Shown here: positions 1 through 64,000 of the stretch, piece by piece
How the letters are laid out: each line of letters begins with the position of its first letter
How positions within the stretch are numbered: position 1 is the stretch's first letter
Notes under the pieces: model-generated
Database searches by the model: none
What the model saw: the letters and a program-made list of their open reading frames with translations, nothing else
Told to the model about the DNA's origin: nothing
NCBI GenBank assembly: GCA_021735655.1
Contig: JAIPGM010000001.1
Location: 64,001 to 128,000, forward strand
Reading direction: 5' to 3'
Source: Candidatus Omnitrophota bacterium
GTDB lineage: Bacteria > Omnitrophota > Gorgyraeia > Duberdicusellales > 4484-171
Length of the DNA stretch: 64,000 nucleotides
Program-made: the position numbers and the translations under genes

Positions 1-3000
1 TATCGCCTGCCGGTTGATGAGGCGCTTTTAAAAGATGAAAGAGGACGTGTAGGAACATGGGGACCTGGTAATGATGATGTTAAGGTTCTTTTTATCGATG
101 AGAATGGTAAAGCAATTACTAAGTGGATCGATGGTGGCTCTGATGATTCAAATTTAGAAGATACTATCGAGGATTTCTATCAAGGCTACAAAGGGTCTAA
201 TGAAAGAACAAGTGGTAAGTTAGAATTGGATGCAGTTCAAGAGATGTATGGTGAATTTTCACCAAACGATGAAAATGCTTATGCCGCACTCACTGGCCAA
301 GGTTATGTCAAGCGGAATGCTTTAGGTGATCGTGACCCTAAAGGAACAACGAAATTTATACCGTTTGATGTAGATGTAAATCATTTAAAACTTGCTCCTA
401 AAGGTGATGCGGCTTTGGCGAGGGCTTTGAGTGATGCTAATGGTAATGGCGTAAGAGATAATGCTTTATTTGTTGATGGCGATGGAACAAAATATTTAAT
501 TCCTTGGGATGCCAAAAATCCTTTTAGTTTTTGGGATACTAGTTTTGAGCAAGCCTTAGAGGAAACCCGTACTAGCGATGTTTTATTCGTACTTCAGATT
601 AATGCTCAAGATATCATTGATTTTGAAAAAAAGGATCCATGGACCGGCGGCATGAAAAAGCTTGCGCCATTTGCAGTCAAAAAGGATGGTGAAATCATTG
701 CCTATCGTTTAGTGGTCAAAGGTTCACAAATCGTACCGGAAGGCAGCGACGGCATTACCGGAGAGACGGCTAATAGAATGAAATTAAAGATTGGTACTGA
801 CCGCGGGTGGTTCTTCGGGGCGGGTCAAAGTCATTTTGAAACCGCTCTTGAAACTAATGCTGAAAATCAACATTGGGCTTTTGATAACAAACTGTATACC
901 GAAGCGGTTGGGCGTTATACTAAAGGCTATGATTTTAGTCTAGATGATACTGCCATTGCTTCAATTGATACTGGAAGCTCAGGTGAATCTTCAGGCCGGC
1001 CTTACCAGGTAAGATGGCTTTCAGTGAATGATGCTACCGAACATTTTAAAGGTGGCTATTATGGCGAAGTTTCTAAAGAAAAGTGGGATGGATTTGTTGC
1101 TGACAACAAAAAAGTAATAGAGGTGCAAGACGAAGACGGCAAAGAGGTTAGAGAGGTTACAGTTGTTCCTTTACTTTTTAAAAGTGATAATATTTTTGAC
1201 ACCAGGGATGGAGGAATGTTTGACCGGGAATCAGATAATGTTGAGTTATTTGATCTTAATTCTAACAGTGAAGTAATTAGAACACAGTTTGCTGATGGCG
1301 GAACCTGGATGGATAGTAATGTAGAAGATGCAGCTGAAGATGCTATGCAGCCTACCGGTAACCTTGATTTTATAAATGAGTCTTGGAGTGGTTTAAATGC
1401 AAATAATTTTGCAATTTTAGGAAACAATGAAGCTTTTTATGTTGATGGTAAGTCGCTTGAACCTTATTTTATGGAGTTGTGGCATAATGATCCGGGTAAT
1501 CCTAACGTACTTGATCTTGTTTCAACTACCATGGCTGCCAATGATTATGTTGATGCTGTAACTTGGGGCTCAGCTGAGATAGCTGGCGAGGTTGTTTTAA
1601 CCGCAGTACTTTTCTTTGCTACACCTGGTCTTCCTGATGAGGTAGCTTCAGGTGGTGCCGCATTAAAAGGCGCGTCAACGATTTGGAGTGGTTTCAAGTT
1701 GGGCGCAGATGCTTCTAAGGCAACAATACGCACCGTCAAGGTGATGAGAACAATAAGAAATGGTTTGTATGCCTATAATATCGCCGGAGGAATTATGGCT
1801 GGGTATGCTGAGGCGAAGAACTGGGTGGTCCATGGTGAGTCACTGCTTGGCTCTGGTGAACATAGCAATCCTTTGGCTCTTGTAGATGCTTATAAAGATG
1901 CCGGACGTACGGCTTTTGTTATTACGGTTGCTATGGGTGCCGGAGGTGCTGCGCTATCGAAGGTTGCCAAATCAACTGGCTTATCAAAAGTAGCAGATGT
2001 TTATAAACATCTGCCCAACCTTGCTAAAATTCCGATTGGAATGCTTGGCCGTGCTGTTGGTTATGGATCATTGGGTGCCGGAAGAGCTGTTCTTTATGGT
2101 GATAACCCTGGTAGTGAGGAGTTTTGGACTCAAACTCTTGCAGCTGCTGCTATTGGGCAGGTTTCACCATTAATAAAGTTAGCTGGAAAAGGCATAAGAC
2201 GTGCCGGAGCACCAAAGCTTAATGATGCTGGAAATGCGATTAAGTCAAGCATCCCGGTTCGTTTAGCTCAAGCTACAGCTAGGACAGTTGGTAAAAGTTT
2301 ATATCGCAACAATGTTCCTTTTACTGGTGCCTTGGCTACTGGCGGAGCCGGAGCATTTAATGCTTGGGTCACTAATGAAAGCAATTATTCGGTTTATACC
2401 TTTGTTCAAGATGCCTTCATTGGTAGTTTAGCAGCCGGAGCTGCTAGTAATTTTGGCAAAGCTGTATTCAATTGGAATCAAAAGTTGAGCAAGCTAAATC
2501 CGGCAGAGTATGCTAAGGCTGAGGCAGCAGGTATTAAGAATATGGTTGGCGGCGTCAAACAATGGGCTTATCAAGGTTGGCCAGCGCTTTGGGCGGTTAC
2601 TGATCTCACTACTGAGGTTCTTAATAGAGGTAAGCTGGGCGGCTATGATATTGGCAAAGAATTCATGATCGGTGATTTAACCGCTAATACCGTACGTAAC
2701 ATTAACAATGTCGTTGCCTTATGGACTCTTTCTAGTAGTTTTGCTCAAGCTCGTGGTGCAGGCAAACATTCATGGTCGGAAGGATTTAAGAATCTTAAAG
2801 AAGGTTCTATTAAGCGTTTTACTGCTAGGGGTGATTTCTTGCCGATTAAAGGTCTTAATTCTCTTGAGTGGGGTTTAACCGCTGCCTTTGCTACTGGTTA
2901 TCCTACTTTTTATAAAAATTACCTTGGTTCAGATGCGTCTTGGAATTCTAAAGATTCTTGGTTTGGCCGTGATTTTTATCGCACTTTAAGTATAGTCACA

Positions 3001-6000
3001 ATAGGCACAAAACTAATTGTTCCGGGATTACGCGATACGCGCAATCTTTCTAGATCGTGGTTTATGGAAGAGCAGGGTGGAAAGCAAGTATTGCTTACGC
3101 CAATGAATCTTACAGCCAAGATGGTCGCTGAATCAGCTCGTCTAGTTAAAGATCTCTCGATCATGATGCCGCTTTTGCCGCATGTTCAGAATTATCTTTA
3201 TGAAAATAGTAGTGGTTGGAATTTTACTGATACGCTTCTTGGTGAGATGTTTGATATCCAGAAAATGCCGTCTGAAGTTTCCCGAGATGTCGTTGCTGCC
3301 ATTGAGGCCCTAAAAAAAGATCCATCTAAGGTAGATACCTTTATAAAGGAAAACATTAAAGATTCAGCTACCCGTGAAGCCTTAAGAAATAAGATCGATT
3401 TAATTAATAAGTCTTCTTTAGCTAATAAAAATCGCGAGATAAGAGAGTTAGTGATATCTACTTATACTGAAGATATGTTAACTGCTAGAAAAATTTCTAG
3501 TCATGGTATCGCCCGGCAGGCAATGGAATTAGGCCTTGATCCTAATGCTCCAAATACTTCGCTTTGGGATTTGCAAAAAAATATTGGAGTTGAACAGTTA
3601 AGAAATCAGCTTGATATTACAACTGGCCCAGAGCGTGAGCACATCTTGCAACAGATTAAAAACTTTGAACAAGCAACACCGTTTGAGTACAAGCTTAATG
3701 TGATGTCAAATTATTCATGGCAAGGTGCAATAACTGCTATGTACTTTGGTCCGACCATGCATTTTATAAGACCGATTTTAAACCCCGGTCTTAGTAAAAT
3801 GCCAGGCTTAGGTGAGTTTCAGTCGTTAGTTCAAGATTTCTTTGGTGATGGAGCTTTTATTGGCGATACGATGAGGAAAGTTGGTATAGACAGTATACCA
3901 TATATCGGAAAGCCAGTTGTTAACGCTGTTGGTAGGGTTATTGAATTCGGCGTTGAAGAAAATTTACGAGAAGTTGTCACTAATCTAGCATTTAGACAGG
4001 CCTTTGTTCAGATCGGCGGGTTTTTAGCTCCTCCGAGAAGAATGGATTATGCTTCTAATGCTGACTATTTTAGGGCTCAATCAGTTTATCAGCAGGCAAT
4101 GGAATGGATTGAGGAATCATTTGACGGTAAGGGGGTTTCGTTTGCTAGTGTCGCGGCTAATCTTAATTTAAATATTCCCACTCAAGCTCTTCAATCGCCA
4201 GGTAGTCCGACTAGTTCAGCTGTTTACGGTAGTGGAACCAGCCCTTTAAATAACGGCCGTGAATTAGCCACAGAGTTACTTACAGCTGAGGCAGATTATA
4301 CTGGTTATCATGATCCAAGTACAGTTGATATACAAACTGGTCCGGGAAGTTTTGCAACTTTGGCTGATCTTAGCTTGCCTTCATCAGGAACTCCAGCTGG
4401 CACTTCAGACTCAGCAAAAATAGTTTTAGTTCGTGGATTAACTAGGCAAACTGGTCAAGCTGACTTTGTTAATCCGGTTACCGGCGAAATTGGCATTGAT
4501 GCTTCCTTAGGAAAATATGATGCTTCTACTGGAAGGATAGCTCTTACCGATCAAGGTGGAGTAGCCGCACAACATGCTGCGGCTGAGTTTAGGGCGCACA
4601 GGGAAAACGCATCTAGAAAGGGTGTTTCATTAGAGGATTATAATACTTGGTTAGATAGTAATCCAACTGTGGCAAGAACAATCCATGATGGGGTTGTTTC
4701 TGATGGAGCCGTAGCACCGAGAAGTAATTTTGGTCTTTTTGCAACGCCGGTAGCTGATATTGTTGTTGAGGTTGGCGATAGACCAATAAAGATGAAGGGA
4801 ATAAAAGCTCCAGCTACAGCCGCAATTAATGGGATTTGGTCACTAAGCAGTGACAAGGAAAGAGTCACCACTTTAGATGGTTTAATTGGTTTTGTCAAGA
4901 GAGCGGTTATTCGAGATAAGGCTGCTGAGGTAAAGCTTAACACTGGCAGTGGTCAAATAGTCTTGACTGCTGACAATTTAATGGAATTAGAGATTTTAAG
5001 GGAACGTCTGGTTAATGTTCAAGGCAGTGTTAATACGGATGAGTTAATCAATAGAGCCCGTTATTCACAAGATAACGCGCGCCGTCTGGCTGCTCAACAG
5101 TCTTTAATTGAGACCCTTAACAATGATCAGCTATCAACACTTATTTCTGGAGAAGCAGTCGGTCAGTTAAAAATTGATTTTCTCCAGGAAGGTTTAACTC
5201 GAGCTATGGCTGGAAGGCCGAGTCAGCTAAGAAGAAAGATAGTTGGTGATGCTTTTGATAGATTAGGTAGTCGCTATAGAGATTTACCGCATGGGCTATG
5301 GTCTTTTTATCATTCTTTCCGATCAGCAATGAATCGGACTGAGTTCTATATGCATAAGGCTCAATTTAGATCTGACAGTGCACGTATAGATTTAGTTCAA
5401 AGGATTAGTGATTATCAAGATAGTCAATTCGGCCAAGGCGAGAGCAGCAGCCAAACTACGATTGCTTTGCAAGGTGTCTTACCTTATTATAGCCGTTATT
5501 TAAGGCGCGATGCTAATCGTCGCTTCTGGGCCCAGAAAGCTAACTCTGGTTTAGATTCTTATGGTCGCCTGTCACCATTACGATTGTTGCAATTAGCTGC
5601 CTGGAATCGGGAACTTAAATTAGCTGAATTCTACGTGGATGGATTTAAGACTGAGTTTGATGCTGAAGGTAAAATTGTAGTTAAGCCGCTAGACCCAACC
5701 AAAGATATAGCTTATGCTTTGGTCGGACGTAATGGAAGAGATTTTGATACTCCAATGCGCTGGGTTGAATGGCGGGCTGGTGATAAGTTGCAAGATTTCA
5801 TTTTCAGGTATGACCTTAAGGCTGATAAATTGCTTGAGTGGGCTTTTTATAAGGCAACGGATAATAGTGGATTGAAAACTTTAAGAAAGGCTTTAGGTCA
5901 TAGTGATGACCCTTATCCACCAATAGTTATGGAAATGAGCCAGCATTGGGGTGATCTTGATGATGACCCTGTTATTGCCCGTAAAAATAAACAAATTAAA

Positions 6001-9000
6001 GTTGCTAAGGTTTTTGAACCTGATTTTATTAGTGTTCCGGGCGTAGATACTCGTCGTCAATGGCCCATTGGCAAAGGACTAACCTTAACTCAAATCGATG
6101 ATAGCTTATATCAGTTAGAGGGAACATCTGATTCAGGAGAAGCGATTGACGAACCTATTGATTTTTCTGTTATAGGTAGTAGATCTCTAGAAGTGACAGT
6201 GGGCTCTGAAACTATCAAATTTTCTCGAGCTAAAAATAATGCTGCCATTGTAGTTACTAAAGCAGGAAAAGAAAGCAAGCTAACTGAGCACAATGTTCAG
6301 CTGTCTTTAAAGGTTGATGTTGATGGTAAAGAAGAAGAGATCTCAGTGACACTTGCAGAAATAGCTAGAAACGATAGCCTTTACCTTATATATCCTAGTC
6401 AGGCTCGAGGATATGATATTACAATTATTCATCGCAAGATGGGCGGACATCAGCTAACCATAAGGCCTTATGCCATTGATGTTTCTGGTAGTGATGATTT
6501 ATCGGATGTTGGTCCTCGTAGTTTGGTTGAAGATTGGAAAGATGTTTTACCTGAAGCAGAAGAGGCAACTGATAAACCTGGATTTAAGAAAGAAGCTGAT
6601 AAAGATGGTATTTTAGCTAGCTTAGAGGCCATCAGAGATGATGCAATGGCTGGCGATCCCGACGCTAGAGAAGCTTGGGGTCAATTAATTGATGATGGTG
6701 TGGCGGCTGGTCTTTGGGAATCTGCTAAAAAAGGTCCTAAATGGGATGGTTCTGGTCCGGCGATTAGTAGTATTGGAGAAGGTGACAATGGATCTGAAAA
6801 CCTAAGTATAGCTGGCAAATGGTCAAAACATCAAAAGATTAAGCAGATCGAAATGATAGTTCGTCTTAGTGATGGCCAGGAAGTTTCAGTTCCAGTAACA
6901 GTGTTTTATATTGAAGGTTTAAGAGCAAGCCATGTTGGTTTTTATGACGGAAGACCTTCTATATACTTAACTTACTATTCTGACTATTCACATGAGCTCG
7001 GTGAAATGCAGCGGCATTTACAGGCAATGGCTGACCTTGATTTATCAGCTACTAGCCGGACGGATATTGAGGAATATTATAGTAAGCTCACTCCTGAAGC
7101 CGCACGAGCTATCCATGATCAGGTTATTGGCGAGGCTATTGATGGTCTTATTAGTCAAGGTATTTTGCCGGGGAAGGATCCTTTGGCTGAATATGAGAAG
7201 TTTGTAGAGTTAAGGCATGCTCGTGAAGACCTTGAAAGAGCAACAACCAGTGAAGGTTTAGCTAAAGCTCACAAGAGGTTAAATGATTTATCTTTTGAGG
7301 CTAGTGATATGGGCATGAAGCCTAGCCGTGTTTTAGCAGTTGAAGCTGGAGTTGATCAAGAGCCGTCAGATAGCCAGACTAATGATAGCCCGTTTGTTCC
7401 TTCTAATCGCATACCTATGATACCGGGCTCTTCTTCACCAGTTGGCTTACCTAATCCTGTTCAGACTCCGCTTGGCCCAAAAGGACTTTCGCCTTTATCT
7501 ATTATTAGAAGGACATCAACTTTTATTACAAATTTAAGGGGTTATCTGGGTTTATCACCGGCTATAGCTGCTGAAGTAGGCGCTGTGCCGAGTGACAGTA
7601 GAAGACAAATAGATGCTTTAACAGCTAAGATTGACGATGAGAGTGATATAAGCTTTGGAAGATCAGCGAATTCGCCCGGCAAGACGGTGGTCCATGCCGT
7701 AATTGCCTTTGTACGGCGATGGATCAATTTTACAGAGGGCAAAATAGCAGTTGGATTTACAAATTTTGGTCATAAATTTGACCAATTTGAAAAAAGAATC
7801 AGCTCTTTATTAGGAAAAATAGGCAGAAATGCCACTTCTGAAAGCGAAAGAGGTGTATCTGGAAGCGCTAGGAGTGTATCTAGAAACGGAAGCCAGGCCG
7901 GAGTAGCTTTAGACAACGGAAAGGATTTAGAAGTCAAAGCTAACCCTGAAGATGGCCGCAGACCGTTAAGAAGAGCTGAGAGTAAGCTTATAGCAGGAGT
8001 AGATAGCATACCTAATAGTAGGGATGCTGAAGAAACTCAAGCTGAAGAGATTGGCTTGGGTGGTAATGGCAGTGGTTCACAAAATGGTGGTCAAGGAACT
8101 TTAGGCGGTTCGTCTATAGAGATCGAACTACCTGTAATTTTAGATTTACGACGTCTTCATGAATCCTTCAGACCAGTAGTAGTTGGCCATAATGCCTCAA
8201 AGGCTCAGGCTCCGCCTGCAAATTCAAGAAAACAAGCAAGTTTAATTTTCTATACCCACCCAATAACTGTACTTGCTTTAGGTTTTATCTTTTTAGGCTT
8301 AAAAATTCCTCAACTTTTACCAATATCCATATTAATAGCTTTAGGTTTATTAGCAATATTGCCGCTTTCTCGGATTCTACCAAACGTGGCCGGTGGGTCC
8401 TTGAGAGCGGCTTTTGATTTAAATCAATGGACCCATCCTACTGTCGAAGTTGCCTCTCCATCAACCTTCCTGGCAAGTGGGTCCCGTAATAATAGTTCCA
8501 GTAGCTCAATCCACACCGATAAGGTTGCCTCTCCAACTTCTAAATTGGTTGTTGGGCTTTCTGGAACTAGTCTTAATAGAGGGGTAAGTAGTAATAGTAG
8601 CAGTAAAACAGAACAAGGGGGTGCAAGATGGTCAGTAACATCAGATCGCTCAGGTTTCAACACTTGGTTGTGGCAACCGATGGAACGATTTTTGCATCAG
8701 CTAGAGACAGCTTTGACCGCATTGAGAACTACATCGTCAGCCGTTTTGGAGATGTTAAGCGCCAGGTTAACACGCGTTTTGAACCGGTTAGATCGGATGA
8801 GGCAGGATGGATTAAGAACCTTATCGGAGTTCCTCAGACGATTCCGATCTATCGGGCAAAGAACATTAGCGTTAGCTAGCGCTGAGAGAGGGTCCGTGGC
8901 AGGACAATTTTCTAAGGGGGTCCGTGGTAGACCACTCGATAATGGCCGAGCTAAAAGATTAGCATCTCGAGCTTTGTCAATAATTACTGCTTTAGCTGTT

Positions 9001-12000
9001 TTAGGTTCAGCTAATGTTGTTCAGGCAGCTGAAGCAGGTCAGGCAAGTGATAGCGAAGTAAATGTGGGGTTAGTTTTAGCAGTTGTTTTTGCGGTAGCAG
9101 CAGTTTTAGCAGGAATCAGTTTTAGAATTTATGCCGGACAGAGGATCAAAGATATTGAATCTAAAACTGGAATCCAAGATAGCGCAAGAATTACTAGAAT
9201 CAGAGCAATAATTGAAGAGTTAAAACAAGAAGCTCTCAGGTTAGCTCAAGTCGCTCGAGAAAATGCGATGATAAAGGTTCTAATAGCACCTCAGGGTGAC
9301 CCATATAGAAGACTTAGTGCTTCTGAAATAGAAAAATTAAGAGCTAACCAGAAACCAGATGTAGAGTTGAGATTGTGGGATGTAACTGTGAGCGGAACCG
9401 GAACCGTAAGAATAATTTATGGTTTTAGCGAGGATAGAGTTGATTTCATAGTCATTGCTACCGATGGCGTTGTTCGAAGACAAAGTTTACCACGCGATTA
9501 TGTAGTTGATTCTATTGTAAGCGATAATGTAATTGTCGATTTATATCGTGGGAACCTCAATACTCAGCGAATCATAGAACATAGCATATATCAACGCTTA
9601 ACATCAATTATTGGTAGCTACAACGCAGAATTAGAAGCTGCCCTTGAAGAGGCTGAAGCTAATTCAAAGCAAGCTAAAGAACTATTAGACAGTAACCAAA
9701 GACTATCAGCTCGTGCCATTCGTGCTAGAGCTCGTCAAGCTGCTAGCTTAGCCGGAGCAGCCATTGATAATGCTACAACCTTAATTGAAATCGCCATCTC
9801 ATTGAATGTAGCTAGATTAAGAGCTCGAGCTAAAGTCTTAGAGAGAGAAGCTCAGGCTACTTTAAGACAAGCTGAAAATAAAATACAGAGACCACTTGAT
9901 AATGGTCGAGTGAAAAATGAACCATTAATAGGTTTTAGTCCTAATGGTTTTCATGAAAGTAAACTATTTACAATAATAACGCTAGGTTTGCTTTTATTAG
10001 CCGTAGCAGCAACAGTGACCTATCCGATTTACGCGTTAATGTATTTATCAATACCGCTCGGTGGAACTATCATTCTTTATGCATTGCTCGCTTCTGCGGC
10101 AGTTTTCTTTTCTATTAATTTTATTAACCTTCTTAATAGGATTGAATATTATCTTTTAATCAGTCGAGCACCACAAGCTGAACAAAGTCTAATTAAGGCA
10201 AGGAACTATGTAGAATTTCAGGATGCAGTCTATGCAATAGCTAGAGAGGCTGGAATTAGCATTCCTCATATAGATAGTATAGGCCAAGCTGAGGTTATTA
10301 TTGATAAAGTTACTGCGTCGCTTGAAGCTAGGGATTTAGATAAAGAAAGAGTTCAGGGAATAAGAACAGCTTTAGAGATGTTATTTTTAGGCGATGGTTT
10401 TGCTTTCGATCTTTTCGCTGCAGCCGTCTATATGATATCTTATCGAGACGAAAATAGTAGGTATCCAGCTTGGGTAAGCGGGTATCAAGAGAATGTTGGA
10501 AGAGTATACTATTCCAATCATCGTAAAACTCGTTCTCATTTGGGAAGTTTCTATCCTTGGTTGAGCATTCTACCTCATGAAGCCATGCATGCATTTTTAG
10601 CTAGAGCTAATTTAATTGATGGCGGAGCGATCGGTGAGGAGATCGCTACCAAAGCTGCTCGTATGAGCGAAAACGTAATAATTAGAGAGGTAGTTTCACC
10701 GTCAACCGCTTGGGAATCTTACCTGAGAAATCATTGGGGAGAAGTTCAAGATGGCTATTCTCATGATGGACAAGAGGTAGAGGTATTAAATATCAGTTCA
10801 ATGGCCCTACGAGGAATTGCTTTAATTCGTTTTATTAGAAATTTACTTAGCTTGAGGCTATTTCAATTGAGAGAGCTAGCATCTTTAGCAAGAGTTATAT
10901 TATTAGGTACACCGAATACAACTCTTGGTTTAGCATTTGCGCTTGATAATGGAAAGAAACCTACTCGAGTATGGAAAAGAATGCCTAGTTTGCAGACGGT
11001 TTATGAAACAAGAGGCAACAGAATTGACCGTTTTTTCCGAGCCATAATGTTAGCTGAGACTTTTGAACAAGAGGAAAAGGCTGTTAGACTAGCTAAGAAA
11101 ACCCTTAACTCAGATGATTATCTCAAATTAATGAAAAGAATTATGGCTTCAGTTGAGGTTGTCGCTGATGATGATCAGACTGATAGTAGAGCAACTCCGC
11201 TCGACAATGGCCGTTCAAGAAGGGTAATACCTAGAACCTTATCAGTAATTGTTACCTTAGTTGTTTTAGGTTCAACTAAAACAGCCTTTGCTTCAGGAGC
11301 AGTCGCTGCCGGCTCAGCAACAGTGCCTTTTTGGGGTGTAGTTGCTATGATTGTTATGGGGCTAGCTTTTGCATATATGTTTGGTTTTGTAGTTTATAGT
11401 ATGATTCGTAGTGCCAATATTGGCGGCCGAGATGAAATTAATGAGTTAAGGGATCGGGTTAGAGAGTTAGGTGGAAGCAAAGCTTTAAGAGAAGCCGGAA
11501 CCCCTGAAGAACTTATTGGAAATCTAAACAGTAAAGGCCAGGTTAGTGAAAACGAAATAGAAGGAGAGCTTGATGTAGTAGAAGCTCAAATTAGGAACAT
11601 TGAAGAAAGTAATAGTTCAAGTTGGTCCCAAGATCAGTTAGTTAGCTTAGAGGGCTATAGAGATGAATTAAGAAGAGAACTACTTGAAGCACAAGAACGA
11701 TTAAGAGTTTTAGAAGAAGAAATTGCTGGAGATATTCGTGCTTTTGAAAGAGCTCATGAATTAAATGTACCTTATGCAGCAGATGGTGATTTAGAAGAAG
11801 CTCCTCAGCCAAAAACTGTAGTTGGTAGAACACTCAGATTAGCTGGTCAAATTGCTAAGGTAGCCGTGGTAGCTACATTTGGCATAATGGTTATTGCATC
11901 TCCGGCTACCAGTTTTGCAGGATCTACCTTTGGTCAGTCGGCAGATGGTTTGGCTATGGACCATAATTCAGATATGGATGATCAGGATATAGACATGGAT

Positions 12001-15000
12001 CATTCAATGGGAGCTGTTTTACCGAACACAGAAACATTAACAACTGATGAAGTAGTTTTTGATCCTTCTTCAGTTATTGATTCTTTGTCAGATCAAGCTG
12101 GGGTTGATATAGCCGACACAGCACATTTTAATAGAGAGCTTAGTGGAGCTAAAGATAAGGTTGTTGTGTTAGATTTTTGGGCTACTTGGTGTGGACCTTG
12201 TAGAGACGTGGCTCCACTTTTAGAAGAAATTGCTGAGTCTGATGATAATATTAGGTTATTGAAAATTGACATTGATGACAACCCTGAAATTTTTAATAAA
12301 TTTAAGGTAGTGGATAAGGTAACTGGCAAAGAATTAGTTCCTCAGATACACGTTTTGGTCCATAATCCTAAAAATGGAAATTGGGAACGAAGAGAAGCTT
12401 TGGTAGGTAAAAAGAGTAAAAATCAGATAGAGGCTAGCCTCAGGCCATACTTAGCTGGTTTGGCTAAAGCTGAAACAGAAAGCGATAAGCCGGCCAAGGA
12501 AGCTTCTGAGGGCGAAGCAAGTAGTGGTCATTTTTCAGTTCCTTCAGGGGAAGCGGATTCTAAAGATTTGGCCGAAAGAAGGATTGATGAGATAGAGAAA
12601 AAACTTGTAGCTGAAAAAGAATTAACTGAAAAGAAAAATAAGGCTGATCAAGCTTTTAGCAGCGGTGATTACAGAGAGGCTGCTGAGCTTTATGAGGAAG
12701 TTTTAAATTCGGATTTAGCTAAGGGAGCTTTAGAAGCAATCGCAAAAACAAAGTTGGCTGTTGCTAAGCAGAAAATTGAAGTAGGCGATTCCGATCAGAA
12801 TATTAAAACCACTGCTGTTGGAGATGATAAGGTAGCTCCTGAAAATGAGAGCTTACAGCAAGTTATAGACCAAGGTTTAAAACAAACATCCTCAGCGACT
12901 ATTAACGAAGCGTTAGTTAAGTTAAGAACATATAAGATTGAAGAAGGTAGCTTGTCTGATGAATCTTATAGAGCACTTAAGGCTGAACAAGAAAAAGCTA
13001 TAAGTTTGTTAGTTCAGAGAGTAAAAGCTGTTACTTTTGCTGAGCTCAAAATGCAAAGAGCAATTGAAGCTTCAAATTACAATAAAGCCATGAATGAAAT
13101 CGGTAATGTTTATGTAGAAACATCTACTGATGGTTTAACTAGAGCAATTACCGATGCTATTAATATTCAAGCTCAACACTTAGAGAGTGTATTGACGGCT
13201 ATCCACGTTGCAGACAGGACAGACAAGATTGATTTTGCCTTGAAAGTACTTAAAGAAAGTAAAGGTAAGAATTTACTCCCAGAGGAATTAGAAACAAAAC
13301 TTCAACAAAAAGTAGATAGAGCTATTGGCGAGCTCACAGCAAGAAAAGCCACAGTTGGTCAAGAGACTGATTCAATAAGAGCGCCACCAACTGATAAACC
13401 AGCTACTGAAGAAGCAGAAGCGTCCACAGATTATTCAAAGGTCGGTATTGAGCAATTGACAGAATTGGTAGATGCTAAGATTAAATCTCAACTTTCTCCG
13501 GAAGAGAAAAAAGTTTATGAGGCAAACAAAAACAAGTTAGATTATTTAAAGAAAAATCATCCGGATCTTTTTAAGAAACTTGTTGTTATTGCCGAAGACG
13601 ATATAAAGGCTTGGTTCGAAGCTAACCAAAAACCAATTGTTCAAGCTCAACAAACAGAAATACATAGAGCCGAAAATGTTCTTAAGCAATTCTTAACAAG
13701 ATTTGGCATAGAGTTTAATCAGCCGCGCTATGTAATGGTTTCGGAAAAATTACTTGATGGTCGCTTGGGCGCAGTTTATATTTTATCTCCGGATACAGTT
13801 ATTCTATCTGATAAATTTGAAGTTAAGCAGAAGGTTAGACCGCAAGGAAGGTCTCAGGGACGAAGCCTAGTCGCCCTTGAACCAGCTGGTTCAAATATCG
13901 AAGCTGCTAATCCTAATGAAAATTCTTTAGCTATCGTAGTTATTCATGAGAATCTTCATTTAGTTAAAAATTCTGGTTTAGGCAGCGATCAGATTAACGA
14001 AGGATTTATCCAACATACAACTGATATATTAGCAAAGCAAAATAATTTTAAAGTATCTCACGATCTATATGAACCGCAAAAGGCAGTTATTTATGCCTTA
14101 GAGGCAGAAATAAGTAAAGTTGCCGGAGTAAGCTTAGCTCAAGCTTACGATATGGTAGCCAAAGGATACTTATTAGGAGATACCAGTTTTATTTCAGCAA
14201 ATATTGGAGAAGGCTCCTGGGAAGAAATTGTTAGTATTTCTAATGAATATAGAGATAAAATGGCTTTTGATAATAATCCGTTGCTTTGGGATAAATATGT
14301 ACCTAGAGTAGCTAAAAAATTAGGGGTTAATGACGAAAGCTTAAAAGATCAGCCTAGAGGTTTGAGAGAGAGAGCTAAGCAGTCAGTGGTTGAGTTAGCC
14401 GTTGTTGTTGGAAAAGTTCAAGAGTCTGACAGCGTAGAGCCCGAAGTATCAGACCAAGAGTTACCTAAAGAAGAGGTCAAGAAGGCTGATGGTGATCAAT
14501 CTGTAGATGCTCAGGTTTATTCTTCAGCTCGAGGATTGAATTTAAAGGATAAACAAGAGGGCGAGCAGTTGCAGCAAGCATTCGCAAAAGCAGTTGTTGG
14601 CAATAATGTACCTGAAGAAGCGTTTGTTGTTACTGGCGATACAGATAAGAATTTTTCTGTTAAAGGCAAATTAAGTAATGAAGATGTTGTTAGTTATAGC
14701 ACTAAGAAGATATCTGAGCGCCAAGAGCAGGGATCTCTTACTGCTGGCAGTTTAATAAAGGTAAGAGAGGTTGGTGGAGATAAGAGTTTTCTCTGGCAGA
14801 CACATTTGGGTGATGTTTATGAATTTAAGGCTGACGGGACAGTAAGTAAACTTATTGATGCACGTGATCAAACGGCCTCTAAAATTAAGGTAAATCCAGC
14901 TGAAGAAGGATTGCTCGATACAATAGGCAGGCATGCTTATGAACAGATGCAGAGAGGAATTACGAAGGGATCTATTTTTAACTCTCAAGAGGAACAAATA

Positions 15001-18000
15001 GGTTTTTGGCAGAGAAAGGATAATAAAACTATAGCGGTTATTTATGCAGCTGCTGGCGAAAGAAAAGGTTTCGATGTAAGTTTTACTGAAGAAGTTCGTT
15101 CGGTTGAAGAGCAAAAAGCCAAGAAACTTGCTGATGACCAAGCTGCTGAAAAAGCTGCTGAAGTTAAGAAAGCCGCTGACGCTGAAAAACTTGCTGCTGA
15201 AAAAGCTGCTGAAGCCAAGAAAGTAGCTGATGCTGAAAAACTTGCTGCTGAAAAAGCTGCTGAAGCCAAGAAAGTAGCTGATGCTGAAAAAGCTGCTGAA
15301 GCCAAGAAAGTAGCTGATGCTGAAAAAGCTGCTGAAGCCAAGAAAGTAGCTGATGCTGAAAAACTTGCTGCTGAAAAAGCTGCTGAAGCCAAGAAAGTAG
15401 CTGATGCTGAAAAAGCTGCTGAAGCCAAGAAAGTCGCTGATGCTGAAAAAGCTGCCGAAGCCAAGAAAGTAGCTGATGCTGAAAAACTTGCTGCTGAAAA
15501 AGCTGCTGAAGCCAAGAAAGTAGCTGATGCTGAGAAAGCTGCTGAAGCTAAGAAAGTAGCTGATGCTGAAAAACTTGCTGCTGAAAAAGCTGCTGAAGCC
15601 AAGAAAGTAGCTGATGCTGAAAAAGCTGCTGCTGACAAAAAGATTGCTGATGAAGCTGCTGCTAAGAAATTAGCTGATGAGGCTGCCGCTAAACCAAAAA
15701 CCCAAAATGATGGAGCTAGGGGTATTCGCGCTCCGCCAGCTGCGGAACCAAAGGTTGAAGATCAGCCACTAGCTAAAGCAGAAGAAGCAGTTAGCCAAGC
15801 AATGGAGAAATTGGTTGATGCTGCTAATGCTTCAAATGATGCTGCTAATGCTTATTCCGAAGCTACCAGCAAAGAAGCTGAAGATAAACTTAATAAACTA
15901 GCTGGAGAGTTTGCTCAGTTAGTTTTAGCTAGGGATAATCAAGATGATCAGGTTGTTGACAACGATGGTCAGGTAAAGGCTAAGGAAGCCGAAGTAAGCC
16001 AGAAACAGAAATCAATAGCCGAGCAAGAGGAAAGATTAGAAAAAGCTCTTACTCCTCCAGAAATAAGTGAAGATTGGGAACAGGCTGCCAAGGAGAGGTT
16101 TGGTAAATATAGCCATAATTCTAGGGGTAAATATAATAAAAATAGATTTCATAGCCAGACTCGCACAGTTCCATCAGTAGCTTATGATCAACCAGAAGAA
16201 GATTTTCGTAAAGGAATTCATGAGGTTGTCGGTGAAGGCAAAGAAGCCGCTGCTTATGTTGATACTTCAGTAGTTCATCGTGGTAGTGAAGCGCGTGGTG
16301 CTGGTACAGTAGTTTTGATCTTTGCTGTAGATAAAAATGATTTTAATAAAAGAGTTTTAATATATGTTGATGCCAGCCGTAGACGCGGTATCGATTATAA
16401 TGATCAATATTTTGACTTAGAGGGTAATCAAGTTGAGCCTTTTGGAACAAGTGATAGCTTAATCATTAGGGTTGGCCAAGTTAGTTCCGACAAAGATGGA
16501 GAAATAAGCTTAGATTGGGGTGAACCTTACACTAGTTCTCGTGGCGAAATTAATGATATTTTTGGAAAATATAAACCTGAAGGTGAATTCGTGGCTGGAT
16601 CAGAAGCTCAAGCTAGCGAGCGATCAGCCAAAGATTTACAGGAAGAGTTAGAAAAAGCCGAAGGCGAATTAGAAGCCCTCAAGAAAGCTAAGGAGGAGTT
16701 AACTGGAAAGACAGCTGAAACTGATGAAGAATTAAAAACTAAACAAGCTGAGATTGAAAGATTAAAAGAAAACTTAAAACAAAGACAAGCCAAAGCTGCT
16801 GAACTAAAAAGCGAAACCGCTAAAGCAGTAGATTTGTCTATAGAGGCGCAAGATATAGTTAAAAAAGTTATAGAGGCCAAAGATGCTCCGTTAGAGGATA
16901 GGATTAAAGATCTTGATCAAGCTATTGACTTGGTTGATCAGGTAGCTGAAGTTGCTAGAAGTCTTTCAACCGAAGCGGATAATGAAGTAAAAATAGCCGA
17001 AGGCTTGGTTGATTCAGCTAAGAAAATTGAAGCCTATGCTATTAGTTTAAGAGAAGATGCTGAGAGGAAACTGGCTGAGGTAAAAGCCGCTGAAGAGGAA
17101 GCCCAAAGACAAGCCGAAGAAGCTAAAAAGGCTCAAGAAAAAGCTGAAGCAGAATTAAAGGTCAAAGAAGCTAAAGCCAAACAAGCTTTAGCTGAAGAAG
17201 ATAAGGCTAAGGAAGAATTAACCGAAGCTCAAGGTAAAACTGAGAAAGTTACCACTACCCAGACCGTAAGGGTAAATATTAATAAGCCGCGTTGTTGTTT
17301 AGTAAGATTTTTTATTGATCGTCCAAGATTTGTTCGTGGTTGGGTGCAAGATGGACATTCACGTCGTTGCGGCAGACAAACTTACCGTCAAGGTTTCTAC
17401 CCTGCAGAAATTTACGTAGAAACACTAGTAGCCGTAGATACAACTGATTTAGAGAAAGCCGCAGCTGATAAAGCTGAAGCAAGAAAGACAAGTGATGTGG
17501 AAGTTGAGACTGCTAAAGGAGAGGTTGAAGTTGCTTCAACGGCTACCCAAGAAGCTGAAGCTAATTATAATCAAGCAAAAGCGCAAAGGGAACAAGCTGA
17601 AAAATATTTAGAAAGAGCTAAAGAACTTGAACAGGCAGCTACCCAATGGCGCAAACAAGTAGAAAAAATAGCTCAAAGAGCTCAAGAGTTAGTTGACCGG
17701 GCTCAAGAATTGGAACAAAGAGCAAAAGAAGCAAAAGAGGCCATTGAGGCGTACAAAAAGGCTCTTTCTGAAGAAGAAGGGAGCGGTCAGCCTAAAGGGC
17801 CTGAAGTAGGATCCTTTTATGAGAATCATCCATTTTGGTTTTTCTTCTTACTTTTAACCCCCGGATATCTTTTCGGAATATGGGCTGCTATACGTCGTCG
17901 AAAGGGACTTTCAATCATTCCTGGACGAGGAAAAAAAGTTGTTATAGCTCTTATTGCTGTTGGATTAAGCTTAGCTTTGGCTGATAAGGCTTCTGCTGCA

Positions 18001-21000
18001 GACGTCAGCTTAGCAACTATGGCTGTAGAGAGCTACATGACTTTACAGAATACTACTGGTGGAGTTACTGGTTTTGGAACTGGTTATGCATTAGGAGAAG
18101 CTACAGTAGCTTTATTCTATTGGTTGTTTGGTAATAAAGATAAGACTGAACAATCCCAACCAATCCAACCTCAAGCAGATCAAGCCCCTTCTAGTCGCAA
18201 GAAAGGAAAGAAAAAAGTTGGGCCAGAAGTAACTGAAGAGTCTGATTCTGTTGTACATGAAGATGGTGATAGTGAGGACGGTGAAATGGGTTCTGGAATT
18301 GCCACTTCAAAAGGCCGGAAAGATAGTTCGCAGTCAGCACTTTCAGATATAAAAGTAAAAGCTGAATTAAGTCCTTTAGGCAGACAGGTACGTATTATTA
18401 TTGCTAGTAAGCAGGGTACCAAGAAAGCTCTATTGGATGAGATTTTTGATTTAGCAAATCTTCCGATATTTATTGCTACTGAGGAAGGAAGTTTCTATAT
18501 TTACTATAACCCACGAACCAATCAGTTGATTATTACCGCTGAACGAAGCATTAGTAATAATCCGGCTAGTGTCGGTATGGTACCGGTGAGTTCATACGGC
18601 CAAGCAGCGGAATTAGAGACTCTTTGGGAAAGTGAAGATGGGACTGAAATGGCAGCCCTTGAGGGCGAAGTTGATGACTTCGATGATGTTACTATAAACA
18701 ATATTCGTGGCATAAACAGTTATCTTACTCATCGTAACAGTATTGTTATTATTACCAGTGCTTCTGATCCAGAAGCTTACGTGCAGGATGGCGAGGATAC
18801 AGTCAATGCTGTTATAATCCAGTCAAGTAGGCGAATTGTTCATAACTCAGTTTCCTTGATGAATGCTCTTGGTCAGATAGAAGAGGTTAATGCGTTCTTA
18901 ATTTTAGGGACATCTTCTGATTGGATTACTACAGATGAAGATGGTAGAACTTTTATCCATCGCGCAGTGAAGTTAGTAGGTCGCGATGGTAATCGTATTC
19001 GTATGGTCGTTTTGGATTTTGATCAACCACTTGAAGTTCATTATGGAGTAATTCGTTTGGGACGACCGACTAACACTAAAAATATTCAGCATACCATAAT
19101 ACCTTTATCGCGTAAGCTTGGTTATGAATGGATTGCAAAACATAAAATTGCCGCCAATTTAGTTTTAGTTGATGCACACGTCGCTGTTCCGGATAGCTTT
19201 TCGTTTGTCCAAGATGGTCATGAAGATACGCCATGGATTAAGAGCGCACGTAAGCCTTGGACTATTCGAGGTCCACCCGGTTCGGGTATCCAATGGTATG
19301 AAGTAGCTCCGGGGACCTATGTTATGTTTGTTCAGGGCGCAGGTCGACAAGCCCGTATCAGAGCTGCGGTTGAGAATTTCGTTGCTACTCATCGGGCCGA
19401 AGACGGAACAGCTAAACCAGTTGTTGTCAAAATCGCCGATGGCTCACAGGGTGTAGGTATAGCAATGTTCGGTGTCGAAGAATACGATAACGAGTTAGAT
19501 TTTATCGATGATGCCGTTCAAACTATCCAGGGTTTTCTTAGTGAAGGTCACAGTGTTATGCTTCAAGAACGTGAAATACCGGTTAATGTTGCGGTTAGTG
19601 GCCAGGATTCAAATTATCGTGTCTTTATATCTCGCAAAAACGGAAAGCCAGTTGTAACCAAAATTGTGGTCCGTACTGGTCCTTTTTCGAATGATCCAGT
19701 TAACATTAGTCAGGGTGCCGAAACTATAAGTTTTGAAACAGAAAGCTACGCGATGCTTGGTTTGACTAGCGATGAGCATGCTCGTAAGCGTGAAGCTATT
19801 GAGTCAGCAGCTTTAGCAATGTTTAAGGCTTTAGATGCACAGGCTGATAATGATGCTCTTTATGAAGAAACAGAACGTAGCCAACAAGATTTTGCAAGTG
19901 CCGATATAATTGTTGTTGAAATTGAAGATGCTAACGGCGTTAAGCAGTTCCATCCTAAGATTATTGAAGGCAATGGTACCAATTCAGGTGGTTTTTGGCA
20001 TCTTGATGAATACTATAACAGTAGTTATAGCAGTAAGGGTCGTCAAACAACCGAAAGGGGTTTAGCTATCAAAGAATATGCTGAAACCATAGCCGCTCGT
20101 GCCCGCGCCTATCGTCAACGCCTTGAAGGGAAAGAAGGGGCAGCATACCTTGAACATCTTATGACTACCGCTGTGCAAGATGGCAATGGTTTGGCTGTTT
20201 CTGAAGATATTGCAGTTGATGAAGCCGAATATGATGCAGCGGTTGTTCTTATCGGAGGCTATGTTGATTCTCAGGCCTTGGCTATTTTACAAGCAGCGAC
20301 TGAGAGTGATCCTGCAGTTGCTTTTGTTTGGGTTCGTTGGTCTGGTGAGCTTCGTCGTCGGAAAGGTGTATTATATGTTCAGGATGGCGTTCGCTATCGC
20401 GAGGGCAAATTAGAAGCAGTACACTATGCAGCACCTATTGCTGTAGGTATGGTGCATGCTGCTGGCACTGTCAGCAATAAACAATTACGTAGATTAGGCA
20501 TAACACCACGTACTTGGAATACACGTGTTGAATTTTATATGCATCATAAGGCAGCTACTGCTTATATTTTACGTCAAGCTGGCGTATCAATGCCGAAAAC
20601 ACTTGCTTTCTTGCCGGGTAGTAACAGAGGGCCAGCTCTATTACGCGACGACCCCGATACAGTTATTGTATCTAAGAATGATTTACGTAGAAGAAAAGCT
20701 GCTGTTCGAGTAAGGATACGTCAACGCGTAAGTGAACTTTCAGAATTCACCACTGGCGCTATTGTTAAGCCGGCTAACCGTTCACGTAGTGAAGGCGTTG
20801 AAGCAATCCCTTATACTGGAACCGAAGCAACCATCGATGCTATTACTGATATGATTATGGCTCGTTTGCTTAAAGGCGAAAGTCTTATTCTCCAGGAAAC
20901 ACAATTAGCAAGATCAATCGATGGTTTATATGGTATCGGAAAAACTAGACACTTGGTACGAGCCTTCGGTATGATTGATCCGGTAACTGGGAAACCAGTT

Positions 21001-24000
21001 GTTTTTGCCATCAGATTTGATCCAGGACATATGCCGATCGGCGGAGCCGATAGTATTGTAGTTAACGCTACCCGTCATACCTTGACTGCTGATAAGTACC
21101 ACGGTTATACACTTGAAGAAGTTGCTGCTATGTGGGGTATGGATCCGGAAAGCTTACGCAGCAGCATTGAGCAGTTATTCATTGATGCAGTTACTGCAGT
21201 TGCCTCAACGGTTAATCCACGTGGTGTCAGTCAGGCTTGGATTACGACCGATATGATTATCGATGAAACAACCGGAAAGCCGGTTCTCGTCGAGATGAAT
21301 GGTCGTCGTTCAGCTCAAATCTTTGGTACTGAGAAGCACAGATCAGAACTTGCTCGTTCAGGAAAGGCTCCGGCACGTAGTTATACTGCTACTTTTACTG
21401 ATGCTTTAGCTGCGAAGGCCAAGAAACACCTTAAGGTAAGTATAGAAGAGACTTCGACAGCAGCAGTTCCTTTAGACAACGGAAGTAGTCATAGAGGATT
21501 GTCTATACCGGTATTTTTAGCTGGAATTTTAACTTTGGGTTTAACAAATATTGCTTCGGCTGCCGAAAAAGGGCAAGCAACTAATTCAGATAATCCGCTA
21601 TTTGCTTTATTTTTAATAGTTGCTATACCTTTAGCTGTAGCAGCTGTTGTATTCTTATTTGCTATAGATTGGGATTATTATTTTGGTAAATTAACCAGGC
21701 AATCGCCTCCCAGCGAGAGTGAAACCTCCCCGATAGGGGATGATAGATTAGAAGTTGATGGGGCTAGTTCATCCGTGGCTGCTAGCCCTACTTCTTCTAG
21801 CCATAGGGATGAGCCTCATCGACCTCTTGACAACAACTCTGGAGAAAAACGAAGCAGATTTTCTTTAAGATCTCTTTTCGGTGGAACAGCAGATAGCTCT
21901 TCAGCTTCTAGCTCTGCTAGTAGAACATCTCGAGAAACTCGTGCACCACCAGTTTTAAGAATTGTAATAGCTTGGGCTAGCGCAGGTAACATAGCCGCAT
22001 TAAAGGCTTTAGTCGAGCGTATTAGGCAGGATTTAATTGATGGATTACCTTTTGATGTTGTAATTGAAGAAACAGTAGTCTTAACTAAATTAGATAAATA
22101 TAACCAAAGTCATTTAGGCGCAACCAGAGATTCTAGCGTTGGTCAGTATATCCTTCCTTGGCCAAATTTAAAAACTAAAGCTAACGTACCTACCTTAGTT
22201 ATTACTGATGCTGATTTGGGCGGAACATCTGAAGATGATTCTGGAAAACGATCAACAAATAATAGCCTTATGGGCAGGACCTATGCTTGGCAGAATATAG
22301 CACTGGCCACTACTTGGAAATTCCGCAGTTCAAACCAAGGTCTATCAGATAGAAATAATCGCAATAACATATTACATGAACTCGGCCATCTTTTTGGAAT
22401 AAATCATGAGTGTGGCTGTAAAACCTGTATTATGCATCAAGCTGACTCAACCGAAGAAGTGGCCCGGACGAAACAATTTTGTAAGTCTTGTAATAACGAA
22501 TTAACTAAAATAAATGGTGTTAAATCTAAAAAAACACCACTTGATAACGGTAAACAAACTAGACAATCGTCTCCCAGCGATAGATTAGAAGTTGATGGGG
22601 CTAGCTCATCCGTGGCTGCTAGCCCTACTTCTTCTAAACCTTTGGATAATGGAATATTCGGAGTAATGTTTAGACAAAGAGCCACAAGGATTGATGCTGA
22701 TGGCCATGGTAATTGTTCTGCTGTGACTATTTGGGCTAAGAGAGTTGAGGCTTGGGATGGTTATTTTTCAGAGGGAGAGTCTTTTTATATAGCAGGTATT
22801 GAAGATAGTAGCGATTCATTAGGAGAAAGTACAGATCCTAGGTATGTACGAACTGTAGAAAGATCGGAATCTTCAGATAGGTCTCAAAGAATAGTTAAAG
22901 TAGAAGTCGCTGAGGGTGAATTCACGATTATTGAATTAGAAGACGGATCGGTTATTGCTCATGCCCATATATTTCCAAGACAGGGAACGGCCGATACTGC
23001 TTATTGGCAGCTTATTAGAGTGTTGGATTATTTTACCGACTCCAGAAATGGTTTTGATCAAGATAGCTTAAGAATTGCTTTTGGTTGGGAAGAACGTTTA
23101 GATGGATTTGGTTACGATGCAATTACTTTTAATAGAAGGTTGTTTAGAACTTCGGATTATATGGGGGATGGTCGAGGGCCAGTTTATAGTTCAGCTATGA
23201 CTTGGGATCAACAAGTCGCCGCAGCTGGTCTAGTCGGAGTATTACCTAGTGGTACCGAGCGCATTAATGAGTTAGAGCAGTTGGCCAGAGACAAAGGCTT
23301 TGAAGTTATTTCTTCAAATACCCGTCAATATACGCCAGATCCGGCAGGTTCCGGACAGGGGATGACCGCAACAGATATTAGCGTAACATCTAGTGATTAT
23401 TGGTTGTCGCATAGGCAGGCAGAATTTAGATTTCATTTACGCTTATCAGAAGATAAAAGACCGTTAGATAATGGTAAAGAGAGTGATTTACAGATTCCTC
23501 TTGATAATGGCCCAAAAGGACAGTCTGAATTAGCGGCTAATACCTTAGGCTCTCTAATTGCCGGATTAGTCGCTGCACTTCCAGTTGTTGGGTTGGTGGC
23601 GGGCGCCTTAGCTTTAGTAGTTGTACTTCCGCCGGCAATAACAACAACGACCGCAGTAGTAGTAATCGCAGTAATTGCGGCAGCAGGAATCCTATCGCTT
23701 CCTTTTGCCTATATCTCAGTAATGTTTTTGTCACAAGGCTTAAGAATTGCCATAGCTAATGTTGTTCATGGCGGCATAAGAGGCCCTACTGCTTTAACTG
23801 AACCTATTGCTACTCCGGGCAGTAATGTTTCAAGAAAAATTCCTGAATCAATTATGCCTTTAGCTCTAAGACATTCCATTAACCAGGTTCATGAACAAGC
23901 CCATCGTGATGGAAAAGATGAGCTTGGTGCTTATTCTGCTCAAGCAAAAGATTTCTTGGCTAAAGGAATAAAAGTTTTAATTCATCTTGGATTACTAATC

Positions 24001-27000
24001 GGTGCTACTAAATTAGTTTGGATAACTGGTTTCGGTAGTTTATTTAATGTATTTGTTCCAGCTCTCGTGGTCTTGGTTGCTGTTTTTTACCTATGGAAAG
24101 ATTTAAATTCCTTAAGGGATAGTCAGCCAATTAAACTTTTCTATGAATCTCGGGTTTTACTGACTCAAGCTGAAAGTTTAGCCATTGGCACATTTGTTTC
24201 AGCCCGTGGTGTTCAAAGCCAAAGGGTTGGGTTTGCCGATAGAAGCTTAATTGATTCAGTCTCTCGAGTAGTTACTAATCCAGTTTTAGTAGTAGCTTTT
24301 GTTTTATTAGGAATTTCGGTACCGTTAACTGGCGGAGCAAGTTTCTTCAGTCTAGCTGTATTGCAAGGTGCTCTTTTTGGAGTCTTTGCTCCTTATTTGT
24401 TTAATGTGTTATGGAATTTTTTCTGGGATCATGCTCAGAAGGATGATTACCTGCAAAAAATAGCCGAAGGTTATAAAGCTAGAACACTTTCAACTAATAA
24501 TTTGAACGAACTAGATAGGTTAGTTAAGCTTTTTGAGGATGGTTTAGCTAAGGCAAATAATTTTGAAAGAGTTTGGTTTAGGCTAAAGAGCTTTTGGATA
24601 ATAGGATCAGTAAGACTTCCAGCCTTAACCGGACCAGCTAAATTTTTGATAGGTAGGTTACAGTTAGTTTTCTGGGGTTCAGTAATAGCTCTAGGAGTTC
24701 TTCCTTTTGTTGATCAATGGTTATTAAATATTTTTGGAGTTGGGGCTGAATTTTCTTTGCTCAACCTAATTGGTTATGATGGCGTTAAAGATGGCGCTGC
24801 CAGCTTGAGTCTTTCACATACAATCGGTGGCTTAATAAGAACTGGCATAATTGTAATGTTGCTTAAGATTTTTAGCCGTAGATTTTCTCAGCTTAGGAAT
24901 AATATTCAAAATAACCGACTAGCCAATGGTAAGGATATCAAATTAGGTTCTTTGAGCGCTGGGTACTTAATTAAGAATTTTGATAGAGTAGATAAAGATT
25001 CAATAAAGCTAGCGCTTGAGCGGGGTTTAATTAATCCTTCAGGAATTCCGGCAGCTAAGGCGCTATTACGCGAAATGCTTGGAACTGAAGGCATAAACGT
25101 TGTTAATCCTTCAGTTTCCGGGAAGTTATTCCATCAGTTCTTTTATTACCTTATTCCCGATGCAATAACTTTTCTAGTCGTTATTTCTTCGCCGATATCC
25201 GGTTTATTGTATTTTTTACATAGAAGAGTACTTAAGAATTTAAACAATGATTTCAGTGTAGCGCATCCTTATTATTCTTTATGGCTTATGCAGGGCCGCG
25301 AGTATTGGGTAAGTTTTGGGCATATGTGGATAATATCAGCTGAGATTGAAGCAGTTGTCGATAGCGGCGATTATCTTGCCGGACATCAAGTTTTAAAGCA
25401 TGTTGGTGGTCAAGAAATAGGTCAGATTGCTCATCTCTTAGAAGGTAAAAATGGAGCAATTTCTTGGGGTGGCCATATTTTAGGATTAGTAGAATCTTCT
25501 TTAGGCATAAGCTTGGCTCAGGTTGCCCATAATGCTTTAGGTGGTGAAACTGATGTTGTAGCTTGGCAACAAAGCAACCAACTCAAGATTCAAATTGACA
25601 CAATAGAGTCGTCTAAAGATTTTAAAAGAATACATTCTAGAGCGAATGCAGAAGTTTTGAAGAATGCTGATGCCCTAGAGCAAATGTTTTCCTTTGAGGC
25701 AGAACGGAATGAATTAGAAGAATCGGTAAGAGTCCATGCTCGCAGTCTCCTTTATCAAGCTGCTGCTAGTAAAGAAGCGCACGATAATGTGTATGATCAA
25801 GATGGAAAGCTAAAACTTGATTTAGCAGTAGAGATTGTTGCAGCTAGGGTCACCGGTAGTATTTTAGGTAGAGTATTTTCAATGGGTCAATTTGGTGGCA
25901 GCAGTTCCTTGGGTAGCGAAATAGAAGTTGTGGTTGATGGGGACGCTGATGTGGTTGGATCAGAACCAAAAGTAGTAGCTGCTCCGTTAGACAATGGAAA
26001 GCCAAGCGAAAGACCGGTTGTTGATTCAGAAAAGGTAGATTCGGTTTCACCAAACCAGGCAGAGGGTTCTACGGTTGAAGATAGTTCAGAGGCTAAGGCT
26101 TCAGATACAAGAGAGGTCAAACAGTCCAGAGCGCCACCTGAGGAATCAAAGGAAGGTCTATTAACTCGTTTAAATAGAGGAATTTTCCGCAAAGTAGCTC
26201 CGGTCTTATTAAGTTTGCATATTGCTTTTTCACCGATAACTGAGTACTCTTTAGCTAGCTATTTAGAAAATCAAAATCAAGCAGTTGCAGTTCAAGTCCA
26301 GGAAGTTGACTCATTAGGGACGGTAGTTGATTATAGCCGTAGTCGAGACGGAAGCGCACTGAATGAAGCAAGGATTAAAGCTGAAGTTGAATCAACTCCG
26401 AGTGAAGCAGTTGATTTTGAACGGATTAACCGCGGCGGTGAACTGGATAAAGCTCGAGGATTTTACCAGACCCAAGGTCTAAAGGCTGCTTCGGATAGTT
26501 TTGCCGAGTATTTCAGACAACCTGGTAAGATTAGAGTAGGTGATTATGATCGATTTACCGGATCAGTCTATAATGGCAAATTATATCTATCTGAAGATAC
26601 CTTAGATGATTCTTCAGAGTTAACTCTTACCCTAGTCCATGAAATTGGAGCTTTCGCTAAAAGAACTCATGCTCAAAATAAAGCTATGGAGTATAAGTTC
26701 TTGGTAGCTGAAGGAAAAGTTCCTGAAATTGCTTTAGAGATGGATCCGGTATCTCGAGAAGTTGTTAAACTTAAACCAGGAAATACCATAGCGATTATCG
26801 AAAAGCCTAATGGCGATTGGGTTGCTGTAGGTAAAGATGGAAAAGAAACTGTTATATTTGGAGCATCTATCCAGGTCGCCGAAGGGGCTAACCCACCTTC
26901 AGCCTATGGTGAAAATAAGCCAGAGTTACCTTATCGTAACTTACACGATACTGACAGAGTAAAAACTGAAGATGGGAAAAATCTGACTAGTGTTTTAGAT

Positions 27001-30000
27001 CAAATCGGATTAAACTTTCAGCACTTCTACCTGATGACTAACCCTACTGCTGAGCAGTTAAAGATACTAGAAGGGATAGTAACAAAGGCAAGAGCAAGGG
27101 GTGTTGAAACTATGGTTACCTATTGGGCTGGTCAGCATACTAAGAACATTTCTTTAGAAGCTGAAATTAAGCAGGCTTTAAATATTCCGGCCGAGAGAGA
27201 TTTGACTGAGTTTAACTTAAGGCCGGTTGAGGATTGGAATAAGCTTACTCAAGTTAAGCAAAATCAATTAAAGGCCCAATTGGGTATCGCTGCTACTGAA
27301 ACTGTAAATGAAATACAGATTCAAAATCTTTTAATGCTTGAAAGCTGGAGTCAAATACCAGCGGCTCGGCAAAAAGAGCTTAGAGCCCAGATTGGTATCA
27401 GCGAAGCGGCCAAGTTAAGTATAGACCAGATAGATACGCTTTTATTTATCAATCTTTGGCAAAGTTTGCCGGTAGCTAAGCAAGCAGAGTTTAGAGGACG
27501 CTTAGGCTTTGAGGCTACCGAGAAACTCACCGATATCATGCAGATTGAATCAGGTCTATTTACTCTTTATAATCCTACCGCTGAAAATAAAAAGTATATT
27601 GTCGATCAGGCAAAGATGGTTGCCGAATGGGCCAATCAAGTTGGCGTTTTTGTAAAGATTGCTAATGAAATTAACTACTATGATAAGAATGGTCCGGTTC
27701 TTGATCTTGCAAAGATAAATCCAAACCAAATGGTCAATTTGTTTCCTCATCAGTTATATAAATTTTTAAACGAGGAAATAGCAGTATTGTTTAATAAGGA
27801 TAAAGTTTTCTTAAGCTTAGGAAGGTTAGATGTTCCTGGTTTTGAAGATGAGCCATTCTTAAAAGATAATCTTTCAAATTTCAAAGGGTTGGCCTTAAAC
27901 CTTTATCCTAACTGGGATCCTCAATTTGGCGGCTCACGTGAAACCGATCAATTATTTAGTTCGATAAACTATAGCCGTGGAATCATTGGTAGCATGCAAG
28001 CAGCAGCAAGTTTAAGAGTTCCAGTAATAATTTCAGAGTGGGGCGAGTCTTCATATTTAGCCGGCATTGCTAAAGCTATAGGAATTGGTGAAGTTGGTCA
28101 GGCTCTTTTTGCCCGAACTTTTTATCAGGGAATTCTACCATTTGTTGCCGGAAATAGTGATCCTAAATATGCTGATCGAACTCAATTTCCGAAAGTTATA
28201 GTTGGTGCGATCGTCTATAGTGGTGCTTACGAACAAGGTTGGCAGGCCACCTTAGATCCAGCTGAGCCAGGGTTGTCATTTACCGAAGTTGTTGACGCTT
28301 CAGATCCTTTAACTGTAAGAGTAAAACCGTTTGCTTTTGAACTTGCAAAGATAAATGATCTTTTGCAACGCATGGTCCAAGGGTTGGCAGTTGAGCAGGT
28401 AGTGGTTCCTGAATTTACCGCTAAGCCAAAGGCTAAGGTTGACCGAAGCCACGAAATACCGGAAGCCGAAATAACCAGGCCACTTGATGCTGCGGCTGTC
28501 GTTGAAATTTCTCGTGAGTCTCAAGCAATCCAATATTCTAAAGACAATCCTAAAGAGCCAACAGTTGTTTTATTGACTAAAGGGGTTGCTCGTCTTGATC
28601 CAAAGGTCATAGCAAGTAGTCTTTCTGGCATTGGAAGAGTATTCTTTGGGGATGATCCGCAACTTATTAGAGATTTCGGTGCTGATAATCTTAAAGAAGG
28701 TTTGTTTGAGGCGAGAGTATTACTTGACGGAAAAGTTATTGCAAGGCTTATTACTGAATCGGGTTGGAAAATTAGCGATCAGAGCAGAGTAGTTAAAAAT
28801 GGCAAGCTAGTAAATGAAAAGACTGAAAGAGATGGAAGCTTTGTAATGCTTGAACAGGTTAAAACAGCTGAAGGTTTTGTAACTAATGGGTACTATATTT
28901 TTGATGCTGACAAATCTGAATATCTGCATTTAGAGAATTTAAATATACGTAATATTGATGAATGGCTAGCCATAAGAGGAAATTTCCCTCAGTATAACTT
29001 AGCTAGATCCGTTGGGGGAACTACTGATGTAGAGTTTGTTCGTGTTGAGATTGATTCTGCCAATAAAAATATAATTATTGATTACACGAGAATTAATAGC
29101 GGTAAACAGGTTCCTCTAACTTGGTCAACGGTAATTAGTCGTTTAACTGCCACTGCAGAAAGCACTGAAGCCGTCACCGCTACAGATATGAAACCGGCTG
29201 AGGATATGCTGGATAAGTTGTTACAATTAATACATGATGGCAAGTTTCATCGAATATCAAAACAACGGGGTAGTCGCGCAGCCCATAATCGTGAGTTACG
29301 AGCCAATTGGCTTGATTGGGATTTAAGAAGACATACTGGCATGAATTACTGGGAAGTTGGCTTACCTAATCCAATCCAGGGTTTTGCAATTATTACTAGA
29401 GCCGGATCACGCGGACAAGTAATATTCCTTTCCGATACTGCGACTGACGCTAATCTTCAAGCAAAAATACTTGGTAATTATGATTTAAGATTTACCCCTA
29501 GCGGAAGAGTTCAATTTAACTTGGAAGGTAAGTTAGTTGAGTTGCCTTCAGTATCGGATTTGAGATGGGCCTTACGGAATATTAATTTTTCAGGAGCAAG
29601 AATAGTTGGTGAAAGCCCTGAAAAAGGAATGGATATTTTAAGTGCCGAGATTCCTTGGTACGGTGATAATTTAACATTTTTGGGCGAGAAGTTAGTTTCT
29701 AAGGGTGAGGCAGTAACTATGGTAATGCTTCACGATCGTGATCGTGGTGAAGTATCGATTAAGATTTTAGTTGGCGTTACTCCGCCGGAAGGTGGCGAGG
29801 CCAAGCTCGACTGGAAAGAGAAATTCAATAATTTAGTTAAGCGTGACGGCGCAAGTTCGAAATATCTTTTTGGTGAGGTGCCTTTAGTTGAAATTAATTT
29901 TGAGCGAGTTGGGCCTAATACTTATCGGGTGATGGCTGAGGTTGATCCGGTATATCCCGGTTTAAGAAAAATAAAAGACGTTAAGGTTGAGACTGCTGAA

Positions 30001-33000
30001 GATATGGCCAAATTAGTTGAAGCTACTTTAACTAAGAAGGCTATAGAGGGAGTTGACACTGGCTTACGTATCGTTACCAAGGGTAAGTATTCTTTACTTA
30101 TTCGTCTTGATAAGAATACCGGAGACCCGATTGAGGGAGCAATTGAGAAATCAGCAAAAGGCTTAAAAGCAGCCTCGCGACTTTTCGGTAAAACTGAATC
30201 ACACAAGACCTTTACCTTTGAGGAAAAACTTGACCCGCGAACTGGTCGAAGCAGCGATGTGGCAAGACTAATAACTGATAAGACTGACGCAAACTGGTTT
30301 GGGCTTTATATCGTTGAAGATGTAACTCTTAGGCAAATTATTGCTGCTTTTACTGAAAATGGCACACTTTCCGGAATAAACGGCGTTGATAGTGGGTTAA
30401 GAGCCTTACAAAAAGAAGTAAATGTGATTGTAGTTGACGCTCAAGGGCGTCGCACAACCCAAGAAGTTACTCGTAGCTTATTCTTACGCTTTGATTTAGA
30501 AACTAAAAAGTTAATTGAAGGAATTGTTCAAACTGAGGATCCTAATACTGATAGATTGCGTCCGGATAGCCTTGAAAAACGTCAAAAGGGCCAGAGAATT
30601 ACTGATGATGATTATTACTGGTTTGTCCGCGATGTCAGAGAGCCAAAACCGTTTGATTTTGAAGGTGCTATACCGTTAGATTCTGGACGCATCATAATTG
30701 TTAATCGCGAGGATCCTAATGTTCCTGGGCTTTGGTATGTGGTTGATGCTGAGGCTGGCGATATAGTCTCAGCTTTCCGTCAGAATGGATCATTAAGAAA
30801 TATTAGAGGCCGGGAAACTGGTTTCCGAGCTTATCAGACTGAAGTTACCTTACGAGATGGTGATGGAAAAGCTATTTTAGATGACCAGGGCCAGGAAGTT
30901 AAAGTAACTCATACTTTACTTTTCAGGTTTGAGTTAGATGATCAAGGAAGAATTATGAAAGATTCTTTGGCTGAAGGTGTACTCCAGGCTGAGACTACTG
31001 AAGCTAAATTGCGTCAAGGGAAAGATGGCAAAGATGAAACTAATGATTATTACTGGTTTATTAATATGTCTAAAAGCCTTATATCGTTTAAGGTTACCAG
31101 CTATGATCAAGGTAAGTCAGTATTAATGATTTCTCTGCCGGAAACAGAAGCTGACAAAGATGGTTGGCGTCCAGTTAGAAGGTTAGAGGTTGATAATGCC
31201 AATCAGATTAAAGATTTAGCTGAAGCCTTAAAGAGAGCAGTTACTAATAATGATTATAGCGAGCTGGGTGAGAAAACTGACACACGGATTAAGATCGTTG
31301 AAGTGGGTAAAGACCGTCGTTACATTATAATGGATAGTAATGGAGAATATTCAATAGAGGTTCAGTCAAAAACCGAAAATGATGAAGAATATGTCTTTAG
31401 CGCTAAGGCCTTGGAATATGGTTATATTGATAAAGAGGGTAAATATTGGTTGTACCGCGGAAATTTAAAAACAGTTACAACCGAAGATGGCAATAATAAA
31501 CTGCTATCAATTCAGGTAGATGAGAAACTCAATCCAGTTATTGATCAGACCACCAAAAAACCTTTTACCCAAACCGTAACTGTAGTCGCGGCCAATAGCC
31601 AGGCAGTAGTTATCATATTTGGCGACAATGAGCTTAATGTTTTAGCTCGCAAAAATGGGGAGAGGATCGGTTACGGTCTTAAAGATAAGGAAGATGGGAG
31701 ATTGTATATCTTTACTGGTTATACTCGTAACGATGACGGAAGCTACTCTTTAAATAAATCGAGTGTTAAGTTACAAGATATTGTTACGATAACTGTTGGT
31801 TTTAAGCTTGTTTCTACGGCGATTGATGAAGAAATGAAACCGCTTATTGATCTAGACACCAAGACACCATACACTCAAATTGCTCCGATTATTGCTGCCA
31901 ATGATGATTGGGTAGTAATTTTAGTTAAAGATAATAAGCTTAATGTTTTAAATCGAGATGACGGGAAAACGATCGGTTATGGCCAGAAAAATCCTAAAGA
32001 TGGAAAACTGTATTTATATATGATTTATGAGATAAAAGACGATGGTAAATATTATTTGAAGAAATCACCGGTTGATTTAAAGGATACAAAAGTCGTAACT
32101 ATCGGCTATGAGCTTATTTCTACTGAGATTGATTCAGATATTAATATAGTAATTGATCAAGCTACTAAGAAACCGAGCACCCAATTTGCTCCGATTGTTG
32201 CTGCTAATGATAAAGAAGTAGCAATCCTGGTTAACGGTGATGAACTAGTCGTTTTAGACCGAAAGAAAGGTAAAGAAACTGCCTACGGCTATGTTAAAGA
32301 TAAAAAATTCTACCTTTATGCATCAATTGATGTGCTTAAGGCAATCGAAGCCGGTCGATTTTTAGAGACCAAACAAGTTGATCAGAACCTTAAACCGGTT
32401 AAAGATCCGGCCACCGGAGAAGAGATAGTTGAAAAAGTACCAGTAGTTGCTGCAGATAAAACAATTGCCGTTATCTTAATTGAGAAAGAAGCCCCGGGCA
32501 TTGAGAATTCACACACACTTAATGCTTTAAGCAAGGCTACTGGTAGAAAAGCACGCTACGGCTATAAAGACTTAGCCGATGATAGTCTTTATTTATTTGA
32601 TTTAGTTGAAAAGATCAAGGTTGTTCAAGCTGGTCAAAGCTTAACTACTATTAAAATTGATGAAAAAGTCAATACGCTTAGTACTGAAACATTACCAGTA
32701 GTTGCCTCTAATGATGCGGAAGTCGTCATTCTGATCGACAAAGAAGCGCCGGGTTATCCAAATACTAAAACTCTTAATCTTATAAATAGAGAAACCGGTT
32801 TAGTCACTCGCTACGGCTATAAAGAGTTAGATGATAATAGTCTTTGGTTGTTTGATTCAATTGAAGCACTTAAAGCTGTCCAGGCCGATCAAAGCTTAAC
32901 TACCACTAAGATTGACAAAAAGATAGGCACGCTTGAAACTAAAGAAGTACCAGTAGTTGCTGCTAATGATAAGGTGGCGGTAATCTTAATTGATCGACCA

Positions 33001-36000
33001 GCTCCTGACTATGAAAATTCAAAAACTCTTAATGTTATAAGCAAGGATAATGGTAGAAAAGTACGCTACGGTTATAAAGATTTGAGTGATGATAGCCTTT
33101 ATCTATTTGATTTGATTGAAACATTCCAAGCTCTTCGAGGACCAGGAACTTTAACTACTACCAAGATTGATAAAAAGGTAGGCACACTTGATACTGAAAC
33201 AATAACTGTAGTTGCTTCTAATGGTTCAGAGGTAGTAATTAATCCAATTGGCGATAAGCTTGTTTCATTAGACAAATCTTCAGGCCGAAAAATCTATTGG
33301 GGTCATCAAAATAGATTTGGAATGTTTTTATTCTCAATGCAAGATTTAACTTTAGTTAACGTTGGCGATCCTTTAACTGGAAGAAAGATTGATCAAAATG
33401 TAAATAGCACACCGGTAAGTGCAAAAGTAGTGGCTACTGACCATTCTAACCGAATAGTTATTTTAGTAAACGGAAATGAGCTTAATACCTTAGATGCTCT
33501 CGGTGAGGTTAGAAGTGATGGTTATGGAGAGATGGATAAAAACGGCGATTTATTTTTATATGGCACAGAGTTATTGAATGCAAGGCCAGGCCAGATTATC
33601 CCAATCTATCCGATTGATCCAGATACTGTTGAGGCCGATAAAGCTAGAGGGGCCAAGGTAATACTTAAGATTAGAGGGGTAGTTGGGGTGGATGGTGTTA
33701 CTACCAAAGCCGTTTGGTTTGAAGTTTATGAGGCTAAGAATTATGATGCTACTACCAAAACATTTACCGGCCAACCAGAATCAAGTGAAATCCATTTAAT
33801 TGAAGCTGGCTCTAAGCCGAAAAAACTATATCTAAAAGACGATAAAATAACCCTAGAAGACCTTTGGTCAGTAGATCGGGCTGATTTTGGCAATCGCCAT
33901 ATTGCTACTGTGGCTGTTGATAAAGATAATTTTGGTGAAGTTGCCAAGGCGATTTTAACTGGCAAAATTGATACCTTAGAAAAATCAGGCGTAACTATTA
34001 TGGTCCGTGAAAGAAGCGATAGCGCTATCTGGTTTGACGTATTTAATGAAACCGGAAAGCGCCTTAGCAGCGAAATCCATATAAATGGCGACAGTCAAAC
34101 TTATATTGTTACCGGTAAAGACTCAAGCGCATTAATGTTGCTTGATGCAGAGGAAAATGCCGACAAAGATGGTTTTCGTAAAGTTTTTAAAATTAACTTA
34201 AGCTCTCCTGAGTCGTTAGAAAAAGTTGCTAAGGCTTTACGTGATCCGGAGAGTAAAGCTTTACTCGGAGAGGTAACTGGTACAATTGGAAAGGTATTTC
34301 ATGACAATGAGCATATAATTTTGTTTGCTTTTGACAGCGAAGGAAAGCTATCTCGAGGTTTACTCGAAGAGGTCGGTCCTACGGCAACTGATCAGCCGCT
34401 ACCGTTTAGAGTAAGAGATGGAACCATCAGAGTTCTTTGGGGAGAGGATGCTTCACAAACTGTAATCGTTGATGGATCGGAAATGCATTATTTAAAAGAA
34501 CGAGCAGTTGACGCTAAGGCTTTTGAGGCAAAGATAAGAGAAGCCACCACCTTTAAAGAAGTAAAAGATTTTCTTGATAATACTCCCGATACTGGTTTAG
34601 TCGCTTTAATCGTCAGCCAAGATATTATTTTTAAGGGAACCCCGGCAGTATTGAACCGGATATATATTCCCGGGTTATTACCTTTATACGAAGTAATTTC
34701 CAATACCGAAACTTCTAAAGTTTCTGAGTTTGAAGGTAAAGTTGAGGCTCGTTTTTATCCCTACACTCAGGAAAGAAAACTATTAGATCCTAGCCGAAAA
34801 GACCTTTTAACTGTTTCAGGGATGATGACCGTTGACGAAGGTCAAACCTTTAAAGATTTGCCAGTTGGATTACAGCAGACTCTTACTGATAAATATGGAC
34901 CAATTGCTCCGGATGCAGCGATAGTCCATCGTCACTTCTATAAGCAAGACGGTAATAAATACGATGAAGTACGTCAGCCCGGCGGTAGGGCTGATTCTTG
35001 GTTGCAAGGCTATGTTATCGAAGTTGACCATGCTATCGTTGTTGGTGGAAAAGAGTTACGCCAGGTAAATGGTAAGGATCTTAAATATACCATTGAGGTT
35101 GATAGAAAAGGTAATTTTGAAATCGCCCGCGTACATATTGATCATGTTGAATTGGCAACTATTGTTAAGGATCCAGAAAGCGGTAATATAGCTGCTATTT
35201 TTAAACCGGAAACCGGTCTTGTCCCCGATGAGGCCATACTTAGGATTGCTCAATATATTGACATAAATGGTATTGATTCATTTAATGTATCGGATAGTGA
35301 AAAGCAGAAAATAATTGTTGTTGCTAACGATATTTTAGAAAGAGATCTAAGGGCAGTGCCGATTACCGATGGCGAAAGAGAGCTAGTATCTCAGTTGATT
35401 TCGCGAATAAGTTTTCAGGCTGATTTTGTGGCTAAAAAATACTATAAGCTTGGTCAATTGCATAAAATTGTACTTGCGGAAAAACCACGAACAATTAGCG
35501 ATATCATTGGTTCTGTTGGTAATGATCCGATAGCCCGCGCTAAGATTGATAATAGACTTAAGGTGATTAGCCAAGGTTTAGGCCGACAGATGCCACGCGG
35601 CGGAGTAGCAGCGTTGACTATTACCCCTAGTTTGGTTTTACAGCTCAATGGGAATATTATGCGTGAGTATCGTTTTAAAGAAGATCGTTTAGCCAGGCTA
35701 ATTGCTTTTGAACAAGGTCAGGAATTGGCAGTTAATGTAGCGTTTAATAACCGAGGTGATCCAGTTCAAACCTTTAAGCTTTCAAAAAGCGAGCATTCAG
35801 ACCGTCAGGTTGGCTCACAAGTAATTGCTTGGGGCCAAACTCCGATGGCCGAGCGTGATGGTGAAATTTCTGATGAAGCTGATAGCTCTGAAGCTAAAGT
35901 TATCTTTGAACAGGATATTCCGGAGACTGCTCGGGCATTTCAGGAATTTGCCGCTAGCTTGAAAGAGAAACATGGGGTAACGGTTACCGGAGATCTCTGG

Positions 36001-39000
36001 GAAGCGATGGGTAAAATGGGAATTGTTCCGTCAACCATGATTACTCGCAGCGTACTTTATGAATATCCGCATAGTGGTAATATTGGTTCAACCAGCTTTA
36101 CTTCACCGCTTATTGAAAATAACGGTAGGGTTGAGATTGATCCGCAATATCGTGATTCAACTAAACAGATTGAGATGCTTTTTGTGCCTAATGATCCGCA
36201 AGGCCGGACATTGGCAACTAGATTTATTACCGAAGAAGGGTATAACTGGGTTATTAATATGTGGGGGCTTAAGGGCACCGATGCCCCGTTAGGAGTTTTG
36301 CCGGCCAGCATAACTATTAAATATGAAAATGGTAAATATAGCGGTTATGAGTTTAGCCGCTTCAAGCAATCAATTAGCGGCGAAGAATTAAATGCTGAAT
36401 CAGGTTTGAATTTATATAGTGGCCTGCAGGCTTACGAATATGAAGTATTTAATTCCGCTGTTGTACGTAATGTAATTTATTCTTCACAGGCTCAACTTTT
36501 AGGCGAGCGTTATGCTTTTGTAACTGGCAGGCCGGCTAAGGAGATTTTAGGAACCTCAACTTTAAACAAACCAGCGGTTGAGACTTTGTTTTTTAATCCC
36601 AACTCATCTTTACGCAGCCCGGTCAGATCAGTGTTAACAGTTGAACAAGAGCTAGCTAATAAAATTATAATTCCTGAGATGATCGATGATCAACATTGGA
36701 TTACTCCGCCTGGCGAAACAGTGTTGATTCAAACCGATAAAGGCATTAAGCCGGCGGTTAGGGTTGTGGTTAAAGATCAATATAGCGTACGCTACGAAAT
36801 AGAAGAAGGTAAACAGATTACCTATATTGTTGCTTTAGAGAGTGAAGGTTCAGCAATCCATACTAGATTTTGGCAAGAGTCAAAATTCATCGGTGACAAA
36901 GCAATAACTAAATATCGCGTAAACATAACTGATGAGTGGAAGGCTGATTTAAAAGCTAGTGCAAAATATATAGCTTTTATGCCGCTTGTGCTTGCGGCAA
37001 TTGTGCTTTTAGGTTTTATTTTATCTAAGGTCGGCTTTACTCTAAGAAGGGCCTTGCAGCTTTTAGGATTAATCTTTGATGTCGTCATTAGACCGATACT
37101 TTTAATTCCTCATCTTTATAAAATATGGAAATACGGAAGCAGCAGTACCGGAGATTTCTTTAGACGTTGGCTTTGGCCGTTTGGCTTAAAGGAGTCTAAT
37201 CCTTATGTTCATGCTTATAAGGTTTGGCTAGCTATTAGCGGAAAAACCGACGAGAAATTTACTGAAGGCATTAACAACCCCGACACTACTGATACCACTG
37301 AAGCCGAGATTACTAAATTGTTTGAGGAGATGTATGAGTTCTCAGTTAAACTTAAAGACGCCCCTGATTTTGTATTGTATCTTGTTTGGAGAAAGAGGAT
37401 GGGGGCAACTGAAGCTGAAATGGAGGAGCATAAAGACATCTGGTTTGATATTATTGTAGCCAACCAGAACTTTACAAAAAAAAGCAAGGGTACAGTTACC
37501 ATGCAGCATCGTTTTCATTATGACGATCTTGGTAATTTGTTCAGAACCCGTAAGTTCATTGATCGTTATGAACAATACAGAGAAAGTGGAAATCTTGACC
37601 CTTACCGAAAGTATGTTGATTTATTAAACAGCGATCTTGGCGCTATCAACTTATCGCGCCGTCAGCTACTTGAAATAATCCACTATAGTGGCAGTTTAAT
37701 TAATTCATTAAAGTATAGGGGTCGACATTCTGAGTTTGGATTACCTAGCGAAGCAATACTTTGGAAAACATTTCGCACCCTTGACGGTGGACCTTCAGGA
37801 TTATTTGGTTGGTTGGGCATTGCTCGAATACTTTTCAGACAAGGCTCGATATTTGCTATAAGTTTCTTTGTATTCTTAGCTAAATACTTACCGTTAGCAA
37901 AAATTGTAGCCTTCCTTTTTAGTAATCCTTGGATTATCTTAGCTTTAATTGCTATTGCCCTTAGCTTAGGAATATATACTTATTTAAGAAGAAATTACGA
38001 CAAGGTAAGTCATATGGGTCCGGCCTCAAGAGCATTAGCTTATCCTTTTGTTTTAGTTGCTTCAATTGTTAGAAGCGTGTTGAATGCCTATACTTTAAGC
38101 ATAGCTGCCATATTTGCCGGTGGAGTATTAATGAATGATGCGGCAGCTTTCAGTGGTGTAACTGGGTTAGCTTCTTTTTCTGAGGCAGCTTTAGGTAGTT
38201 TAAAAGCAGTTTCCTTAAGTGATCCTTATGTATTAAGCTTTATATTGATGCTAGTTGCTTTGTTTGGGATATTTGGCTTTTTGGATAATATGATTTCAGT
38301 TAAATATAACCCAACCAAGAAAGAGTTCGGCTATGCACCTTTGAGAGACGCAAAGTGGTTTAGTGAAATTGTTTTTTCTGGTGGAATGATGTTGCTTACC
38401 TTTGGTATAAAATTTGTCCTAAACTACTTTACTTTTAAATTTGTAATGGTTCCAACTAGCAGTTATTTGGCGAGCTCTTATGCTCCGCCAGCTTGGGCTT
38501 TTAAAACATATTTGGCTATAATGGCTATTGTAATTGTTATTGTAATTACTGTAAAACTTGTTGCTTATATTAGAAAGCTTAATGCAGTTAGAAAGTCAGA
38601 TACGGGTAAAGTTATGGCAACAGTATGGAGTGATATCAAATCTTTAAAACTTGTTGCTTATGTTAGAAAGCTTAATGCAGTTAGAAAGTCGGATACGGGT
38701 TCAGTTATGGCAACAGTATGGAGTGATATCAGATCTTTAGGAAGAGGCGACATTGGCGATTGGATAGGATTTGCCTTTAAGTGGTTTAGTTTAATTGGCT
38801 TGCCTTTGTTGCTTTATTTCTATGGGCAAGTATTTTTAGTAATTGTCCTTTGGCTTCCTTTTGCTGCTTTTTATATACTGGATACTTTCTTTGTTTTCTA
38901 TATTTTAGAGGGTATAGCCGGATACTTGCGTGGCAGCTACCTTGGTTTAAACCGAATAAGGAATTGGCCGCAATTAGTGGCTAATTTTCCTCATTTAAAA

Positions 39001-42000
39001 CAGGCCATTAGGGCTAATTATGCTCATCGGGGAATTCGCAAGGCTGATGGGTCACGCCTAACTAAAGAAGAAAGAGACTCAATAGTTGAGGAGATTTGGA
39101 ATGGAATAATAGAGCATGTTTTTAAGGAGGATAGACTTTTCGAGGAAGAAAGGGATCGATATTCTTACACGGCTGATGGTGGTCCCAATCTCATAAAAGC
39201 ACCGGAAGAGGATGAGGCTTTCGATCGAATTATCTTTTTTGCAACTTCCATGTTCATGCATACACCGCGTATGCCCAAGACCTGGGCAGACTTACGTTCC
39301 CATGCTGTTGTTGATCCGGCTAATGATGAAGATGTCTTTTATAATTTTGAAGGGACAATTACTAGTTTAAATGAAGAAGCAAGGGTAGATCCTGACGATG
39401 ATTCTCTTCCCGGTGTACAGAAAACATTCTTGTGTTATGAGATTTATCTTTATTCTAACCAGTGGTTAAATTTTAAACGCCGAATGCAGGCCTCAGGAAA
39501 ATTCAGGAATACTGAAATTCAGGAGTTACAGAACATATACGATGCAGTTGTTAACGGAGACCTTACTTATAAATTAAAGTTAAAGGATGGAAGAAAGAGG
39601 CTAAGTAAAGCTTTGCAGGACGAAGTTCGTCTTTGGGCCTCTTATAGGTTCCAGCCGCTTATTCGAACTGTTCGGGGAATTGAATATCGTCGAGATGCTT
39701 TAAAGTTGATTGCTAATAGTGTTTATTTCAGGGGGCTTGGCTATACTGATGAGCAAATCAGAGAGGAAGTTAATAAGAAGTTTCGGTTTGTGCTTGGATA
39801 CCAAAGCTATGCTCGACAACAAGCGGATATGGTAAATCCAGAGAAGAAACTTTCAGAACGAATTGCAGCTAGATCTCGCGTAGAAGGCGTCAAAAAAATA
39901 ATGGAACTTTTCCCTGATATATTCGTTGCTAACTTAACTAAAGACGGAATATCAATTTGCATGCAAGGCGGCGAAGAAATAGGCAGCAAAAATGAGAAGG
40001 ATTTCTTTTGGTTAGGTCCTGAAGTTACTCAAGGTAAACCTGAACATCAAAAAGTTCTTTCAATCTGGGTTGATCACGACGGCGGTAATTATGATCATGT
40101 TGATACAGTGGATATGAACCAGGATGATTACTTTGAAGAAGCTTTAAAGCATCCGTTAGTCTTACAGGAGCATAGCCCTGATGTTGCTATTGTTGGTATT
40201 CCTGAGCATATTTTTACTGCTAGCTTTGGTAATGAGGGGAAACTGCTTGCCTTCTCTGATAGCACCTTTGCGAACATGGTTCAGAGGGTAATTGCTATGG
40301 GCGGTACACGTATGCATTATGGTCACCCGGATAGTTTCCGTAAACGATTTGCTAAACGTATGGGCTGGACAGCTTCTTCAAGCAAATTGAACGAAGATAT
40401 CTTTGCTGGATATCGGGCAATACGCTACGGTAAACGAATTAAGTTTATTGAATATCGCCGAGTCGGTAAGGCCCGTGAGGTTAAATTCGCGACTTCAGTA
40501 ATTTTATTTCAGAAATTCGGACGTGGTTCTGGTGAACAAGCTCATGATTTTATGTTATATGAACTTTATGAATGTCAGAACTTTGGTTTCACCAAAGGAA
40601 TGTTTTTCTTGATCAGCTCAATTGGTTTTTATATCAGGAAGCCGGCTGTTGTCTTAGCTGTCCAGGGTTACATCTTTACCTTAATCTTTATGGGTTTAAG
40701 TGGTTTTGTTTCTTTTCCTTTAGAAGCTTTTCTTGGAGTCTTGGGTGTTTTAGCTTCTCAGGGTATTGTGGCTACCGGTTGGTTTGAATTGATATTGCGC
40801 AAGGGCGTAATCCGAGGAACTTCTGATTTAATCGCGATGATGGCTACTGGAAATGTTCCTTTTTATATGGCTCATGTTTATACCAATGCTTTTGGGTTTT
40901 CTGAAGCTCAGGCCGGTATTGCTGGATACTTAGGAAGTGGTCGTGGACCGATGTTACATCATACTCCGATTTTCTATCCTAATTTTAAGTTAAGCTTATA
41001 TGGATTTTTAGAAGGAAAACAGCTTTCGAAAATGATGATTGTTAATATGGTATTTATTATAGCCGGTATAGTTATCTGGCAGAGTCCGCCGATTCTTTGG
41101 TCAGCCTTATTTATCTTGCTTCCTTTTGCGGCTTACTTTTATCCTAATATGTCTAACCCGGGAGCATTACCGATAGGCGTTACTGTCGGTAGATGGCTTG
41201 AGATATATAAATCTGATCTTTCTTTATGGCGCAAAACCATAGCTTCTGATAATCCTCTTTGGGAAGGTAAGAAATTAGACGTAGTGCTTCACGGAGCAAT
41301 ATTATTTCCTGTATTATTAATAGTCGGTGGTTTTATAGCTCTCTTTATTAAGTTACCGGTTACCGTAGGCCGTTGGTTAAATTCTCAATTTTCTGACCGA
41401 GGCCATGTAATCTCGACCTGGGCTATTAATTTGATTGGTGCGGTGTTTGGTGTGGTTTACTTAGCCAATATGTTGGTTGATAAATTACCTCAATTGGGCA
41501 ACATCATTGAAGCTTCACCGATGGCTGCGGCAATAGTTGCGGCTATAGTTATTGCTCGAGTCCTTCTTTACATTGGAAGTTACTTTTATAATTTGATCGC
41601 TGCCCGTTCTCATCAGGGAGTAAGTGAGGCAGTAGCGGCTTTAACTTTAGCTGGAATTATTCTTGCTGGGTTGAAGTGGGGTTTAGCGCTTAAGGCTTTA
41701 GTAGTTGGCTGGTTTAGCTGGTTACCAGCTTTGTTAGCTAGTCCGATTGGCCCTTGGGTTGCTGCAGTCTTATTGGTCCTTGCAGTCGCAGCAATTGTAA
41801 TTATTGCTTTACCGAGACGTATGCAAACTCATCCTACAGTACCGGCTTGGTTTGTTATTATGGGTGGTTTAGGTTTGCTACTAACAACATTAGGGGTACC
41901 AATAGTGATAAATACCCTTACTATATTTGCTGCGATTGCAGTGGGTTCGTTTGTTAATGGAATAGTTGCTCAGGATTTACCAAGAAAGGCTAAAGAGAAG

Positions 42001-45000
42001 AGATTAAAACGTAACCAAGCATTACCTTACCCGGCAACTATGCCAATAACTAATAAATTAGATCGTTCGCTTACTGAAAGTGAAAAAGAAAAAGTTATTT
42101 TAGCTTTTGGCGGAAGCGATGCCTTGGCAACTAATGGTATAGAGTTGAATGATCAAAATCTAGTAATGAGTCCGGCTCTTTCAGCTCCAGCTGAAGTAAG
42201 AGGCGGAGTTCTATATATAAATCCTAATACTTTAAGAGGTCCACCAGAACAGCTAAGAGTGATATTTGAAGGCCATGAATTAGCTCATTTTTTAGGAATG
42301 GATGAAATTCAAGCCAGACAATATACCATCGACTATCTTTTAGCGAATGGTTTACTTGAGAGCCACATTGCTTTCTTAGAGAATAATTCTATTGGTCTTG
42401 TAGCTGATCAGGAATGGTTAGAGGCTTTGAGCCAGAAATCAGTTTCTTTGGATAACGGAATTGAGCTTAAAGTTTATAAGTATAGGCCAGGAGTAAAAGT
42501 TGCTGTTGCTCAGATAGATCCGTCAATTTTACAGCCGCATATTTTAGTTTCCAGTGAGTTGGAAGGTAAGTTGCATTCGGTTGATCGTCGCTCTAACTAT
42601 GTATTGTATTATGATCATGAGACTGGCGAGCGTCTAGATAGCTTTCCTGAATCACGCCTAAAAGTATCTACGGTTACTAGTTTAATTGAAAGATTCCAGG
42701 ATCTTCATCCAGATTCACGAATAGAGATTATTACTGGTAACGAAAACCTTTTCTATAACAAGCCGATAGTTACAGTTATAGCCAATAAAGCTTACCATGC
42801 TGTCGGCGTTGACATAGAGAATCGTAATTATCCTATGCTTGTAATTTGGGCTGACGGTGCAGTAACTATCGAGGAAAGTGTTAGTTTCGAGTTTACTGAT
42901 TTTGATCAAAATGAAGTCAGAGTGTTGATTAATGGGAAAGAAGAAGATATACGCTATGCTACGGTTATCCAGTTAGTTTTAAATAAACAAGGTGTTGTTA
43001 ATCCGGGATCCCAGTTATATTTCTTTGATGATATCAAACATTTATTTGCGATGCCACGATTCAGCTCAGATGACTTTCCAGGAACTTTACCCAAGGGTTT
43101 GATGAGCGGAGCCATATTTTTTATGGCTGATCAACTTCTATCTGAAAATGCCCAGCGTGTAATCGACTATTACGATTCACAAAATCCAAAAACTGTTCAG
43201 GATTTTAATTTAACAAGCACCGTTTTTAGCAGAAGTGCCGATGGCCAAGATCGGGTAAGATTAATCAATATACCAGCAGAGTTATTAGAAGCTAGGTTGT
43301 TTGAAGCCGGATACTTACCTGATGACTATTCTATTGATCAAAGAAGAGGTGTAATTACTATAAAGCTTAGAGAAAATGTTTATCCTTTTCATATTATTGG
43401 AGTTACAAGTGATGGATTGGTGAAGGAGATAGTAGTTAATGGTAAATCTGGTAAGGTTGGTGTCACTGTAAGAGAAGCTGCCACTATTGCTCAAAAAGAG
43501 GGATTAATTAAGGCCGGAATAGTGGATCAAGGGATGACCGTTCGTTTAGATGTGGGTGATTTACGTTTTGGTAATGTTATAGTGGATAAACCTGGGCCTG
43601 AGAGGGCTAGTTCTTTAATCGTTTATACCCATATGCCTCTTGATAATGGTAAACAAAATAGACAATCGCCTCCCAGCGATGATAGATTAGGAGGAAGGGC
43701 TAGCCATAACGTGGCTGTGGCTGGTCCTGCTTCTAAGCCTTTGGATAATGGTCGACCAGGAAAGACCGAATGGAGCGATTTAATGAATCGCGTTGATCGG
43801 GTAAATGGCCTTAGGCAAGATGCACGAATAGCCGTAGTGCTTTATATAGTAGGAGTTGATCAAGAAATCGATGCCGGAACAAGAACAGCTCCTTTAACTG
43901 CCGGAGAACTACTGGTTAATGTTAATGGCGTAGGCCAGATAACTTCACGAAGAATTTTCCGAATAGTCGGTGAATTAAATCTTGCCGGAGTTACTTTAAC
44001 TCCGCTTGATAATGGAAGAGATAATCAATCCTCCCTCAGCGTTTCAGGGACCGACTTAAATCAATTATCGGGTGGATCAAGAACGCGGGCCTTAGAAGGC
44101 TTAAGTAGCTTCTACATAAAAACTAATTCAGTACCGGAGGGTATTCAAGAATTGTTTGATAGTCCTTCCGGATTATTAATAACCGTATCTGATTCTGATG
44201 GTGTGGTTGGCTATGCTTGGATTGATGTCCCAGCTGATGAGGATCAAGTACCAGCCAGGGTAGTCGTTAGTTTAAGTGACCGTCAATCTTTGGCAGTAGC
44301 TGAAAAGCTTAACCATGCAGTAATAAAAACCTTTATCGAAAGAAGTATCCTAAGTGGTAGTAAATTCCTCTTATCAACTCCTAGTGGAGAAAACCTTAAC
44401 TTCGCTCAATGGTTAAATCAACAATCACAATTCATCGCTGGTTTAGCCCAAGCCGGAATAGTTGTTGCTGACATTCAAACTAGTTTTTTAATTGAAGAAG
44501 GTAAACTAATGACTGTGACAGTAGCATCAAGACATCAAGATAAAACCAGAGCAAATAGAAAACCTTTAAATAACGGAAAACAAAATAGACAATCGCCTCC
44601 CAGCGATATAGATGGATCCCTGTTAAGGGATCAGGTAAGAGGAAGGGCTAGTCATGACGTGGCCGTGACTGGTCCTGCTTCTAAACCTTTGGATAATGGT
44701 AAGGATGTCGAAAGAGCAGAACATGTATTAGAACAAATAGGGACTGCTTTGGAGGGAGTTAAGGAATTAGTAAGTGCTCATTCTATTATTGTTGGCTTAT
44801 TAGTTGCCACGGTGCTAGTAGCGGTTAGCATTGGTTTATTCTTAGCCATCTGGCGCATATTCTTTTCAGTAAGTTGGTGGTTGCGACGATTGGAGAAGGT
44901 AGAGGCTAAGATGCAGATTCATGAGTTTTTTGTTCGTTTAGATCGGGATAAAGCTATAAAGCTTGTACAAAATATTTTAGCCAACTTCAGGGCAGAGCTT

Positions 45001-48000
45001 AAAAAAATTGATAAAAAAATAAATAAAGTGCACAATCGTAAAGAGCGTCTTCCCGAACTGGTTTCCGAGTCTACTTTTGTAGAGGATTTTGCTTATCAGT
45101 CTGATGTAAATGGGGTTACAATTATCGAAGGCCACATGGAACAAATATTAGTTCCTAATCCTAAACGTGAAGATTTAGATTCCAGGATAAAGGGATTAAG
45201 GGAAAGGGAAGAACTCATAACTAAACAAATATCTAAATTGGAAGGTATGTTGACTTCTTGGGAAGAAGCAGCATTAAGGTTAAGATTAGACCAATTGCAA
45301 AAAGAGTTAACCTCAACCCTAACTACTACTCTTGTATATGACTTAGATAGTGAATTAGTTTGGTGTGGAGACTTCGACTATAAATATGGTCAAGAAATTG
45401 GTGATTGGGTTCACTCAAAAATGAAAAGGGTAGTGAATCCAAGGTATTTGCAGCTTGAACAGGAGATAGCAGAAGTAGCTACTAGGTTGGATCGATTATT
45501 AGATGATAGTGCAAGCAGGGAACAAAGAAGACCCACCCCTCTCGACAACGGCACAGAACCTAGCGTGTCTTCTTATCCTCATCCCAGAGCAATACTTTGG
45601 GATTTAGATGGCACCTTAGTCAATACCATGCCACAGGTGTTAGAGAGTTTCGGAAAGGTAATATATTGGATCAGGACGGCCAGTTCGATTGAACCACAAC
45701 AGTCACAATCCCAAATAGCTCAAGATTATTTCGAGCATAAGCCTTGGAAGGCCTTAACTGATCATTTAGTTGATGTTATAGCTCAAGCTCAACAGGATCA
45801 TGTTTCTCAGGCTCAGCTAGCTCAGGTCGCACAAGAGCTAGGCCAACGCTATCAAGCTCCAGCAATGAATCAGGCTGATGAATTAGTTTTTAGTTTTGCT
45901 AAGATTTACGAGGCGGTATTATTAGATGAGGTTGAACATAATCCGCCAGCCTTATTTCCAGGAGCTTTTGCATTAATACATAACGCTAATCAACAGGGAG
46001 TATTACTTTATATTGCTACGGGTACACCGCAAAGGGTAGCTGAAGCTATAGCTATAAACTTACGCCTTGATAATTATTTTAGACGTATATATGGTGTACC
46101 AGTTGATAGTCCCTATCCTTTTGTTAATGGAAAGGCAGATATTTTAGTACAAATAGAGACTGAGCTAGAAATTTCCAGCAGTCAGATTGCTATTGTCGGT
46201 GATTCGGCAGGTGATGTTGCAGCAGCAAGACATCCGTCTCTACCGGAAGGATCTAAGTTTGTTTCAGTCGGTATTGCCAGCAGCCCTGAGAAACGTCAAG
46301 AGTTAAAAGAGGCTGGGGCTGATTTCATTGTTCCGGATTTAGAGTTTACTGGAGGCCAGATAGTTAAGCTATGGTTTCCGGCGGTTCCAGTTGTTCCAAA
46401 TTTACCGCAACGTAACGATAGTTTACCTTTTCAGTTTGTTTTTATGACGGTAACTAAATCAAGCCAAGCTCAAGATTTACAGGTTGAGCCTATTGAATTA
46501 AGGCCATTTTCAAGTCGGATCATCGGGTCGGTACTTGAAGGTGATTATACCGGAGCTCCGGCAGAACTTTCAGCTCGTCAAGTAGACTTTAACCGGCCGT
46601 TAGCCGATCTTTTTCCGATCGTAAGAGCCGCTATCGAGACTAATGATGCTGCTGAATTCTTTTATCTAGTAGAAGGTATCGTAGCTTCTGAAGTTCTTAA
46701 TCCGGCTGAAAAGCGCGAAGCATTCCTTACAATTTCTGCCTGGAGTAAATTTATGCCTAATACAATCAAGGGCGAAGGTTACTGTTCTTATTCTTTTGAA
46801 TGGTTTGCTAACGCTGCCTTAGAGCATCAGCATAGCAATCAAGGTGATCAAGAGTTAAGAATCGGATCTTTGGGCTCAGGCGATGGTTTAGCGATTTATC
46901 AGAATAGAACCTTAATGAGAATACAAGGAGTAACTCCTAAAATTACCCAGTTTGAAATTGATCCGAGAAGTATAGATCGATCTAAGGTTCTTAACCCCGA
47001 TGATGATTATGTTCAATGCGATCTTTCAAAGCTAGATCCTGAGGTACGTAAAAGATATCAGGGCCAATTTGATGTAATTTACCTTAATAATGTTTTACAT
47101 GAACTTTTTGCCTTCTGCGGTGAAGAAGGCGTCAGAGAAACTTTACGATTGGCTAATGAGTTTTTAAAGCCAAACGGAAGAATAGTCTTTCGAGATGGAT
47201 TGTATCCGCACAACGGAAACACCTATGTTCGGGTTGCGGTATCGGAACAGTATGAAAAAGCCTTCCTTTATTTTATCGCTAATTTTAACTGGCCAATACC
47301 TCTTTTTCTGGGATTTGATGAGGATGAGGTAGTGTTAAGATTCGGAGACTTAGCTAAAATTTTAACCAAAATTAAATTCATACAACAACGAGCCTGGGAT
47401 GATCGTTATCCGGTAGAAGACGAGATGCGGCAAGTTTATCCTTACGCTAGTGTTTATGATTATATGAAATATTTTCATGAAGCTGGATTCGTTAGCGAGT
47501 TTATCAGATTGGGTAATGAGCAGGAAAGCTTACAGCTGTGGAAAGAAGTTTTCCCCTTTAGACAGATGCTTTCACTTGAACAAATTGAAGATGCTGGAAT
47601 CTCACCATTGCAGGAGGCGAGCATTCCGGAAGCGAATTTTACTTCTAAGCCTTTGGATAATGGCAAAGATGTCTCAAGGGCAGAACATATTTTAGGACAA
47701 ATGGATAGATTTCCTCATTCAGCCAGCACTCAAAGCATAGTGTTACATTTTAACCCAGAAGCATTCGCTCAAAGTTTTAGCCCTACAAGCTTTGCTGAGA
47801 GAGTAGCTGAAGTAATTACTTTTAATCCAAAAACTACAGCCGGAAGAGAGTTAGGCCAAACTCTTGATAGAATAGTAAATCAATTCCAGAGTCAAAAATC
47901 AGTATTCGTTCCTTTAATTATTAAATCAGGCCTAGATAGCCCAGAATCATTTGGTTATAAGTCTATAGCAGATTTCTTAAGAAGTAATTTTAATCACAAT

Positions 48001-51000
48001 ACTCCGGCTTTACAGTTTATCGTTATAACTGATAGCGTCAGTGACTATCAAGGATTTCTAGATTCTGGTAGTCAATTCGTTTGGGAATTAGTAGCAGTTA
48101 ATAAATTCGATTTCACGCAGAACACCCCCCTCGACAACGGCTATCAAAACCCGGCTGATTTAGCTGCCCGAGCTCGCGAGCTTGGTTTGGAAAATCTAGC
48201 TTTAAATATTGAACAAAATGTAGTTACTACCCAAAAAGACTTAACCGTAGTAGCTGATATGTTTGCTATCGGCCAAAGCCATATCTTTGTTGGTTGGGAT
48301 CAACCAGGGATACATGATAATCAGAAGCTTCAGGTGTTGGGTCAGATCCGTCGTCGTAGTAAGCAATACCCAGGAAACCTAAAAGCCTTGGCTGATAACT
48401 CAAGAAAACTACTTGAAGGTTATTATGCTGGTAAAGGAAGATTCGATGACTACGAAGTAGGCACTCCAGAGACAACTGAAATATCAAGTCTAGTAACTAA
48501 AGAAGGAGAATTAATCCCACAAGCGGTAGCTGCTTATCTAGCTCTAGAAGCTGAAGGTTTAAGCTTAGCTAATCAGGTAGTTTGGGCTGAACCTGCCGGT
48601 GGTAGAGGTGAACGTCTCAGCAAAGAACAACCAATACCTTATCGAGGCATTAAACCAGCTCTTCTTATTGCTTTAATCAGTCAAAACTCTCAATTTGCCA
48701 GCTTCCAGACTCGTCAGATTATGGGTTGGCAGAGATTAGCCAATCAATCTCAAGGAGGGCAATTAGACCTAATTAATTCAATCATGAGTTCAGAAGATAA
48801 CCATGAAGATCTACGTCGTCTTTATGAACAACATAATTACTTTGGCGCTAAACCCGATTCAGTTAACCTACATCCACAACCATTAGTCTTTGCTGTAAAC
48901 ACCTACGAAGGTCATTTTGCGGTTGAAGACGATGCTTATCCTTATCGTTTAGTTGAAAAAGCTCATGGCCATGGTGATATCCATATGGTTTTTCATCAAC
49001 AAGAGGTTGCTAAACATGCCCTCGATCGGGGAAGAAAATATATCGTCTTCTATCAAGATACTAACTTACCGATATTCAGAGCTCTTCTACCTACTTTAGC
49101 CATAACTGAAAGAGAAGGTTATGTTTTAAGCTTTATTGCTTCACCGCGTCACCCTGGTTCAGCAGTCGGAGCTTTAGCTAAATTAACGCATAAGCAAACT
49201 GGCGATGAAACCGTAATGAACGTTGAATATATGCTTTTAGGTGATATGGATGTAGCCGCCAAAGGTAGTGAATTTACTCCATTCCCGGGTAACTTAAACG
49301 GTCTAGTCTTAGCTCTTGAGCCTTATCATCAAGCTCTTGAAGAAGCTCATGGCTTAGTACCAGAATTAATCAATCCGAAAGACCCTGAGCGTGATCTAGA
49401 AGCTTTAAAAGTAATCACCTTGCCTGATGGCTCAACAGCTCATAAACTTAAATCAGAAGCTCGAGCTGAAAATAATATGCAGGATATTGCTGAGATTATG
49501 GGTGATAAAGGTCCGGTAAGAGTAATCCAATTTGAAGATGGAACCTGGATCTTCTCAGCTGCCAAAAATAGCCAAGAATTAGGTAGGCAAGCTGTAGCTA
49601 AAGGTATTCCTTCTGAGACCATGGCTTCAGCTGAAGCTGACTTCTATCGTAATAATCGAATTGCTCTTGCAGTTGCCGGTTTACAAGTAAATGTTAATGG
49701 CCACCAAACTCAATCTCAAGGCGTACCCTACCAGGACGGAGCCAAGATCTATCTTGATCCGTTTATGTATCCGACTCTGGCCTCAGTAGTCGAAGCCTTC
49801 CGTAACGGTGGTTCACTCAGCGAAGAATCAACTTTGGTCGTTGAAGGTGAGGGACGAGTAAACTTTAACCACCTAGAACTAAACGGAACTTTAACTATCC
49901 ATGCTGGTGAAGGAGTAACTATACTCGTAGACGGGTCTTTTGAGACTGTTGGTACCTGGCGCTTTAGAAATTTAAGCCTTGAGGAACTAAGTAACCCAGC
50001 TATCGGAGATAACGAACTGATCAGAGGTTATCAGTTAATCAGAGATGGTGGCTTAAGATACAATGTAACCGAACCAGGAAGTTATACCTTAACTCAAGAT
50101 GGTTTAACTAAGAATCAAAGTCCTTTGGATAATGGTAAACAAACTTTAGACAATCAACGGACGTTCAGATCTAATAGAGCATGTATAACACCGACAATTA
50201 TCATTGCGGTGGCAGTGGCTTTATCATTTTTAGTTGGAGTAGAAAGATTTTTTACTTACTTTGCAATAGGAATATCCGCCCTAGCTGTGATTTTTAGTCT
50301 TTACTATTCAATTATTGAATTAATTTCTTTTATGAACAATCAGTCTTTTGATAGTAGAAGGCAAGGAGATAGGCAGGATGACCCTAGACGTGAAGAGCTC
50401 AAACGAAGATTAGAACAATCAGATACTGAGAATGATCGAAAAAGACCGTTAGATAACGGTAGAGAGAAGACCATCGTAGATTTATCCGTAAATTTAAAAC
50501 CCGGCCGTTATCATTACCCGGCCTACGCACCAACTGCTGATCAAGACGAACGTGAACCAGACGATGAAGAACGTGGAAGAATTATCGCACTTTTTGGCGG
50601 AAGAAATGTATTTGATCAAGCAGATTTGATTGTAAGAATTGCTCCGAGATTAGAATGGGTTGCTGAGGTTGACATTCTAAGAGAACAACCCAAGAAGTAT
50701 TTATTAATTAATCCTAATGTTATTCGGGGGCCACCGCAGTATGATTCACAACTTAAAATAATTTTTGAGCAGCATGAAGCATATCATTTAGATGGTGATG
50801 ATGAGAATGTCGCTACAAATAAAACTATTGAGTATTTAGTTTCAACTCCAACCGCAGTTAACCAACCAAGATTATTAATTAGCCATCTTCGTTTCCTTGA
50901 AAATAATTCTTTAGGCATAAGGCCGAAGCGAACATGGCGCAATCGCCTCGTTCGACGCATTGATGTGCAAGATTTACCAAGCACAAGACAGAGAACCGAT

Positions 51001-54000
51001 CAAGAAAAAAGATTGATTCAAGAAGTTATTGAACGAAACCAAAAGGCCCGGGAATTTTTGCAACCAGTTGAAATATCAGAAAGCATTGCGGTTGATCCGC
51101 TCTTAGCTGATGCGGTTTTGGCTAACTCACCTGAGGATTATCGCAACGCCATGCCAGCCGAAACTTTTTATTATGAAATGGTTGATATAACTATTTTACT
51201 TGATGAATTAGATGATGATGCCGAAGGAAAAGCCGTGTTTGTTTCTTTTGCTAATCAACATGGCTTGACTTATACCAAGGTTATTACCGTTAATCGGGAG
51301 TCTGCTGGAATTGTTCATAGGGTATCGGGAGTAATTAGCGATTTAGATGCTCATATCGGTGACACTATTCAATATCAGGGAAGTCAGAATGAAACTAAGT
51401 TTGCTCCGGCCGCCGGTAAGGAAATTTTTATTCATTGTGCTTGGGTTGGTTCAAGTTTAAACCCGGAACAAATTCCCCAAAACCAACTTAACGCAGTTAC
51501 GATTCCCGAAGATTTCAAGGCTACTAGTGAACAAAGAAGAGCTAAGCGACGCACTAATCGTCGTTTAGTGGTTAGTGCTCAAGGCAGATTTGACCGACAG
51601 AAGGAAATAGTTGACTTAGCTGAGTTACCGGAAGAGGTCAGGAACTCGATAGTTGAAAAATTAGAAGGCATGTTTACGATTTCTGGGGCAACCGATTCAA
51701 GGCGAATTGTAAGAATTGGCGAAATTGTTAAATATGACAATCAAGATCAGGGATACCCTTTGACTTATAAGGTTAGCTGTGTTGAAGGAGAAATAGCTAT
51801 CTTAACCCAAGCGGTTGAAGCAGTTTTAGCTAATCTAGAGATTGAAGTTGATGGTTTGGGAGGAATTTCCAAAGAAACTATTAGTGGATTAATTTTAGCG
51901 GCCTTAGAATTTGGTGTAGCTGAGGCAAGAGCAACTGAATTTGTGCCGATAGCCGGATTTTTAACTTGGGTTGAACAAATTTTAACTGCAGTTGATGCTT
52001 TAACCAACCAAAAAACTCACTCACGTTTAATTACTAGAATTGCTGAAAATACTGAGACATTACCGAGTACATACCGGGAAGCTGCAGTAGTAGCTTTAAG
52101 CGGTCATGATGATCCAGGCACTCTGTTTAAGAAAGTGCATTCGGCGGCAGTAGCTGTGTCGGGAAAGATTTATCTTAAAGAGGATTCTGAGCTAGCAAGA
52201 AAACAGAGTCTTGAGCCGCAAAACCCGACCGAACAAAGAGTTATAGAAGTCTTTACTAGTAGAATTGATGAATATGAGGCAGCTTTAGCTGATCCAAGCC
52301 TATCTGATGAGATGAAAAGTAAAATTTGTTCATTCCCGTTGGTGCTTTTACAGAGTTTAGGTCACACCTTAGCAATTATGCGTTTCTCTGATCCAGTTGT
52401 ATCGGCTCATGTAGCTGTTTTTAGAGGAACGCAATTTAGTGTAGTCGGCTTTGCTATTGATTCACGGGCTCAAAGGGCAATGTTTAATAAAGCTTTTCAT
52501 GAAGTATCAAAAATTACCACTGCAATAATTAGAGAAATTCAGTTTCCCGAGGCTGATTTAGCTGTTGTGCTTGAAGATGTTCCAGAACATGCACCGTTTA
52601 TCCTTATGTTAAGACATGATTTAAGTGATTTATCGCAATATCGCCAGTTACGTCAGAGCTATCCGAATCTGGTGGCAATTGTAGTTATTGAAACCGGAGT
52701 TTTGCATTATGGTATTGCAGCTCGAGCCGAAGGTTTTCCGGTTTTAGCTGAGGCTCACCTTGTTGTTGATGGACATAAGATCTCAGTTTGGGAAGCCGTG
52801 CCTGAGCGGGAAGCTGATGGTCAAAGAGTAAGAGCAATTGTTGATACTGAGGCCGGGATTCTAACAGTTCGTCCGGATAGCCAGACTGCCAATCAGGCTT
52901 TATCGGAGGAGATGGCCGAGGACGCCGTAGATGCTTATGTATTTTCTCGAAGAAGTAATCCAGTTATCTTAGCCGATGGCAGCACTGTCTTTTCAGTAGC
53001 CGTAATTATGGATTATCTTGAACAACTATCTGATATTGCTCTGGCTTTGGTCCACTTAATTGGTTTAGTTCGGGTTGAGAACTTATATGATGGAATCGGC
53101 AAAGAAGGCATCTCGGGTCAAGGTATTTACTCCGATCAAGAGGAAGAGGCTTGGGTTAATATATATCGTGAGATTGCCACTAAGTCTGGTGTTCGGGTAG
53201 TTCAGGTGAGGTTACCGGATCGAACTTTGATTGATAAAAATCCGCCGGCTTTCCACGGTAATGATTTAGAGAATTTAGCTTTTCTGCTTGAACCGGGTGA
53301 TGGGCGTAATATTGCCACAGTTCATCTAAGAGCCTTGATACGGGTTAACGCTGAAGGAATAGTTGCTAACCAGGGCCAGTCGGGTTCTTATGCTGAGCTT
53401 AGAGCAATGTTTCCAATGGTTACTGATGCGCAAGCTTGGGATCAAGCCATGACCTTAGTTGATGAAGTCAAAGCGGAGTTAGGCGATGATGGTGTTTTAG
53501 CCGAAGGATTCAGCGAAGGGGTAATGTTTGAAACTTCTAGCGCTATTGATCAGGCTGAAACCCTAGCGGCTAATTCAAAATTTGGCAGTGTTGGCAGCAA
53601 TGACTTGATTTCATTTTCATTGGGTAAGACTCGTGGTGGTCAGGACACTACTCAATACCAGCGTGAGTTTAGCTTTATGGTTATGCGTGAGCTTAATCGA
53701 TTAATGGACGCTGTTTCAGCTGATTATCCATTATGTCTTTGTGGTCAGCTAGCCTCGGTTGATGAATTTTTATTATTTGCTGCTTACTCAGCTTCACAGG
53801 GAAGAATAATCGTTCCTAGCGTTGGAGTTGGTCAAGTTGCTTATGTTAAAGAATTTCTCCGACAAGTTGATCCGCAAAGGTTAGCAGCTTTATTTGATGT
53901 ACACTCAGCCGAAGATTTTAATACTCGTACCATAGCTGGCTTAAGAAAAGAAGCAGCGAGGATTAGAGGCCAGATTAGATTAGCTAGCCAGCCATTATTA

Positions 54001-57000
54001 TTTGAGATGATTGCTCGCCTAAGGTCAGGCCAGGCACAGCGAAGACCTTTAGATAATGGTAAAAAAGAAAATCCAGTAATAGTTATTCCAGTCCATGTGC
54101 CAGGACAAAATCAAGCCGTAAGTCAGATATTGTCAGATCAAGGAGTAGATAATGAACTTTTTCCGATAACCGTACGTGAATACGAGTGGTATATGCATAA
54201 AAGAATTCGCGAAAAAATTGAAAGTATAAAAGCACAAGCTATTACTACTGTTATCTATGGTTCAAGGTGGCGGGTGTGTGTTCATGATGCTTTTTATGGA
54301 GTGCTACTGGCAACCTCGCTTGATGAAGATAGGGTTGATTTTGATCAGGTTGAGATTTTAATCCCAATTGATTATATTGATGGGATCGACCAAGCTATTT
54401 TAGATAGGCCAGAATTCGTAAATGCTGATTTTAGCAACACCCACTTATTTGGTGGAAATATGAGCACGGAAAATTTATTTCTCATCCCACACCGAATTTT
54501 TGTTTATGGTCAACAGTATCCTGACTTTTCGGGAAGAAAATTAGATGAAATAGATGCTGATTTTACCGTAAGAATTTTTCGTACAGCTCAAGAAATGGCT
54601 GCGCATATCAAATCAAGCCGTAATCATCAAGCTCAGACGCCACTAGATAACGGTAAAAAAGTCAATAAGTTGGACTTAGTCAATTCGCAAGTCAGAGGTT
54701 TAATTTCCGGCAATCAGACTCGTTTTCAGTCGCGACATTTAACTTATACTAATTCGGTAGAGGGGATTAAGGTGGACGATTTAGTTGGTAGTGAAGAACA
54801 GCTAGGAAGAATTATTGATTTTCTTGAACAAATTTATGATAAGGGCGTGGGAAGCTTAGGTGATATTTTACTTTATGGCGGAGCAGTAAGAAGAAAGGTT
54901 TATGATTTAGGTCGTTTTGTCAGCGATTACGATCTTATGGCCCTTCCGAAGCTATCGGCGCGTGAATTACAATTACCAGTAAAAGCTCAGAGGAAGGTTG
55001 CCCGGGGAAAAGCCGAAGCAATCTTAGAAATGGTTGCTGATGATTTAGATAGTACTCCTGAGCGGATAAGTTCACCGCGCGGCAAAGCTGCCTTTGAACG
55101 CATACCGGTAAGCTTAACTTGCTATATTGGCCAAGACGGGGCACCGATTAGCTTCATTAAGCGCAGCCGTCAGCATTTTATCGATTTATCGATTTCACAT
55201 ACCTATATATCAGTTGGTCAAAGACTTATTTGGGATTTTTGGAACGGTCAGGGCTTAGCTGATTCAGTTACTAGCACAGCTCGTTTAGTCGGGTTTGCCG
55301 ATGAAGACGAAATAACCTTACCTAATGTTTTAAGAACAATCAGATTCGTTTATGAATGCGGTCTTAATTTCGAACCAGAGACCGAGCGGATAGTCAGAGG
55401 TTATCTTAGACGATCCCCGGATAGAATTTCTTTAGGAACATTGTCAGATCTTTCGCGGGACATGATTGAGAATGTTCTTTTTGGTATATTCCTTGGAATT
55501 ATGCGGGCTGCTGAATCACAGGAGGCACAGGAGGAGGCCAAAGCTTTCTTGCGGGAAATCGATCCGAACGAGGTATTAACTGATTTCTCACCGCAAATTA
55601 CCAATGAACTTCATTCTAGCCGTCCGCTCGATAATGGAAGGCAACGCGCCTATCAAGATATCGGAGAGTTTACTCACAAACATGTTGTTTATCCGGAATA
55701 TTTACCGGGCGGAACAACCGTAGATAAGCTCATTGAGCGTGAAATGCCCTCAGCCTTATTTGCTTATGAAACAATATTAAGAATAAGACATTGGATGGAT
55801 TCTAATGGGCTAAGTAATCGGCCATTAGTTATTTGGCAGAATATGCGCTTAGCTGGTTTATATCCTTACATGACTAAAGAAGTAATGAGAGAGCTTGAAA
55901 TTATAGAAGTTTCGTCAGAACAAATGAACAGTATTGTTGCTGGAAGAAGAAAATTGCCGCAAGGGCTACAAACGGCACGATTTATACTTATCCGTCATAA
56001 AATTCCTTCATTGCGTGTTCCTTATGATAGTAGTTTTCCGGATGCCTTGTCAGCCTTTGGAGCAAAACTGAAAGCTCCGGTGATGATGCTTGACCATTCA
56101 GCTTGTCATTTTAGCCGGGCACAGCAGCCACTTTTAGGTATGATGTATGACGAACAATATTTGAGATCTAATATCGCTATTAATTGGTTAAATAACCAAA
56201 GAGATCTTTCAGAAGTTACTGATTTGCTTTTAGAAGATACAGTTTTAATAGCGGTAAATGCAAATACATTGCTTAATGGCTCTTACGATCCAAAACATGC
56301 GTCGTTTTTAGATGATTGTGATGGAATCCTCGATCGTAGCCCCAAGGAAACAGTAAGCATCGCCGGTCAAGATACTCCGATTGGAGATGCTTTCTTCAGG
56401 GTTTATGAAGCACGCACTGATAAAGCGATAGCTAGTTATAATGCTGATGCTCAGGCTAAACCTTTAGATAACGGAAAGATAAGTCCAGCCGAACAACGCC
56501 TAGTCAAAGATACACTTTTAATTTCCTATCGAGAAGAAACAACCATTCCGGAAGGTTTCCTTAAAGCGGAAGCTGATTCAAAAAGGTTTGAGGCTTATTT
56601 AGATAAGCAAGTTAGACATATTTTATGGGAAATGAGTACAAATATAATTTTACATGCAGCCGGTAATGGCTCAGTAACTGTTAATCTAGTTACTTTAGAT
56701 GGTCAGTCGGCCTTAGAAATTATTTCTGAGAGTGATGCTTCGGAATTCTCATTAAGTAACTTTTTTGTTAGTTATGATGATTTAGTTAATTTTGCCGCTA
56801 ACCTTAGTAGTAAACATGTGGGATTATTACAGATGATGCAATATGCTGATCGTTTCCGATTTACTCATCGAGATGGCATTTTAACTATTGAAATCGTAAA
56901 GTGGCAAGATCAGACACAACCAAAGGAAATTGCTATTGATTTAGCAGTTGATCAGGCTTCAGTTGAGACAGCCTTAGCTAAAGTTAGGACTGCTCCTAAT

Positions 57001-60000
57001 AGTAATCGTCAGCGTTTAGAAATACTTTCTCAAGATAAGGGAGAAATTGGTGCAGTAGCTCAAATTTTTATTCAGAGCATTAGTGCGCCTTTAGATAATG
57101 GAAAGAAACTTGACCCTGAGACCGAACTTAGAAGAATCGCTCAAGAGTTAGATGATTTAGGCTTGGGCCAAGCTGATGTCAGTGACAGTATTGATAGAGT
57201 AAGGGTTGCTTTAGGGCAAGGTTGGTATATACCGGAAAATAGGCCGCATATTGAAATTCTAGGCGATGAGCAGGGGAGGCTTTTACGTGCCTTAGATGAA
57301 ACTCATCTGCATCAAGAGCTGCCGGTAGTCGGAGCCGTAGATACAATAGTTGCAAAGTTGTGTGGTTTTTGTTTTCGTTCGGCTGACGTAGTAGTTTTAT
57401 CGCCCAGAGGAAGGAGAGGTTTCTTTATTCGTCGGGCAATTAAACCATATGAGGGTTATCTTACTTTGGTTGGCGGCGGGGTCCAGAGCGGTAGTTATGA
57501 AACAACCGCAAGAATGGAGATAAGAGAAGAGTTGATTTTAAGCAGATTACCAACTAATCCAATACAGATTATTAGTTATTATATTGCCGTAAAGCACATA
57601 TCTTATCTTAAAGGTGCTTTCTTATTATATATTTTAACTGATGATGAATTAGGCCAAGCTAGGGAATCCAGTCGCCGGGTTAATTCAGCTAAGGTAAATA
57701 AGAGCCGAGGAGAATTTATTGCTTGGTTAGCTCAACAGCGCGATCAGGAAGATGGTACTGGCGAGGCTTTTGGAATTTATGAGATTGATCTTGAAACAGT
57801 ATTTGATCGTCATCTACCGAATCCTGAAGTAGCTGGCGAAATTGGCCTAAGAATTCCTGAAACTTACGTTGGTGGTGAAGTTGAAGAAGAGTTTGCCGCC
57901 TATACCCCGGATATATTACAGTTATTTATGCAAGATCCAGCAAGGATAGCCAGAGCTAAAGAGGAATCCTTGAAACTCATCCGAGGACCTTTAGATAATG
58001 GAAAAACCCAGCAAGAAAGGAAACGTATTTTAGCTAGAGCTCGGTCAATCAGAAATACCAACCACGATATTGGTAATCATCTAAATGGTTTGCTAGGCTG
58101 TTTGAAAGAATCCAAAGAAATTGAAGAAGCTTATGCGATTTTTGGAAGATTTTCCGCAGACATTGCTGGTTTAAGAAAGTATCGCGAAGGTGGCGAGGCT
58201 GTTACCGATCAAGTTCTTGATGAAATAGCTCAGGCTTGTGATCATTGTGAAGCATTATTGGAAGAGTTACGTGATAAACTTCTTGAATTTGAATTTATCC
58301 GGACTATGGGTATTGACGATTTGGGTGAATGTTTTAGTCATATGGATCTAGAAATAAGAGGGTGGTTAGTCCAGGCAACCAAAGATGCCTATGATGTAGT
58401 TTTAATGTTGTTACATGACGAGATAGCCATTTTTAGTGCAGTTGAGGCAATAACTTTTATAACTCGAAGAGAGGCTAGCGAAGAAGAACTTGAGGTTCCC
58501 GAGATAAGGGTCAATCCTGAAGGTAGTCGAGTTATAGTATCGATAAACAGTCGTTACTTTTTAGGAATTTTTATGAATATCATCAGGAATTCTTGCACAG
58601 TTTGCAAGGGAATGTCTGGTCCGTTTGCTTCGATTGAAATTGATGAATCAGGAGAAGAATTTAAAGTTGTGGTTCGCGATAACGGACCGGGCATGAATGA
58701 TGCTCAGGTGCATCAATACAATCTTCAAGCGGTCGGTGATCTAACGGCTGTTACCGGAGTAATTTCTTCAAAGCCAGCCAAGGTACATGCTGAATCAAGT
58801 GGCTACGGCCGAGGCCTAAAAGAAGTTATTGCTGATATTGTTTTGCTTGGTGGGCGTACTTTTGTTGAGCGGTTATCAGCCGGAGGCATGCAAACCGTAG
58901 TAATTTTACCGAAACGACAAATAAAGAAACCTTTAGATAATGGCAAAAAATCTTTAAAATCTCGCCTAGCTGAAGCCGATACAGTAATTATTCCTACGCT
59001 GGTTGGTTTAACTGAGGGTCGAATTACTATGATAGTAGGTGATAATTTTGTGTCTTCTTACCAAACAGTTTTAGAGTTTTTAAATAGTGAAAAAACTAAC
59101 ATAACCGCTCTAAAGACAATATCAGGAGTTTTAAGTGAATTTTTCTTCGACGGTCATCCTAAGGCGGTAATGGTAGGTGAAGCTGATCTAGAGGCGGTGG
59201 GTATAGTTTTACCTGAGAGTGGAATAATTGATCCATCCAAAGATAATGTAGACATAGATGATTTAAGACAAAAGATCCTTGAGCTGCGTGATGTCATTGC
59301 CGGGTTTCCTTTAAGTCAAGTTGAAGAGTTTGAACAACATAAGTTTGATACCTTGGCTGACAATAAAAAACAAAAAATAGACGAAGATTTAACCGTATAT
59401 GCTAATACTCATATCTTTGACCTTAGATTAAGGGCAAAAAATGAAAGTGAAGTTGTGGTAAGAACTTTTAAGAATTCTCCGGTTGTTTCAGATCAAGTAG
59501 AGATTTTGGGAGTTGGCCCGGAAACTATCCAAACATGGTCAAGAATAATAGAAGCTTCAGAATTAATTGCTCTTTTTGGCCAGTTCCCTCAAGAATTAAC
59601 TCCAGCCTTAGAGGATAAAGTTATAGTGAAAGTTGCTGTTCCGCTTGATAACGGCCGGAATAGTTCAGCTGATACAACTAACCAGCTATTAACCCAACTT
59701 GAGCAAATGGCTCGCGGTCAGATTCCTGACGCTCAAGCCAGTAAAATAATTAAACAACTTTTAGTTTTGGGTACCGAGCGTTCGGATGTCCAAAGAGCTT
59801 TATTACTTTACAGTCGCCTGAGAGAGAAGCCACTCGATGGTTTATTTGATAATTATCATATAAATGGTGTGCCGGTAAGATTAGCAAGAGATCAAGAAGT
59901 CGTTTATATGACTAGAACCGGAAAAACTTTTAAACAGGTTTTTGGTGGTAAAAATATTATGGTTGTCGAAGTCCATCCGGATGACGCTATGCTTAATTTT

Positions 60001-63000
60001 GGTGATCTTGCCTTTGCTTTAAAAATGTATGGCGATAGTAATACTATTTTTGCTATGGCCATACCTGATCCAGCCGGAGTTTCTGATTATCAAGTAGATT
60101 TTATCAGAGTCCTTTACCTGATTAGTGAGTTTCTTGCGTTCTCAAAATCTGGGGATTTCGTAACCAAAATTGCAGAAAACCCTTTTATGAATACGAGTTC
60201 AAATGTATTAAAGTCTTGGATTCGGAGCGCTGAAGCTAAACTTGGGTCTGATTGCATGGCTCAAGGTGAATATGTAGATTTAGAGATAAACTTACCGATT
60301 GATCAAGCAGCTCGTGATGAATCTGGCCGATTGTTATCATTTGAGACTATATTCCAGGAACCAACTGATGAAGATCAAGAAAAAGTAGATAATTTAGTTA
60401 AGCAGCATTCCGATAGAGATATCTATATAGTTCCATCTCCGTTTTCGAATCATCCGCATCATCGAGCAATAGCCCGGATATTTTTATCAGCTATTTATCA
60501 ATTTAATCCGAATGCCCAGATATTTCTTTGGGATGATGATTTAAGTTTTAGACAGCATCGAATGAGAGCAAACACATTCTATTTCTATAGTCAATTAGAA
60601 CAGGCTCATAAGGAGAAATGGATTGAAAAAATTTATGATTCTCAAATTCTAAGAAGAGGTAAGGGTTTTTATGCCCAGCGAGCCGAACAAATAGCTTTAG
60701 CTGCGGCTGATGCTGGATTTAAAGAGATGATATTTGAGCGTGGCGATGTAGAGGCTTTCCTGGTTATTTTGGCCCATGAGCTTTTTTACGCTGAAAGATT
60801 ATTAAAGGTGAACATTGTTGAACGGCCAGCAGGTAGGCCTCTCGACAACGGTCGTCAATCAGATAAGGTTCAAGAAATAAGCTTTAGTGATAGAGTAGCG
60901 CTCAGACTTTTAAGCTTCTTGCATTTAATTAGAATGCCTACTTGGATTGTTTGGCATCTTACGCCAATTCGTTTTCGGGGTGGAATATTAGTTAGCGGCG
61001 GTGATTGTGCTGGTCTTAACCCAGTTGCCGGATATCTTTCGCGTTATCTTTGGCAAGATGGCCATATGCTAGCCGGGGTTAAAAAAGGCTTAGATGGCTT
61101 GATTAAAGCTGACCCAACTTCTGAGATTGTTCCAATAACTAGGGGAATGGCTAAGATTATGCCTTATGCTCCGAGTTTTGAATTTGCTTCAACCCGCAGG
61201 AATTTAAAAGAGGGAGAAGCTGAGACCGCCGTAGCCTTAGATAATATCCGTAAGAATTTTGGATTTTTAGTAGTTATTGGCGGCAATGATCATCTTTATG
61301 AAGCTAAAAAATTAGGTGAATTATTGGAGAAGGCCGGGTTAAAAGTTATTGTAGTTGGCGTGCCTAAAACAATTGATGCTGACACTTTATACACTAAACC
61401 CTTAGGAATTGAGTCAGCTGCCCAAGCGGTGAACGAATATGTTTATCGGGCAGCAGCTTTACCGGGGTCAGGCGAAGTAGTAATTATTGAAGCTATGGGT
61501 CGGGATTGCGGTTATTTAGCAGCTCGGGCCGGAGATAGAAGAGATGAAGCGATCGCCTTACTTGGTGCCGAGTTAGCCGAAAAAGCCGAAAAAGCCAAGC
61601 CAACTATGGAGACTTATGTTCCCGAGCATCCTAAAACTGTAGCTGAAATCCGCCGCCGGGCTAGAGAAAAAATGGCTAAAGTCGGAGCAATAACTATTAT
61701 TCTTTCTGAAGGTTTTAGAATTAACCAAACAGATGATCCGGACTATGGACCATTGCTAGAGGCTAATCCAGTATTAGCTGAAATCCTTAGAGGGCTTAAG
61801 CCTGACACACAAGGAAATATTGTTATTCCACAAGGTATTGCTGCTGAATTTGTCGCAGCTATTTTAGCCGAATATAATCCGACAATAGAAGTATTAGGTT
61901 TTACACCGCGCGGGGCTATCCCGGTTGATCAGGAAAGAGAGCTTGCTTCCGGTTTTGCCCGTCAAGCTAGAAAAGCTATAGTTGAAAGAATCAGTGGCAG
62001 GGCTGTTGCCTGTTGTGATGATATTAATCATCCGGCTGATTTAGGCGTTATTGACCTTGTGCCGATAACTCGGGTTTGCGGTAAAGATGCTAAAGGAAGA
62101 TCCATCAGTAAAGATGTAGATCAAATTATGAGTTTAACTGATCAGAAAGCAGCCGGAGTGATAATTTCCGATAATCAAGAAATTATGCCGGAAGAACCAT
62201 CAGCTGAGACTATTCGGAATAAAGATCCGCCGACTACCGTTAGCGCAGTTGCTGCAACTGCAATTTCAGCCTGGGCACATCGTCGGCCTTCAATTTTTGT
62301 TATTCGCGGGCAGGAAGCTGATGAAACAGTTAATCGATTAGCAGATCTTTTAGCTGCATCAACCAATTTAGGGGTTATCTATGTACGTCAAAGAACTGAA
62401 AATTCATATCTTGTTCTTTCGCGAAATACGTCTTTATCCTTAGGGGAGGTTCTTTCTAGCGCTCACCAGATAAAAGCAGCTGTTGGCCATCTCAATGTTG
62501 TTGTTTCACCATATTTTCAAATCAGAAAGAATGATCCAGTCATAGTTCAGTTAAGCCAAGTCAGAGAAAGGCTAACTGCTGAATTATCTGCCTTAGGTGA
62601 AGCTAAGGACAATCAAGCTAAGCGAGAAGGTATAATCAAGGCTCTTGCGCCTTATCGAGAGTTAGCCTTACGTTTAGCTAATGGCGATATTTCTGATTCA
62701 GCCTACTACGAATTTAATCCAGCCTTAAATGATCTTGGTCAGGTAGTTAAATTGATACTTTCCTTAGCTGTTCCTCAGGTCGAGAATCATACAGGGCCAT
62801 TGTCCGGCATGCGGCTGACTTCTTTAGGCCGGGCTTTAGATAGAGAAGAGAGAATCTTAACTTATAAACCGCTTGACAATGGCAAATCAAAAGAAGTTAT
62901 GACAGTTTCACACTTAGCTTATCCGACAAAGGCAGCTCTTATTCTTGAATTTGGTTTTTATCATGAAATAGAGCTTACTGCGGGGTACTTTTGCCTAGAG

Positions 63001-64000
63001 AATGAAGGTTTAGAAACAACTGTCGGTTTTAGAAGATGGTCTGAGCAACTAGAAGACTACTTAGAACAACCAAAACGTGGTCAGCAAGGAAATTTAGTCG
63101 CGATAATATTTGATGTTCCAATTGGATGGATTACAAATGGTGAGCGGATAGTATGGCATCAAGATGTAGGTTCGACTTTTTTAAGTTTGTCATCGGAAAC
63201 AAAAGTGGAAGCATTACCGCAGGAATTTTTAGATAGATTGGCCGCCGAAGATGTTGAGTGGTGGGGCAAGCAAGGTTTAGAAATGAATCTGGCCGATTTT
63301 TTTGCTTTGCATTATCGCAGGGGCACCTTAGGCCATGTGCCAGCTGAAAGTCTAAATCTTGAACAAACCATACAGCGAAATGTAGCACATTATGATGAAA
63401 GTTTTCTTGAAACATTAGTTGGCCAAAAGTTAACAGCGATGAGCCAATTGGCACCTCTCGATAATGGCATCAGAAAGTCTGGCCCTCGTTCGCATATCGG
63501 AACTTCAGGGAAAGTGACGAAAGTTCAACCAGTTGCCAAAGTTGGTGATCGTGATGCTGATCCTGAAGAACTAAAGAAAGAAACCAAAACCAAAAAAAGT
63601 GAGCCAAAAGCTATTGATTTTGGTCCAGCGGTAATTGTTGAGCTTTCTCAAGAAGCGCAAAGGTTGTTGGCTGAATCGAAAGATGGCCCAGACAATCCTG
63701 ACGGAAAATCTCAAGCCCCACTTGATAATGGCGTTAATGGTCTTGAGGTGATCAGCCAGGAAGAAGTGTTTTATAAAAATATTCACGAACATTTATCTCA
63801 ACGATCAGTGCCAGCTGATCAGATAGATTTTATTATTAAGGCAATGCGCTTAAATGCGCGCCATAATTTTGTTTCGCAATTAAGTAGACCGGCAACCTAT
63901 AATTCAAATTATCCGATATTTATCGGTAATTGCATGATGTCTCAAGGTACTGGTGTTGCCTATCAAGCCGCGCTGTTAAAACTTGAATATGGACAGTATG
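1..64000 (+). CDS. Single giant ORF, partial at both ends (more than 21,333 codons inside the window). Modular 'polyprotein-like' megaprotein.
   Basis: Frame 1 translates without stops in every line I spot-checked, including 1-600, 3001, 7201, 8821-9300, 10561, 17281-17460, 36001, 47461 and 63901-64000. All 36 PLDNG-type motifs (4243 to 63718) fall in the same frame (start position = 1 mod 3). The ORF track contains no frame-1 ORF and only ORFs of 198 aa or shorter elsewhere. The translated sequence shows recognisable enzyme motifs throughout. Confidence 0.85.
8947..9063 (+). other. Internal signal-peptide-like segment straight after PLDNG (RAKRLASRALSIITALAVLGSANVVQA|AEA). Similar segments sit at 11212-11330 and 21484-21600.
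   Basis: Translation shows a basic n-region, a hydrophobic h-region of about 17 aa and an AxA-type site directly downstream of the motif at 8932. Confidence 0.5.
12121..12465 (+). other. Thioredoxin-fold domain with the active site WCGPC (12187-12201).
   Basis: Translation ...[26 protein letters not shown]...IDIDDNPEIFNKFKV... carries the canonical thioredoxin CxxC motif and matching surroundings. Confidence 0.75.
15121..15624 (+). repeat. In-frame near-perfect tandem repeat array of 36-nt units (AAEAKKVADAEK) and 51-nt units (LAAEKAAEAKKVADAEK), about 10 clean copies plus degenerate flanks reaching about 15700.
   Basis: The units tile exactly: 15190-15240 (51), 15241-15291 (51), 15292-15327 (36), 15328-15363 (36), 15364-15414 (51), 15415-15450 (36), 15451-15486 (36), 15487-15537 (51), 15538-15573 (36), 15574-15624 (51). 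Copies differ by only 0-2 nt. Confidence 0.9.
16590..17790 (+). other. Long coiled-coil-like region rich in Glu, Lys, Ala and Gln, interrupted by a Cys/Arg-rich insert at 17284-17440.
   Basis: Heptad-like charged and Ala-rich sequence, for example ELEKAEGELEALKKAKEELTGKTAETDEELKTKQAEIERLKENLKQRQ... Confidence 0.55.
17810..18130 (+). other. Cluster of transmembrane helices (FYENHPFWFFFLLLTPGYLFGIWAAI...VVIALIAVGLSLALA...).
   Basis: Several hydrophobic stretches of 18-22 aa flanked by basic residues. Confidence 0.5.
19060..19760 (+). other. ATP-grasp-like domain, first copy (VVKIADGSQGVGIAMF resembles the RimK/GshB-type motif xLKPxDGSGGRGV).
   Basis: Motif at about 19420-19470 with surroundings typical of an ATP-grasp ligase. 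Confidence 0.45.
20520..21340 (+). other. ATP-grasp-like domain, second and more degenerate copy (HKAATAYILRQAGVSMPKT...AIVKPANRSRSEGVEAI).
   Basis: N-terminal ligase-like motif plus a xVKPxxGSxGxGV-like stretch at about 20760-20800. Confidence 0.35.
21850..22536 (+). other. Archaemetzincin-like (peptidase M54-type) zinc metalloprotease module. HELGHLFGINH lies at 22375-22407, with the Cys cluster running to about 22500.
   Basis: HELGHLFGINHECGCKTCIMHQADSTEEVARTKQFCKSC fits the pattern HExxHxxG-x4-C-x4-CxM-x15-CxxC. Confidence 0.6.
22537..22653 (+). repeat. Linker cassette PLDNGKQTRQSSPSDRLEVDGASSSVAASPTSSKPLDNG. A partial copy lies at about 21700-21840, and related copies at 43636-43752 and 44563-44700.
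   Basis: Nucleotide strings shared between copies include caatcg(c/t)ctcccagcgat and gctagccctacttcttct. Each copy has PLDNG at both ends. Confidence 0.8.
23530..24450 (+). other. Polytopic membrane module, with further helices out to about 25250.
   Basis: Many consecutive hydrophobic helices (LGSLIAGLVAALPVVGLVAGALALVVVLPPAI..., LVWITGFGSLFNVFVPALVVLVAVFYLW...). Confidence 0.5.
27540..28300 (+). other. Candidate GH-A clan (GH5-like) TIM-barrel glycoside hydrolase.
   Basis: IANEINYYD (an NE-x acid/base-like motif) at about 27658, and VIISEWGE (a nucleophile-like Glu) at about 28030, spaced roughly as in GH5 enzymes. Confidence 0.3.
31500..33560 (+). repeat. Eight tandem protein domains of about 85-100 aa each. 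Consensus ...(V/I)VAANDxxVxILIDxxAP...T(L/N)...(R/K)YGYK(D/E)LxDDSL(Y/W)LFD...
   Basis: Unit starts near 31578, 31883, 32190, 32440, 32697, 32948, 33205 and 33430. The last four are also clearly similar to each other at the nucleotide level. Confidence 0.7.
37790..38900 (+). other. Polytopic membrane module, with additional helices at 36960-37100.
   Basis: Repeated hydrophobic stretches of about 20 aa (IFAISFFVFLAKYLPLAKIVAFLF..., LAIMAIVIVIVITV...). Confidence 0.45.
38554..38739 (+). repeat. In-frame tandem duplication, 2 x 93 nt (KLVAY(I/V)RKLNAVRKSDTG(K/S)VMATVWSDI(K/R)SL).
   Basis: Copy 1 is 38554-38646 and copy 2 is 38647-38739. They differ at about 5 positions. Confidence 0.85.
39900..41990 (+). 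other. GT48-family (FKS1 / callose-synthase-like) beta-1,3-glucan synthase catalytic core (40180-40600), followed by a C-terminal multi-TM region (40590-41980).
   Basis: IVGIPEHIFTASFGNEGKLLAFSDSTFANMVQRVIAMGGTRMHYGHPDSFRKRFAKRMGWTASSSKLNEDIFAGYRAIRYGKRIKFIEYRRVGKAREVKF...FGRGSGEQ matches the conserved FKS blocks I recall (...GGKLHYGHPD...LNEDIYAG...R(G)G.IKH.EY.Q.GKGRD(V/L)G...G.GEQ). Confidence 0.65.
42085..42440 (+). other. Novel HExxH domain, paralog A (HELAH at 42274-42288), ending near the SLDNG variant at 42448.
   Basis: ILAFGGSDALATNGIELNDQNLVMSPALSAPAEVRGGVLYINPNTLRGPPEQLRVIFEGHELAHFLGMDE...AFLENNSIGL is paralogous to 50560-50930. Confidence 0.5.
45583..46380 (+). other. HAD-superfamily phosphatase domain (motif I DLDGT at 45601-45615; motif IV GDSAGD at about 46195-46215).
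   Basis: ILWDLDGTLVNT ... IVGDSAGDVAAAR, spaced as expected for a HAD hydrolase. Confidence 0.7.
46790..47300 (+). other. Class I SAM-dependent methyltransferase fold.
   Basis: LRIGSLGSGDGLAIYQ (motif I, at about 46870-46895), followed by an acidic post-I loop and FDVIYLNNVLHELF (a motif II/III-like region). Confidence 0.5.
48480..49600 (+). other. UAP1/USP-type nucleotide-sugar (UDP-sugar) pyrophosphorylase domain.
   Basis: WAEPAGGRGERLS (compare LAGGQGTRLG) at about 48590-48625, and AHGHGDIH (a GHGD motif) at about 48961-48985. Confidence 0.5.
50560..50930 (+). other. Novel HExxH domain, paralog B (HEAYH at 50773-50787).
   Basis: IIALFGGRNVFDQ...LLINPNVIRGPPQYDSQLKIIFEQHEAYHLDGDDE...RFLENNSLGI is paralogous to 42085-42440. 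Confidence 0.5.
52650..53960 (+). other. PEP-utilizing enzyme domains (PPDK / PEP-synthase-like): a phosphohistidine 'mobile' domain followed by a PEP/pyruvate-binding TIM barrel.
   Basis: ETGVLHYGIAARAEGFPVLA (compare GGxTSHAAIxARExGxP) at about 52700-52750, and FGSVGSNDLISF (compare S(I/F)G(T/S)NDL) at about 53590-53620. Confidence 0.5.
54760..55100 (+). other. Pol-beta superfamily nucleotidyltransferase head domain, of the CCA-adding / poly(A) polymerase type.
   Basis: LYGGAVRRKVYDLGRFVSDYDLMA (a GGAVRD...DxD motif) at 54850-54940. Confidence 0.45.
57380..57640 (+). other. Nudix-hydrolase-like domain with a degenerate Nudix box.
   Basis: GGGVQSGSYETTARMEIREEL (57473-57535), compared with the typical GGGVEPGETPEEALRRELKEEL, sits in a context shaped like a Nudix fold. 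Confidence 0.4.
58040..58925 (+). other. Histidine kinase module: a HisKA-like H-box followed by a GHKL/HATPase_c domain.
   Basis: IRNTNHDIGNHLNGLLG (H-box) at about 58050-58100. VVRDNGPGMNDA (G1, DxGxG) at about 58665-58710. SGYGRGL (G2) at about 58801-58825. Confidence 0.6.
59950..60500 (+). other. LmbE / PIG-L-like (GlcNAc de-N-acetylase family) domain candidate.
   Basis: MVVEVHPDDAMLNFGD (an HPDD(E)-type motif) at 59961-60010. Confidence 0.35.
60940..62100 (+). other. Phosphofructokinase (PFK-A family, possibly PPi-dependent) domain.
   Basis: ILVSGGDCAGLNPV (about 60985-61025), VVIGGNDHL (about 61275-61300), VPKTIDAD (about 61360-61383), EAMGRDCGYLA (about 61493-61520). Confidence 0.65.

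Follow-up and report, generated by a model that had tools for sequence, protein, structure and literature searches.

The 64-kb stretch of DNA analysed here, hereafter called the window, consists of one uninterrupted open reading frame (ORF) in frame +1, of 21,333 codons, which extends past both window ends. Given its base composition only, a frame of 21,333 codons would escape every stop with a probability of about 1e-659. The GC content of the window is even, at about 0.40, with a GC skew that is positive all along, and 64 hydrophobic windows were counted across the ORF (Kyte-Doolittle, 19-residue window). The domains found comprise thioredoxin, M54-like, GT48, HAD, methyltransferase (MTase), USP, PEP-utilising, HATPase_c, NUDIX (weak) and PFK domains, and the main features are collected in Table 1. 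An earlier reading of this DNA, made without database searches (the sequence-only reading), had placed a GT48 segment inside an ORF, and that ORF indeed spans the window from end to end; the absence of introns and the prokaryotic megagene that it offered as one alternative are both borne out.

Table 1. Features of the giant ORF in the window (nucleotide positions; TM, transmembrane).
Feature	Position	Strand	Evidence
Giant ORF piece, multi-enzyme	1..64000	+	0 stops in frame +1; 952-2,749 stops per other frame
Block X, bacteria-specific and conserved (core ~36,000-36,960)	35275..36960	+	tblastn, alignment A3, HMM
Two hydrophobic segments (predicted TM helices) joining block X to GT48 body	36970..37107	+	Kyte-Doolittle, H 2.1-2.7
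Divergent FKS1_dom1-like region, running into first TM segment of synthase body	37198..37881	+	hhalign
First TM bundle, ~6-7 hydrophobic segments, with final TM5/6-like 'LWLPFAAFYILDTFF' segment	37843..38925	+	hydropathy, alignment
GT48 catalytic (GT-A) domain	38926..40644	+	Pfam, PDB sequences, residue mapping, AlphaFold2/Foldseek
Second TM bundle, ~10 or more hydrophobic segments	40645..41946	+	hydropathy; FKS/CalS C-terminal TM alignment
HExxH-motif domain, directly after synthase	42007..42438	+	HELAH at 42,274-42,288
HAD-superfamily phosphatase domain	45586..46230	+	PF00702, E = 3e-18; PDB 3mc1
USP-type UDP-sugar pyrophosphorylase domain, full-length	48160..50103	+	phmmer vs PDB, profile, motifs
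PEP-utilising enzyme, PEP-binding domain (enzyme I / PPDK family)	53020..53772	+	PF02896, E = 1e-20
Candidate PIG-L/LmbE-like deacetylase domain	59971..60492	+	PF02585, 21.6 bits, sub-threshold (cut-off 28.2)
Phosphofructokinase (PFK) domain	60982..61977	+	PF00365, 112 bits, E = 3e-32; PDB PFKs, E = 2.5e-11

In Pfam, the Glucan_synthase family PF02364 matches nt 39,202-40,695 with 191 bits (E = 4e-56; gathering cut-off 37.2 bits), over profile positions 3-509 out of 819. When compared with PDB sequences using phmmer, the GT48 segment matches yeast GSC2/FKS1 (E = 1e-22), and a Foldseek search with its AlphaFold2 model returned Fks1/Fks2 in the top 13 positions (E 7e-19 to 1e-13); these were the only strong fold matches, the next fold being BcsA (E = 0.02). 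The pLDDT of the model is 80-94 over residues ~80-500, corresponding to the GT domain, and below 50 in the TM regions, so that the translocation channel is assigned from sequence collinearity only. The segment is almost certainly a GT48 homologue within a bacterial giant ORF; the GT48 assignment agrees with the sequence-only reading, and the motifs quoted there (HYGHPD, NEDIFAG, VGKARE and GSGEQ) are all present within nt 40,315-40,539, followed by the predicted multi-TM tail.

The module had been placed at nt 39,900-41,990, a location that is correct, but the homologous module is larger, starting at about nt 37,200, and is preceded by block X. The synthase body is almost whole (nt ~37,200-41,950), and successively includes an FKS1_dom1-like region, a TM bundle, the GT-A domain and a second TM bundle; hydropathy of the module delineates ~6-7 TM segments, a soluble domain of ~570 aa, and then ~10 or more TM segments. 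The first TM bundle, for which phmmer gives an alignment to GSC2 residues 698-720, harbours a recent, in-frame tandem duplication of 93 nt at 38,552-38,739 (two copies, 94% matches, TRF). In the second bundle, GSGRGP (40,933-40,950) aligns to the TGRG motif conserved in FKS and callose synthases, and this bundle is presumed, from its alignment, to form the glucan-translocation channel.

In roughly ten loci, collinear tblastn matches to the block X region lie 5' of the GT core, and with an HMM built from alignment A3 the block is detected on the N-terminal side of GT48 in some 28 bacterial proteins. Its motifs are PNDPQGR (36,187-36,207), INMWGL (36,253-36,270) and LLGERY (36,496-36,513). Searches with block X gave no PDB sequence match and no fold match; its structure model (mean pLDDT 53) ends in a long helix, and the block is predicted to be beta-rich. 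With regard to the region that follows, a bacterial profile was compared with a eukaryotic N-terminal profile by hhalign after the stretch of established homology had been trimmed away, and aligned to P0005 residues 229-420 with 94.4% probability (E = 9e-8), while the full upstream region gave 99.9% (E = 5e-36). HYDDLGNLF (37,516-37,542) is the counterpart of NYDDxNExFW in callose synthases. This FKS1_dom1-like region is highly divergent, and FKS1_dom1 (PF14288) is therefore not reported by Pfam in the window. Furthermore, the eukaryotic FKS1_dom1 signature GEAANxRFxPE is absent in all bacterial sequences compared.

Residues were mapped, in Fks1 numbering, over 28 bacterial loci together with yeast and plant sequences, their roles in Fks1 (UDP-Glc binding, ED, D-A/M-N) being those given in a review (PMC12715860). 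The ED motif (E1221/D1222, in NEDIFAG at nt 40,390-40,410) and D1102/N1104 (in DMNQD at nt 40,111-40,125), which form the D-A/M-N motif replacing DxD, are intact in the window, and the ED and D-x-N motifs are kept in 26-28 of the 28 bacterial loci. The D-M-N of the window is the plant/algal form, the fungal one being D-A-N. Among the UDP-Glc-binding positions, K1082 is retained in GKPEHQ (40,033-40,050), where N1085 is replaced by H, and E851 is retained in DPANDE (39,313-39,330), where Y849 is replaced by N. The H at position 1085 is shared with loci L001 and L002 and occurs in no aligned eukaryote, most other bacterial loci having N, and the N at position 849 is shared with the plant callose synthase P0007. 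The remaining GT48 blocks are HYGHPD (40,315-40,332), VGKARE (40,462-40,479) and GSGEQ (40,525-40,539). Essentially all 28 loci keep K1082, D1102/N1104, E1221/D1222, HYGHPD, the GKxRE arginine and the G(E/Q)Q glutamine, and departures are limited to single outliers (E1221 to K in L017, several changes in L028). These residues are conserved despite an overall identity of only 25-55% among the bacterial loci, as is expected under purifying selection for catalysis. The module is quite probably catalytically active.

The USP domain is located 2,070 aa downstream of the GT48 module in the same ORF. The window sequence alone, searched by phmmer against the PDB, matches MbUSP with E = 6e-73 and the UDP-sugar pyrophosphorylase 3OGZ/3OH0 with 2e-30, the alignment spanning ~550 of ~600 residues, and a profile built with L014 reaches E = 1e-137. 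The UAP/USP-type pyrophosphorylase announced by the earlier reading is thus confirmed over nearly its full length. The domain carries AGGRGERL (48,595-48,618), HGHGDIH (48,964-48,984) and QDTN (49,051-49,065); since it is divergent, Pfam UDPGP is not reported for it at E <= 0.05. At least four related ORFs also have UDPGP or USP domains 3' of GT48, among them L014, L021 and P0125, as well as L003, where the domain is in an adjoining ORF. In other loci, or in the same ones, a cytidylate kinase lies downstream of GT48 (L021, L010), and an NTP_transferase gene adjoins the compact GT48 gene P0123. The USP domain is presumed to supply the UDP-sugar donor in cis. USP-type pyrophosphorylases accept many sugar-1-phosphates, and such a cis-encoded donor supply would therefore not be glucose-specific.

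Several other domains accompany the synthase. The HExxH domain, possibly a metallopeptidase, is duplicated at nt 50,515-50,958 (aa 14,010-14,146 versus aa 16,839-16,986, 36% identity, E = 3e-19), and is also found 3' of GT48 in L014, L008/P0139 and P0154. The PFK and HAD phosphatase domains were recovered as previously proposed, as was the PPDK-like enzyme, in the form of a PEP-utilising domain of the PPDK/enzyme I type that also matches PTS enzyme I C-terminal domains (E = 3e-12, PDB). The PIG-L/LmbE-like deacetylase is a weak candidate, on the basis of a VHPDD motif and of a relative in L025 (29% identity over 232 aa, in a separate ORF ~6.6 kb downstream of the GT48 ORF), but its PF02585 score stays below the cut-off. 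The proposed GH5-like hydrolase was not recovered: there is no GH5 match in Pfam at E <= 0.05 across the ORF (E <= 1e-3 only for nt 63,000-63,999), nor among PDB sequences at E <= 1e-3 in the parts scanned, which lie outside nt 30,001-34,800. Relatives of the module (P0123, L001, L011 and others) possess a clan GH-A domain, of which no homologue is detectable in the window. Within this window, the notion of a toolkit stands for sugar activation and polymer synthesis, but not for remodelling.

The nearest relatives of the module are proteins from Omnitrophota metagenome-assembled genomes (MAGs), with 47-55% identity, and other segments of the window ORF match the same Omnitrophota-type giant ORFs. 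The module is present in 28 species-level bacterial genomes, ranging in GC from 0.30 to 0.54, and falls into dozens of 50%-identity clusters. NCBI labels of the 28 MAGs, as deposited, are Omnitrophota/Omnitrophica (18), Planctomycetales/Planctomycetia (8), Elusimicrobia (1) and 'uncultured bacterium' (1), and a chromosome-level Omnitrophota assembly, OY759724.1 (L020), is among the carriers. All but one of the 28 bacterial modules sit in ORFs running off the available sequence. The closest relative, P0121, is a complete gene of 5,775 aa on a 399-kb scaffold, in a dense bacterial gene context; a small separate PilZ gene adjoins it. No viral relatives were found in 2.9 million viral contigs. One true eukaryotic contig was found, L027, which scores 627 bits to the Pfam model; its FKS1_dom1 is split over ORFs, and its neighbours are MAP65/ASE1 and a split GST. 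In sequence comparisons, the module belongs to a large, deeply branching bacterial GT48 clade, present mainly in Omnitrophota genomes. In the papers searched, GT48 is treated as eukaryotic, and no description of this bacterial branch was found in that literature; given the diversity of the clade, the earlier statement that the family is essentially eukaryotic has to be abandoned.

The bacterial modules form several deep lineages without nesting within plants or fungi; their mean pairwise distance is 1.39, larger than the 1.02 measured within the eukaryotes sampled, none of which is placed among the bacterial modules. A recent horizontal acquisition from a eukaryote, be it a plant, an alga or a fungus, might be considered since GT48 is otherwise known from eukaryotes, the top non-bacterial matches are plant callose synthases (~27% identity), and D-M-N is the plant/algal rather than the fungal form. 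Such a recent transfer is nevertheless highly unlikely in view of these deep lineages and distances, of the lack of the eukaryote-specific FKS1_dom1 motif in every bacterial module, of the GC span of the carriers, and of the synonymous codon choice of the module, which matches that of the rest of the ORF. The codon choice and the absence of nesting in any eukaryotic group likewise give no support to the suggestion that the gene had been built by horizontal transfer. An ancient transfer, in either direction, is possible. The sequence-only reading had also envisaged a eukaryote or a virus as the source. That the window would derive from a eukaryote or giant virus whose giant gene lacks introns, or from a chimeric assembly, could be argued from the co-occurrence of GT48 and USP, both typical eukaryotic enzymes, but it is the least credible explanation of all: the nearest relatives of GT48 and of other ORF segments are in Omnitrophota-type MAGs, one of them chromosome-level, the viral contigs yielded none, the true eukaryotic contig looks quite different, and a chimera would not leave one frame open for so many codons at uniform composition. 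Taken as a whole, we consider it likely that the window belongs to the interior of a giant bacterial gene, of the 'multi-enzyme' type known from Omnitrophota, with a nearly complete GT48 synthase embedded in it and with the function set out below. Much more speculatively, the bacterial GT48 might represent an ancient and more diverse radiation rather than an offshoot of the eukaryotic enzymes, and the eukaryotic FKS/callose synthases might have arisen from it or in parallel with it, with Omnitrophota exporting beta-1,3-glucan via a self-supplying megaprotein. If true, the enzyme of the fungal wall and of plant callose would be of bacterial origin, from an Omnitrophota/PVC-like lineage.

With regard to function, the module is most likely, by analogy with known synthases, a beta-glucan synthase embedded in the membrane, which would work processively on UDP-glucose supplied in cis and would also export its product. 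The USP domain would make UDP-glucose from UTP and sugar-1-phosphate, and the GT domain, predicted to be at the cytoplasmic face, would take it. The module would then polymerise beta-glucan processively, the likeliest linkage being beta-1,3 as in every characterised GT48, and the chain would be threaded out across the cytoplasmic membrane through the module's own TM channel, without a Rho1-type regulator. The polymer may contribute to the cell envelope or extracellular matrix of these ultra-small, host-associated bacteria.

The chances that the product is beta-1,3-glucan made from UDP-Glc are, by analogy, about even. An active and processive module could instead make another polymer, with a different linkage or with a sugar from another UDP-sugar, an outcome that we regard as clearly less probable. 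It would fit with the substitution of two donor-contacting positions in the window clade (Y849 to N, N1085 to H), with the broad sugar range of USPs and the ensuing lack of glucose specificity in donor supply, and with an identity of only 25-30% between bacterial modules and characterised enzymes; moreover, one paper words the linkage of a diatom GT48 product differently, and it is therefore unsafe to assume one linkage family-wide. On the other side, the literature regards all characterised GT48 enzymes as beta-1,3-glucan synthases (PMC12715860), the module retains the ED, D-M-N (the same as in plants), HYGHPD and GEQ blocks, and position 849 is N in the plant callose synthase P0007 too. That the GT48 segment would be a relic devoid of catalysis, or would serve only as a structural membrane anchor in a giant scaffold protein, is very improbable: the catalytic residues are conserved over 28 species-level genomes at 25-55% identity and a donor-making enzyme recurs beside the module, even though giant-protein domains reportedly evolve fast and diverge strongly, the structure model is confident for only part of the module, and a recent 93-nt duplication lies inside it.

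A beta-glucan synthase of this kind would matter in several respects. GT48 is the target family of echinocandin and triterpenoid antifungals as well as the plant callose synthase family, and a deep bacterial clade reopens the question of the enzyme's origin and makes it testable by phylogenetics. The family is hard to handle experimentally, and the bacterial versions, which are probably Rho1-independent and include compact genes of ~2,300 aa such as P0123, could be useful for biochemistry and structure. Omnitrophota are abundant bacteria of ultra-small size, to which a predatory or parasitic way of life is attributed; the clade predicts that they synthesise and export beta-glucan, which would change the reading of their envelope and host attachment. 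The giant-gene puzzle also gains a concrete case, in which a polymer synthase and an enzyme making an activated substrate are fused in one polypeptide.

Giant proteins of Omnitrophota have been described as 'Archaeovorins' (West-Roberts et al. 2023, bioRxiv 10.1101/2023.11.21.568195), and a 'multi-enzyme metabolic cluster' class has been defined among them (bioRxiv 10.64898/2026.06.07.730766). Like these, the window ORF far exceeds 10,000 aa and has many TM segments and internal repeats. As in the multi-enzyme class, for which an ORF of at least 10,000 aa, many TM helices and varied enzyme domains without a dominant repeat are characteristic, all of which are found in the window, a mosaic of HATPase_c, methyltransferase, HAD, NUDIX-like, PEP-utilising and sugar-metabolism domains stands amid unannotatable sequence. 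SecA-DEAD, C39 and dockerin domains, known from Omnitrophota giant proteins, are not seen in the window, which is part of a gene. The glycosyltransferases reported there are of the GT5/starch-synthase and GT1 types (10.1101/2023.11.21.568195; 10.64898/2026.06.07.730766), and no domain named as glucan synthase, GT48 or callose synthase occurs in the text of the two papers or in one supplement. The window USP domain shares AGG(L/R)GERL...GIK, HGHGD(I/V)H, QDTN, NVEY and NPK with the solved USPs (3OGZ/3OH0, 8TG2, MbUSP 9UML), which are enzymes of ~600 aa, whereas it is a domain of a giant polypeptide.

Among bacterial synthases, the curdlan synthase CrdS and the cellulose synthase BcsA (GT2) resemble the module in its proposed function, namely, membrane-integrated, processive, UDP-glucose-dependent beta-glucan synthesis coupled to export, and BcsA (4hg6) distantly shares the 'cellulose-synthase-like' fold (Foldseek E = 0.02; review PMC12715860). 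GT2 enzymes display DxD and QxxRW, whereas the window carries D-M-N and GEQ blocks, and no PilZ domain was detected in the GT48 module. Membership of GT2 was rejected, Glyco_trans_2_3 scoring 25.8 bits, below its 27-bit cut-off, versus 191 bits for GT48. Fks1/Fks2 and callose synthases are free-standing proteins of ~1,800 aa, whereas the module is inside a bacterial ORF of more than 21,000 codons and shares only ~25-30% identity with them. The first ~230 N-terminal residues of the eukaryotic enzymes are without counterpart in the module, which is preceded by the bacteria-specific, predicted beta-rich block and TM helices, has H at N1085, and is not expected to be regulated by the eukaryotic Rho1 GTPase. 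Yet they all have the same order of parts, from an FKS1_dom1-type region, strongly divergent in the module, through a TM bundle and GT-A domain to a second TM bundle, and the ED, D-x-N, K1082, HYGHPD, GKxR(E/D), GEQ and (T/S)GRG elements of Fks1/Fks2 and callose synthases are conserved in the module.

The six-frame translation of the window contains no stop among the 21,333 codons of frame +1, the other five frames holding 952 to 2,749 stops each, and a run of this length is expected by chance, from the base composition, with a probability of about 1e-659. Since GC content (about 0.40) and a positive GC skew are also uniform along its length, the window is an internal piece of a single giant gene, cut at both ends, and it is this gene that the sequence-only reading called the ORF. 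Its domain content fits the "multi-enzyme metabolic" class of Omnitrophota giant proteins (bioRxiv 10.64898/2026.06.07.730766), and likewise matches the glycolytic and PPDK domains of the "Archaeovorins" (bioRxiv 10.1101/2023.11.21.568195).

With regard to repeats, the stretch at 29,900-33,600 (aa ~9,968-11,200) is a long array of tandem protein repeats that have diverged from one another (26-43% identity between copies; period roughly 85-100 aa). Within it, TRF reports a 255-nt unit present three times at 32,467-33,223, and short stretches of the array match the start of L023, one of the related genomic loci. An Ala/Glu/Lys-rich low-complexity repeat at 15,144-15,652 (AEKAAEAKKVADAEKL..., periods of 36, 51, 87 and 123 nt) explains both a weak 'Plasmodium_HRP' Pfam match and the strong AT skew of nt 12,000-18,000. 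The sole long antisense ORF of the window (15,042-15,638 on the minus strand, 198 aa) is likewise explained by it and so is unlikely to be a gene.

The GT48 blocks reported earlier are present, namely HYGHPD (nt 40,315-40,332), NEDIFAG (40,390-40,410), VGKARE (40,462-40,479) and GSGEQ (40,525-40,539). The Pfam Glucan_synthase model (PF02364) covers nt 39,202-40,695 with E = 4e-56 and 191 bits, for a gathering score of 37.2, and a GT2 model stays below its own threshold. A search of all PDB sequences matches yeast FKS1 and GSC2/FKS2 and nothing else (E = 1e-22). In an AlphaFold2 model of nt 38,698-41,970, the GT domain is predicted confidently (pLDDT 80-94) and the membrane tail poorly; when this model is compared with the PDB by Foldseek, the best 13 matches are all Fks1 or Fks2 (E from 7e-19 to 1e-13), the next fold being cellulose synthase BcsA at E = 0.02.

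Hydropathy places, in order, a soluble block, two TM segments, a loop, a first TM bundle, the GT domain and a second TM bundle (coordinates are listed in the table). The TM5/6 region of FKS1 aligns with the segment immediately N-terminal to the GT domain, and in profile-profile comparison the N-terminal part of callose synthase is collinear with the bacterial upstream regions (99.9% probability, E = 5e-36). With the known homologous part taken out, aa 12,400-12,627 of the window still align with the FKS1_dom1 region of callose synthase P0005 (residues 229-420; 94% probability, E = 9e-8), the window motif HYDDLGNLF lying opposite NYDDxNExFW. From the TM order and these upstream alignments, nt ~37,200-41,950 appear to correspond to a eukaryotic GT48 protein between FKS1_dom1 and the C-terminal TM bundle, both included. 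The earlier description of a catalytic core was thus right as to the core and too narrow as to its extent, for nearly the whole synthase is encoded. An in-frame 93-nt tandem duplication (38,552-38,739; two copies, 94% identical), situated in the loop before the TM5/6-like segment, is a recent insertion of 31 aa in an otherwise conserved module.

Membrane segments and Pfam domains of the giant reading frame (aa, codons of the ORF; nt, positions in the window)
Feature	Position	Basis
Two TM segments	aa 12,324-12,369	Hydropathy
First TM bundle, ~6-7 segments	aa 12,615-12,975	Hydropathy
GT domain, ~570 aa	between the two TM bundles	Hydropathy
Second TM bundle, about ten or more segments	aa 13,549-13,982	Hydropathy
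Thioredoxin	nt 12,115-12,435	Pfam
M54/reprolysin-like zinc motif	nt 22,357-22,506	Pfam
HAD	nt 45,586-46,230	Pfam
Methyltransferase	nt 46,870-47,205	Pfam
PEP-utilizers_C	nt 53,020-53,772	Pfam
HATPase_c	nt 58,567-58,917	Pfam
PFK	nt 60,982-61,977	Pfam
NUDIX, NAGPA, ATP-grasp, FBPase_C, PIG-L	various	Weak Pfam matches

Upstream of the GT48 body lies a bacteria-specific block (block X), whose core with strongly conserved motifs spans nt ~36,000-36,960. About ten loci and about 28 bacterial proteins share it, again on the N-terminal side of GT48, whereas eukaryotes, the PDB (sequence and profile searches) and Pfam offer no counterpart. Its predicted model is beta-rich, of low confidence, and gives no significant fold match. 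A more compact arrangement is seen in P0123 (L033, GCA_053991835.1 JBMYEL010000135.1, 277-8,389), a complete bacterial GT48 protein of 2,315 aa in which a signal/TM segment, a clan GH-A barrel, block X and GT48 follow one another; a divergently oriented NTP_transferase gene adjoins it. The barrel is a near-tie in Pfam between GH72 (34.9 bits) and the GH2 TIM barrel (GH2_C, 34.6 bits). This type of GH-A domain occurs in five other GT48-bearing ORFs, including that of L001 in the window's own clade, and as a probe of the window it detects nothing significant. P0123 represents a far easier target for biochemistry than the giant versions.

The scan of the window with Pfam, run at E <= 1e-3 and then at E <= 0.05, recovers the HAD and PFK domains that had been read from the sequence, and the PPDK-like enzyme is recognised through its PEP-utilizers_C domain. 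The proposed PIG-L deacetylase scores 21.6 bits, short of the 28.2-bit cut-off, but retains a VHPDD motif at 59,971-59,985. As for the GH5-like hydrolase, none appears in the Pfam scan of the ORF (E <= 0.05; E <= 1e-3 at nt 63,000-63,999) or in the PDB-sequence scans (E <= 1e-3), which covered the ORF outside nt 30,001-34,800 and returned nothing further for the rest of it. The UAP/USP-type pyrophosphorylase holds, although Pfam reports no UDPGP domain in the window: searched alone against PDB sequences, the USP block (aa 16,054-16,701) aligns with nearly the whole length of UDP-sugar pyrophosphorylases of solved structure (MbUSP, E = 6e-73; 3OGZ/3OH0, 2e-30). It carries the motifs AGGRGERL...GIK, HGHGDIH, QDTN, NVEY and NPK, and is 35% identical to a stretch of the related locus L014. 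The GT core is followed downstream by a UDPGP or USP domain in the window, in L014 (UDPGP, E = 2e-33), in L021 (UDPGP, 1.5e-12) and in the protein P0125; in L003 such a domain sits in the ORF adjoining the GT48 ORF.

Other domains recur around the synthase. A cytidylate-kinase domain lies a few hundred residues downstream of GT48 in L010 (~14,420-14,930, E = 1e-20) and in L021 (~15,730-16,250, E = 3e-40), where it adjoins UDPGP, which suggests that nucleotide recycling is encoded beside the synthase; a hexokinase domain follows GT48 in P0003/L019. When the UDPGP and cytidylate-kinase domains of relatives serve as probes, the USP block is the sole significant match in the window. The ORF has two copies, 36% identical, of a domain of ~145 aa with an HExxH motif: one (42,007-42,438, HELAH) directly follows the GT48 module, the other (50,515-50,958, HEAYH) the USP domain. 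L014, L008/P0139 and P0154 also carry this domain downstream of GT48, and it could act as a metallopeptidase that processes the giant protein at the borders between modules. Another candidate self-processing protease is marked by the zinc-metallopeptidase motif HELGHLFGINHE, for which Peptidase_M54 (archaemetzincin), in its C-terminal part, gives a match and reprolysin models a weak one.

In database searches, the three best homologues of the module are partial proteins encoded by Candidatus Omnitrophota MAGs, ranking ahead of plant callose synthases, which share ~27% identity with it. GTDB representative genomes reach at best 47-55% identity, and the metagenome_contigs collection contains no exact DNA match to the window. 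When 185,579 prokaryotic species, each represented by one genome, were scanned with a pattern, 29 loci emerged, reduced to 28 bacterial ones, each from a different assembly, by the exclusion of L027. NCBI labels 18 of the 28 assemblies as Omnitrophota or Omnitrophica (one being chromosome-level, OY759724.1), eight as Planctomycetales or Planctomycetia, one as Elusimicrobia and one as "uncultured bacterium". The GT48 ORF runs past both ends of the fetched sequence in 22 of these loci, with up to 7,653 stop-free codons, and past the 5' end only in five. In L004 (Omnitrophota SAG AM-311-J02), a lone TAG (7,610-7,612) separates the GT48 ORF of 2,462 aa from an upstream ORF of 2,519 aa in the same frame, and the block X alignment spans it; this TAG may be an error in the single-cell sequence, may truly divide the gene, or may be read through. 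The excluded L027 (CALOCH010000001.1, 'uncultured Gammaproteobacteria' MAG HOU_bin.0176), considered as a free-standing bacterial GT48, proved to be a mis-binned eukaryotic contig, with GT48 at 627 bits, FKS1_dom1 over two ORFs, and a MAP65/ASE1 gene and a split GST as neighbours. The contig, 294 kb long with the locus at 1-19,740, contaminates a genome that represents its species in GTDB.

When 1.84 billion cluster representatives were searched exhaustively with HMMER, 800 matched at E <= 1e-3 and 141 of these at E <= 1e-30. The top matches are long proteins, reaching 7,886 aa, and contain GT48 deep inside; these giant ORFs are also matched by further parts of the window ORF. The closest relative, P0121 (48% identity), is a complete gene of 5,775 aa in a dense bacterial gene context on a 399-kb scaffold. 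Homologue searches with the PIG-L/PFK segment returned nothing, and the single match of the USP segment added no taxonomic signal.

Both the GT48 family and the giant genes of Omnitrophota are already known, and PF02364 is tagged on some Omnitrophota fragments in public precomputed annotations, so that the domain is visible to standard pipelines. In searchable open-access papers and preprints, we found no description of a large bacterial GT48 branch or of its residence in giant genes: "Omnitrophota" and "glucan synthase" occur together in no paper, and "Omnitrophica" is tied to no GT48 term. The two giant-gene papers make no mention of GT48, and papers on GT48 evolution treat eukaryotes only.

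Is the module active, and on what? The functional residues of S. cerevisiae Fks1, as defined in a review (PMC12715860), were mapped in the window, the 28 bacterial loci and plant sequences, with the yeast GSC2 segment of the PDB alignment as ruler. K1082, D1102/N1104 (as D-M-N, the plant form), E1221/D1222, HYGHPD, the GKxRE arginine and the G(E/Q)Q glutamine are kept in the window and essentially all bacterial loci, departures being confined to the outliers L017 (E1221 to K) and L028 (several changes). The retention of these residues at an overall identity of 25-55% points to a functional active site rather than a dead or purely structural domain, which we consider improbable. A product other than beta-1,3-glucan is the main rival, unlikely on balance yet to be taken seriously. 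In the window's own clade, position 849 is N instead of Y, as in the plant callose synthase P0007, and position 1085 is H instead of N, a residue absent among the aligned eukaryotes; with these two substitutions, active-site conservation does not fix donor specificity. By analogy with characterised GT48 enzymes, a beta-1,3 linkage is most likely.

The origin of the module raises two further alternatives. Recent transfer from a eukaryote seems very unlikely, given that its synonymous codon choice is ordinary for the ORF (of 34 segments of equal size, 14 show as great a deviation or a greater one). In a bootstrapped neighbour-joining tree (119 sequences, 360 core columns), one clade holds all eukaryotes (plants, yeast, Cyanophora, Calcidiscus, Nannochloropsis and Gymnodinium) and alone carries the eukaryotic FKS1_dom1 signature, and bacterial sequences form several deep lineages around it. 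Mean distances are 1.39 among bacterial sequences, 1.02 among eukaryotes and 1.63 between them. The window's clade (with L001, L002, L003 and P0121) receives 87% bootstrap and eukaryote monophyly only 55%, so we claim neither a rooting nor a direction of transfer. As the tree is in effect unrooted, and domains of giant proteins are reported as fast-evolving, we conclude only that the bacterial modules are not nested within plants or fungi. That the window itself comes from a eukaryote or a virus, as once envisaged, is the least credible alternative; the viral_contigs collection contains no GT48 relatives, which speaks against a virus.

At the level of sequence, the FKS-type architecture is thus nearly complete and the active site apparently intact, in a bacterial giant-gene context and with a UDP-sugar pyrophosphorylase in cis whose pairing recurs in related ORFs. 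We propose that the USP domain would make UDP-glucose or a related UDP-sugar, which the GT domain would polymerise into beta-glucan at the cytoplasmic face; the two TM bundles could form the export channel, as in Fks1, and the polymer would be destined for the envelope or the outside of the cell. Directly downstream of P0121 (L030, ENA ERZ23486252 scaffold_8, 27,380-28,148) lie a bAvd/23S_rRNA_IVP-like gene, whose family is commonly linked to diversity-generating retroelements, and a PilZ-domain gene of 120 aa. The presence of a free-standing c-di-GMP receptor (PilZ) beside a processive glucan synthase recalls the regulation of BcsA.

Follow-up and report, generated by a model that had tools for sequence, protein, structure and literature searches.

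Results

A giant reading frame punctuated by a pentapeptide

The window, i.e., the whole stretch of 64,000 nucleotides that was analyzed, is an internal part, of at least 21,333 codons, of a type of giant gene known from Omnitrophota. Frame +1 contains no stop codon in 21,333 codons across the 64-kb window, against 950 to 2,750 stops in each of the other frames; because it is open from end to end, the gene extends past both ends of the window. This length lies above the threshold of at least 10,000 codons used for the giant multi-enzyme proteins of Omnitrophota. No complete ORF of at least 200 amino acids was found in the window. The GC content is uniform, at about 0.40, and the GC skew is positive throughout. 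The enzyme domains with homology all fall in frame +1, and profile and PDB matches identify at least 12 distinct enzyme families along the chain. These families tile the ORF with no single Pfam dominant and with only slight internal paralogy. A Kyte-Doolittle scan of the frame detects 57 hydrophobic segments, in addition to three Sec-type signal peptides.

The pentapeptide PLDNG occurs 30 times in this frame, compared with 0.015 occurrences expected from composition; one-mismatch variants number 7, compared with 1.25 expected. The frame and the sites are as follows.

1..63999 (+): single ORF, internal piece of a giant gene, with 0 stops in frame and neither start nor stop inside the window
8932..63732 (+): whole PLDNG array, 30 invariant pentapeptides
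8932, 9892, 11197, 21469, 22537, 22639, 23461, 23497, 25984, 43636 (+): PLDNG sites 1-10 of 30, 15 nt each
43738, 44002, 44686, 45538, 47650, 48127, 50122, 50446, 54046, 54640 (+): PLDNG sites 11-20
55624, 56461, 57088, 57988, 58930, 59641, 60838, 62869, 63454, 63718 (+): PLDNG sites 21-30

The 15 PLDNG coordinates given in the original prediction are all exact. The extended consensus is [KRT]-PLDNG-[KR], with Lys or Arg directly after the motif in 23 of the 30 sites. While the five residues are invariant, synonymous changes occur in all five codons, and the 30 sites have unrelated flanks; this codon variation and the unconserved flanks indicate selection on the peptide, not on the DNA. CTC, a rare codon, is over-used for the Leu of the motif (7 of 30, versus 3% overall; P=2e-5).

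All sites fall outside domain envelopes (for the 21 in the 3' region, P=3.8e-4). Domain ends precede the next PLDNG by 4-19 aa, and the flanks are linker-like, i.e., enriched in Lys, Arg and Ser and depleted in Phe, Trp and Tyr. The spacing between sites ranges from 12 to 5,884 aa, and some sites form pairs, separated by 12 or 34 aa, that bracket recurrent spacer cassettes. These cassettes occur in four copies in the window, with long identical nucleotide runs that point to recent duplication or gene conversion. Shine-Dalgarno and start signals after the PLDNG sites show no excess (2, versus 1.5 expected).

Modules delimited by PLDNG

The region upstream of nt 43636 contains the following features.

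1..8931 (+): segment before the first PLDNG, 2,977 aa, few hydrophobic helices, no Pfam or PDB sequence match
8932..9891 (+): 320-aa module; Sec signal peptide at nt 8947-9027, RAKRLASRALSIITALAVLGSANVVQA/AE, directly behind PLDNG
9892..11196 (+): 435-aa membrane module with about 4 hydrophobic helices and a HEAMH motif
11197..21468 (+): 3,424-aa multi-domain module; signal peptide at nt 11212-11292, ...TKTAFA/SG
12115-12435 (+), in the 3,424-aa module: thioredoxin (Pfam E=5.7e-16, PDB E=3e-15)
15142-15652 (+), in the 3,424-aa module: Ala/Glu/Lys tandem repeats
21184-21330 (+), in the 3,424-aa module: ATP-grasp, weak match
21469..22536 (+): archaemetzincin (Peptidase_M54) module, 356 aa, PLDNG on both sides; in order, signal peptide at nt 21484-21561 (...TNIASA/AE), second TM helix, spacer cassette with degenerate PLDNN, and protease core from nt 22375, HELGHLFGINHECGCKTCIM...CKSC
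22537..22638 (+): spacer cassette of 34 aa bounded by two PLDNG sites, KQTRQSSPSDRLEVDGASSSVAASPTSSK
22639..25983 (+): modules of 274, 12 and 829 aa, no family assigned; the 829-aa one is a polytopic membrane segment
25984..43635 (+): 5,884-aa multi-domain module with a protein-level repeat region at nt 29902-34416
39202-40695 (+), in the 5,884-aa module: GT48 1,3-beta-glucan synthase, polytopic membrane (Glucan_synthase E=4.6e-56)
42028-42297 (+), in the 5,884-aa module: HExxH domain, paralogue at nt 50515-50796
43354-43578 (+), in the 5,884-aa module: weak NAGPA-like domain, ending 19 aa ahead of the next PLDNG

Canonical Sec signal peptides of 26-27 residues lie immediately behind three PLDNG sites, at aa 2978, 3733 and 7157. 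Each begins 1 residue past PLDNG and has a basic n-region, an h-region and a c-region, the latter being VQA, AFA or ASA. At four further sites, a TM helix follows within 19-33 aa. That is, PLDNG marks what look like protein N-termini. The M54 core carries the full HExxHxxGxxH and Cys4 signature and scores 35.3 bits against a Pfam cut-off of 24.4; it is the only recognizable peptidase within the window. SecA-DEAD-like, C39 and S8 peptidase domains gave no Pfam match in the window, and the N- and C-terminal parts of the gene lie outside it.

From nt 43636 to the end of the window, the following features are found.

43636..43737 (+): spacer cassette of 34 aa bounded by two PLDNG sites, KQNRQSPPSDDRLGGRASHNVAVAGPASK
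43738..45537 (+): three modules of 88, 228 and 284 aa, no family assigned; the 228-aa one closes with a spacer cassette bearing a degenerate PLNNG (nt 44563), and the 284-aa one (nt 44686) has one TM helix 33 aa past PLDNG, then a coiled-coil-like region
45538..47649 (+): 704-aa module, HAD phosphatase (nt 45586-46230) and SAM-dependent methyltransferase (nt 46870-47250)
47650..48126 (+): 159-aa module, unannotated; first 20 residues paralogous to the start of the nt 44686 module
48127..50121 (+): full-length UDP-sugar pyrophosphorylase (USP), 665 aa
50122..50445 (+): 108-aa small membrane module, hydrophobic hairpin from 19 aa past PLDNG
50446..54045 (+): 1,200-aa module, HExxH domain (FEQHEAYHLDGDDE, nt 50515-50796, paralogue of nt 42028-42297) and PEP-utilizing / PTS enzyme-I-like domain (nt 52792-53772)
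54046..54639 (+): 198-aa module, unannotated
54640..55623 (+): 328-aa module, perhaps a divergent nucleotidyltransferase, judging from a GGAVRR...DYD motif only
55624..56460 (+): 279-aa module, unannotated
56461..57087 (+): 209-aa module, weak hints of a GHKL / RsbW-type ATPase
57088..57987 (+): NUDIX-fold module, 300 aa, domain at nt 57376-57654
57988..58929 (+): minimal histidine kinase, 314 aa; H-box NHDIGN, DHp hairpin, HATPase_c at nt 58567-58917, stopping 4 aa short of the following PLDNG
58930..59640 (+): unannotated module of 237 aa with a weak match to DUF6911
59641..60837 (+): PIG-L/LmbE-like deacetylase module, 399 aa, HPDD and HPHH (HPxH) signatures
60838..62868 (+): 677-aa module, phosphofructokinase (PFK; nt 60982-61977) and associated domain of about 380 aa (nt 61699-62841)
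62869..63999 (+): unannotated modules, 195, 88 and at least 94 aa long, the last one leaving the window

The original prediction placed unrelated, normally stand-alone enzymes head to tail along the chain, between consecutive PLDNG sites. Such enzymes do share one uninterrupted frame, with PLDNG strictly between domains, and an all-against-all comparison finds the modules mutually unrelated except for a few leaders, spacers and one HExxH pair. The segments are mostly unrelated enzymes, but not each of them is a single enzyme: some contain at least two domains, eight of those in the 3' region have no annotation, and others are spacers or small membrane pieces of 12-108 residues. The modules are mostly complete where this can be assessed. 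In the case of the USP, residues 37-613 of 665 align to residues 15-561 of a solved enzyme of 600 aa (PDB 9uml, E=6e-73), i.e., nearly end to end with a free-standing enzyme, and the closest database homologues, about 30% identical, are mostly of free-standing size (561-598 aa).

Profile searches likewise bear out the proposed HAD phosphatase (Pfam E=1.5e-18, with motif I, DLDGT, 17 residues past PLDNG) and its companion methyltransferase (Pfam E=1.8e-6), the HExxH module with PEP-utilizing domains (PEP-utilizers_C E=3.8e-21; PTS_I_fam E=1e-21), and the phosphofructokinase (Pfam E=1.2e-32, GGD and PKTIDAD motifs); upstream, the thioredoxin, archaemetzincin and GT48 assignments are strongly confirmed. 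For three others the support is moderate. The NUDIX domain scores 21.5 bits against a Pfam cut-off of 21.1, but its Nudix box is partly degenerate; the histidine kinase has its H-box and G1 box, but its HATPase_c domain, at 25.4 bits, falls below the cut-off of 26.4; and the deacetylase has both signatures, but a weak Pfam match (E=1e-3). The suggested CCA-type nucleotidyltransferase is reduced to a motif resemblance, with no profile or PDB support for the 328-aa module; a single-sequence AlphaFold model of it has a pLDDT of 40 and is unusable. For the RsbW-like domain, there are hints from HATPase_c_2 (E=0.085 over positions 15-125 of 127 in the model) and HATPase_c (E=0.045), but no PDB match. 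For the two ATP-grasp domains postulated upstream, there is the one weak match listed above; a GH5-like glycosidase is unsupported.

Delimiters in related giant ORFs

The nearest relatives of the window are the giant ORFs of an Omnitrophota MAG from Lac Pavin (L001) and of a 714-kb metagenome contig (L003), two independent relatives with equally long open frames. The PFK module is the only one common to all three, and the remaining content differs strongly. This module is closest to that of L003 (51% identity over 678 aa) and is 37-48% identical to that of L001. In the window it has PLDNG at both edges. Boundary alignments of the linkers on either side show PLDNG in the window, SSPL in L001, and neither in L003. 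In L001, the tripeptide SSP occurs in 30 copies, versus 1.4 expected; it is absent from Pfam domains and tightly flanks them. L003, with 7,051 open codons, has no enriched k-mer and served as negative control. The different motifs at homologous PFK linkers imply a lineage-wide, concerted installation of one recognition sequence. Conversely, as the closest relative, L003, is without a delimiter, proteins of this class need not be processed at such motifs.

Among 1.84 billion representative proteins, no other has the PLDNG-punctuated architecture. The sole protein matching the motif profile (P0002) consists of tandem FN3-like repeats in which TPLDNGTxYTF is an internal strand motif. A repeat-domain reading of this kind was rejected for the window, where the flanks are unrelated and the spacing is irregular (12-5,884 aa).

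Discussion

Relation to published giant proteins

With as many as 147,155 codons, giant Omnitrophota genes rank among the oddest traits of bacterial genomes. West-Roberts et al. (2023; bioRxiv 10.1101/2023.11.21.568195) described giant ORFs, named Archaeovorins, that tile dozens of unrelated enzyme domains, with HATPase_c, PPDK_N, NUDIX and HAD_2 among the commonest and glycolytic enzymes also present. Nielsen & Lui (2026; bioRxiv 10.64898/2026.06.07.730766) defined class-1 'multi-enzyme metabolic clusters', reaching 147,155 aa with 43 Pfams. ORFs of this published kind are the closest relatives of the window; thus, the original assertion that such a 'proteome on a string' had never been described in cellular genomes is wrong for the fusion itself. 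The conserved separators do appear to be new: neither survey reports any, and a literature text search for PLDNG found nothing relevant.

Like Archaeovorins and class-1 clusters, the window is one ORF with many highly divergent, unrelated enzyme domains (HAD, methyltransferase, NUDIX, HATPase_c, PEP/pyruvate dikinase-type, glycolytic enzymes, glycosyltransferases, peptidases) and interspersed TM helices. It differs in its recurrent delimiter, a feature that is not reported for them, and in that this internal fragment shows neither SecA-DEAD nor C39; giant proteins of Omnitrophota often carry C39 domains, and SecA-DEAD with C39 or S8 is common in full-length examples. The GT48 glucan synthase and the USP are not among the domains highlighted in either paper. 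Function and processing of these proteins are called unresolved in the literature. Post-translational cleavage has been suspected, with C39 or S8 peptidases named as candidates, but both surveys call the cleavage points unknown, and for this reason West-Roberts et al. could not split the proteins for structure prediction. Both mostly assume a single membrane-anchored product, and both meet the difficulty that topology predictions place glycolytic and nucleotide-dependent enzymes outside the cell.

A proposed polyprotein and its alternatives

We propose, with a probability of about one half, that the window encodes part of a bacterial polyprotein that is cut at lineage-specific protease sites. 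As in a polyprotein, unrelated proteins lie in one ORF, with a short conserved motif at their junctions, between folded domains. Cleavage at PLDNG is what we infer here, along with the position of the scissile bond and the enzyme responsible. PLDNG, in exposed inter-domain linkers, would be recognized and cut by a single site-specific endopeptidase, yielding at least 31 products of between 12 and 5,884 residues, each folding and being targeted separately. Products that open with a Sec signal peptide or signal anchor would go to or across the membrane, and the nucleotide-dependent enzymes (the PFK, the USP, the PEP-utilizing enzyme, the HAD phosphatase and the kinase), which carry no such signal, would stay in the cytoplasm. 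The M54 module, membrane-anchored, would itself be released by its flanking PLDNG sites. We count the presence of this metzincin within the chain in favor of the polyprotein; against it, archaemetzincins characterized so far are aminopeptidase-like rather than sequence-specific endopeptidases, and we know of no protease with PLDNG specificity. The actual protease may be encoded outside the window, by another part of this gene or by another locus of the genome. A different delimiter in one relative and none in the other would be expected if the sites co-evolve with each lineage's own protease. The very large multi-domain segments (3,424 and 5,884 aa) indicate that PLDNG does not separate every enzyme.

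The alternative that deserves most attention, although we consider it rather unlikely, is a giant membrane-anchored multi-enzyme protein that is never cleaved and in which PLDNG is a linker short linear motif with a non-proteolytic role: a place where a scaffold, a chaperone or a secretion factor docks or where the protein is modified, or an Asx/beta-turn that insulates domains during co-translational folding. D-N-G are strong turn formers, the over-use of CTC could mean a translational pause at domain boundaries, and L003 does without any delimiter; a single membrane-anchored product is also the usual interpretation in the published surveys. However, a generic turn or insulator does not need five invariant residues at 30 sites, nor would it be exchanged for another invariant motif at the same linkers in a sister lineage. 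Tandem sites 12 or 34 aa apart around cassettes fit duplicated cleavage sites and make no sense as a domain cap; together with canonical signal peptides that look cleavable and begin 1 residue past PLDNG, they are hard to explain without new N-termini.

If new N-termini do arise, separation might instead be protease-free, through succinimide cleavage at Asn-Gly or a 2A-like ribosomal 'stop-go' skip. Asn-Gly is the most succinimide-prone dipeptide, Asn-dependent self-cleavage is known from NPTH in FlhB/YscU and from capsid maturation, a very short invariant peptide with free flanks resembles the 2A core, and no protease of matching specificity was found in the window. Yet Asn-Gly usually deamidates, chain scission not being the usual outcome; known Asn self-cleavage requires a folded catalytic context, whereas the PLDNG flanks are unrelated; 2A skipping is a property of eukaryotic ribosomes; NPGP, D[VI]ExNPG and NPTH are absent from frame +1; and the SSP motif of L001 has no Asn. 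We regard this route as improbable. Even more doubtful is that PLDNG and the cassettes are traces of, or handles for, module shuffling at the DNA level, as recombination junctions through which new enzyme cassettes enter the giant gene, with no role in the protein. The identical nucleotide runs of the four cassettes and the strong differences in module content among related ORFs, with only the PFK in common, would suit such a history, but outside the cassettes the nucleotides of the motif are unconserved and all five codons vary while the amino acids do not. Finally, the notion that this is no real giant gene, but the outcome of faulty assembly or annotation, several separate genes in a row, or a repeat protein whose repeated domain includes PLDNG, could draw on the FN3-like protein that alone matches the motif profile; it is already contradicted by the uninterrupted frame with its homologous domains all in register, the lack of excess start signals, the unrelated flanks and the two independent, equally long relatives.

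The polyprotein reading could be extended, tentatively, to the idea that some Omnitrophota express a sizeable share of their enzymes as a virus-style polyprotein, with a lineage-specific 'delimiter code' (PLDNG, SSP) and a co-evolving dedicated protease. The giant ORF would then replace the operon for enzymes of cytoplasmic metabolism, signaling and envelope synthesis and for secreted proteins, each product bearing its own targeting signal. Such a code, if true, would resolve the published paradox of ATP-dependent enzymes predicted outside the cell, and would yield cleavage maps of giant proteins directly from sequence. If confirmed, cleavage would establish the first large polyprotein system of heterogeneous content in a cellular organism, from which new sequence-specific proteases could be obtained. 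PLDNG would allow a test of whether giant proteins are cut into separate enzymes: a delimiter at the junctions, signal peptides behind it and another delimiter in a sister lineage provide a concrete, testable processing map. Proteomic data sets can be screened for termini that fall at PLDNG or SSP, and the published collections of giant proteins for k-mers that recur in the linkers of one lineage; PLDNG can also be used to cut giant sequences into foldable, annotatable units.

Comparison with other systems

Several enzymes per polypeptide are also found in AROM, CAD, and fatty-acid and polyketide synthases, which are uncleaved; unlike the window, these serve one pathway and have no repeated invariant linker motif and no internal signal peptides. 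Short peptide signals that direct chain scission, as proposed for PLDNG, are known from double-glycine/C39 leaders, sortase LPxTG and 2A. A double-glycine site would fit the Leu at -4 and the Gly at -1, but was rejected because position -2 is an invariant Asn, no GG lies near the sites and C39 has no Pfam match; hydrophobic residues at -7, -12 and -15 occur in 2, 8 and 6 of the 30 sites, at background or below. A sortase or exosortase signal was rejected because there is no LPxT[GA] in frame and PLDNG is internal, in 30 copies; the order behind it, basic residues and then a helix, is that of a signal peptide and not of a sorting signal. A 2A/StopGo peptide was rejected on the absence of its core motifs from the frame, as given above.

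Cellular precursors with conserved short linkers that are cut after translation are the nuclear-encoded plastid polyproteins of Euglena and dinoflagellates and the multi-domain cyclotide precursors. Cyclotide precursors are cut at Asn-Gly by asparaginyl endopeptidase, a site that matches the N-G of PLDNG; a C13 peptidase was not detected in the window. These precursors differ in being eukaryotic repeats of the same or closely related proteins, with other motifs. The polyproteins of picorna-, poty- and flaviviruses share with the window one ORF, unrelated proteins in series, a short junction motif and an in-chain protease; the window, by contrast, is cellular, 10-100x longer, and metabolic and regulatory in content, and its cleavage is a prediction that calls on a putative protease. 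Flavivirus polyproteins have a protease site directly ahead of internal signal peptides, which are then cut by signal peptidase. The window mirrors this arrangement, a signal peptide with an AxA site coming right after PLDNG, and the signal-peptide leaders of the modules at nt 8932, 11197 and 21469 are paralogous to one another.

Architecture of the open reading frame

Over its 21,333 codons, frame +1 of the window is free of stop codons (the other five frames contain 952-2,749), and it leaves the window at both ends. The window thus lies within a single giant gene; because the ORF exits both ends, no complete ORF of at least 200 aa is listed. GC content (~0.40) and a positive GC skew are even along the whole window. 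The uninterrupted frame argues against an artefact or a row of separate genes, as does the finding that a Shine-Dalgarno sequence with a start codon is not in excess after the copies of PLDNG, the pentapeptide at the module junctions (2, against 1.5 expected). Independent translation of the modules is therefore unsupported and was rejected. A repeat protein is contradicted by the flanks of the 30 PLDNG sites and by the modules, which are mutually unrelated. We consider the probability of all these explanations to be negligible.

The gene belongs to the published class of giant multi-enzyme proteins of Omnitrophota. Giant ORFs are common across this phylum (Seymour et al. 2023). The 'Archaeovorins' carry glycosyltransferases, methyltransferases, peptidases, NUDIX, HAD_2, HATPase_c and PPDK_N domains and glycolytic enzymes (West-Roberts et al. 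2023, bioRxiv 10.1101/2023.11.21.568195), and 'multi-enzyme metabolic clusters' reach 147,155 aa with 43 Pfams (Nielsen & Lui 2026, bioRxiv 10.64898/2026.06.07.730766). The catalogues of these two studies comprise 46 and 5,761 giant Omnitrophota proteins, respectively, the latter of at least 10,000 aa. Because giant ORFs of exactly this type were already described, the original prediction was wrong in claiming that such a 'proteome on a string' has no precedent in cellular genomes. Its other point holds: enzymes that are unrelated, and for the most part complete, are joined in one ORF with conserved separators.

Identity of the modules

The modules, i.e., the segments between PLDNG sites, were assigned by profile, motif and structure-database searches. 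Profiles confirmed the predicted HAD phosphatase (E=1.5e-18, DLDGT 17 residues past PLDNG), which shares a 704-aa module with a SAM methyltransferase; the PEP-utilizers_C/PTS enzyme-I-like domains (E ~1e-21), which follow an HExxH domain within a module of 1,200 aa; and phosphofructokinase (PFK, E=1.2e-32). Upstream of the 3' 20 kb, the thioredoxin, the archaemetzincin with its full signature (HELGHLFGINHECGCKTCIM...CKSC) and the GT48 glucan synthase (E=4.6e-56) were likewise confirmed. Pfam was blank on the 665-aa module of the UDP-sugar pyrophosphorylase (USP). Residues 37-613 of this module match residues 15-561 of a solved 600-aa enzyme, 9uml (E=6e-73); this near end-to-end alignment bears out both the predicted family and its full length. 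Its closest database homologues are ~30% identical (at most 31%) and mostly of free-standing size; the contig of the best one, library protein P0003, was uninformative. GT48 and USP are families best known from eukaryotes, and both occur in this bacterial-type giant ORF:

39202-40695, frame +1: GT48 1,3-beta-glucan synthase
48127-50121, frame +1: UDP-sugar pyrophosphorylase

Other assignments stood only in part. The NUDIX module scores 21.5 bits against a Pfam cut-off of 21.1, and the histidine kinase 25.4 bits for HATPase_c against 26.4, with H-box and G1 box present; both are marginal but coherent. The PIG-L module has a weak Pfam match and both signatures, HPDD and HPxH. For the RsbW-like module there are weak hints and nothing stronger (HATPase_c_2, E=0.085 across the model), and the CCA-type module shows only a GGAVRR...DYD resemblance, profile and PDB searches having given it no support. 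One weak match was obtained for the two ATP-grasp domains placed upstream, and the GH5-like glycosidase was unsupported in profile and PDB searches. The expectation of one enzyme per segment holds in part; several segments are multi-domain, and eight 3' segments are unannotated. The unannotated modules and the large dark regions upstream were also searched against NCBIfam, relaxed Pfam and PDB sequences, which yielded no additional family or protease. Single-sequence AlphaFold2 models were unusable, with mean pLDDT of 40 for the 'CCA' module and 37 for the stretch of RsbW, NUDIX and histidine kinase.

PLDNG as a delimiter

PLDNG exceeds every other 5-mer of frame +1 in enrichment by a wide margin, with 30 copies against 0.015 expected from composition; the positions in the original prediction were exact in 15 of 15 cases. 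The segments between copies span 12 to 5,884 residues. The envelopes of recognised domains contain none of the 30 sites, which for the 21 sites of the 3' 20 kb, where domains cover 31% of the residues, has a probability of 3.8e-4. Sites follow closely on domain ends, after 4 residues for HATPase_c, 9 for the PFK-associated domain, 10 for M54 and 19 for an NAGPA-like domain. Within 15 residues on each side, K, R and S are enriched and F, W and Y depleted, which matches the expectation for exposed linkers. The five residues are invariant, and the flanks are unconserved save for K/R after the motif (23/30) and K/R/T before it. Across the 30 copies, 4 synonymous codons are used for Pro, 5 for Leu, 2 for Asp, 2 for Asn and 3 for Gly; because of this variation, a DNA-level motif was rejected. 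Judged from sequence, PLDNG is selected as a peptide, within linkers. Leu is encoded by CTC in 7 of the 30 copies, compared with 3% of the Leu codons of the ORF (P=2e-5), while TTA is under-used and GAC, AAC and GGC are also somewhat enriched; the CTC enrichment may mark a pause in translation or be a relic of how PLDNG arose. One-mismatch variants number seven, against 1.25 expected, and K/R follows five of them, as at true sites. They may be decaying or alternative sites within very large 'modules':

4243, frame +1: PLNNG
7906, frame +1: ALDNG
10939, frame +1: ALDNG
21823, frame +1: PLDNN
30673, frame +1: PLDSG
42445, frame +1: SLDNG
44563, frame +1: PLNNG

In a self-comparison of the window, the modules proved mutually unrelated except for three signal-peptide leaders, four spacer cassettes, one HExxH pair and one repeat region. 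The cassettes follow the pattern K-Q-x-R-Q-S-P-P-S-D ... G-A-S-S/H-x-V-A-V/A ... S-K-PLDNG and have long identical nucleotide runs in common, e.g., CAATCGCCTCCCAGCGA. Two contain degenerate motifs, PLDNN at aa 7275 (within the M54 module) and PLNNG at aa 14855. The four copies, of ~34-50 aa, are:

21700-21840, frame +1: spacer cassette
22537-22656, frame +1: spacer cassette
43636-43755, frame +1: spacer cassette
44560-44703, frame +1: spacer cassette

Relatives and their delimiters

The PFK module is common to the window and two other giant-ORF loci, and it gave no match in GTDB genomes. Among the relatives just one is named, a protein of 2,359 aa encoded by a Candidatus Omnitrophota MAG from Lac Pavin, and an alignment-based search (A2) recovered just the same MAG. 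In its locus, L001 (JAPLLN010000055.1), this protein is among three huge ORFs in a row, with PEP-utilizers_C, PFK, Pkinase, Response_reg, deaminase and PPDK_N domains. At L001:9960-10060, ORFs g1 and g2 overlap, and compared with the window and L003 they are broken within PFK. This break is a frameshift, either real or a sequencing or assembly error, and the three called genes are therefore probably one giant gene. A metagenome scan yielded a single locus, L003, on the 714-kb contig Ga0265297_10000019; it is the closest relative (51% identity over 678 aa, PFK and associated domain), and its frame has no stop in any of the 7,051 codons retrieved (2-21154). Viral contigs gave no match, by the pattern PLDNG-34 codons-PLDNG or by domain. 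A homologue search with the 3-sequence alignment A3 was limited by sensitivity and gave no match, missing even P0001.

L001 (1-22446, three giant ORFs) has a second, different delimiter in another lineage, SSP, with 30 copies in ~7,450 residues against 1.4 expected and none within a Pfam domain. Copies flank domains tightly: Response_reg starts 14 aa and PFK 22 aa after one, and PPDK_N ends 2 aa and HEAT 15 aa before one. Paired mini-cassettes (SSPATFGAVVGAVSSPA) recall the PLDNG-34 aa-PLDNG cassettes of the window. No k-mer is enriched among the 7,051 codons of L003. The linkers of PFK compare as follows:

Window: N-terminal RPAGR-PLDNG-RQS; C-terminal ILTYK-PLDNG-KSK
L001: N-terminal KKAGS-SPL-RTLS; C-terminal SVAS-SPL-RTVS
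L003: N-terminal KQPAGE-KDELA-AS; C-terminal IKTD-PSVSG-KK

As read from these sequences, the linkers are positionally homologous, and the window and L001 each carry their own motif at both. Shared descent of the linkers cannot be the source of such lineage-own motifs. Rather, the pattern can arise only if selection has acted across the whole lineage toward a single recognition sequence, as happens when one trans-acting factor and its many sites co-evolve.

A profile of the 30 PLDNG sites found one significant match among 1.84 billion representative proteins, P0002. We rejected it as a separator architecture: P0002 (2,846 aa) is unrelated to the window and consists of more than 20 FN3-like tandem repeats with the conserved strand motif TPLDNGT.YTFEVRAVN. 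Thus, the PLDNG-punctuated architecture is unique in this library, and P0002 shows that the pentapeptide by itself is no diagnostic feature. A literature search on PLDNG returned chance matches only, additional ones came up empty, and neither West-Roberts et al. 2023 nor Nielsen & Lui 2026 mentions a separator, linker or recurrent motif. To our knowledge, a lineage-specific invariant delimiter (PLDNG in the window, SSP in L001, none in L003) is unreported.

Proposed cleavage at PLDNG

The reading with the best support is that a site-specific endopeptidase cleaves the product, a polyprotein, at PLDNG; we give it a probability of about 0.5, because cleavage is what we infer. At aa 2978, 3733 and 7157, canonical Sec signal peptides of 27, 27 and 26 residues start one residue past the Gly of PLDNG (RAKR...VQA/A, RSRR...AFA/S and SSHR...ASA/A), and a TM helix lies 19-33 residues downstream of four more sites. 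The nucleotide-dependent enzymes (PFK, USP, the PEP-utilising enzyme, HAD and the kinase) lack a leader of this kind. In flavivirus polyproteins, a protease site lies directly upstream of an internal signal peptide, the same order as in the window. Cleavage would yield separate products, each with its own targeting signal. Pairs of PLDNG spaced 12 and 34 residues are what redundant cleavage sites around spacers would look like, and do not suit domain caps. Asn-specific (legumain-like), Asp-specific (caspase-like) and post-Gly cuts are all conceivable. Among the modules of the window, only the M54 metzincin is a peptidase, with PLDNG on both sides and the degenerate PLDNN inside; the C39 and S8 domains, candidate proteases in the literature, are absent from this fragment.

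A giant protein that stays intact, with PLDNG as a docking, modification or turn motif, is a less probable alternative, which we hold to be rather unlikely. The rare CTC codon could mean pausing at boundaries, and L003 does without any delimiter. Such a protein, however, leaves unexplained the five-residue invariance, the swap of motif between lineages, the tandem sites and the signal peptides. Scission that needs no protease, at Asn-Gly or by 2A-like skipping, is improbable: PLDNG has no folded context, the ribosome here is bacterial, NPGP and NPTH are absent from frame +1, and the SSP of L001 contains no Asn. Indeed, 2A, sortase, NPTH and double-glycine signals were all rejected on sequence checks of the frame. 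The identical nucleotide runs of the four cassettes are what DNA-level recombination scars might leave, but outside the cassettes PLDNG is conserved at the amino-acid level only, and we regard this origin as very improbable.

Glycolytic and other cytoplasmic-type enzymes of giant proteins are predicted to be extracellular, a topology paradox (West-Roberts et al. 2023; Nielsen & Lui 2026) that separately targeted products of PLDNG cleavage would resolve. A lineage-specific delimiter also makes the open question of giant-protein processing directly testable.

Other features of the window

Further repeats and paralogues are:

15142-15652, forward strand: tandem array, ~10 copies of an Ala/Glu/Lys-rich unit (AEKAAEAKKVADAEK), nested periods of 18, 36, 51 and 123 nt
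29902-34416, frame +1: protein-level repeats, ~100-aa units, 25-45% identity, ~1,500 residues (TRF array 32467-33223)
38552-38739: near-perfect duplication, 93 nt x2
42028-42297 and 50515-50796, frame +1: paralogous small HExxH domains, IFEGHELAHFLGMDE and IFEQHEAYHLDGDDE

The Ala/Glu/Lys array is probably a coiled-coil or spacer. Both the high AT skew at 12-18 kb and long open stretches on the antisense strand stem from it. No family could be assigned to the repeat region at 29902-34416. Cys is scarce, at 0.2% of the 21,333 residues, and six of the few cluster in the Cys4 zinc site of M54 (22375-22510). In L003, PFK is preceded by AHERIHQ, which resembles the HExxH domains of the window; before PFK the window has AHELFY, in which the His is lost. 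The HExxH element may recur in these giant proteins as a zincin-like unit.

Follow-up and report, generated by a model that had tools for sequence, protein, structure and literature searches.

A single open reading frame of 21,333 codons with 0 stops fills the entire 64-kb window (the 64,000 nucleotides of Candidatus Omnitrophota DNA analysed here, translated throughout), and within its frame lie two copies, A and B, of a previously undescribed peptidase-like domain. The explanation that best accounts for our results, to which we give a probability of about 0.55, is that these domains belong to a minimal zincin family with an intact signature that serves as an in-line processing peptidase of giant ORFs. 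No known proteins are longer than those encoded by the giant genes of Omnitrophota, at 40,000 to >140,000 residues. Whether these proteins exist as one chain or as cut pieces is an open question in the literature, their cleavage points are not known, and the peptidase domains so far pointed to in them are C39 and S8 only (10.1101/2023.11.21.568195).

The domain measures ~140 residues. Its limits were set by homology to relatives, from the start of the YPA motif to ~50 residues past the HExxH. The features of the two copies and of the junction motifs beside them, in window coordinates, are as follows.

42022..42438, + strand: copy A, mini-zincin domain, aa 14008-14146.
42028..42045, + strand: YPATMP, the conserved N-terminal motif of copy A, where BLAST homology to relatives starts; modelled as a short strand.
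42187..42246, + strand: PAEV...LYINPNTLRGPP beta-hairpin region of copy A, with near-invariant columns; model strands 59-62 and 65-68, a predicted sheet before the active-site helix.
42274..42288, + strand: HELAH of copy A (H14092, E14093, H14096), predicted zinc ligands and general base; model helix 77-92.
42304..42306, + strand: E14102 of copy A, at +6 from the second His (Gly at +3); preferred candidate for the third ligand of the zinc.
42364..42366, + strand: H14122, invariant His of copy A; candidate alternative ligand or transition-state stabiliser.
42445..42459, + strand: SLDNG junction motif, aa 14149-14153, 3 residues past copy A.
50443..50460, + strand: RPLDNG junction motif, aa 16815-16820, 16 residues ahead of copy B.
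50509..50955, + strand: copy B, mini-zincin domain, aa 16837-16985, delimited by BLASTP against copy A, by profile and by homology to relatives.
50773..50805, + strand: HEAYHLDGDDE of copy B, comprising the HExxH, Gly at +3 and Glu at +6.
50884..50886, + strand: H16962 (LLISH), invariant His of copy B, from the alignment of the copies.

An initial annotation, made from the sequence alone, had described the two segments as paralogous and listed their HExxH-domain motifs, which both copies carry. BLASTP between the two 700-aa neighbourhoods bears the paralogy out, with ~36-37% identity in one 153-column alignment (E 3e-20, still ~1e-17 after scaling to an all-against-all comparison of the 21-kaa protein). 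The limits then proposed, 42085-42440 and 50560-50930, had the location right and the extent somewhat too short. A profile built from copies A and B matches only those two in the window, and an iterative HMM search of the window found no copies beyond them. Copy A is nearer to copies of other genomes (57-61% identity) than to copy B (37%), and the duplication is therefore not recent. The module of copy B has its own ortholog in the related sequence P0015 (52% identity over aa 16894-17920), in which HEAYHLDGDDE and the downstream His are kept. That the two segments represent a real homologous domain family is virtually certain.

The family is rare. Among 1.84 billion proteins, 50 representatives were found at E<=1e-3, nearly all of them long fragments of giant ORFs. 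We collected 32 related loci, 26 from genomes and 6 from metagenomes, labelled as Omnitrophota or 'Planctomycetales' MAGs; all related sequences were retrieved by their having the domain, which almost always lies within an ORF filling the whole 20-kb locus. Almost without exception, the domain occurs in giant ORFs that encode many enzymes, in genomes of Omnitrophota type.

Conservation was evaluated over 65 distinct copies. The HExxH, at first noted as conserved in A and B, is kept across the family as well (H 62/65, E 61/65, H 61/65), as is the N-terminal YPA (Y 56/65, P 63/65, A 62/65). The Glu six residues past the second His, which the initial annotation had picked out within GMDE and GDDE as a third-ligand candidate, is present in 62 of the 65 and replaced by Asp in 2 more; about a third of copies have a 2-residue insertion ahead of it. 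The downstream His (H14122 in copy A) lies ~26 residues beyond HExxH-x2-G-x2-E and is found in all 65 copies of its subfamily. The conservation of HExxH, Glu(+6) and downstream His across these copies argues for a new zinc-peptidase-like family with an intact catalytic motif. Position +3 from the second His is occupied by Gly or Asn rather than by Gln; a conserved Met downstream of HExxH is absent from the aligned copies, and the sequence past the domain end is unconserved among them. A second HExxH subfamily in the relatives (subfamily 2) is homologous to the first (hhalign 97.9%, E 5e-13); it keeps HExxH, Gly and Glu, and the invariant His of the main subfamily is not conserved in it. HExxH has been lost, with the rest of the domain kept, from at least three of the 65 (two in L012, reading FEGYLLYRL, and one in L019, reading HMFFY), and it is missing also from P0045 and P0043, which are more divergent.

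AlphaFold2 with 36 sequences gave a confident model (pLDDT 97.4, pTM 0.91; pLDDT 61 with two sequences only) made up of a sheet of three strands, the helix with the HExxH and a further three helices after it. The conserved HExxH lies inside helix 77-92, the Glu(+6) begins the helix directly following, and the invariant His comes one helix later. This alpha/beta arrangement, with a small sheet over the active-site helix, is that of a zincin metallopeptidase, in keeping with the original reading of a Zn-protease-like domain. The closest structural neighbours of the model are minigluzincins; Foldseek against PDB and BFVD returned nothing significant. As modelled, the fold is a minimal zincin, nearest to minigluzincins and to M48/M56 catalytic cores, and we consider it very probable that the domain is a zincin by fold and that its metal site is functional.

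Sequence searches place the domain in no described family, in agreement with the initial annotation, which had named none. Pfam gave Peptidase_M8 at E 0.36 only for copies A and B, and at E 10 on 39 members individually it gave scattered noise and DUF5700 in 3. NCBIfam on 36 members yielded noise and no family, and single-sequence and profile searches of PDB sequences gave no genuine match. Membership of Peptidase_M48 or M56 found no match by profile in Pfam, NCBIfam or PDB sequences even at E 10. A word-indexed protein search returned nothing from the two copies and P0019 alone from 39 sequences, long ORF fragments being apparently beyond that index. No profile search assigned a non-protease family, and HExxH and Glu are kept in homologues. 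DUF5700, a putative zinc-dependent peptidase family, is the sole Pfam family to match more than 2 members (3/39, best E 0.0068); identity with it was rejected, the matches being below curated thresholds and most members having none. The PDB-sequence profile search also listed polyubiquitin and parkin, via PPEQLRVIFEGHEL / PPDQQRLIFAGKQL, which could be read as a ubiquitin-like relationship or as a sign that the peptidase resemblance is a chance motif match. A single ubiquitin unit scores only ~1.5 bits (independent E ~1e3), however, and the summed score arises only from nine repeats. We give this reading a negligible probability: it is a 14-residue coincidence multiplied by repeats, excluded by the A/B paralogy, the family search, the conservation and the model.

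By fold, the nearest known proteins are the minigluzincins (proabylysin 4JIU, projannalysin 4JIX, selecase 4QHF) and the M48/M56 cores (BepA, HtpX, Ste24, BlaR1), with no detectable sequence relationship. Those are ~100-aa archaeal proteins or membrane proteases, whereas the present domain is embedded, at times repeatedly, in giant ORFs and is extended by a conserved YPAxMP...PDR segment at the N-terminus and by a helix at the C-terminus. It also differs from minigluzincins in its likely third ligand, predicted to be a Glu only six residues past the second His; in minigluzincins the third ligand is reportedly a His, according to a 2013 JBC abstract, and it lies on the helix next after the active-site helix. 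A C-terminal tail that occupies the cleft keeps minigluzincins latent; past the end of the present domain the sequence is unconserved. Metzincins, which include the M54 archaemetzincin-like domain of the same ORF, have the consensus HExxHxxGxxH/D plus a Met-turn, and the HExxHxxGxxE spacing of the present domain mimics that consensus. It has Glu in place of His/Asp, however, many copies differ by 2 residues in the spacing of this Glu, and the conserved Met is absent; lacking the H/D ligand position and the conserved downstream Met, the domain was rejected as a metzincin. Functional analogues are found in the MARTX toxin cysteine protease and viral polyprotein proteases, which are built in and release modules by cutting short linker motifs. 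They are of another catalytic class and fold, and their cleavage was shown experimentally, whereas here it is predicted from position.

Similar in layout and setting are the releasing peptidases of polymorphic toxins, such as PVC-metallopeptidase (DUF4157). These small zincins have three strands and three helices, carry the His pair in helix 2 and the Glu in helix 3, occupy in-line positions within very large modular proteins and are predicted to process the proteins that contain them (PMC3482391). The present domain shares with PVC-metallopeptidase/DUF4157 the small zincin layout and the in-line position in a very large modular protein. The signatures differ (HExxHxxQ...E in PVC-metallopeptidase, HExxHxxG(x2-4)E here), and PF13699, the PVC-metallopeptidase model, matched 0/39 members at E 10. 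The hosts differ too, being multi-enzyme metabolic giants here and toxins with C-terminal toxin cassettes there.

Copies sit in line, with modules of a very large polypeptide on either side, in the window and in P0001, L001, L027 and L004. The domain order in P0001 is HEAT - HExxH - LigT - HExxH - methyltransferase - HExxH; 4 copies fall within 3.5 kaa in L027, and 6.8 kaa of L004 contain 2 copies together with 4 of subfamily 2. This alternation with unrelated enzyme modules in some relatives suggests built-in processing peptidases. Most related loci have one ascertained copy only in ~6.8 kaa, and an arrangement of one peptidase per module is true only in some lineages. L001 holds in addition a lone N-terminal 40-residue piece of the domain. 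The domains that flank the copies are enzymes of cytoplasmic type (methyltransferase, LigT, PEP-utilising, NUDIX). A hydrophobic membrane helix occurs within 60 aa upstream of 8/75 copies and downstream of 14/75, which rules out membrane association as a general feature; copy A itself begins 15 aa past the last membrane helix of a glucan-synthase module. Elsewhere in the window, the same ORF has another peptidase candidate in its M54-like domain (aa 7453-7502) and three further HExxH sites (aa 3526, 4649 and 7964), against which the family profile was not significant in hhalign.

In the mechanism that we propose, H14092 and H14096 would coordinate the zinc together with, most probably, E14102, which is favoured as third ligand on sequence conservation, with H14122 as the alternative. 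Water would be activated by E14093, H14122 could act as transition-state stabiliser if not as ligand, and the peptide substrate would lie as an extra strand along the small beta-sheet PAEV / LYINP. We infer with moderate confidence that the domain is an in-line 'releasing' peptidase that would cut the giant precursor near module junctions, in which role it would not be the dedicated enzyme of the PLDNG motif. A self-processing role is a tentative assignment, somewhat less likely than not.

The PLDNG motif bears on what the domains might cut. LDNG occurs 33 times in the window against 0.38 expected, in ~30 different codon spellings and with unconserved flanks; PLDNG is a motif at the peptide level, and it is located at module junctions. 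Comparison of lineages indicates that PLDNG[KR] is a lineage-specific junction motif, the same junctions being occupied in other lineages by SSSP[VIL]. The initial annotation had suggested that the two domains are site-specific proteases, like those of multi-protease viral polyproteins, which would here cut the giant protein at PLDNG[KR] in trans. Two copies for 33 sites in the window would suit a trans-acting enzyme, and both copies adjoin a site, at 3 aa after A and 16 aa before B (estimated p~0.004 for random placement). The SLDNG after copy A was correctly noted at the outset, and the gap between RPLDNG and copy B, then put at 38 aa, is 16 residues from the revised domain start. This adjacency leaves copies A and B some chance of a role in trans, but it may merely reflect that PLDNG marks domain boundaries generally. 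Co-occurrence speaks against the suggestion: the domain is in 32/32 related loci and PLDNG in 0/32 (the first 26 loci, ~115 kaa, contain 4 LDNG tetrapeptides, of which none follows a Pro, and the other 6 contain 0), and one genome scan and one metagenome scan gave no close relative with PLDNG. In lineages with SSSP[VIL] junctions, moreover, the HExxH domains closely resemble those here, matching copy A at ~50% identity and sharing its conserved positions, and the M54-like domain and three other HExxH sites offer further peptidase candidates in the window, with more possible in the rest of the gene. We regard the domains as improbable PLDNG-site proteases. In L001 and P0016 the HExxH domain starts after modules whose window orthologs end in PLDNG; such examples of apparent replacement are biased, since every related sequence was retrieved for having the domain.

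The intact zincin fold and catalytic motif, in sequence and model, would also suit active zinc peptidases aimed at other substrates, such as prey or host envelope or partner proteins, as part of a predatory toolkit. Degradation of prey cell walls has been proposed for giant Omnitrophota proteins (10.1101/2023.11.21.568195), and the position of copy A just past a membrane helix recalls the membrane-anchored M48/M56 peptidases. Most copies, however, are among cytoplasm-type enzymes with no membrane segment nearby, and a general effector peptidase would not be expected to be limited nearly entirely to giant ORFs, which makes such a function rather unlikely. Loss of HExxH from some copies that kept the rest of the domain raises instead a non-catalytic role, in which a module derived from a zincin, and perhaps stabilised by metal, would serve structurally or for docking and would join or organise the enzyme modules. 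The HExxH-less copies (L012 x2, L019_3479, and the divergent P0045 and P0043) are intact at every other conserved position, the invariant His among them, and L001 has its stand-alone 40-residue N-terminal fragment. But the retention of H, E and H at 94-95% and of Glu at 95%, across copies only 35-60% identical, points to selection on the catalytic site, and HExxH and Glu are conserved in the distant subfamily 2 also; we judge a non-catalytic module improbable.

The in-line processing peptidase of giant ORFs is the reading that we prefer. A wider extension of it, speculative and on balance somewhat unlikely, is that the giant multi-enzyme ORFs of Omnitrophota are true cellular polyproteins. The mini-zincins would then be junction-placed releasing peptidases that in some lineages, including that of the window, were mostly replaced by short lineage-specific motifs (PLDNG[KR], SSSP[VIL]) whose cleavage would occur in trans, perhaps through the few copies that remain. 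For protein science, the family adds a compact zincin of ~140 aa to the minigluzincin-like group. Its boundaries, together with the junction motifs, provide a principled way of choosing where to split giant proteins when single modules are to be expressed or their structures predicted. With its catalytic motif intact, and alternating in some giant proteins with enzyme modules, the mini-zincin family is a concrete, testable candidate for their cleavage.

One open reading frame (+ strand, frame 1, nt 1-63999; 21,333 codons, no stops) fills the window, each remaining frame containing 950-2,750 stops; the window therefore lies within a giant gene. Unrelated enzyme domains along this ORF were placed with Pfam; the limits of the two HExxH domains, copies A and B, were set by homology to relatives, which starts at the Tyr of YPATMP and stops ~50 residues past HExxH. 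Amino acid numbers are codons of the window ORF.

Features of the window ORF
aa 4039-4145, + strand: thioredoxin
aa 7453-7502 (nt 22357-22506), + strand: M54 archaemetzincin-like peptidase motif HELGHLFGINHECGCKTCIM (Pfam Peptidase_M54, E 2.7e-7)
aa 13068-13565 (nt 39202-40695), + strand: eukaryote-type FKS 1,3-beta-glucan synthase (PF02364, E 1.8e-55)
aa 14008-14146 (nt 42022-42438), + strand: HExxH copy A
aa 15196-15410, + strand: HAD hydrolase
aa ~15625-15737, + strand: methyltransferase
aa 16837-16985 (nt 50509-50955), + strand: HExxH copy B
aa 17674-17924, + strand: PEP-utilising domain
aa 19126-19218, + strand: NUDIX
aa 19523-19639, + strand: HATPase_c
aa 20328-20659, + strand: phosphofructokinase

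The giant gene is of the multi-enzyme, Omnitrophota type: its content fits both the domain set published earlier for Omnitrophota giant proteins (10.1101/2023.11.21.568195) and their ‘multi-enzyme metabolic cluster’ class (10.64898/2026.06.07.730766). The glucan synthase domain sits among ~18 hydrophobic helices, with copy A directly after, and the M54-like motif is a further candidate processing peptidase. A tandem peptide repeat, AEKAAEAKKVAD(AEKL), whose ~10 units are each 12 or 17 residues long (nt ~15150-15650, aa ~5050-5215), is probably coiled-coil or low-complexity; the sole opposite-strand ORF longer than 150 aa (15042-15638) overlaps it and is probably its artefact.

Both stretches that the initial annotation had singled out as paralogous HExxH domains lie in frame and contain the motifs described, and BLASTP aligns the copies over 153 columns (36% identity, E 3e-20). 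Copy A shares 57-61% identity with copies of other genomes and only 37% with copy B, which points to old family members with no recent internal duplication. The entire copy B module has an orthologue, P0015 (52% identity over ~1,030 residues), that retains HEAYHLDGDDE and the downstream His. A profile of copies A and B found no third copy in the window. Three more HExxH sites, HEAMH, HENLH and HEQAHRDGKDE (nt 10576, 13945 and 23890; aa 3526, 4649 and 7964), may be very divergent relatives; the aa 4649 region is collinear with the family profile, including its terminal ‘SH’, below significance (hhalign E 0.11). A relationship to ubiquitin was rejected: 14 residues of copy A (nt 42241-42282, PPEQLRVIFEGHEL) resemble ubiquitin's PPDQQRLIFAGKQL enough for a profile search to list polyubiquitin chains at E 2e-5, a repeat-inflated coincidence, not homology.

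The supposition that the domains are novel holds at the sequence level, searches of Pfam, NCBIfam and PDB sequences returning no match; HExxH and zinc peptidases of this kind are likewise unmentioned in the two Omnitrophota giant-gene preprints (10.1101/2023.11.21.568195, 10.64898/2026.06.07.730766). Among 1.84 billion representative proteins, scanned exhaustively with HMMER, only 50 reached E<=1e-3, nearly all long fragments (500-7,300 aa). With each GTDB species represented by a single genome, a genome scan gave 26 loci (labelled Omnitrophota in 15 cases, ‘Planctomycetales/Planctomycetia’ MAGs in nine and ‘bacterium’ in two), and a metagenome scan six more; in nearly all, the ORF with the domain spans the whole 20-kb locus. 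The family is confined to giant ORFs of Omnitrophota.

AlphaFold confidence rose from pLDDT 61 with two sequences to 97.4 (pTM 0.91) with 36 family members. In the model, an extended segment and two short helices precede strands 49-51, 59-62 and 65-68; helix 77-92 carries HExxH, helix 97-110 begins at the conserved Glu, helix 114-122 bears the invariant His, and a short strand and a helix follow. Structural neighbours are projannalysin (4jix, score 7.8, 94/104 residues aligned), proabylysin (4jiu, 7.7), BlaR1 (8exp, 7.5), selecase (4qhf, 7.1), BepA (6sar, 7.1) and an M48 peptidase (3c37, 6.6). The predicted fold is a minimal zincin, nearest to the minigluzincin/M48/M56 core, and copies A and B represent a new family, best termed a new variant of minimal zincin.

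Among 65 non-identical copies, the HExxH residues H14092, E14093 and H14096 (copy A numbering) are kept in 62, 61 and 61, N14129 in 61, and the N-terminal Y-P-A in 56, 63 and 62, respectively. There are two candidates for the third zinc ligand: E14102 (62/65, Asp in two more) and H14122 (65/65). Around the zinc site the consensus reads HELxHLLGxxE: counted from the second His, Gly is at +3 and Glu at +6, and about one-third of copies have a two-residue insertion ahead of the Glu. A second subfamily (APPVVxTSDFxKTxGSIAAYN...LYIHL...EGHExFHxEGxNE), with four copies in locus L004 (aa 793, 2334, 4398 and 5403) and five in protein P0044, is homologous across the catalytic half (hhalign 97.9%, E 5e-13). 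Because it keeps HExxH, Gly and Glu and not the His equivalent to H14122, E14102 is favoured as the predicted third ligand, in which case H14122 would be a subfamily-specific auxiliary residue. Still more subfamilies of small HExxH domains occur in relatives (P0005, P0010/L008, L011; P0004, L002), one group having unusual HExxxH spacing (YHELISH); the giant-ORF superfamily therefore exceeds the 50 representatives reached by the subfamily 1 profile.

HExxH is lost, with all else kept, in at least three of the 65 copies (two in tandem in L012, and L019_3479) and also in two more divergent ones, P0045 and P0043. The tandemly duplicated HExxH-less copies of L012 (aa 3331-3629, FEGYLLYRL) and L019 (aa 3476-3632, HMFFY) retain the invariant His and are possibly pseudo-peptidases.

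Sequence flanking the domain varies from locus to locus, marking it as a shuffled module. P0001 runs HEAT, HExxH (611-754), LigT/2H (870-953), HExxH (1280-1420), methyltransferase (1550-1680), HExxH (2148-2289); L027 has four copies within 3.5 kaa, and L004 two besides its four of subfamily 2 within 6.8 kaa. Some units are conserved, a glucan synthase followed by HExxH in P0041 and HExxH followed by a PEP-utilising module in P0015. The enzymes next to the domain are of cytoplasm type, and a hydrophobic helix lies within 60 aa upstream in only 8/75 copies and downstream in 14/75; copy A, which starts 15 aa after the glucan-synthase membrane bundle ends, is exceptional. In L001 (aa 2188-2772) a 40-residue N-terminal domain fragment (YPASMLITNEPDR...FGG...GVTL) precedes a module of 390 aa, the orthologue of window aa 14154-14543 (52% identity), and then a complete HExxH domain; the arrangement resembles the product of recombination inside the domain, or of a module inserted into it.

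The initial annotation had raised the possibility that these domains are the site-specific proteases of the polyprotein; the candidate sites carry the motif PLDNG[KR]. LDNG occurs 33 times in the window versus 0.38 expected, preceded by Pro in 30 and followed by Lys/Arg in 25; with ~30 codon combinations and unconserved flanks, PLDNG is therefore a peptide-level motif. Its sites range over nt 7909-63732 (e.g. 42448, 43639, 50449), with none between aa 8663 and 14150, and fall where modules meet. PLDNG flanks the module at aa 16054-16701 on each side (aa 16042-16048 and 16707-16713), where orthologues (33% identity) have SSP[VM]: P0047 on both sides (aa 978 and 1603), L016 on the C-terminal side (aa 2768). 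SSSP/SSP[VIL] is enriched in L012 and L016 (5-8 copies versus 0.05 expected) and present in L025, P0022 and P0047. The shared junctions suggest that PLDNG and SSSP[VILM] are interchangeable, lineage-specific junction motifs. All 32 related loci have the HExxH domain and none has PLDNG, so that motif is lineage-specific; since the domains are very similar despite differing junction motifs, the family as such is not tied to PLDNG. The initial interpretation holds in part: the novelty, motif and predicted zinc-peptidase fold stand, whereas the identity as PLDNG enzymes is not borne out. Two window modules ending in PLDNG have orthologues (L001, P0016) where the start of an HExxH domain follows, a comparison biased by every relative having been retrieved via that domain. 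As both copies adjoin an LDNG site, trans-cleavage of PLDNG sites by them is possible, at low probability; an asparaginyl endopeptidase or Asn-cyclisation chemistry would also be compatible with P1 Asn and P1' Gly.

The idea of autoproteolytic ‘releasing peptidases’, small three-strand/three-helix HExxH...E domains in very large modular proteins, is established (PMC3482391), and the present family likewise comprises small HExxH domains inside very large modular proteins. From this precedent, the domain architecture and the cytoplasm-type neighbours, we infer that the domain may be an in-line zinc peptidase processing the giant precursor, the best-supported mechanism, with the caveats that most related loci have only one ascertained copy and some copies, lacking HExxH, would be catalytically dead. 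The family is a direct experimental handle on whether Omnitrophota giant proteins undergo processing.

Follow-up and report, generated by a model that had tools for sequence, protein, structure and literature searches.

The analysed stretch of DNA (the window; 64,000 nucleotides of a contig from an uncultivated bacterium) is occupied by one reading frame: frame +1 comprises 21,333 codons and no stop, compared with 952-2749 stops in each of the other five frames. The gene is longer than 64 kb, and the ORF exceeds the 10,000 codons expected of an Omnitrophota giant multi-enzyme protein. The chain is tiled by Pfam domains (thioredoxin, archaemetzincin, HAD, methyltransferase, FKS-type glucan synthase, PEP-utilizers_C, HATPase_c, and PFK) representing many distinct families, none of which dominates, with HAD, methyltransferase, HATPase_c, and sugar-metabolism content among them, and hydropathy analysis revealed 53 TM-like segments, frequently paired. 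Its best relatives are fragments of Candidatus Omnitrophota giant genes, found among MAG proteins and all-ORF contigs, with 46-54% identity; the window contains no marker gene. Judged from its sequence, the window is an internal piece of a giant gene of the 'multi-enzyme' class from an uncultivated Omnitrophota bacterium, and its ORF is composed of protein-sized modules: enzymes, kinases, and membrane-anchored units (Table 1). C39 and S8 domains have been reported at the N-termini of Omnitrophota giant genes; C39, S8, and SecA-like domains were not found by Pfam in the window, which contains neither gene end. Nine downstream modules (54061-60852) had no match in the homologous-protein search.

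Table 1. Features of the window, with positions counted from its first letter
Feature	Position	Strand	Evidence or remark
Single giant ORF, internal part, frame 1	1..63999	+	Stop-free; open at both window ends
35 junction sites, (P)L[DN]NG	4243..63735	+	Motif search of ORF
L codons of junction sites 1-12	4246, 7909, 8935, 9895, 10942, 11200, 21472, 22540, 22642, 23464, 23500, 25987	+	
L codons of junction sites 13-24	42448, 43639, 43741, 44005, 44566, 44689, 45541, 47653, 48130, 50125, 50449, 54049	+	
L codons of junction sites 25-35	54643, 55627, 56464, 57091, 57991, 58933, 59644, 60841, 62872, 63457, 63721	+	
Cassette P, GKLTRQSPPSESETSPIGDDRLEVDGASSSVAASPTSSSHRDEPHR-PLDNN	21682..21837	+	HMM i-E 3.3e-23
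Archaemetzincin-like Zn-metalloprotease domain (HELGHLFGINHECGCKTCIMH...CKSC), between P and A	22123..22509	+	Pfam M54 1.5e-8
Cassette A, PLDNG-KQTRQSSPSDRLEVDGASSSVAASPTSSK-PLDNG, 34 aa	22537..22653	+	HMM i-E 4e-24; self-blastn
Mini double site, PLDNG-KESDLQI-PLDNG, 7-aa spacer	23461..23511	+	
Cassette B, PLDNG-KQNRQSPPSDDRLGGRASHNVAVAGPASK-PLDNG, 34 aa between two sites	43636..43752	+	HMM i-E 1.4e-22; self-blastn
Two small modules, 88 and 187 aa, between B and C	43753..44562	+	Internal PLDNG at 44002-44016
Cassette C, PLNNG-KQNRQSPPSDIDGSLLRDQVRGRASHDVAVTGPASK-PLDNG, 41 aa	44563..44700	+	HMM i-E 7.5e-30; self-blastn
Junction sharing the cassette tail, TTG-coded PLDNG, and next 13 codons with the 3' end of cassette C (TSKPLDNGKDVSRAEHILGQM)	47641..47703	+	blastn 85% over 61 nt; z=4.7
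Junction with identical CCTTTGGATAATGG coding of PLDNG, then cassette head codons AAA CAA ACT (KQT)	50122..50145	+	

The junction motif and its counterparts in relatives

The pentapeptide PLDNG occurs 30 times in the ORF, compared with 0.015 expected, and LDNG occurs 33 times, compared with 0.38 expected. The junction consensus is [KRT]-P-L-D-N-G-[KR], one-off variants are nearly absent, and the context formed by the residues flanking PLDNG is not conserved. Synonymous codon identity among the 30 PLDNG sites is 0.42 vs 0.455 at saturation; because the codons vary freely, it is the peptide that is conserved, not the DNA. The literature search found no description of PLDNG as a motif.

Junction sites adjoin Pfam domain ends and sit in tails of low pLDDT. 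HAD begins 11 aa after a PLDNG site, HATPase_c ends 4 aa before one, and M54 ends 9 aa before one, while the predicted structure of the PFK module has a confident core, and both flanking sites fall outside it in tails with pLDDT<50. At 8 sites (2.4 expected; P=0.003), a TM or signal-like segment begins no more than 30 aa past the motif, and none was found to end just before a PLDNG site. A short site thus recurs at the borders of protein-sized units, and these units look like independent proteins: their N- and C-termini are natural, and they have a signal or anchor of their own. The junctions probably mark where the giant protein is cut into ordinary-sized enzymes. Division into protein-sized units is not complete, since the ORF contains two long PLDNG-free stretches (3,424 and 5,487 aa). 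Gaps of 41 aa or less separate neighbouring sites in 4 of 34 cases, barely above the approximately 2.2 estimated for random placement (1-exp(-41/610) x 34), and selection is therefore not needed to explain double sites.

Several relatives possess their own private motif at the same module boundaries, e.g., SSP[VIL], S[LM]TG, DETSA, or ARTS; some (P0041, P0044, and P0073) have no obvious private motif. At the homologous PFK module, P0043 has S[LM]TG on either side, P0042, P0045, and P0053 have SSP, and L001 has SSSA; in another Omnitrophota a homologue of this module is free-standing in an ordinary operon and carries a signal peptide of its own. In P0053, SSP sites enclose complete single proteins (a receiver domain and a protein kinase), and in a relative Tat-like signals directly follow the junction motif. 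Paired sites with short spacers also occur in relatives (SSP-ATFGAVVGAV-SSP, SSP-VGAAVGAV-SSP, and ARTS-SITTT-ARTS). SSP is not enriched in the window (6 occurrences vs 3.9 expected).

Cleavage at PLDNG could proceed without a dedicated protease, through an autocatalytic Asn-Gly succinimide or co-translational 'skipping', with short double-site stretches serving as spacers. No dipeptide forms succinimides more readily than Asn-Gly, several proteins are known to cleave themselves in an Asn-dependent manner, and no protease with a specificity matching PLDNG was identified in the window. We nevertheless regard self-cleavage as highly unlikely: the motifs of the relatives (SSP, S[LM]TG, DETSA, and ARTS) contain no Asn-Gly, the flanking context is variable although self-cleavage normally needs a folded one, and PLDNG[KR] does not resemble 2A, as the 2A consensus D(V/I)ExNPGP is absent and the motif contains no NPGP.

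Four cassettes and their shared ancestry

Longer sequences, termed cassettes P, A, B, and C, accompany some of the junctions. The first-pass annotation had described three of them together with a partial fourth, and the translations at the coordinates of A (PLDNGKQTRQSSPSDRLEVDGASSSVAASPTSSKPLDNG), B (PLDNGKQNRQSPPSDDRLGGRASHNVAVAGPASKPLDNG), and C (PLNNGKQNRQSPPSDIDGSLLRDQVRGRASHDVAVTGPASKPLDNG) read as it had noted, so that the observation is confirmed. PLDNG, which it had placed at both ends, flanks A and B; C starts with PLNNG. Its partial copy at about 21700-21840 corresponds to cassette P, a true copy that lies inside a module, has no 5' PLDNG, and carries a 3' site decayed to PLDNN. The decayed copy proposed at 7906 did not survive the profile search, the site there being merely ALDNG followed by KDLE. 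Protein and DNA profiles built from the copies indicate that the window contains exactly four cassettes and no further decayed ones.

The predicted between-site peptides start with KQTRQSSPSD in A, KQNRQSPPSDD in B, and KQNRQSPPSDIDG in C, and all end at PLDNG. Small, polar, or charged residues account for 81-90% of the cassettes, and aromatics are lacking. AlphaFold run without an alignment on 43486-44760 gave a mean pLDDT of 34, which is uninformative. The cassette region (43456-45600) had no match in the homologous-protein search, and none of the relatives carries PLDNG or a cassette. The best reading of these sequence features is that the cassettes are disordered spacers of 29-45 aa, present as four paralogous copies at junctions. 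Homology to the SSP-type double-site spacers of relatives was considered, and an HMM found nothing; the likeness of 'SVAASPTSS' to 'SAVSSPTGE' is an unsupported impression.

At the nucleotide level, comparison of the window with itself recovered the cassette pairs: self-blastn aligned 22537-22652 with 43636-43751 (81%, E=3e-19), 43643-43752 with 44570-44700 (77%, E=1e-24), and 21742-21799 with 22579-22636 (98.3% over 58 nt). It also aligned 44678-44738 with 47642-47702 (85%), in line with the earlier remark that the module N-termini after 44686 and 47650 are alike. The identical strings noted previously were found at two or three positions each: CAATCGCCTCCCAGCGA at 21700, 43663, and 44590, GCTAGCCCTACTTCTTCT at 21781 and 22618, and CCTGCTTCTAARCCT at 43726 and 44674. 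The description of the copies as near-identical was too strong, as overall DNA identity among the four is 76-89%, with tracts reaching 57/58, and dS within pairs is approximately 0.25 (for B-C, dS 0.27 and dN 0.09).

Where two cassettes encode the same amino acid, the codon is usually also the same: 21/24 between B and C (9.6 expected at saturation), 22/25 between P and A (8.2), and 13/15 between A and B (5.6). Identity is distributed as a mosaic. P and A match at 57/58 positions in the core and 27/32 in the head (Fisher P=0.02, small sample), and in B and C a site with 5/15 differences is followed by 30 identical nucleotides of the head (P=0.09, small sample). The cassette flanks are unrelated (z<2). 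Codon identity this far above saturation supports the intragenic duplication or gene conversion that had been proposed, and together with the mosaic high-identity tracts and unrelated flanks it gives the cassettes the appearance of homogenised intragenic repeats. The codon data show that intragenic duplication and short-patch gene conversion gave rise to them and keep them similar. An extended duplication that included the flanking modules was rejected on account of the unrelated flanks and bracketed modules. The cassettes show that recombination in such genes is active at the linkers.

The same similarity might reflect an element conserved in the RNA or DNA, whether a structured RNA, an internal start, or a target of site-specific recombination, or it might reflect assembly artefacts; we consider both extremely improbable. 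Identical stretches of 17-30 nt without a synonymous change would suit such an element; however, the consensus fold reaches only -8.9 kcal/mol with negligible covariation, so an RNA element was rejected, and the copies have no Shine-Dalgarno sequence plus in-frame start in common (copy B checked, and the alignment). With 11-24% divergence, in-frame indels, flanks of their own, and no break in the reading frame, the copies are not what an assembler duplication would give.

It is also conceivable that the gene resembles a prohormone or a RiPP precursor and that a functional peptide (a signal, toxin, or regulator) is released from the cassettes in several copies. Sites at both ends are present in three copies, every copy retains the head KQxRQS[SP]PSD and the tail PxSK, and a conserved double-site spacer of analogous design, xFGAVVGAV, is found in two relatives. 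The peptide sequence is nevertheless only weakly constrained, which speaks against a bioactive peptide: dN/dS is 0.3-1.1 (approximately 0.3 within cassette pairs and 0.5-1.1 between pairs), and the variable middle is rich in indels. In addition, no conservation was found outside this gene, the peptides have no Cys, aromatic, or amphipathic features, and recent DNA ancestry explains their similarity. We thus judge this possibility very improbable.

The cassettes form two local pairs, P/A and B/C, each bracketing an unrelated module as direct repeats. P tethers a two-helix membrane anchor to the metalloprotease domain, and A lies directly 3' of that domain, which also matches the NCBIfam archaemetzincin model (1.5e-13) and PDB 2x7m (E=2.6e-4, motif aligned). 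B has C as its local partner, and the two modules between them had no known-family or PDB match. Relatives remain homologous only up to the junction, beyond which their modules are different ones. Direct-repeat bracketing, seen in two cases only, would be the footprint expected if modules were inserted or copied by recombination at linkers. The earlier suggestion of linkers as a mechanism of module shuffling or acquisition is plausible to this extent.

A polyprotein reading and known systems

We favour, with moderate confidence, the explanation that the gene is a polyprotein-like fused operon in which the cassettes are disordered spacers between processing sites, kept alike by duplication and conversion. 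An operon would have been fused into one polyprotein reading frame, and a dedicated processing protease would recognise PLDNG. Cleavage there would free A, B, and C as peptides of 34, 34, and 41 aa, more probably by-products or processing spacers than bioactive peptides, and P would stay as a tether between the membrane anchor and the archaemetzincin-like protease. The latter is the sole protease domain detected in the window, and we know of no archaemetzincin that acts as a sequence-specific endoprotease.

The main alternative is that PLDNG is never cut and serves as a hinge, docking, or modification motif in one giant membrane-tethered multi-enzyme scaffold, with the cassettes as duplicated flexible tethers. 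The disorder-like character of the cassettes suits such a scaffold, as do cassette P, clearly an internal tether with a decayed site, the lack of a matching protease in the window, and a literature that leaves open whether these giant proteins act as single chains. On the other hand, an invariant pentapeptide with almost no variants would be unusual for a passive linker, the motif is placed exactly at natural protein ends, and signal- or anchor-like N-termini follow PLDNG, as Tat-like signals follow the motif in a relative. Moreover, the private motif varies by lineage at the same module boundaries, as expected if enzyme and site co-evolve. Weighing both sides, we regard an uncut scaffold as unlikely.

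Extending the polyprotein reading beyond this gene, we tentatively hypothesize, with slightly less than even confidence, that Omnitrophota multi-enzyme giants are cellular polyproteins, each an entire operon joined in a single frame, whose lineage-private cleavage motifs co-evolve with a dedicated protease, and in which double-site cassettes recur and enable module shuffling by conversion. No paper combining 'Omnitrophota' with 'polyprotein' was found in the literature. A sharp junction motif at the peptide level gives concrete predicted cut sites, and PLDNG with its lineage-specific equivalents makes the polyprotein hypothesis directly testable by proteomics. Junction motifs also allow in-silico division of giant proteins into units. 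Operon fusion combined with a private protease site suggests a route to fixed-ratio co-expression of dozens of enzymes in very small genomes.

The closest known systems are the Omnitrophota giants described as 'Archaeovorins' (West-Roberts et al. 2023, 10.1101/2023.11.21.568195) and as a 'multi-enzyme metabolic cluster' (10.64898/2026.06.07.730766), whose ORFs reach 85,000-147,000 codons; the latter preprint counts 5,761 Omnitrophota proteins of at least 10,000 aa. Like these giants, the gene analysed here has an ORF longer than 20,000 codons, a large set of unrelated Pfam domains, many TM helices, poor sequence conservation, and best matches within Omnitrophota. In these two preprints, cleavage points are stated to be unknown or cleavage is not discussed, and missing cleavage points blocked the splitting of giants into independent polypeptides for structure prediction (10.1101/2023.11.21.568195). 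In contrast to the published giants, the present gene combines spacer cassettes between double sites with a private junction motif that recurs, and neither is described there.

Asparaginyl endopeptidases (legumain) cut precursors such as 11S seed globulins and cyclotide precursors at Asn-Gly, and C39 peptidases cut double-glycine leaders. PLDNG resembles the former substrates as a short Asn-Gly site and the latter through Gly at P1 combined with a hydrophobic P4 (L-D-N-G). However, P2 is Asn and not Gly in 35/35 sites, so the sites do not qualify as double-glycine C39 substrates, though L at P4 fits. Relatives use unrelated motifs, and no C13 or C39 domain was detected by Pfam in the window.

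Polymorphic toxins carry junction motifs, VENN in CdiA and PxxxxDPxGL in Rhs, where the border DNA is a recombination substrate for swapping modules. The likeness lies in a short conserved peptide at the border of exchangeable modules. The present gene differs in having at least 35 junctions, compared with one per protein in CdiA and Rhs, and modules that are metabolic or regulatory enzymes, not toxins; with no conservation of the PLDNG codons, homologous recombination could act only on the longer cassettes.

Viral polyproteins contain small spacer peptides, as in picornavirus 3A-3B(VPg)-3Cpro, with three tandem 3B in FMDV, and in retroviral Gag (SP1/SP2). Unlike these, the gene described here is cellular and at least three times longer than the largest viral polyproteins known to us, its spacers have no known function, and we infer cleavage from sequence. 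The common features are a short recognition site between protein-sized units and small peptides flanked by two sites, and the picornavirus order of anchor, small peptide, and protease resembles the order of TM hairpin, cassette P, metalloprotease, and cassette A in the present gene.

A giant open reading frame and its junction motif

Frame +1 is free of stops throughout the window (1-63999; 21,333 codons, zero stops; GC 40%), with 952-2,749 stops in each of the remaining five frames; the cassettes therefore sit within one giant ORF extending past both window ends. A Pfam search places unrelated domains along its length (feature table), and the ORF matches the giant genes already known in Omnitrophota, notably the "multi-enzyme metabolic cluster" class (bioRxiv 10.64898/2026.06.07.730766).

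Features of the window, with the basis or properties of each
Feature	Position	Strand	Basis or properties
Thioredoxin	~nt 12,115	+	Pfam
Archaemetzincin/M54-type metalloprotease	22.1-22.5 kb	+	Pfam
FKS-type 1,3-beta-glucan synthase	from 39.2 kb (39202-40491)	+	Pfam PF02364, 7e-48
HAD	45.6 kb	+	Pfam
Methyltransferase	46.9 kb	+	Pfam
PEP-utilizers_C	53.0 kb	+	Pfam
HATPase_c	58.6 kb	+	Pfam
Phosphofructokinase (PFK)	61.0 kb	+	Pfam
Cassette P	21682-21837	+	profile search
Cassette A	22537-22653	+	profile search
Cassette B	43636-43752	+	profile search
Cassette C	44563-44700	+	profile search
Homologous opening units	8932-9180, 11188-11445, 21469-21690		34-41% aa identity; 73% DNA over 83 nt
Tandem A/E/K-rich repeat	15142-15652		encodes ...AEKAAEAKKVADAEK...; periods 36, 51 and 123 nt, matches up to 96%
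198-aa ORF	15042-15638	-	antisense to the A/E/K-rich repeat
Array of diverged protein repeats	29902-33561		~85-100 aa each; 255-nt period, 25-59% aa identity
Separate perfect-length tandem duplication	38552-38739		93 nt, 94% identity
Protein-level paralogues	42028-42438, 50515-50958		~150 aa, 35-38% identity

The glucan synthase match, to a family typical of eukaryotes, lies within a 5,487-aa PLDNG-free stretch of this bacterial ORF. Because it is open at both ends, the giant frame is missed by ORF listing; the sole ORF listed for the window, on the minus strand, is probably spurious. The two paralogous segments indicate that some modules are also old internal duplicates.

The pentapeptide PLDNG occurs 30 times in the ORF vs 0.015 expected (LDNG, 33 vs 0.38), within a junction consensus [KRT]-P-L-D-N-G-[KR] that has almost no one-off variants. 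Pairwise synonymous codon identity across the five motif positions is 0.42 vs 0.455 expected; the codons vary as freely as codon usage permits, and the motif is therefore kept as a peptide, not as DNA. The rare leucine codon CTC, used at 7/35 motif sites vs 3% overall and often within CTC GAC AAC GGC, may reflect shared ancestry among groups of sites or a slight bias in codon choice there.

The sites split the ORF into 36 stretches, most of them 90-830 aa long and the two longest 3,424 and 5,487 aa, and several lines of evidence place them at natural protein ends. By Pfam boundaries, the HAD domain starts 11 aa past a site, while the HATPase_c and M54 domains end 4 and 9 aa ahead of one, respectively. 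In an AlphaFold model of the PFK module, built with an alignment, the core is confident and both flanking sites fall in tails of pLDDT<50. Signal- or anchor-like hydrophobic segments start ≤30 aa past the motif at 8 sites (2.4 expected, P=0.003), and across the window sites none ends ≤30 aa ahead of one. Finally, another Omnitrophota encodes a PFK-module homologue as a gene of its own, signal peptide included, in an ordinary operon. Three modules open with a homologous unit composed of PLDNG, basic residues, a hydrophobic helix, an AxA-like motif and a second helix, with a Tat-like SRRVIP in one of them; these units have the look of an N-terminal signal or anchor cassette that has been repeated.

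Duplicated linker cassettes

Profile searches found exactly four cassette copies in the window, and translation, self-comparison and profile search agreed with the first-pass annotation on the positions of three copies and a partial one, as well as on the identical nucleotide strings quoted for them. The high nucleotide identity claimed there holds in tracts, which are near-perfect (57/58 between P and A), DNA identity overall being 76-89%. Likeness stops at the cassette edges (z<2 for the flanks on either side), with one exception, the 13 codons 3' of cassette C, which recur 3' of the site at 47653 with 85% DNA identity. Same-residue codons are identical in 21/24 cases for B-C, 22/25 for P-A and 13/15 for A-B (9.6, 8.2 and 5.6 expected at saturation). 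The comparison of synonymous divergence suggested earlier gave dS 0.24-0.27 and dN 0.07-0.09 within the local pairs P-A and B-C, and dS 0.4-0.8 and dN 0.36-0.51 between pairs (Nei-Gojobori). Codon identity above saturation, dS lower within than between pairs and the mosaic identity along the copies thus testify to recent shared ancestry of the DNA through intragenic duplication and short-patch gene conversion, which the first-pass annotation proposed as alternatives, and not to convergent selection on a peptide. An assembler artefact is unlikely, since substitutions and in-frame indels distinguish the copies and their flanks are unique. RNA structure in the cassettes found no support. The cassette peptides contain no aromatic residues and 81-90% small, polar or charged ones, a composition typical of disordered spacers.

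The archaemetzincin-like domain (HELGHLFGINHECGCKTCIMH...CKSC) lies between cassettes P and A, in the order PLDNG, two TM helices, P, protease, PLDNG, A, PLDNG, the 3' site of P having decayed to PLDNN. Between cassettes B and C lie two small modules for which family and structure searches found no family match. Neither the modules so enclosed nor their neighbours are related to one another; the two cassettes of each pair are therefore direct repeats flanking a unique insert. Modules may have been inserted by recombination at the cassettes. The TTG-coded site (CCTTTGGATAATGG) is restricted to 47650, 50122 and the 3' ends of A, B and C; at 50122 the cassette-head codons KQT come next, which suggests that cassette parts have been copied to other junctions.

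Private junction motifs in relatives

The best relatives of the PFK module are proteins named Candidatus Omnitrophota, including a 974-aa partial protein filling a whole 2.9-kb contig (51% identity) and a 10.7-kb MAG contig with a single open frame (46% identity); an exhaustive HMMER search added fragments of 2,300-7,400 aa. Recurrent PLDNG is absent from all long relatives (LDNG 0-1 each), and a profile search found the cassette in none of them. Several relatives carry their own private motif, with no obvious one found in P0041, P0044 and P0073.

Private motifs in relatives (protein fragments; L001, a contig)
Relative	Motif	Observed	Expected
P0053	[SAG]SSP[VILAST]	24	1.0
P0099	[SAG]SSP[VILAST]	21	1.5
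P0042	[SAG]SSP[VILAST]	7	0.6
P0045	[SAG]SSP[VILAST]	4	0.3
P0090	[SAG]SSP[VILAST]	7	0.5
P0043	S[LM]TG	5	
P0052	DETSA	5	0.01
P0069	ARTS	4	0.09
P0051	PGKSPA	3	
L001	SSSA	5	0.08

These motifs bound the homologous PFK module at places matching PLDNG in the window. The downstream motif lies 14 aa from the conserved RLTSL in the window, 13 aa in both L001 (SSSA) and P0043 (SLTG), and 11 aa in P0045 (SSP), and the upstream motif lies 47, 27, 21 and 27 aa from SGGDC in the window, P0053, P0042 and P0043, respectively; past the PFK junction, neighbour modules differ among relatives. The inter-SSP stretches of P0053 include a protein kinase and a complete receiver domain (Pfam profile position 1 at stretch residue 12), and Tat-like signals (TRREFI, TRRNFI) directly follow its motif.

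Paired sites with short spacers recur in P0053 (SSP-ATFGAVVGAV-SSP, SSP-THFGAVVSAV-SSP, SSP-...VGAAVAAV-SSP), P0045 (SSP-VGAAVGAV-SSP), P0069 (ARTS-SITTT-ARTS) and the window itself (PLDNG-KESDLQI-PLDNG). A conserved double-site spacer, SSP-x(1-3)-(F)GA[AV]V[GSA]AV-SSP, is common to P0053 (residues 3147-3162, 3959-3974, 4647-4678) and P0045 (residues 1688-1701); it has no detectable homology to the window cassette and is an analogue only.

In P0073, a close relative of the N-terminal part of the PFK module, two near-identical anchor segments (...CL[AV][VL]PAMLFMPELAWVKPAVI..., residues ~1025-1070 and 1526-1575) indicate that repeated anchor cassettes are found elsewhere in the protein class too. 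On L003, a contig of another Omnitrophota (1-23453; ENA k141_1845039), the PFK-type module has a gene to itself, 1,150 aa long and with a signal peptide. Its operon also includes PGI, oxidoreductase, HAD, GH130 and PGM genes, and a 3,846-aa multi-domain gene comes directly before it; the arrangement resembles the giant ORF in "unfused" form.

A candidate polyprotein with processing spacers

The evidence most favours a polyprotein made by fusion of an operon into the giant ORF, in which PLDNG would be a private recognition site for a processing enzyme and the cassettes would be disordered junction spacers that recombination has multiplied and kept similar. The 2026 survey of giant genes (bioRxiv 10.64898/2026.06.07.730766) mentions neither cleavage nor linkers nor motifs, and the literature searched contained neither "Omnitrophota" together with "polyprotein" nor PLDNG as a described motif; what looks new, within a class already known, is therefore the junction motif together with its private counterparts in relatives and the double-site cassettes. 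Cassette duplication by itself is an ordinary evolutionary process, and its value lies in pointing to the junction code.

Under the polyprotein reading, PLDNG would be cut, presumably by an enzyme, and cassettes A, B and C would be released as peptides, as proposed in the first-pass annotation. That they act as a conserved bioactive peptide is argued against by weak and uneven constraint and by the absence of the cassette from relatives; a role as processing spacer or tether, like that of viral 3B or SP1/SP2, is more economical.
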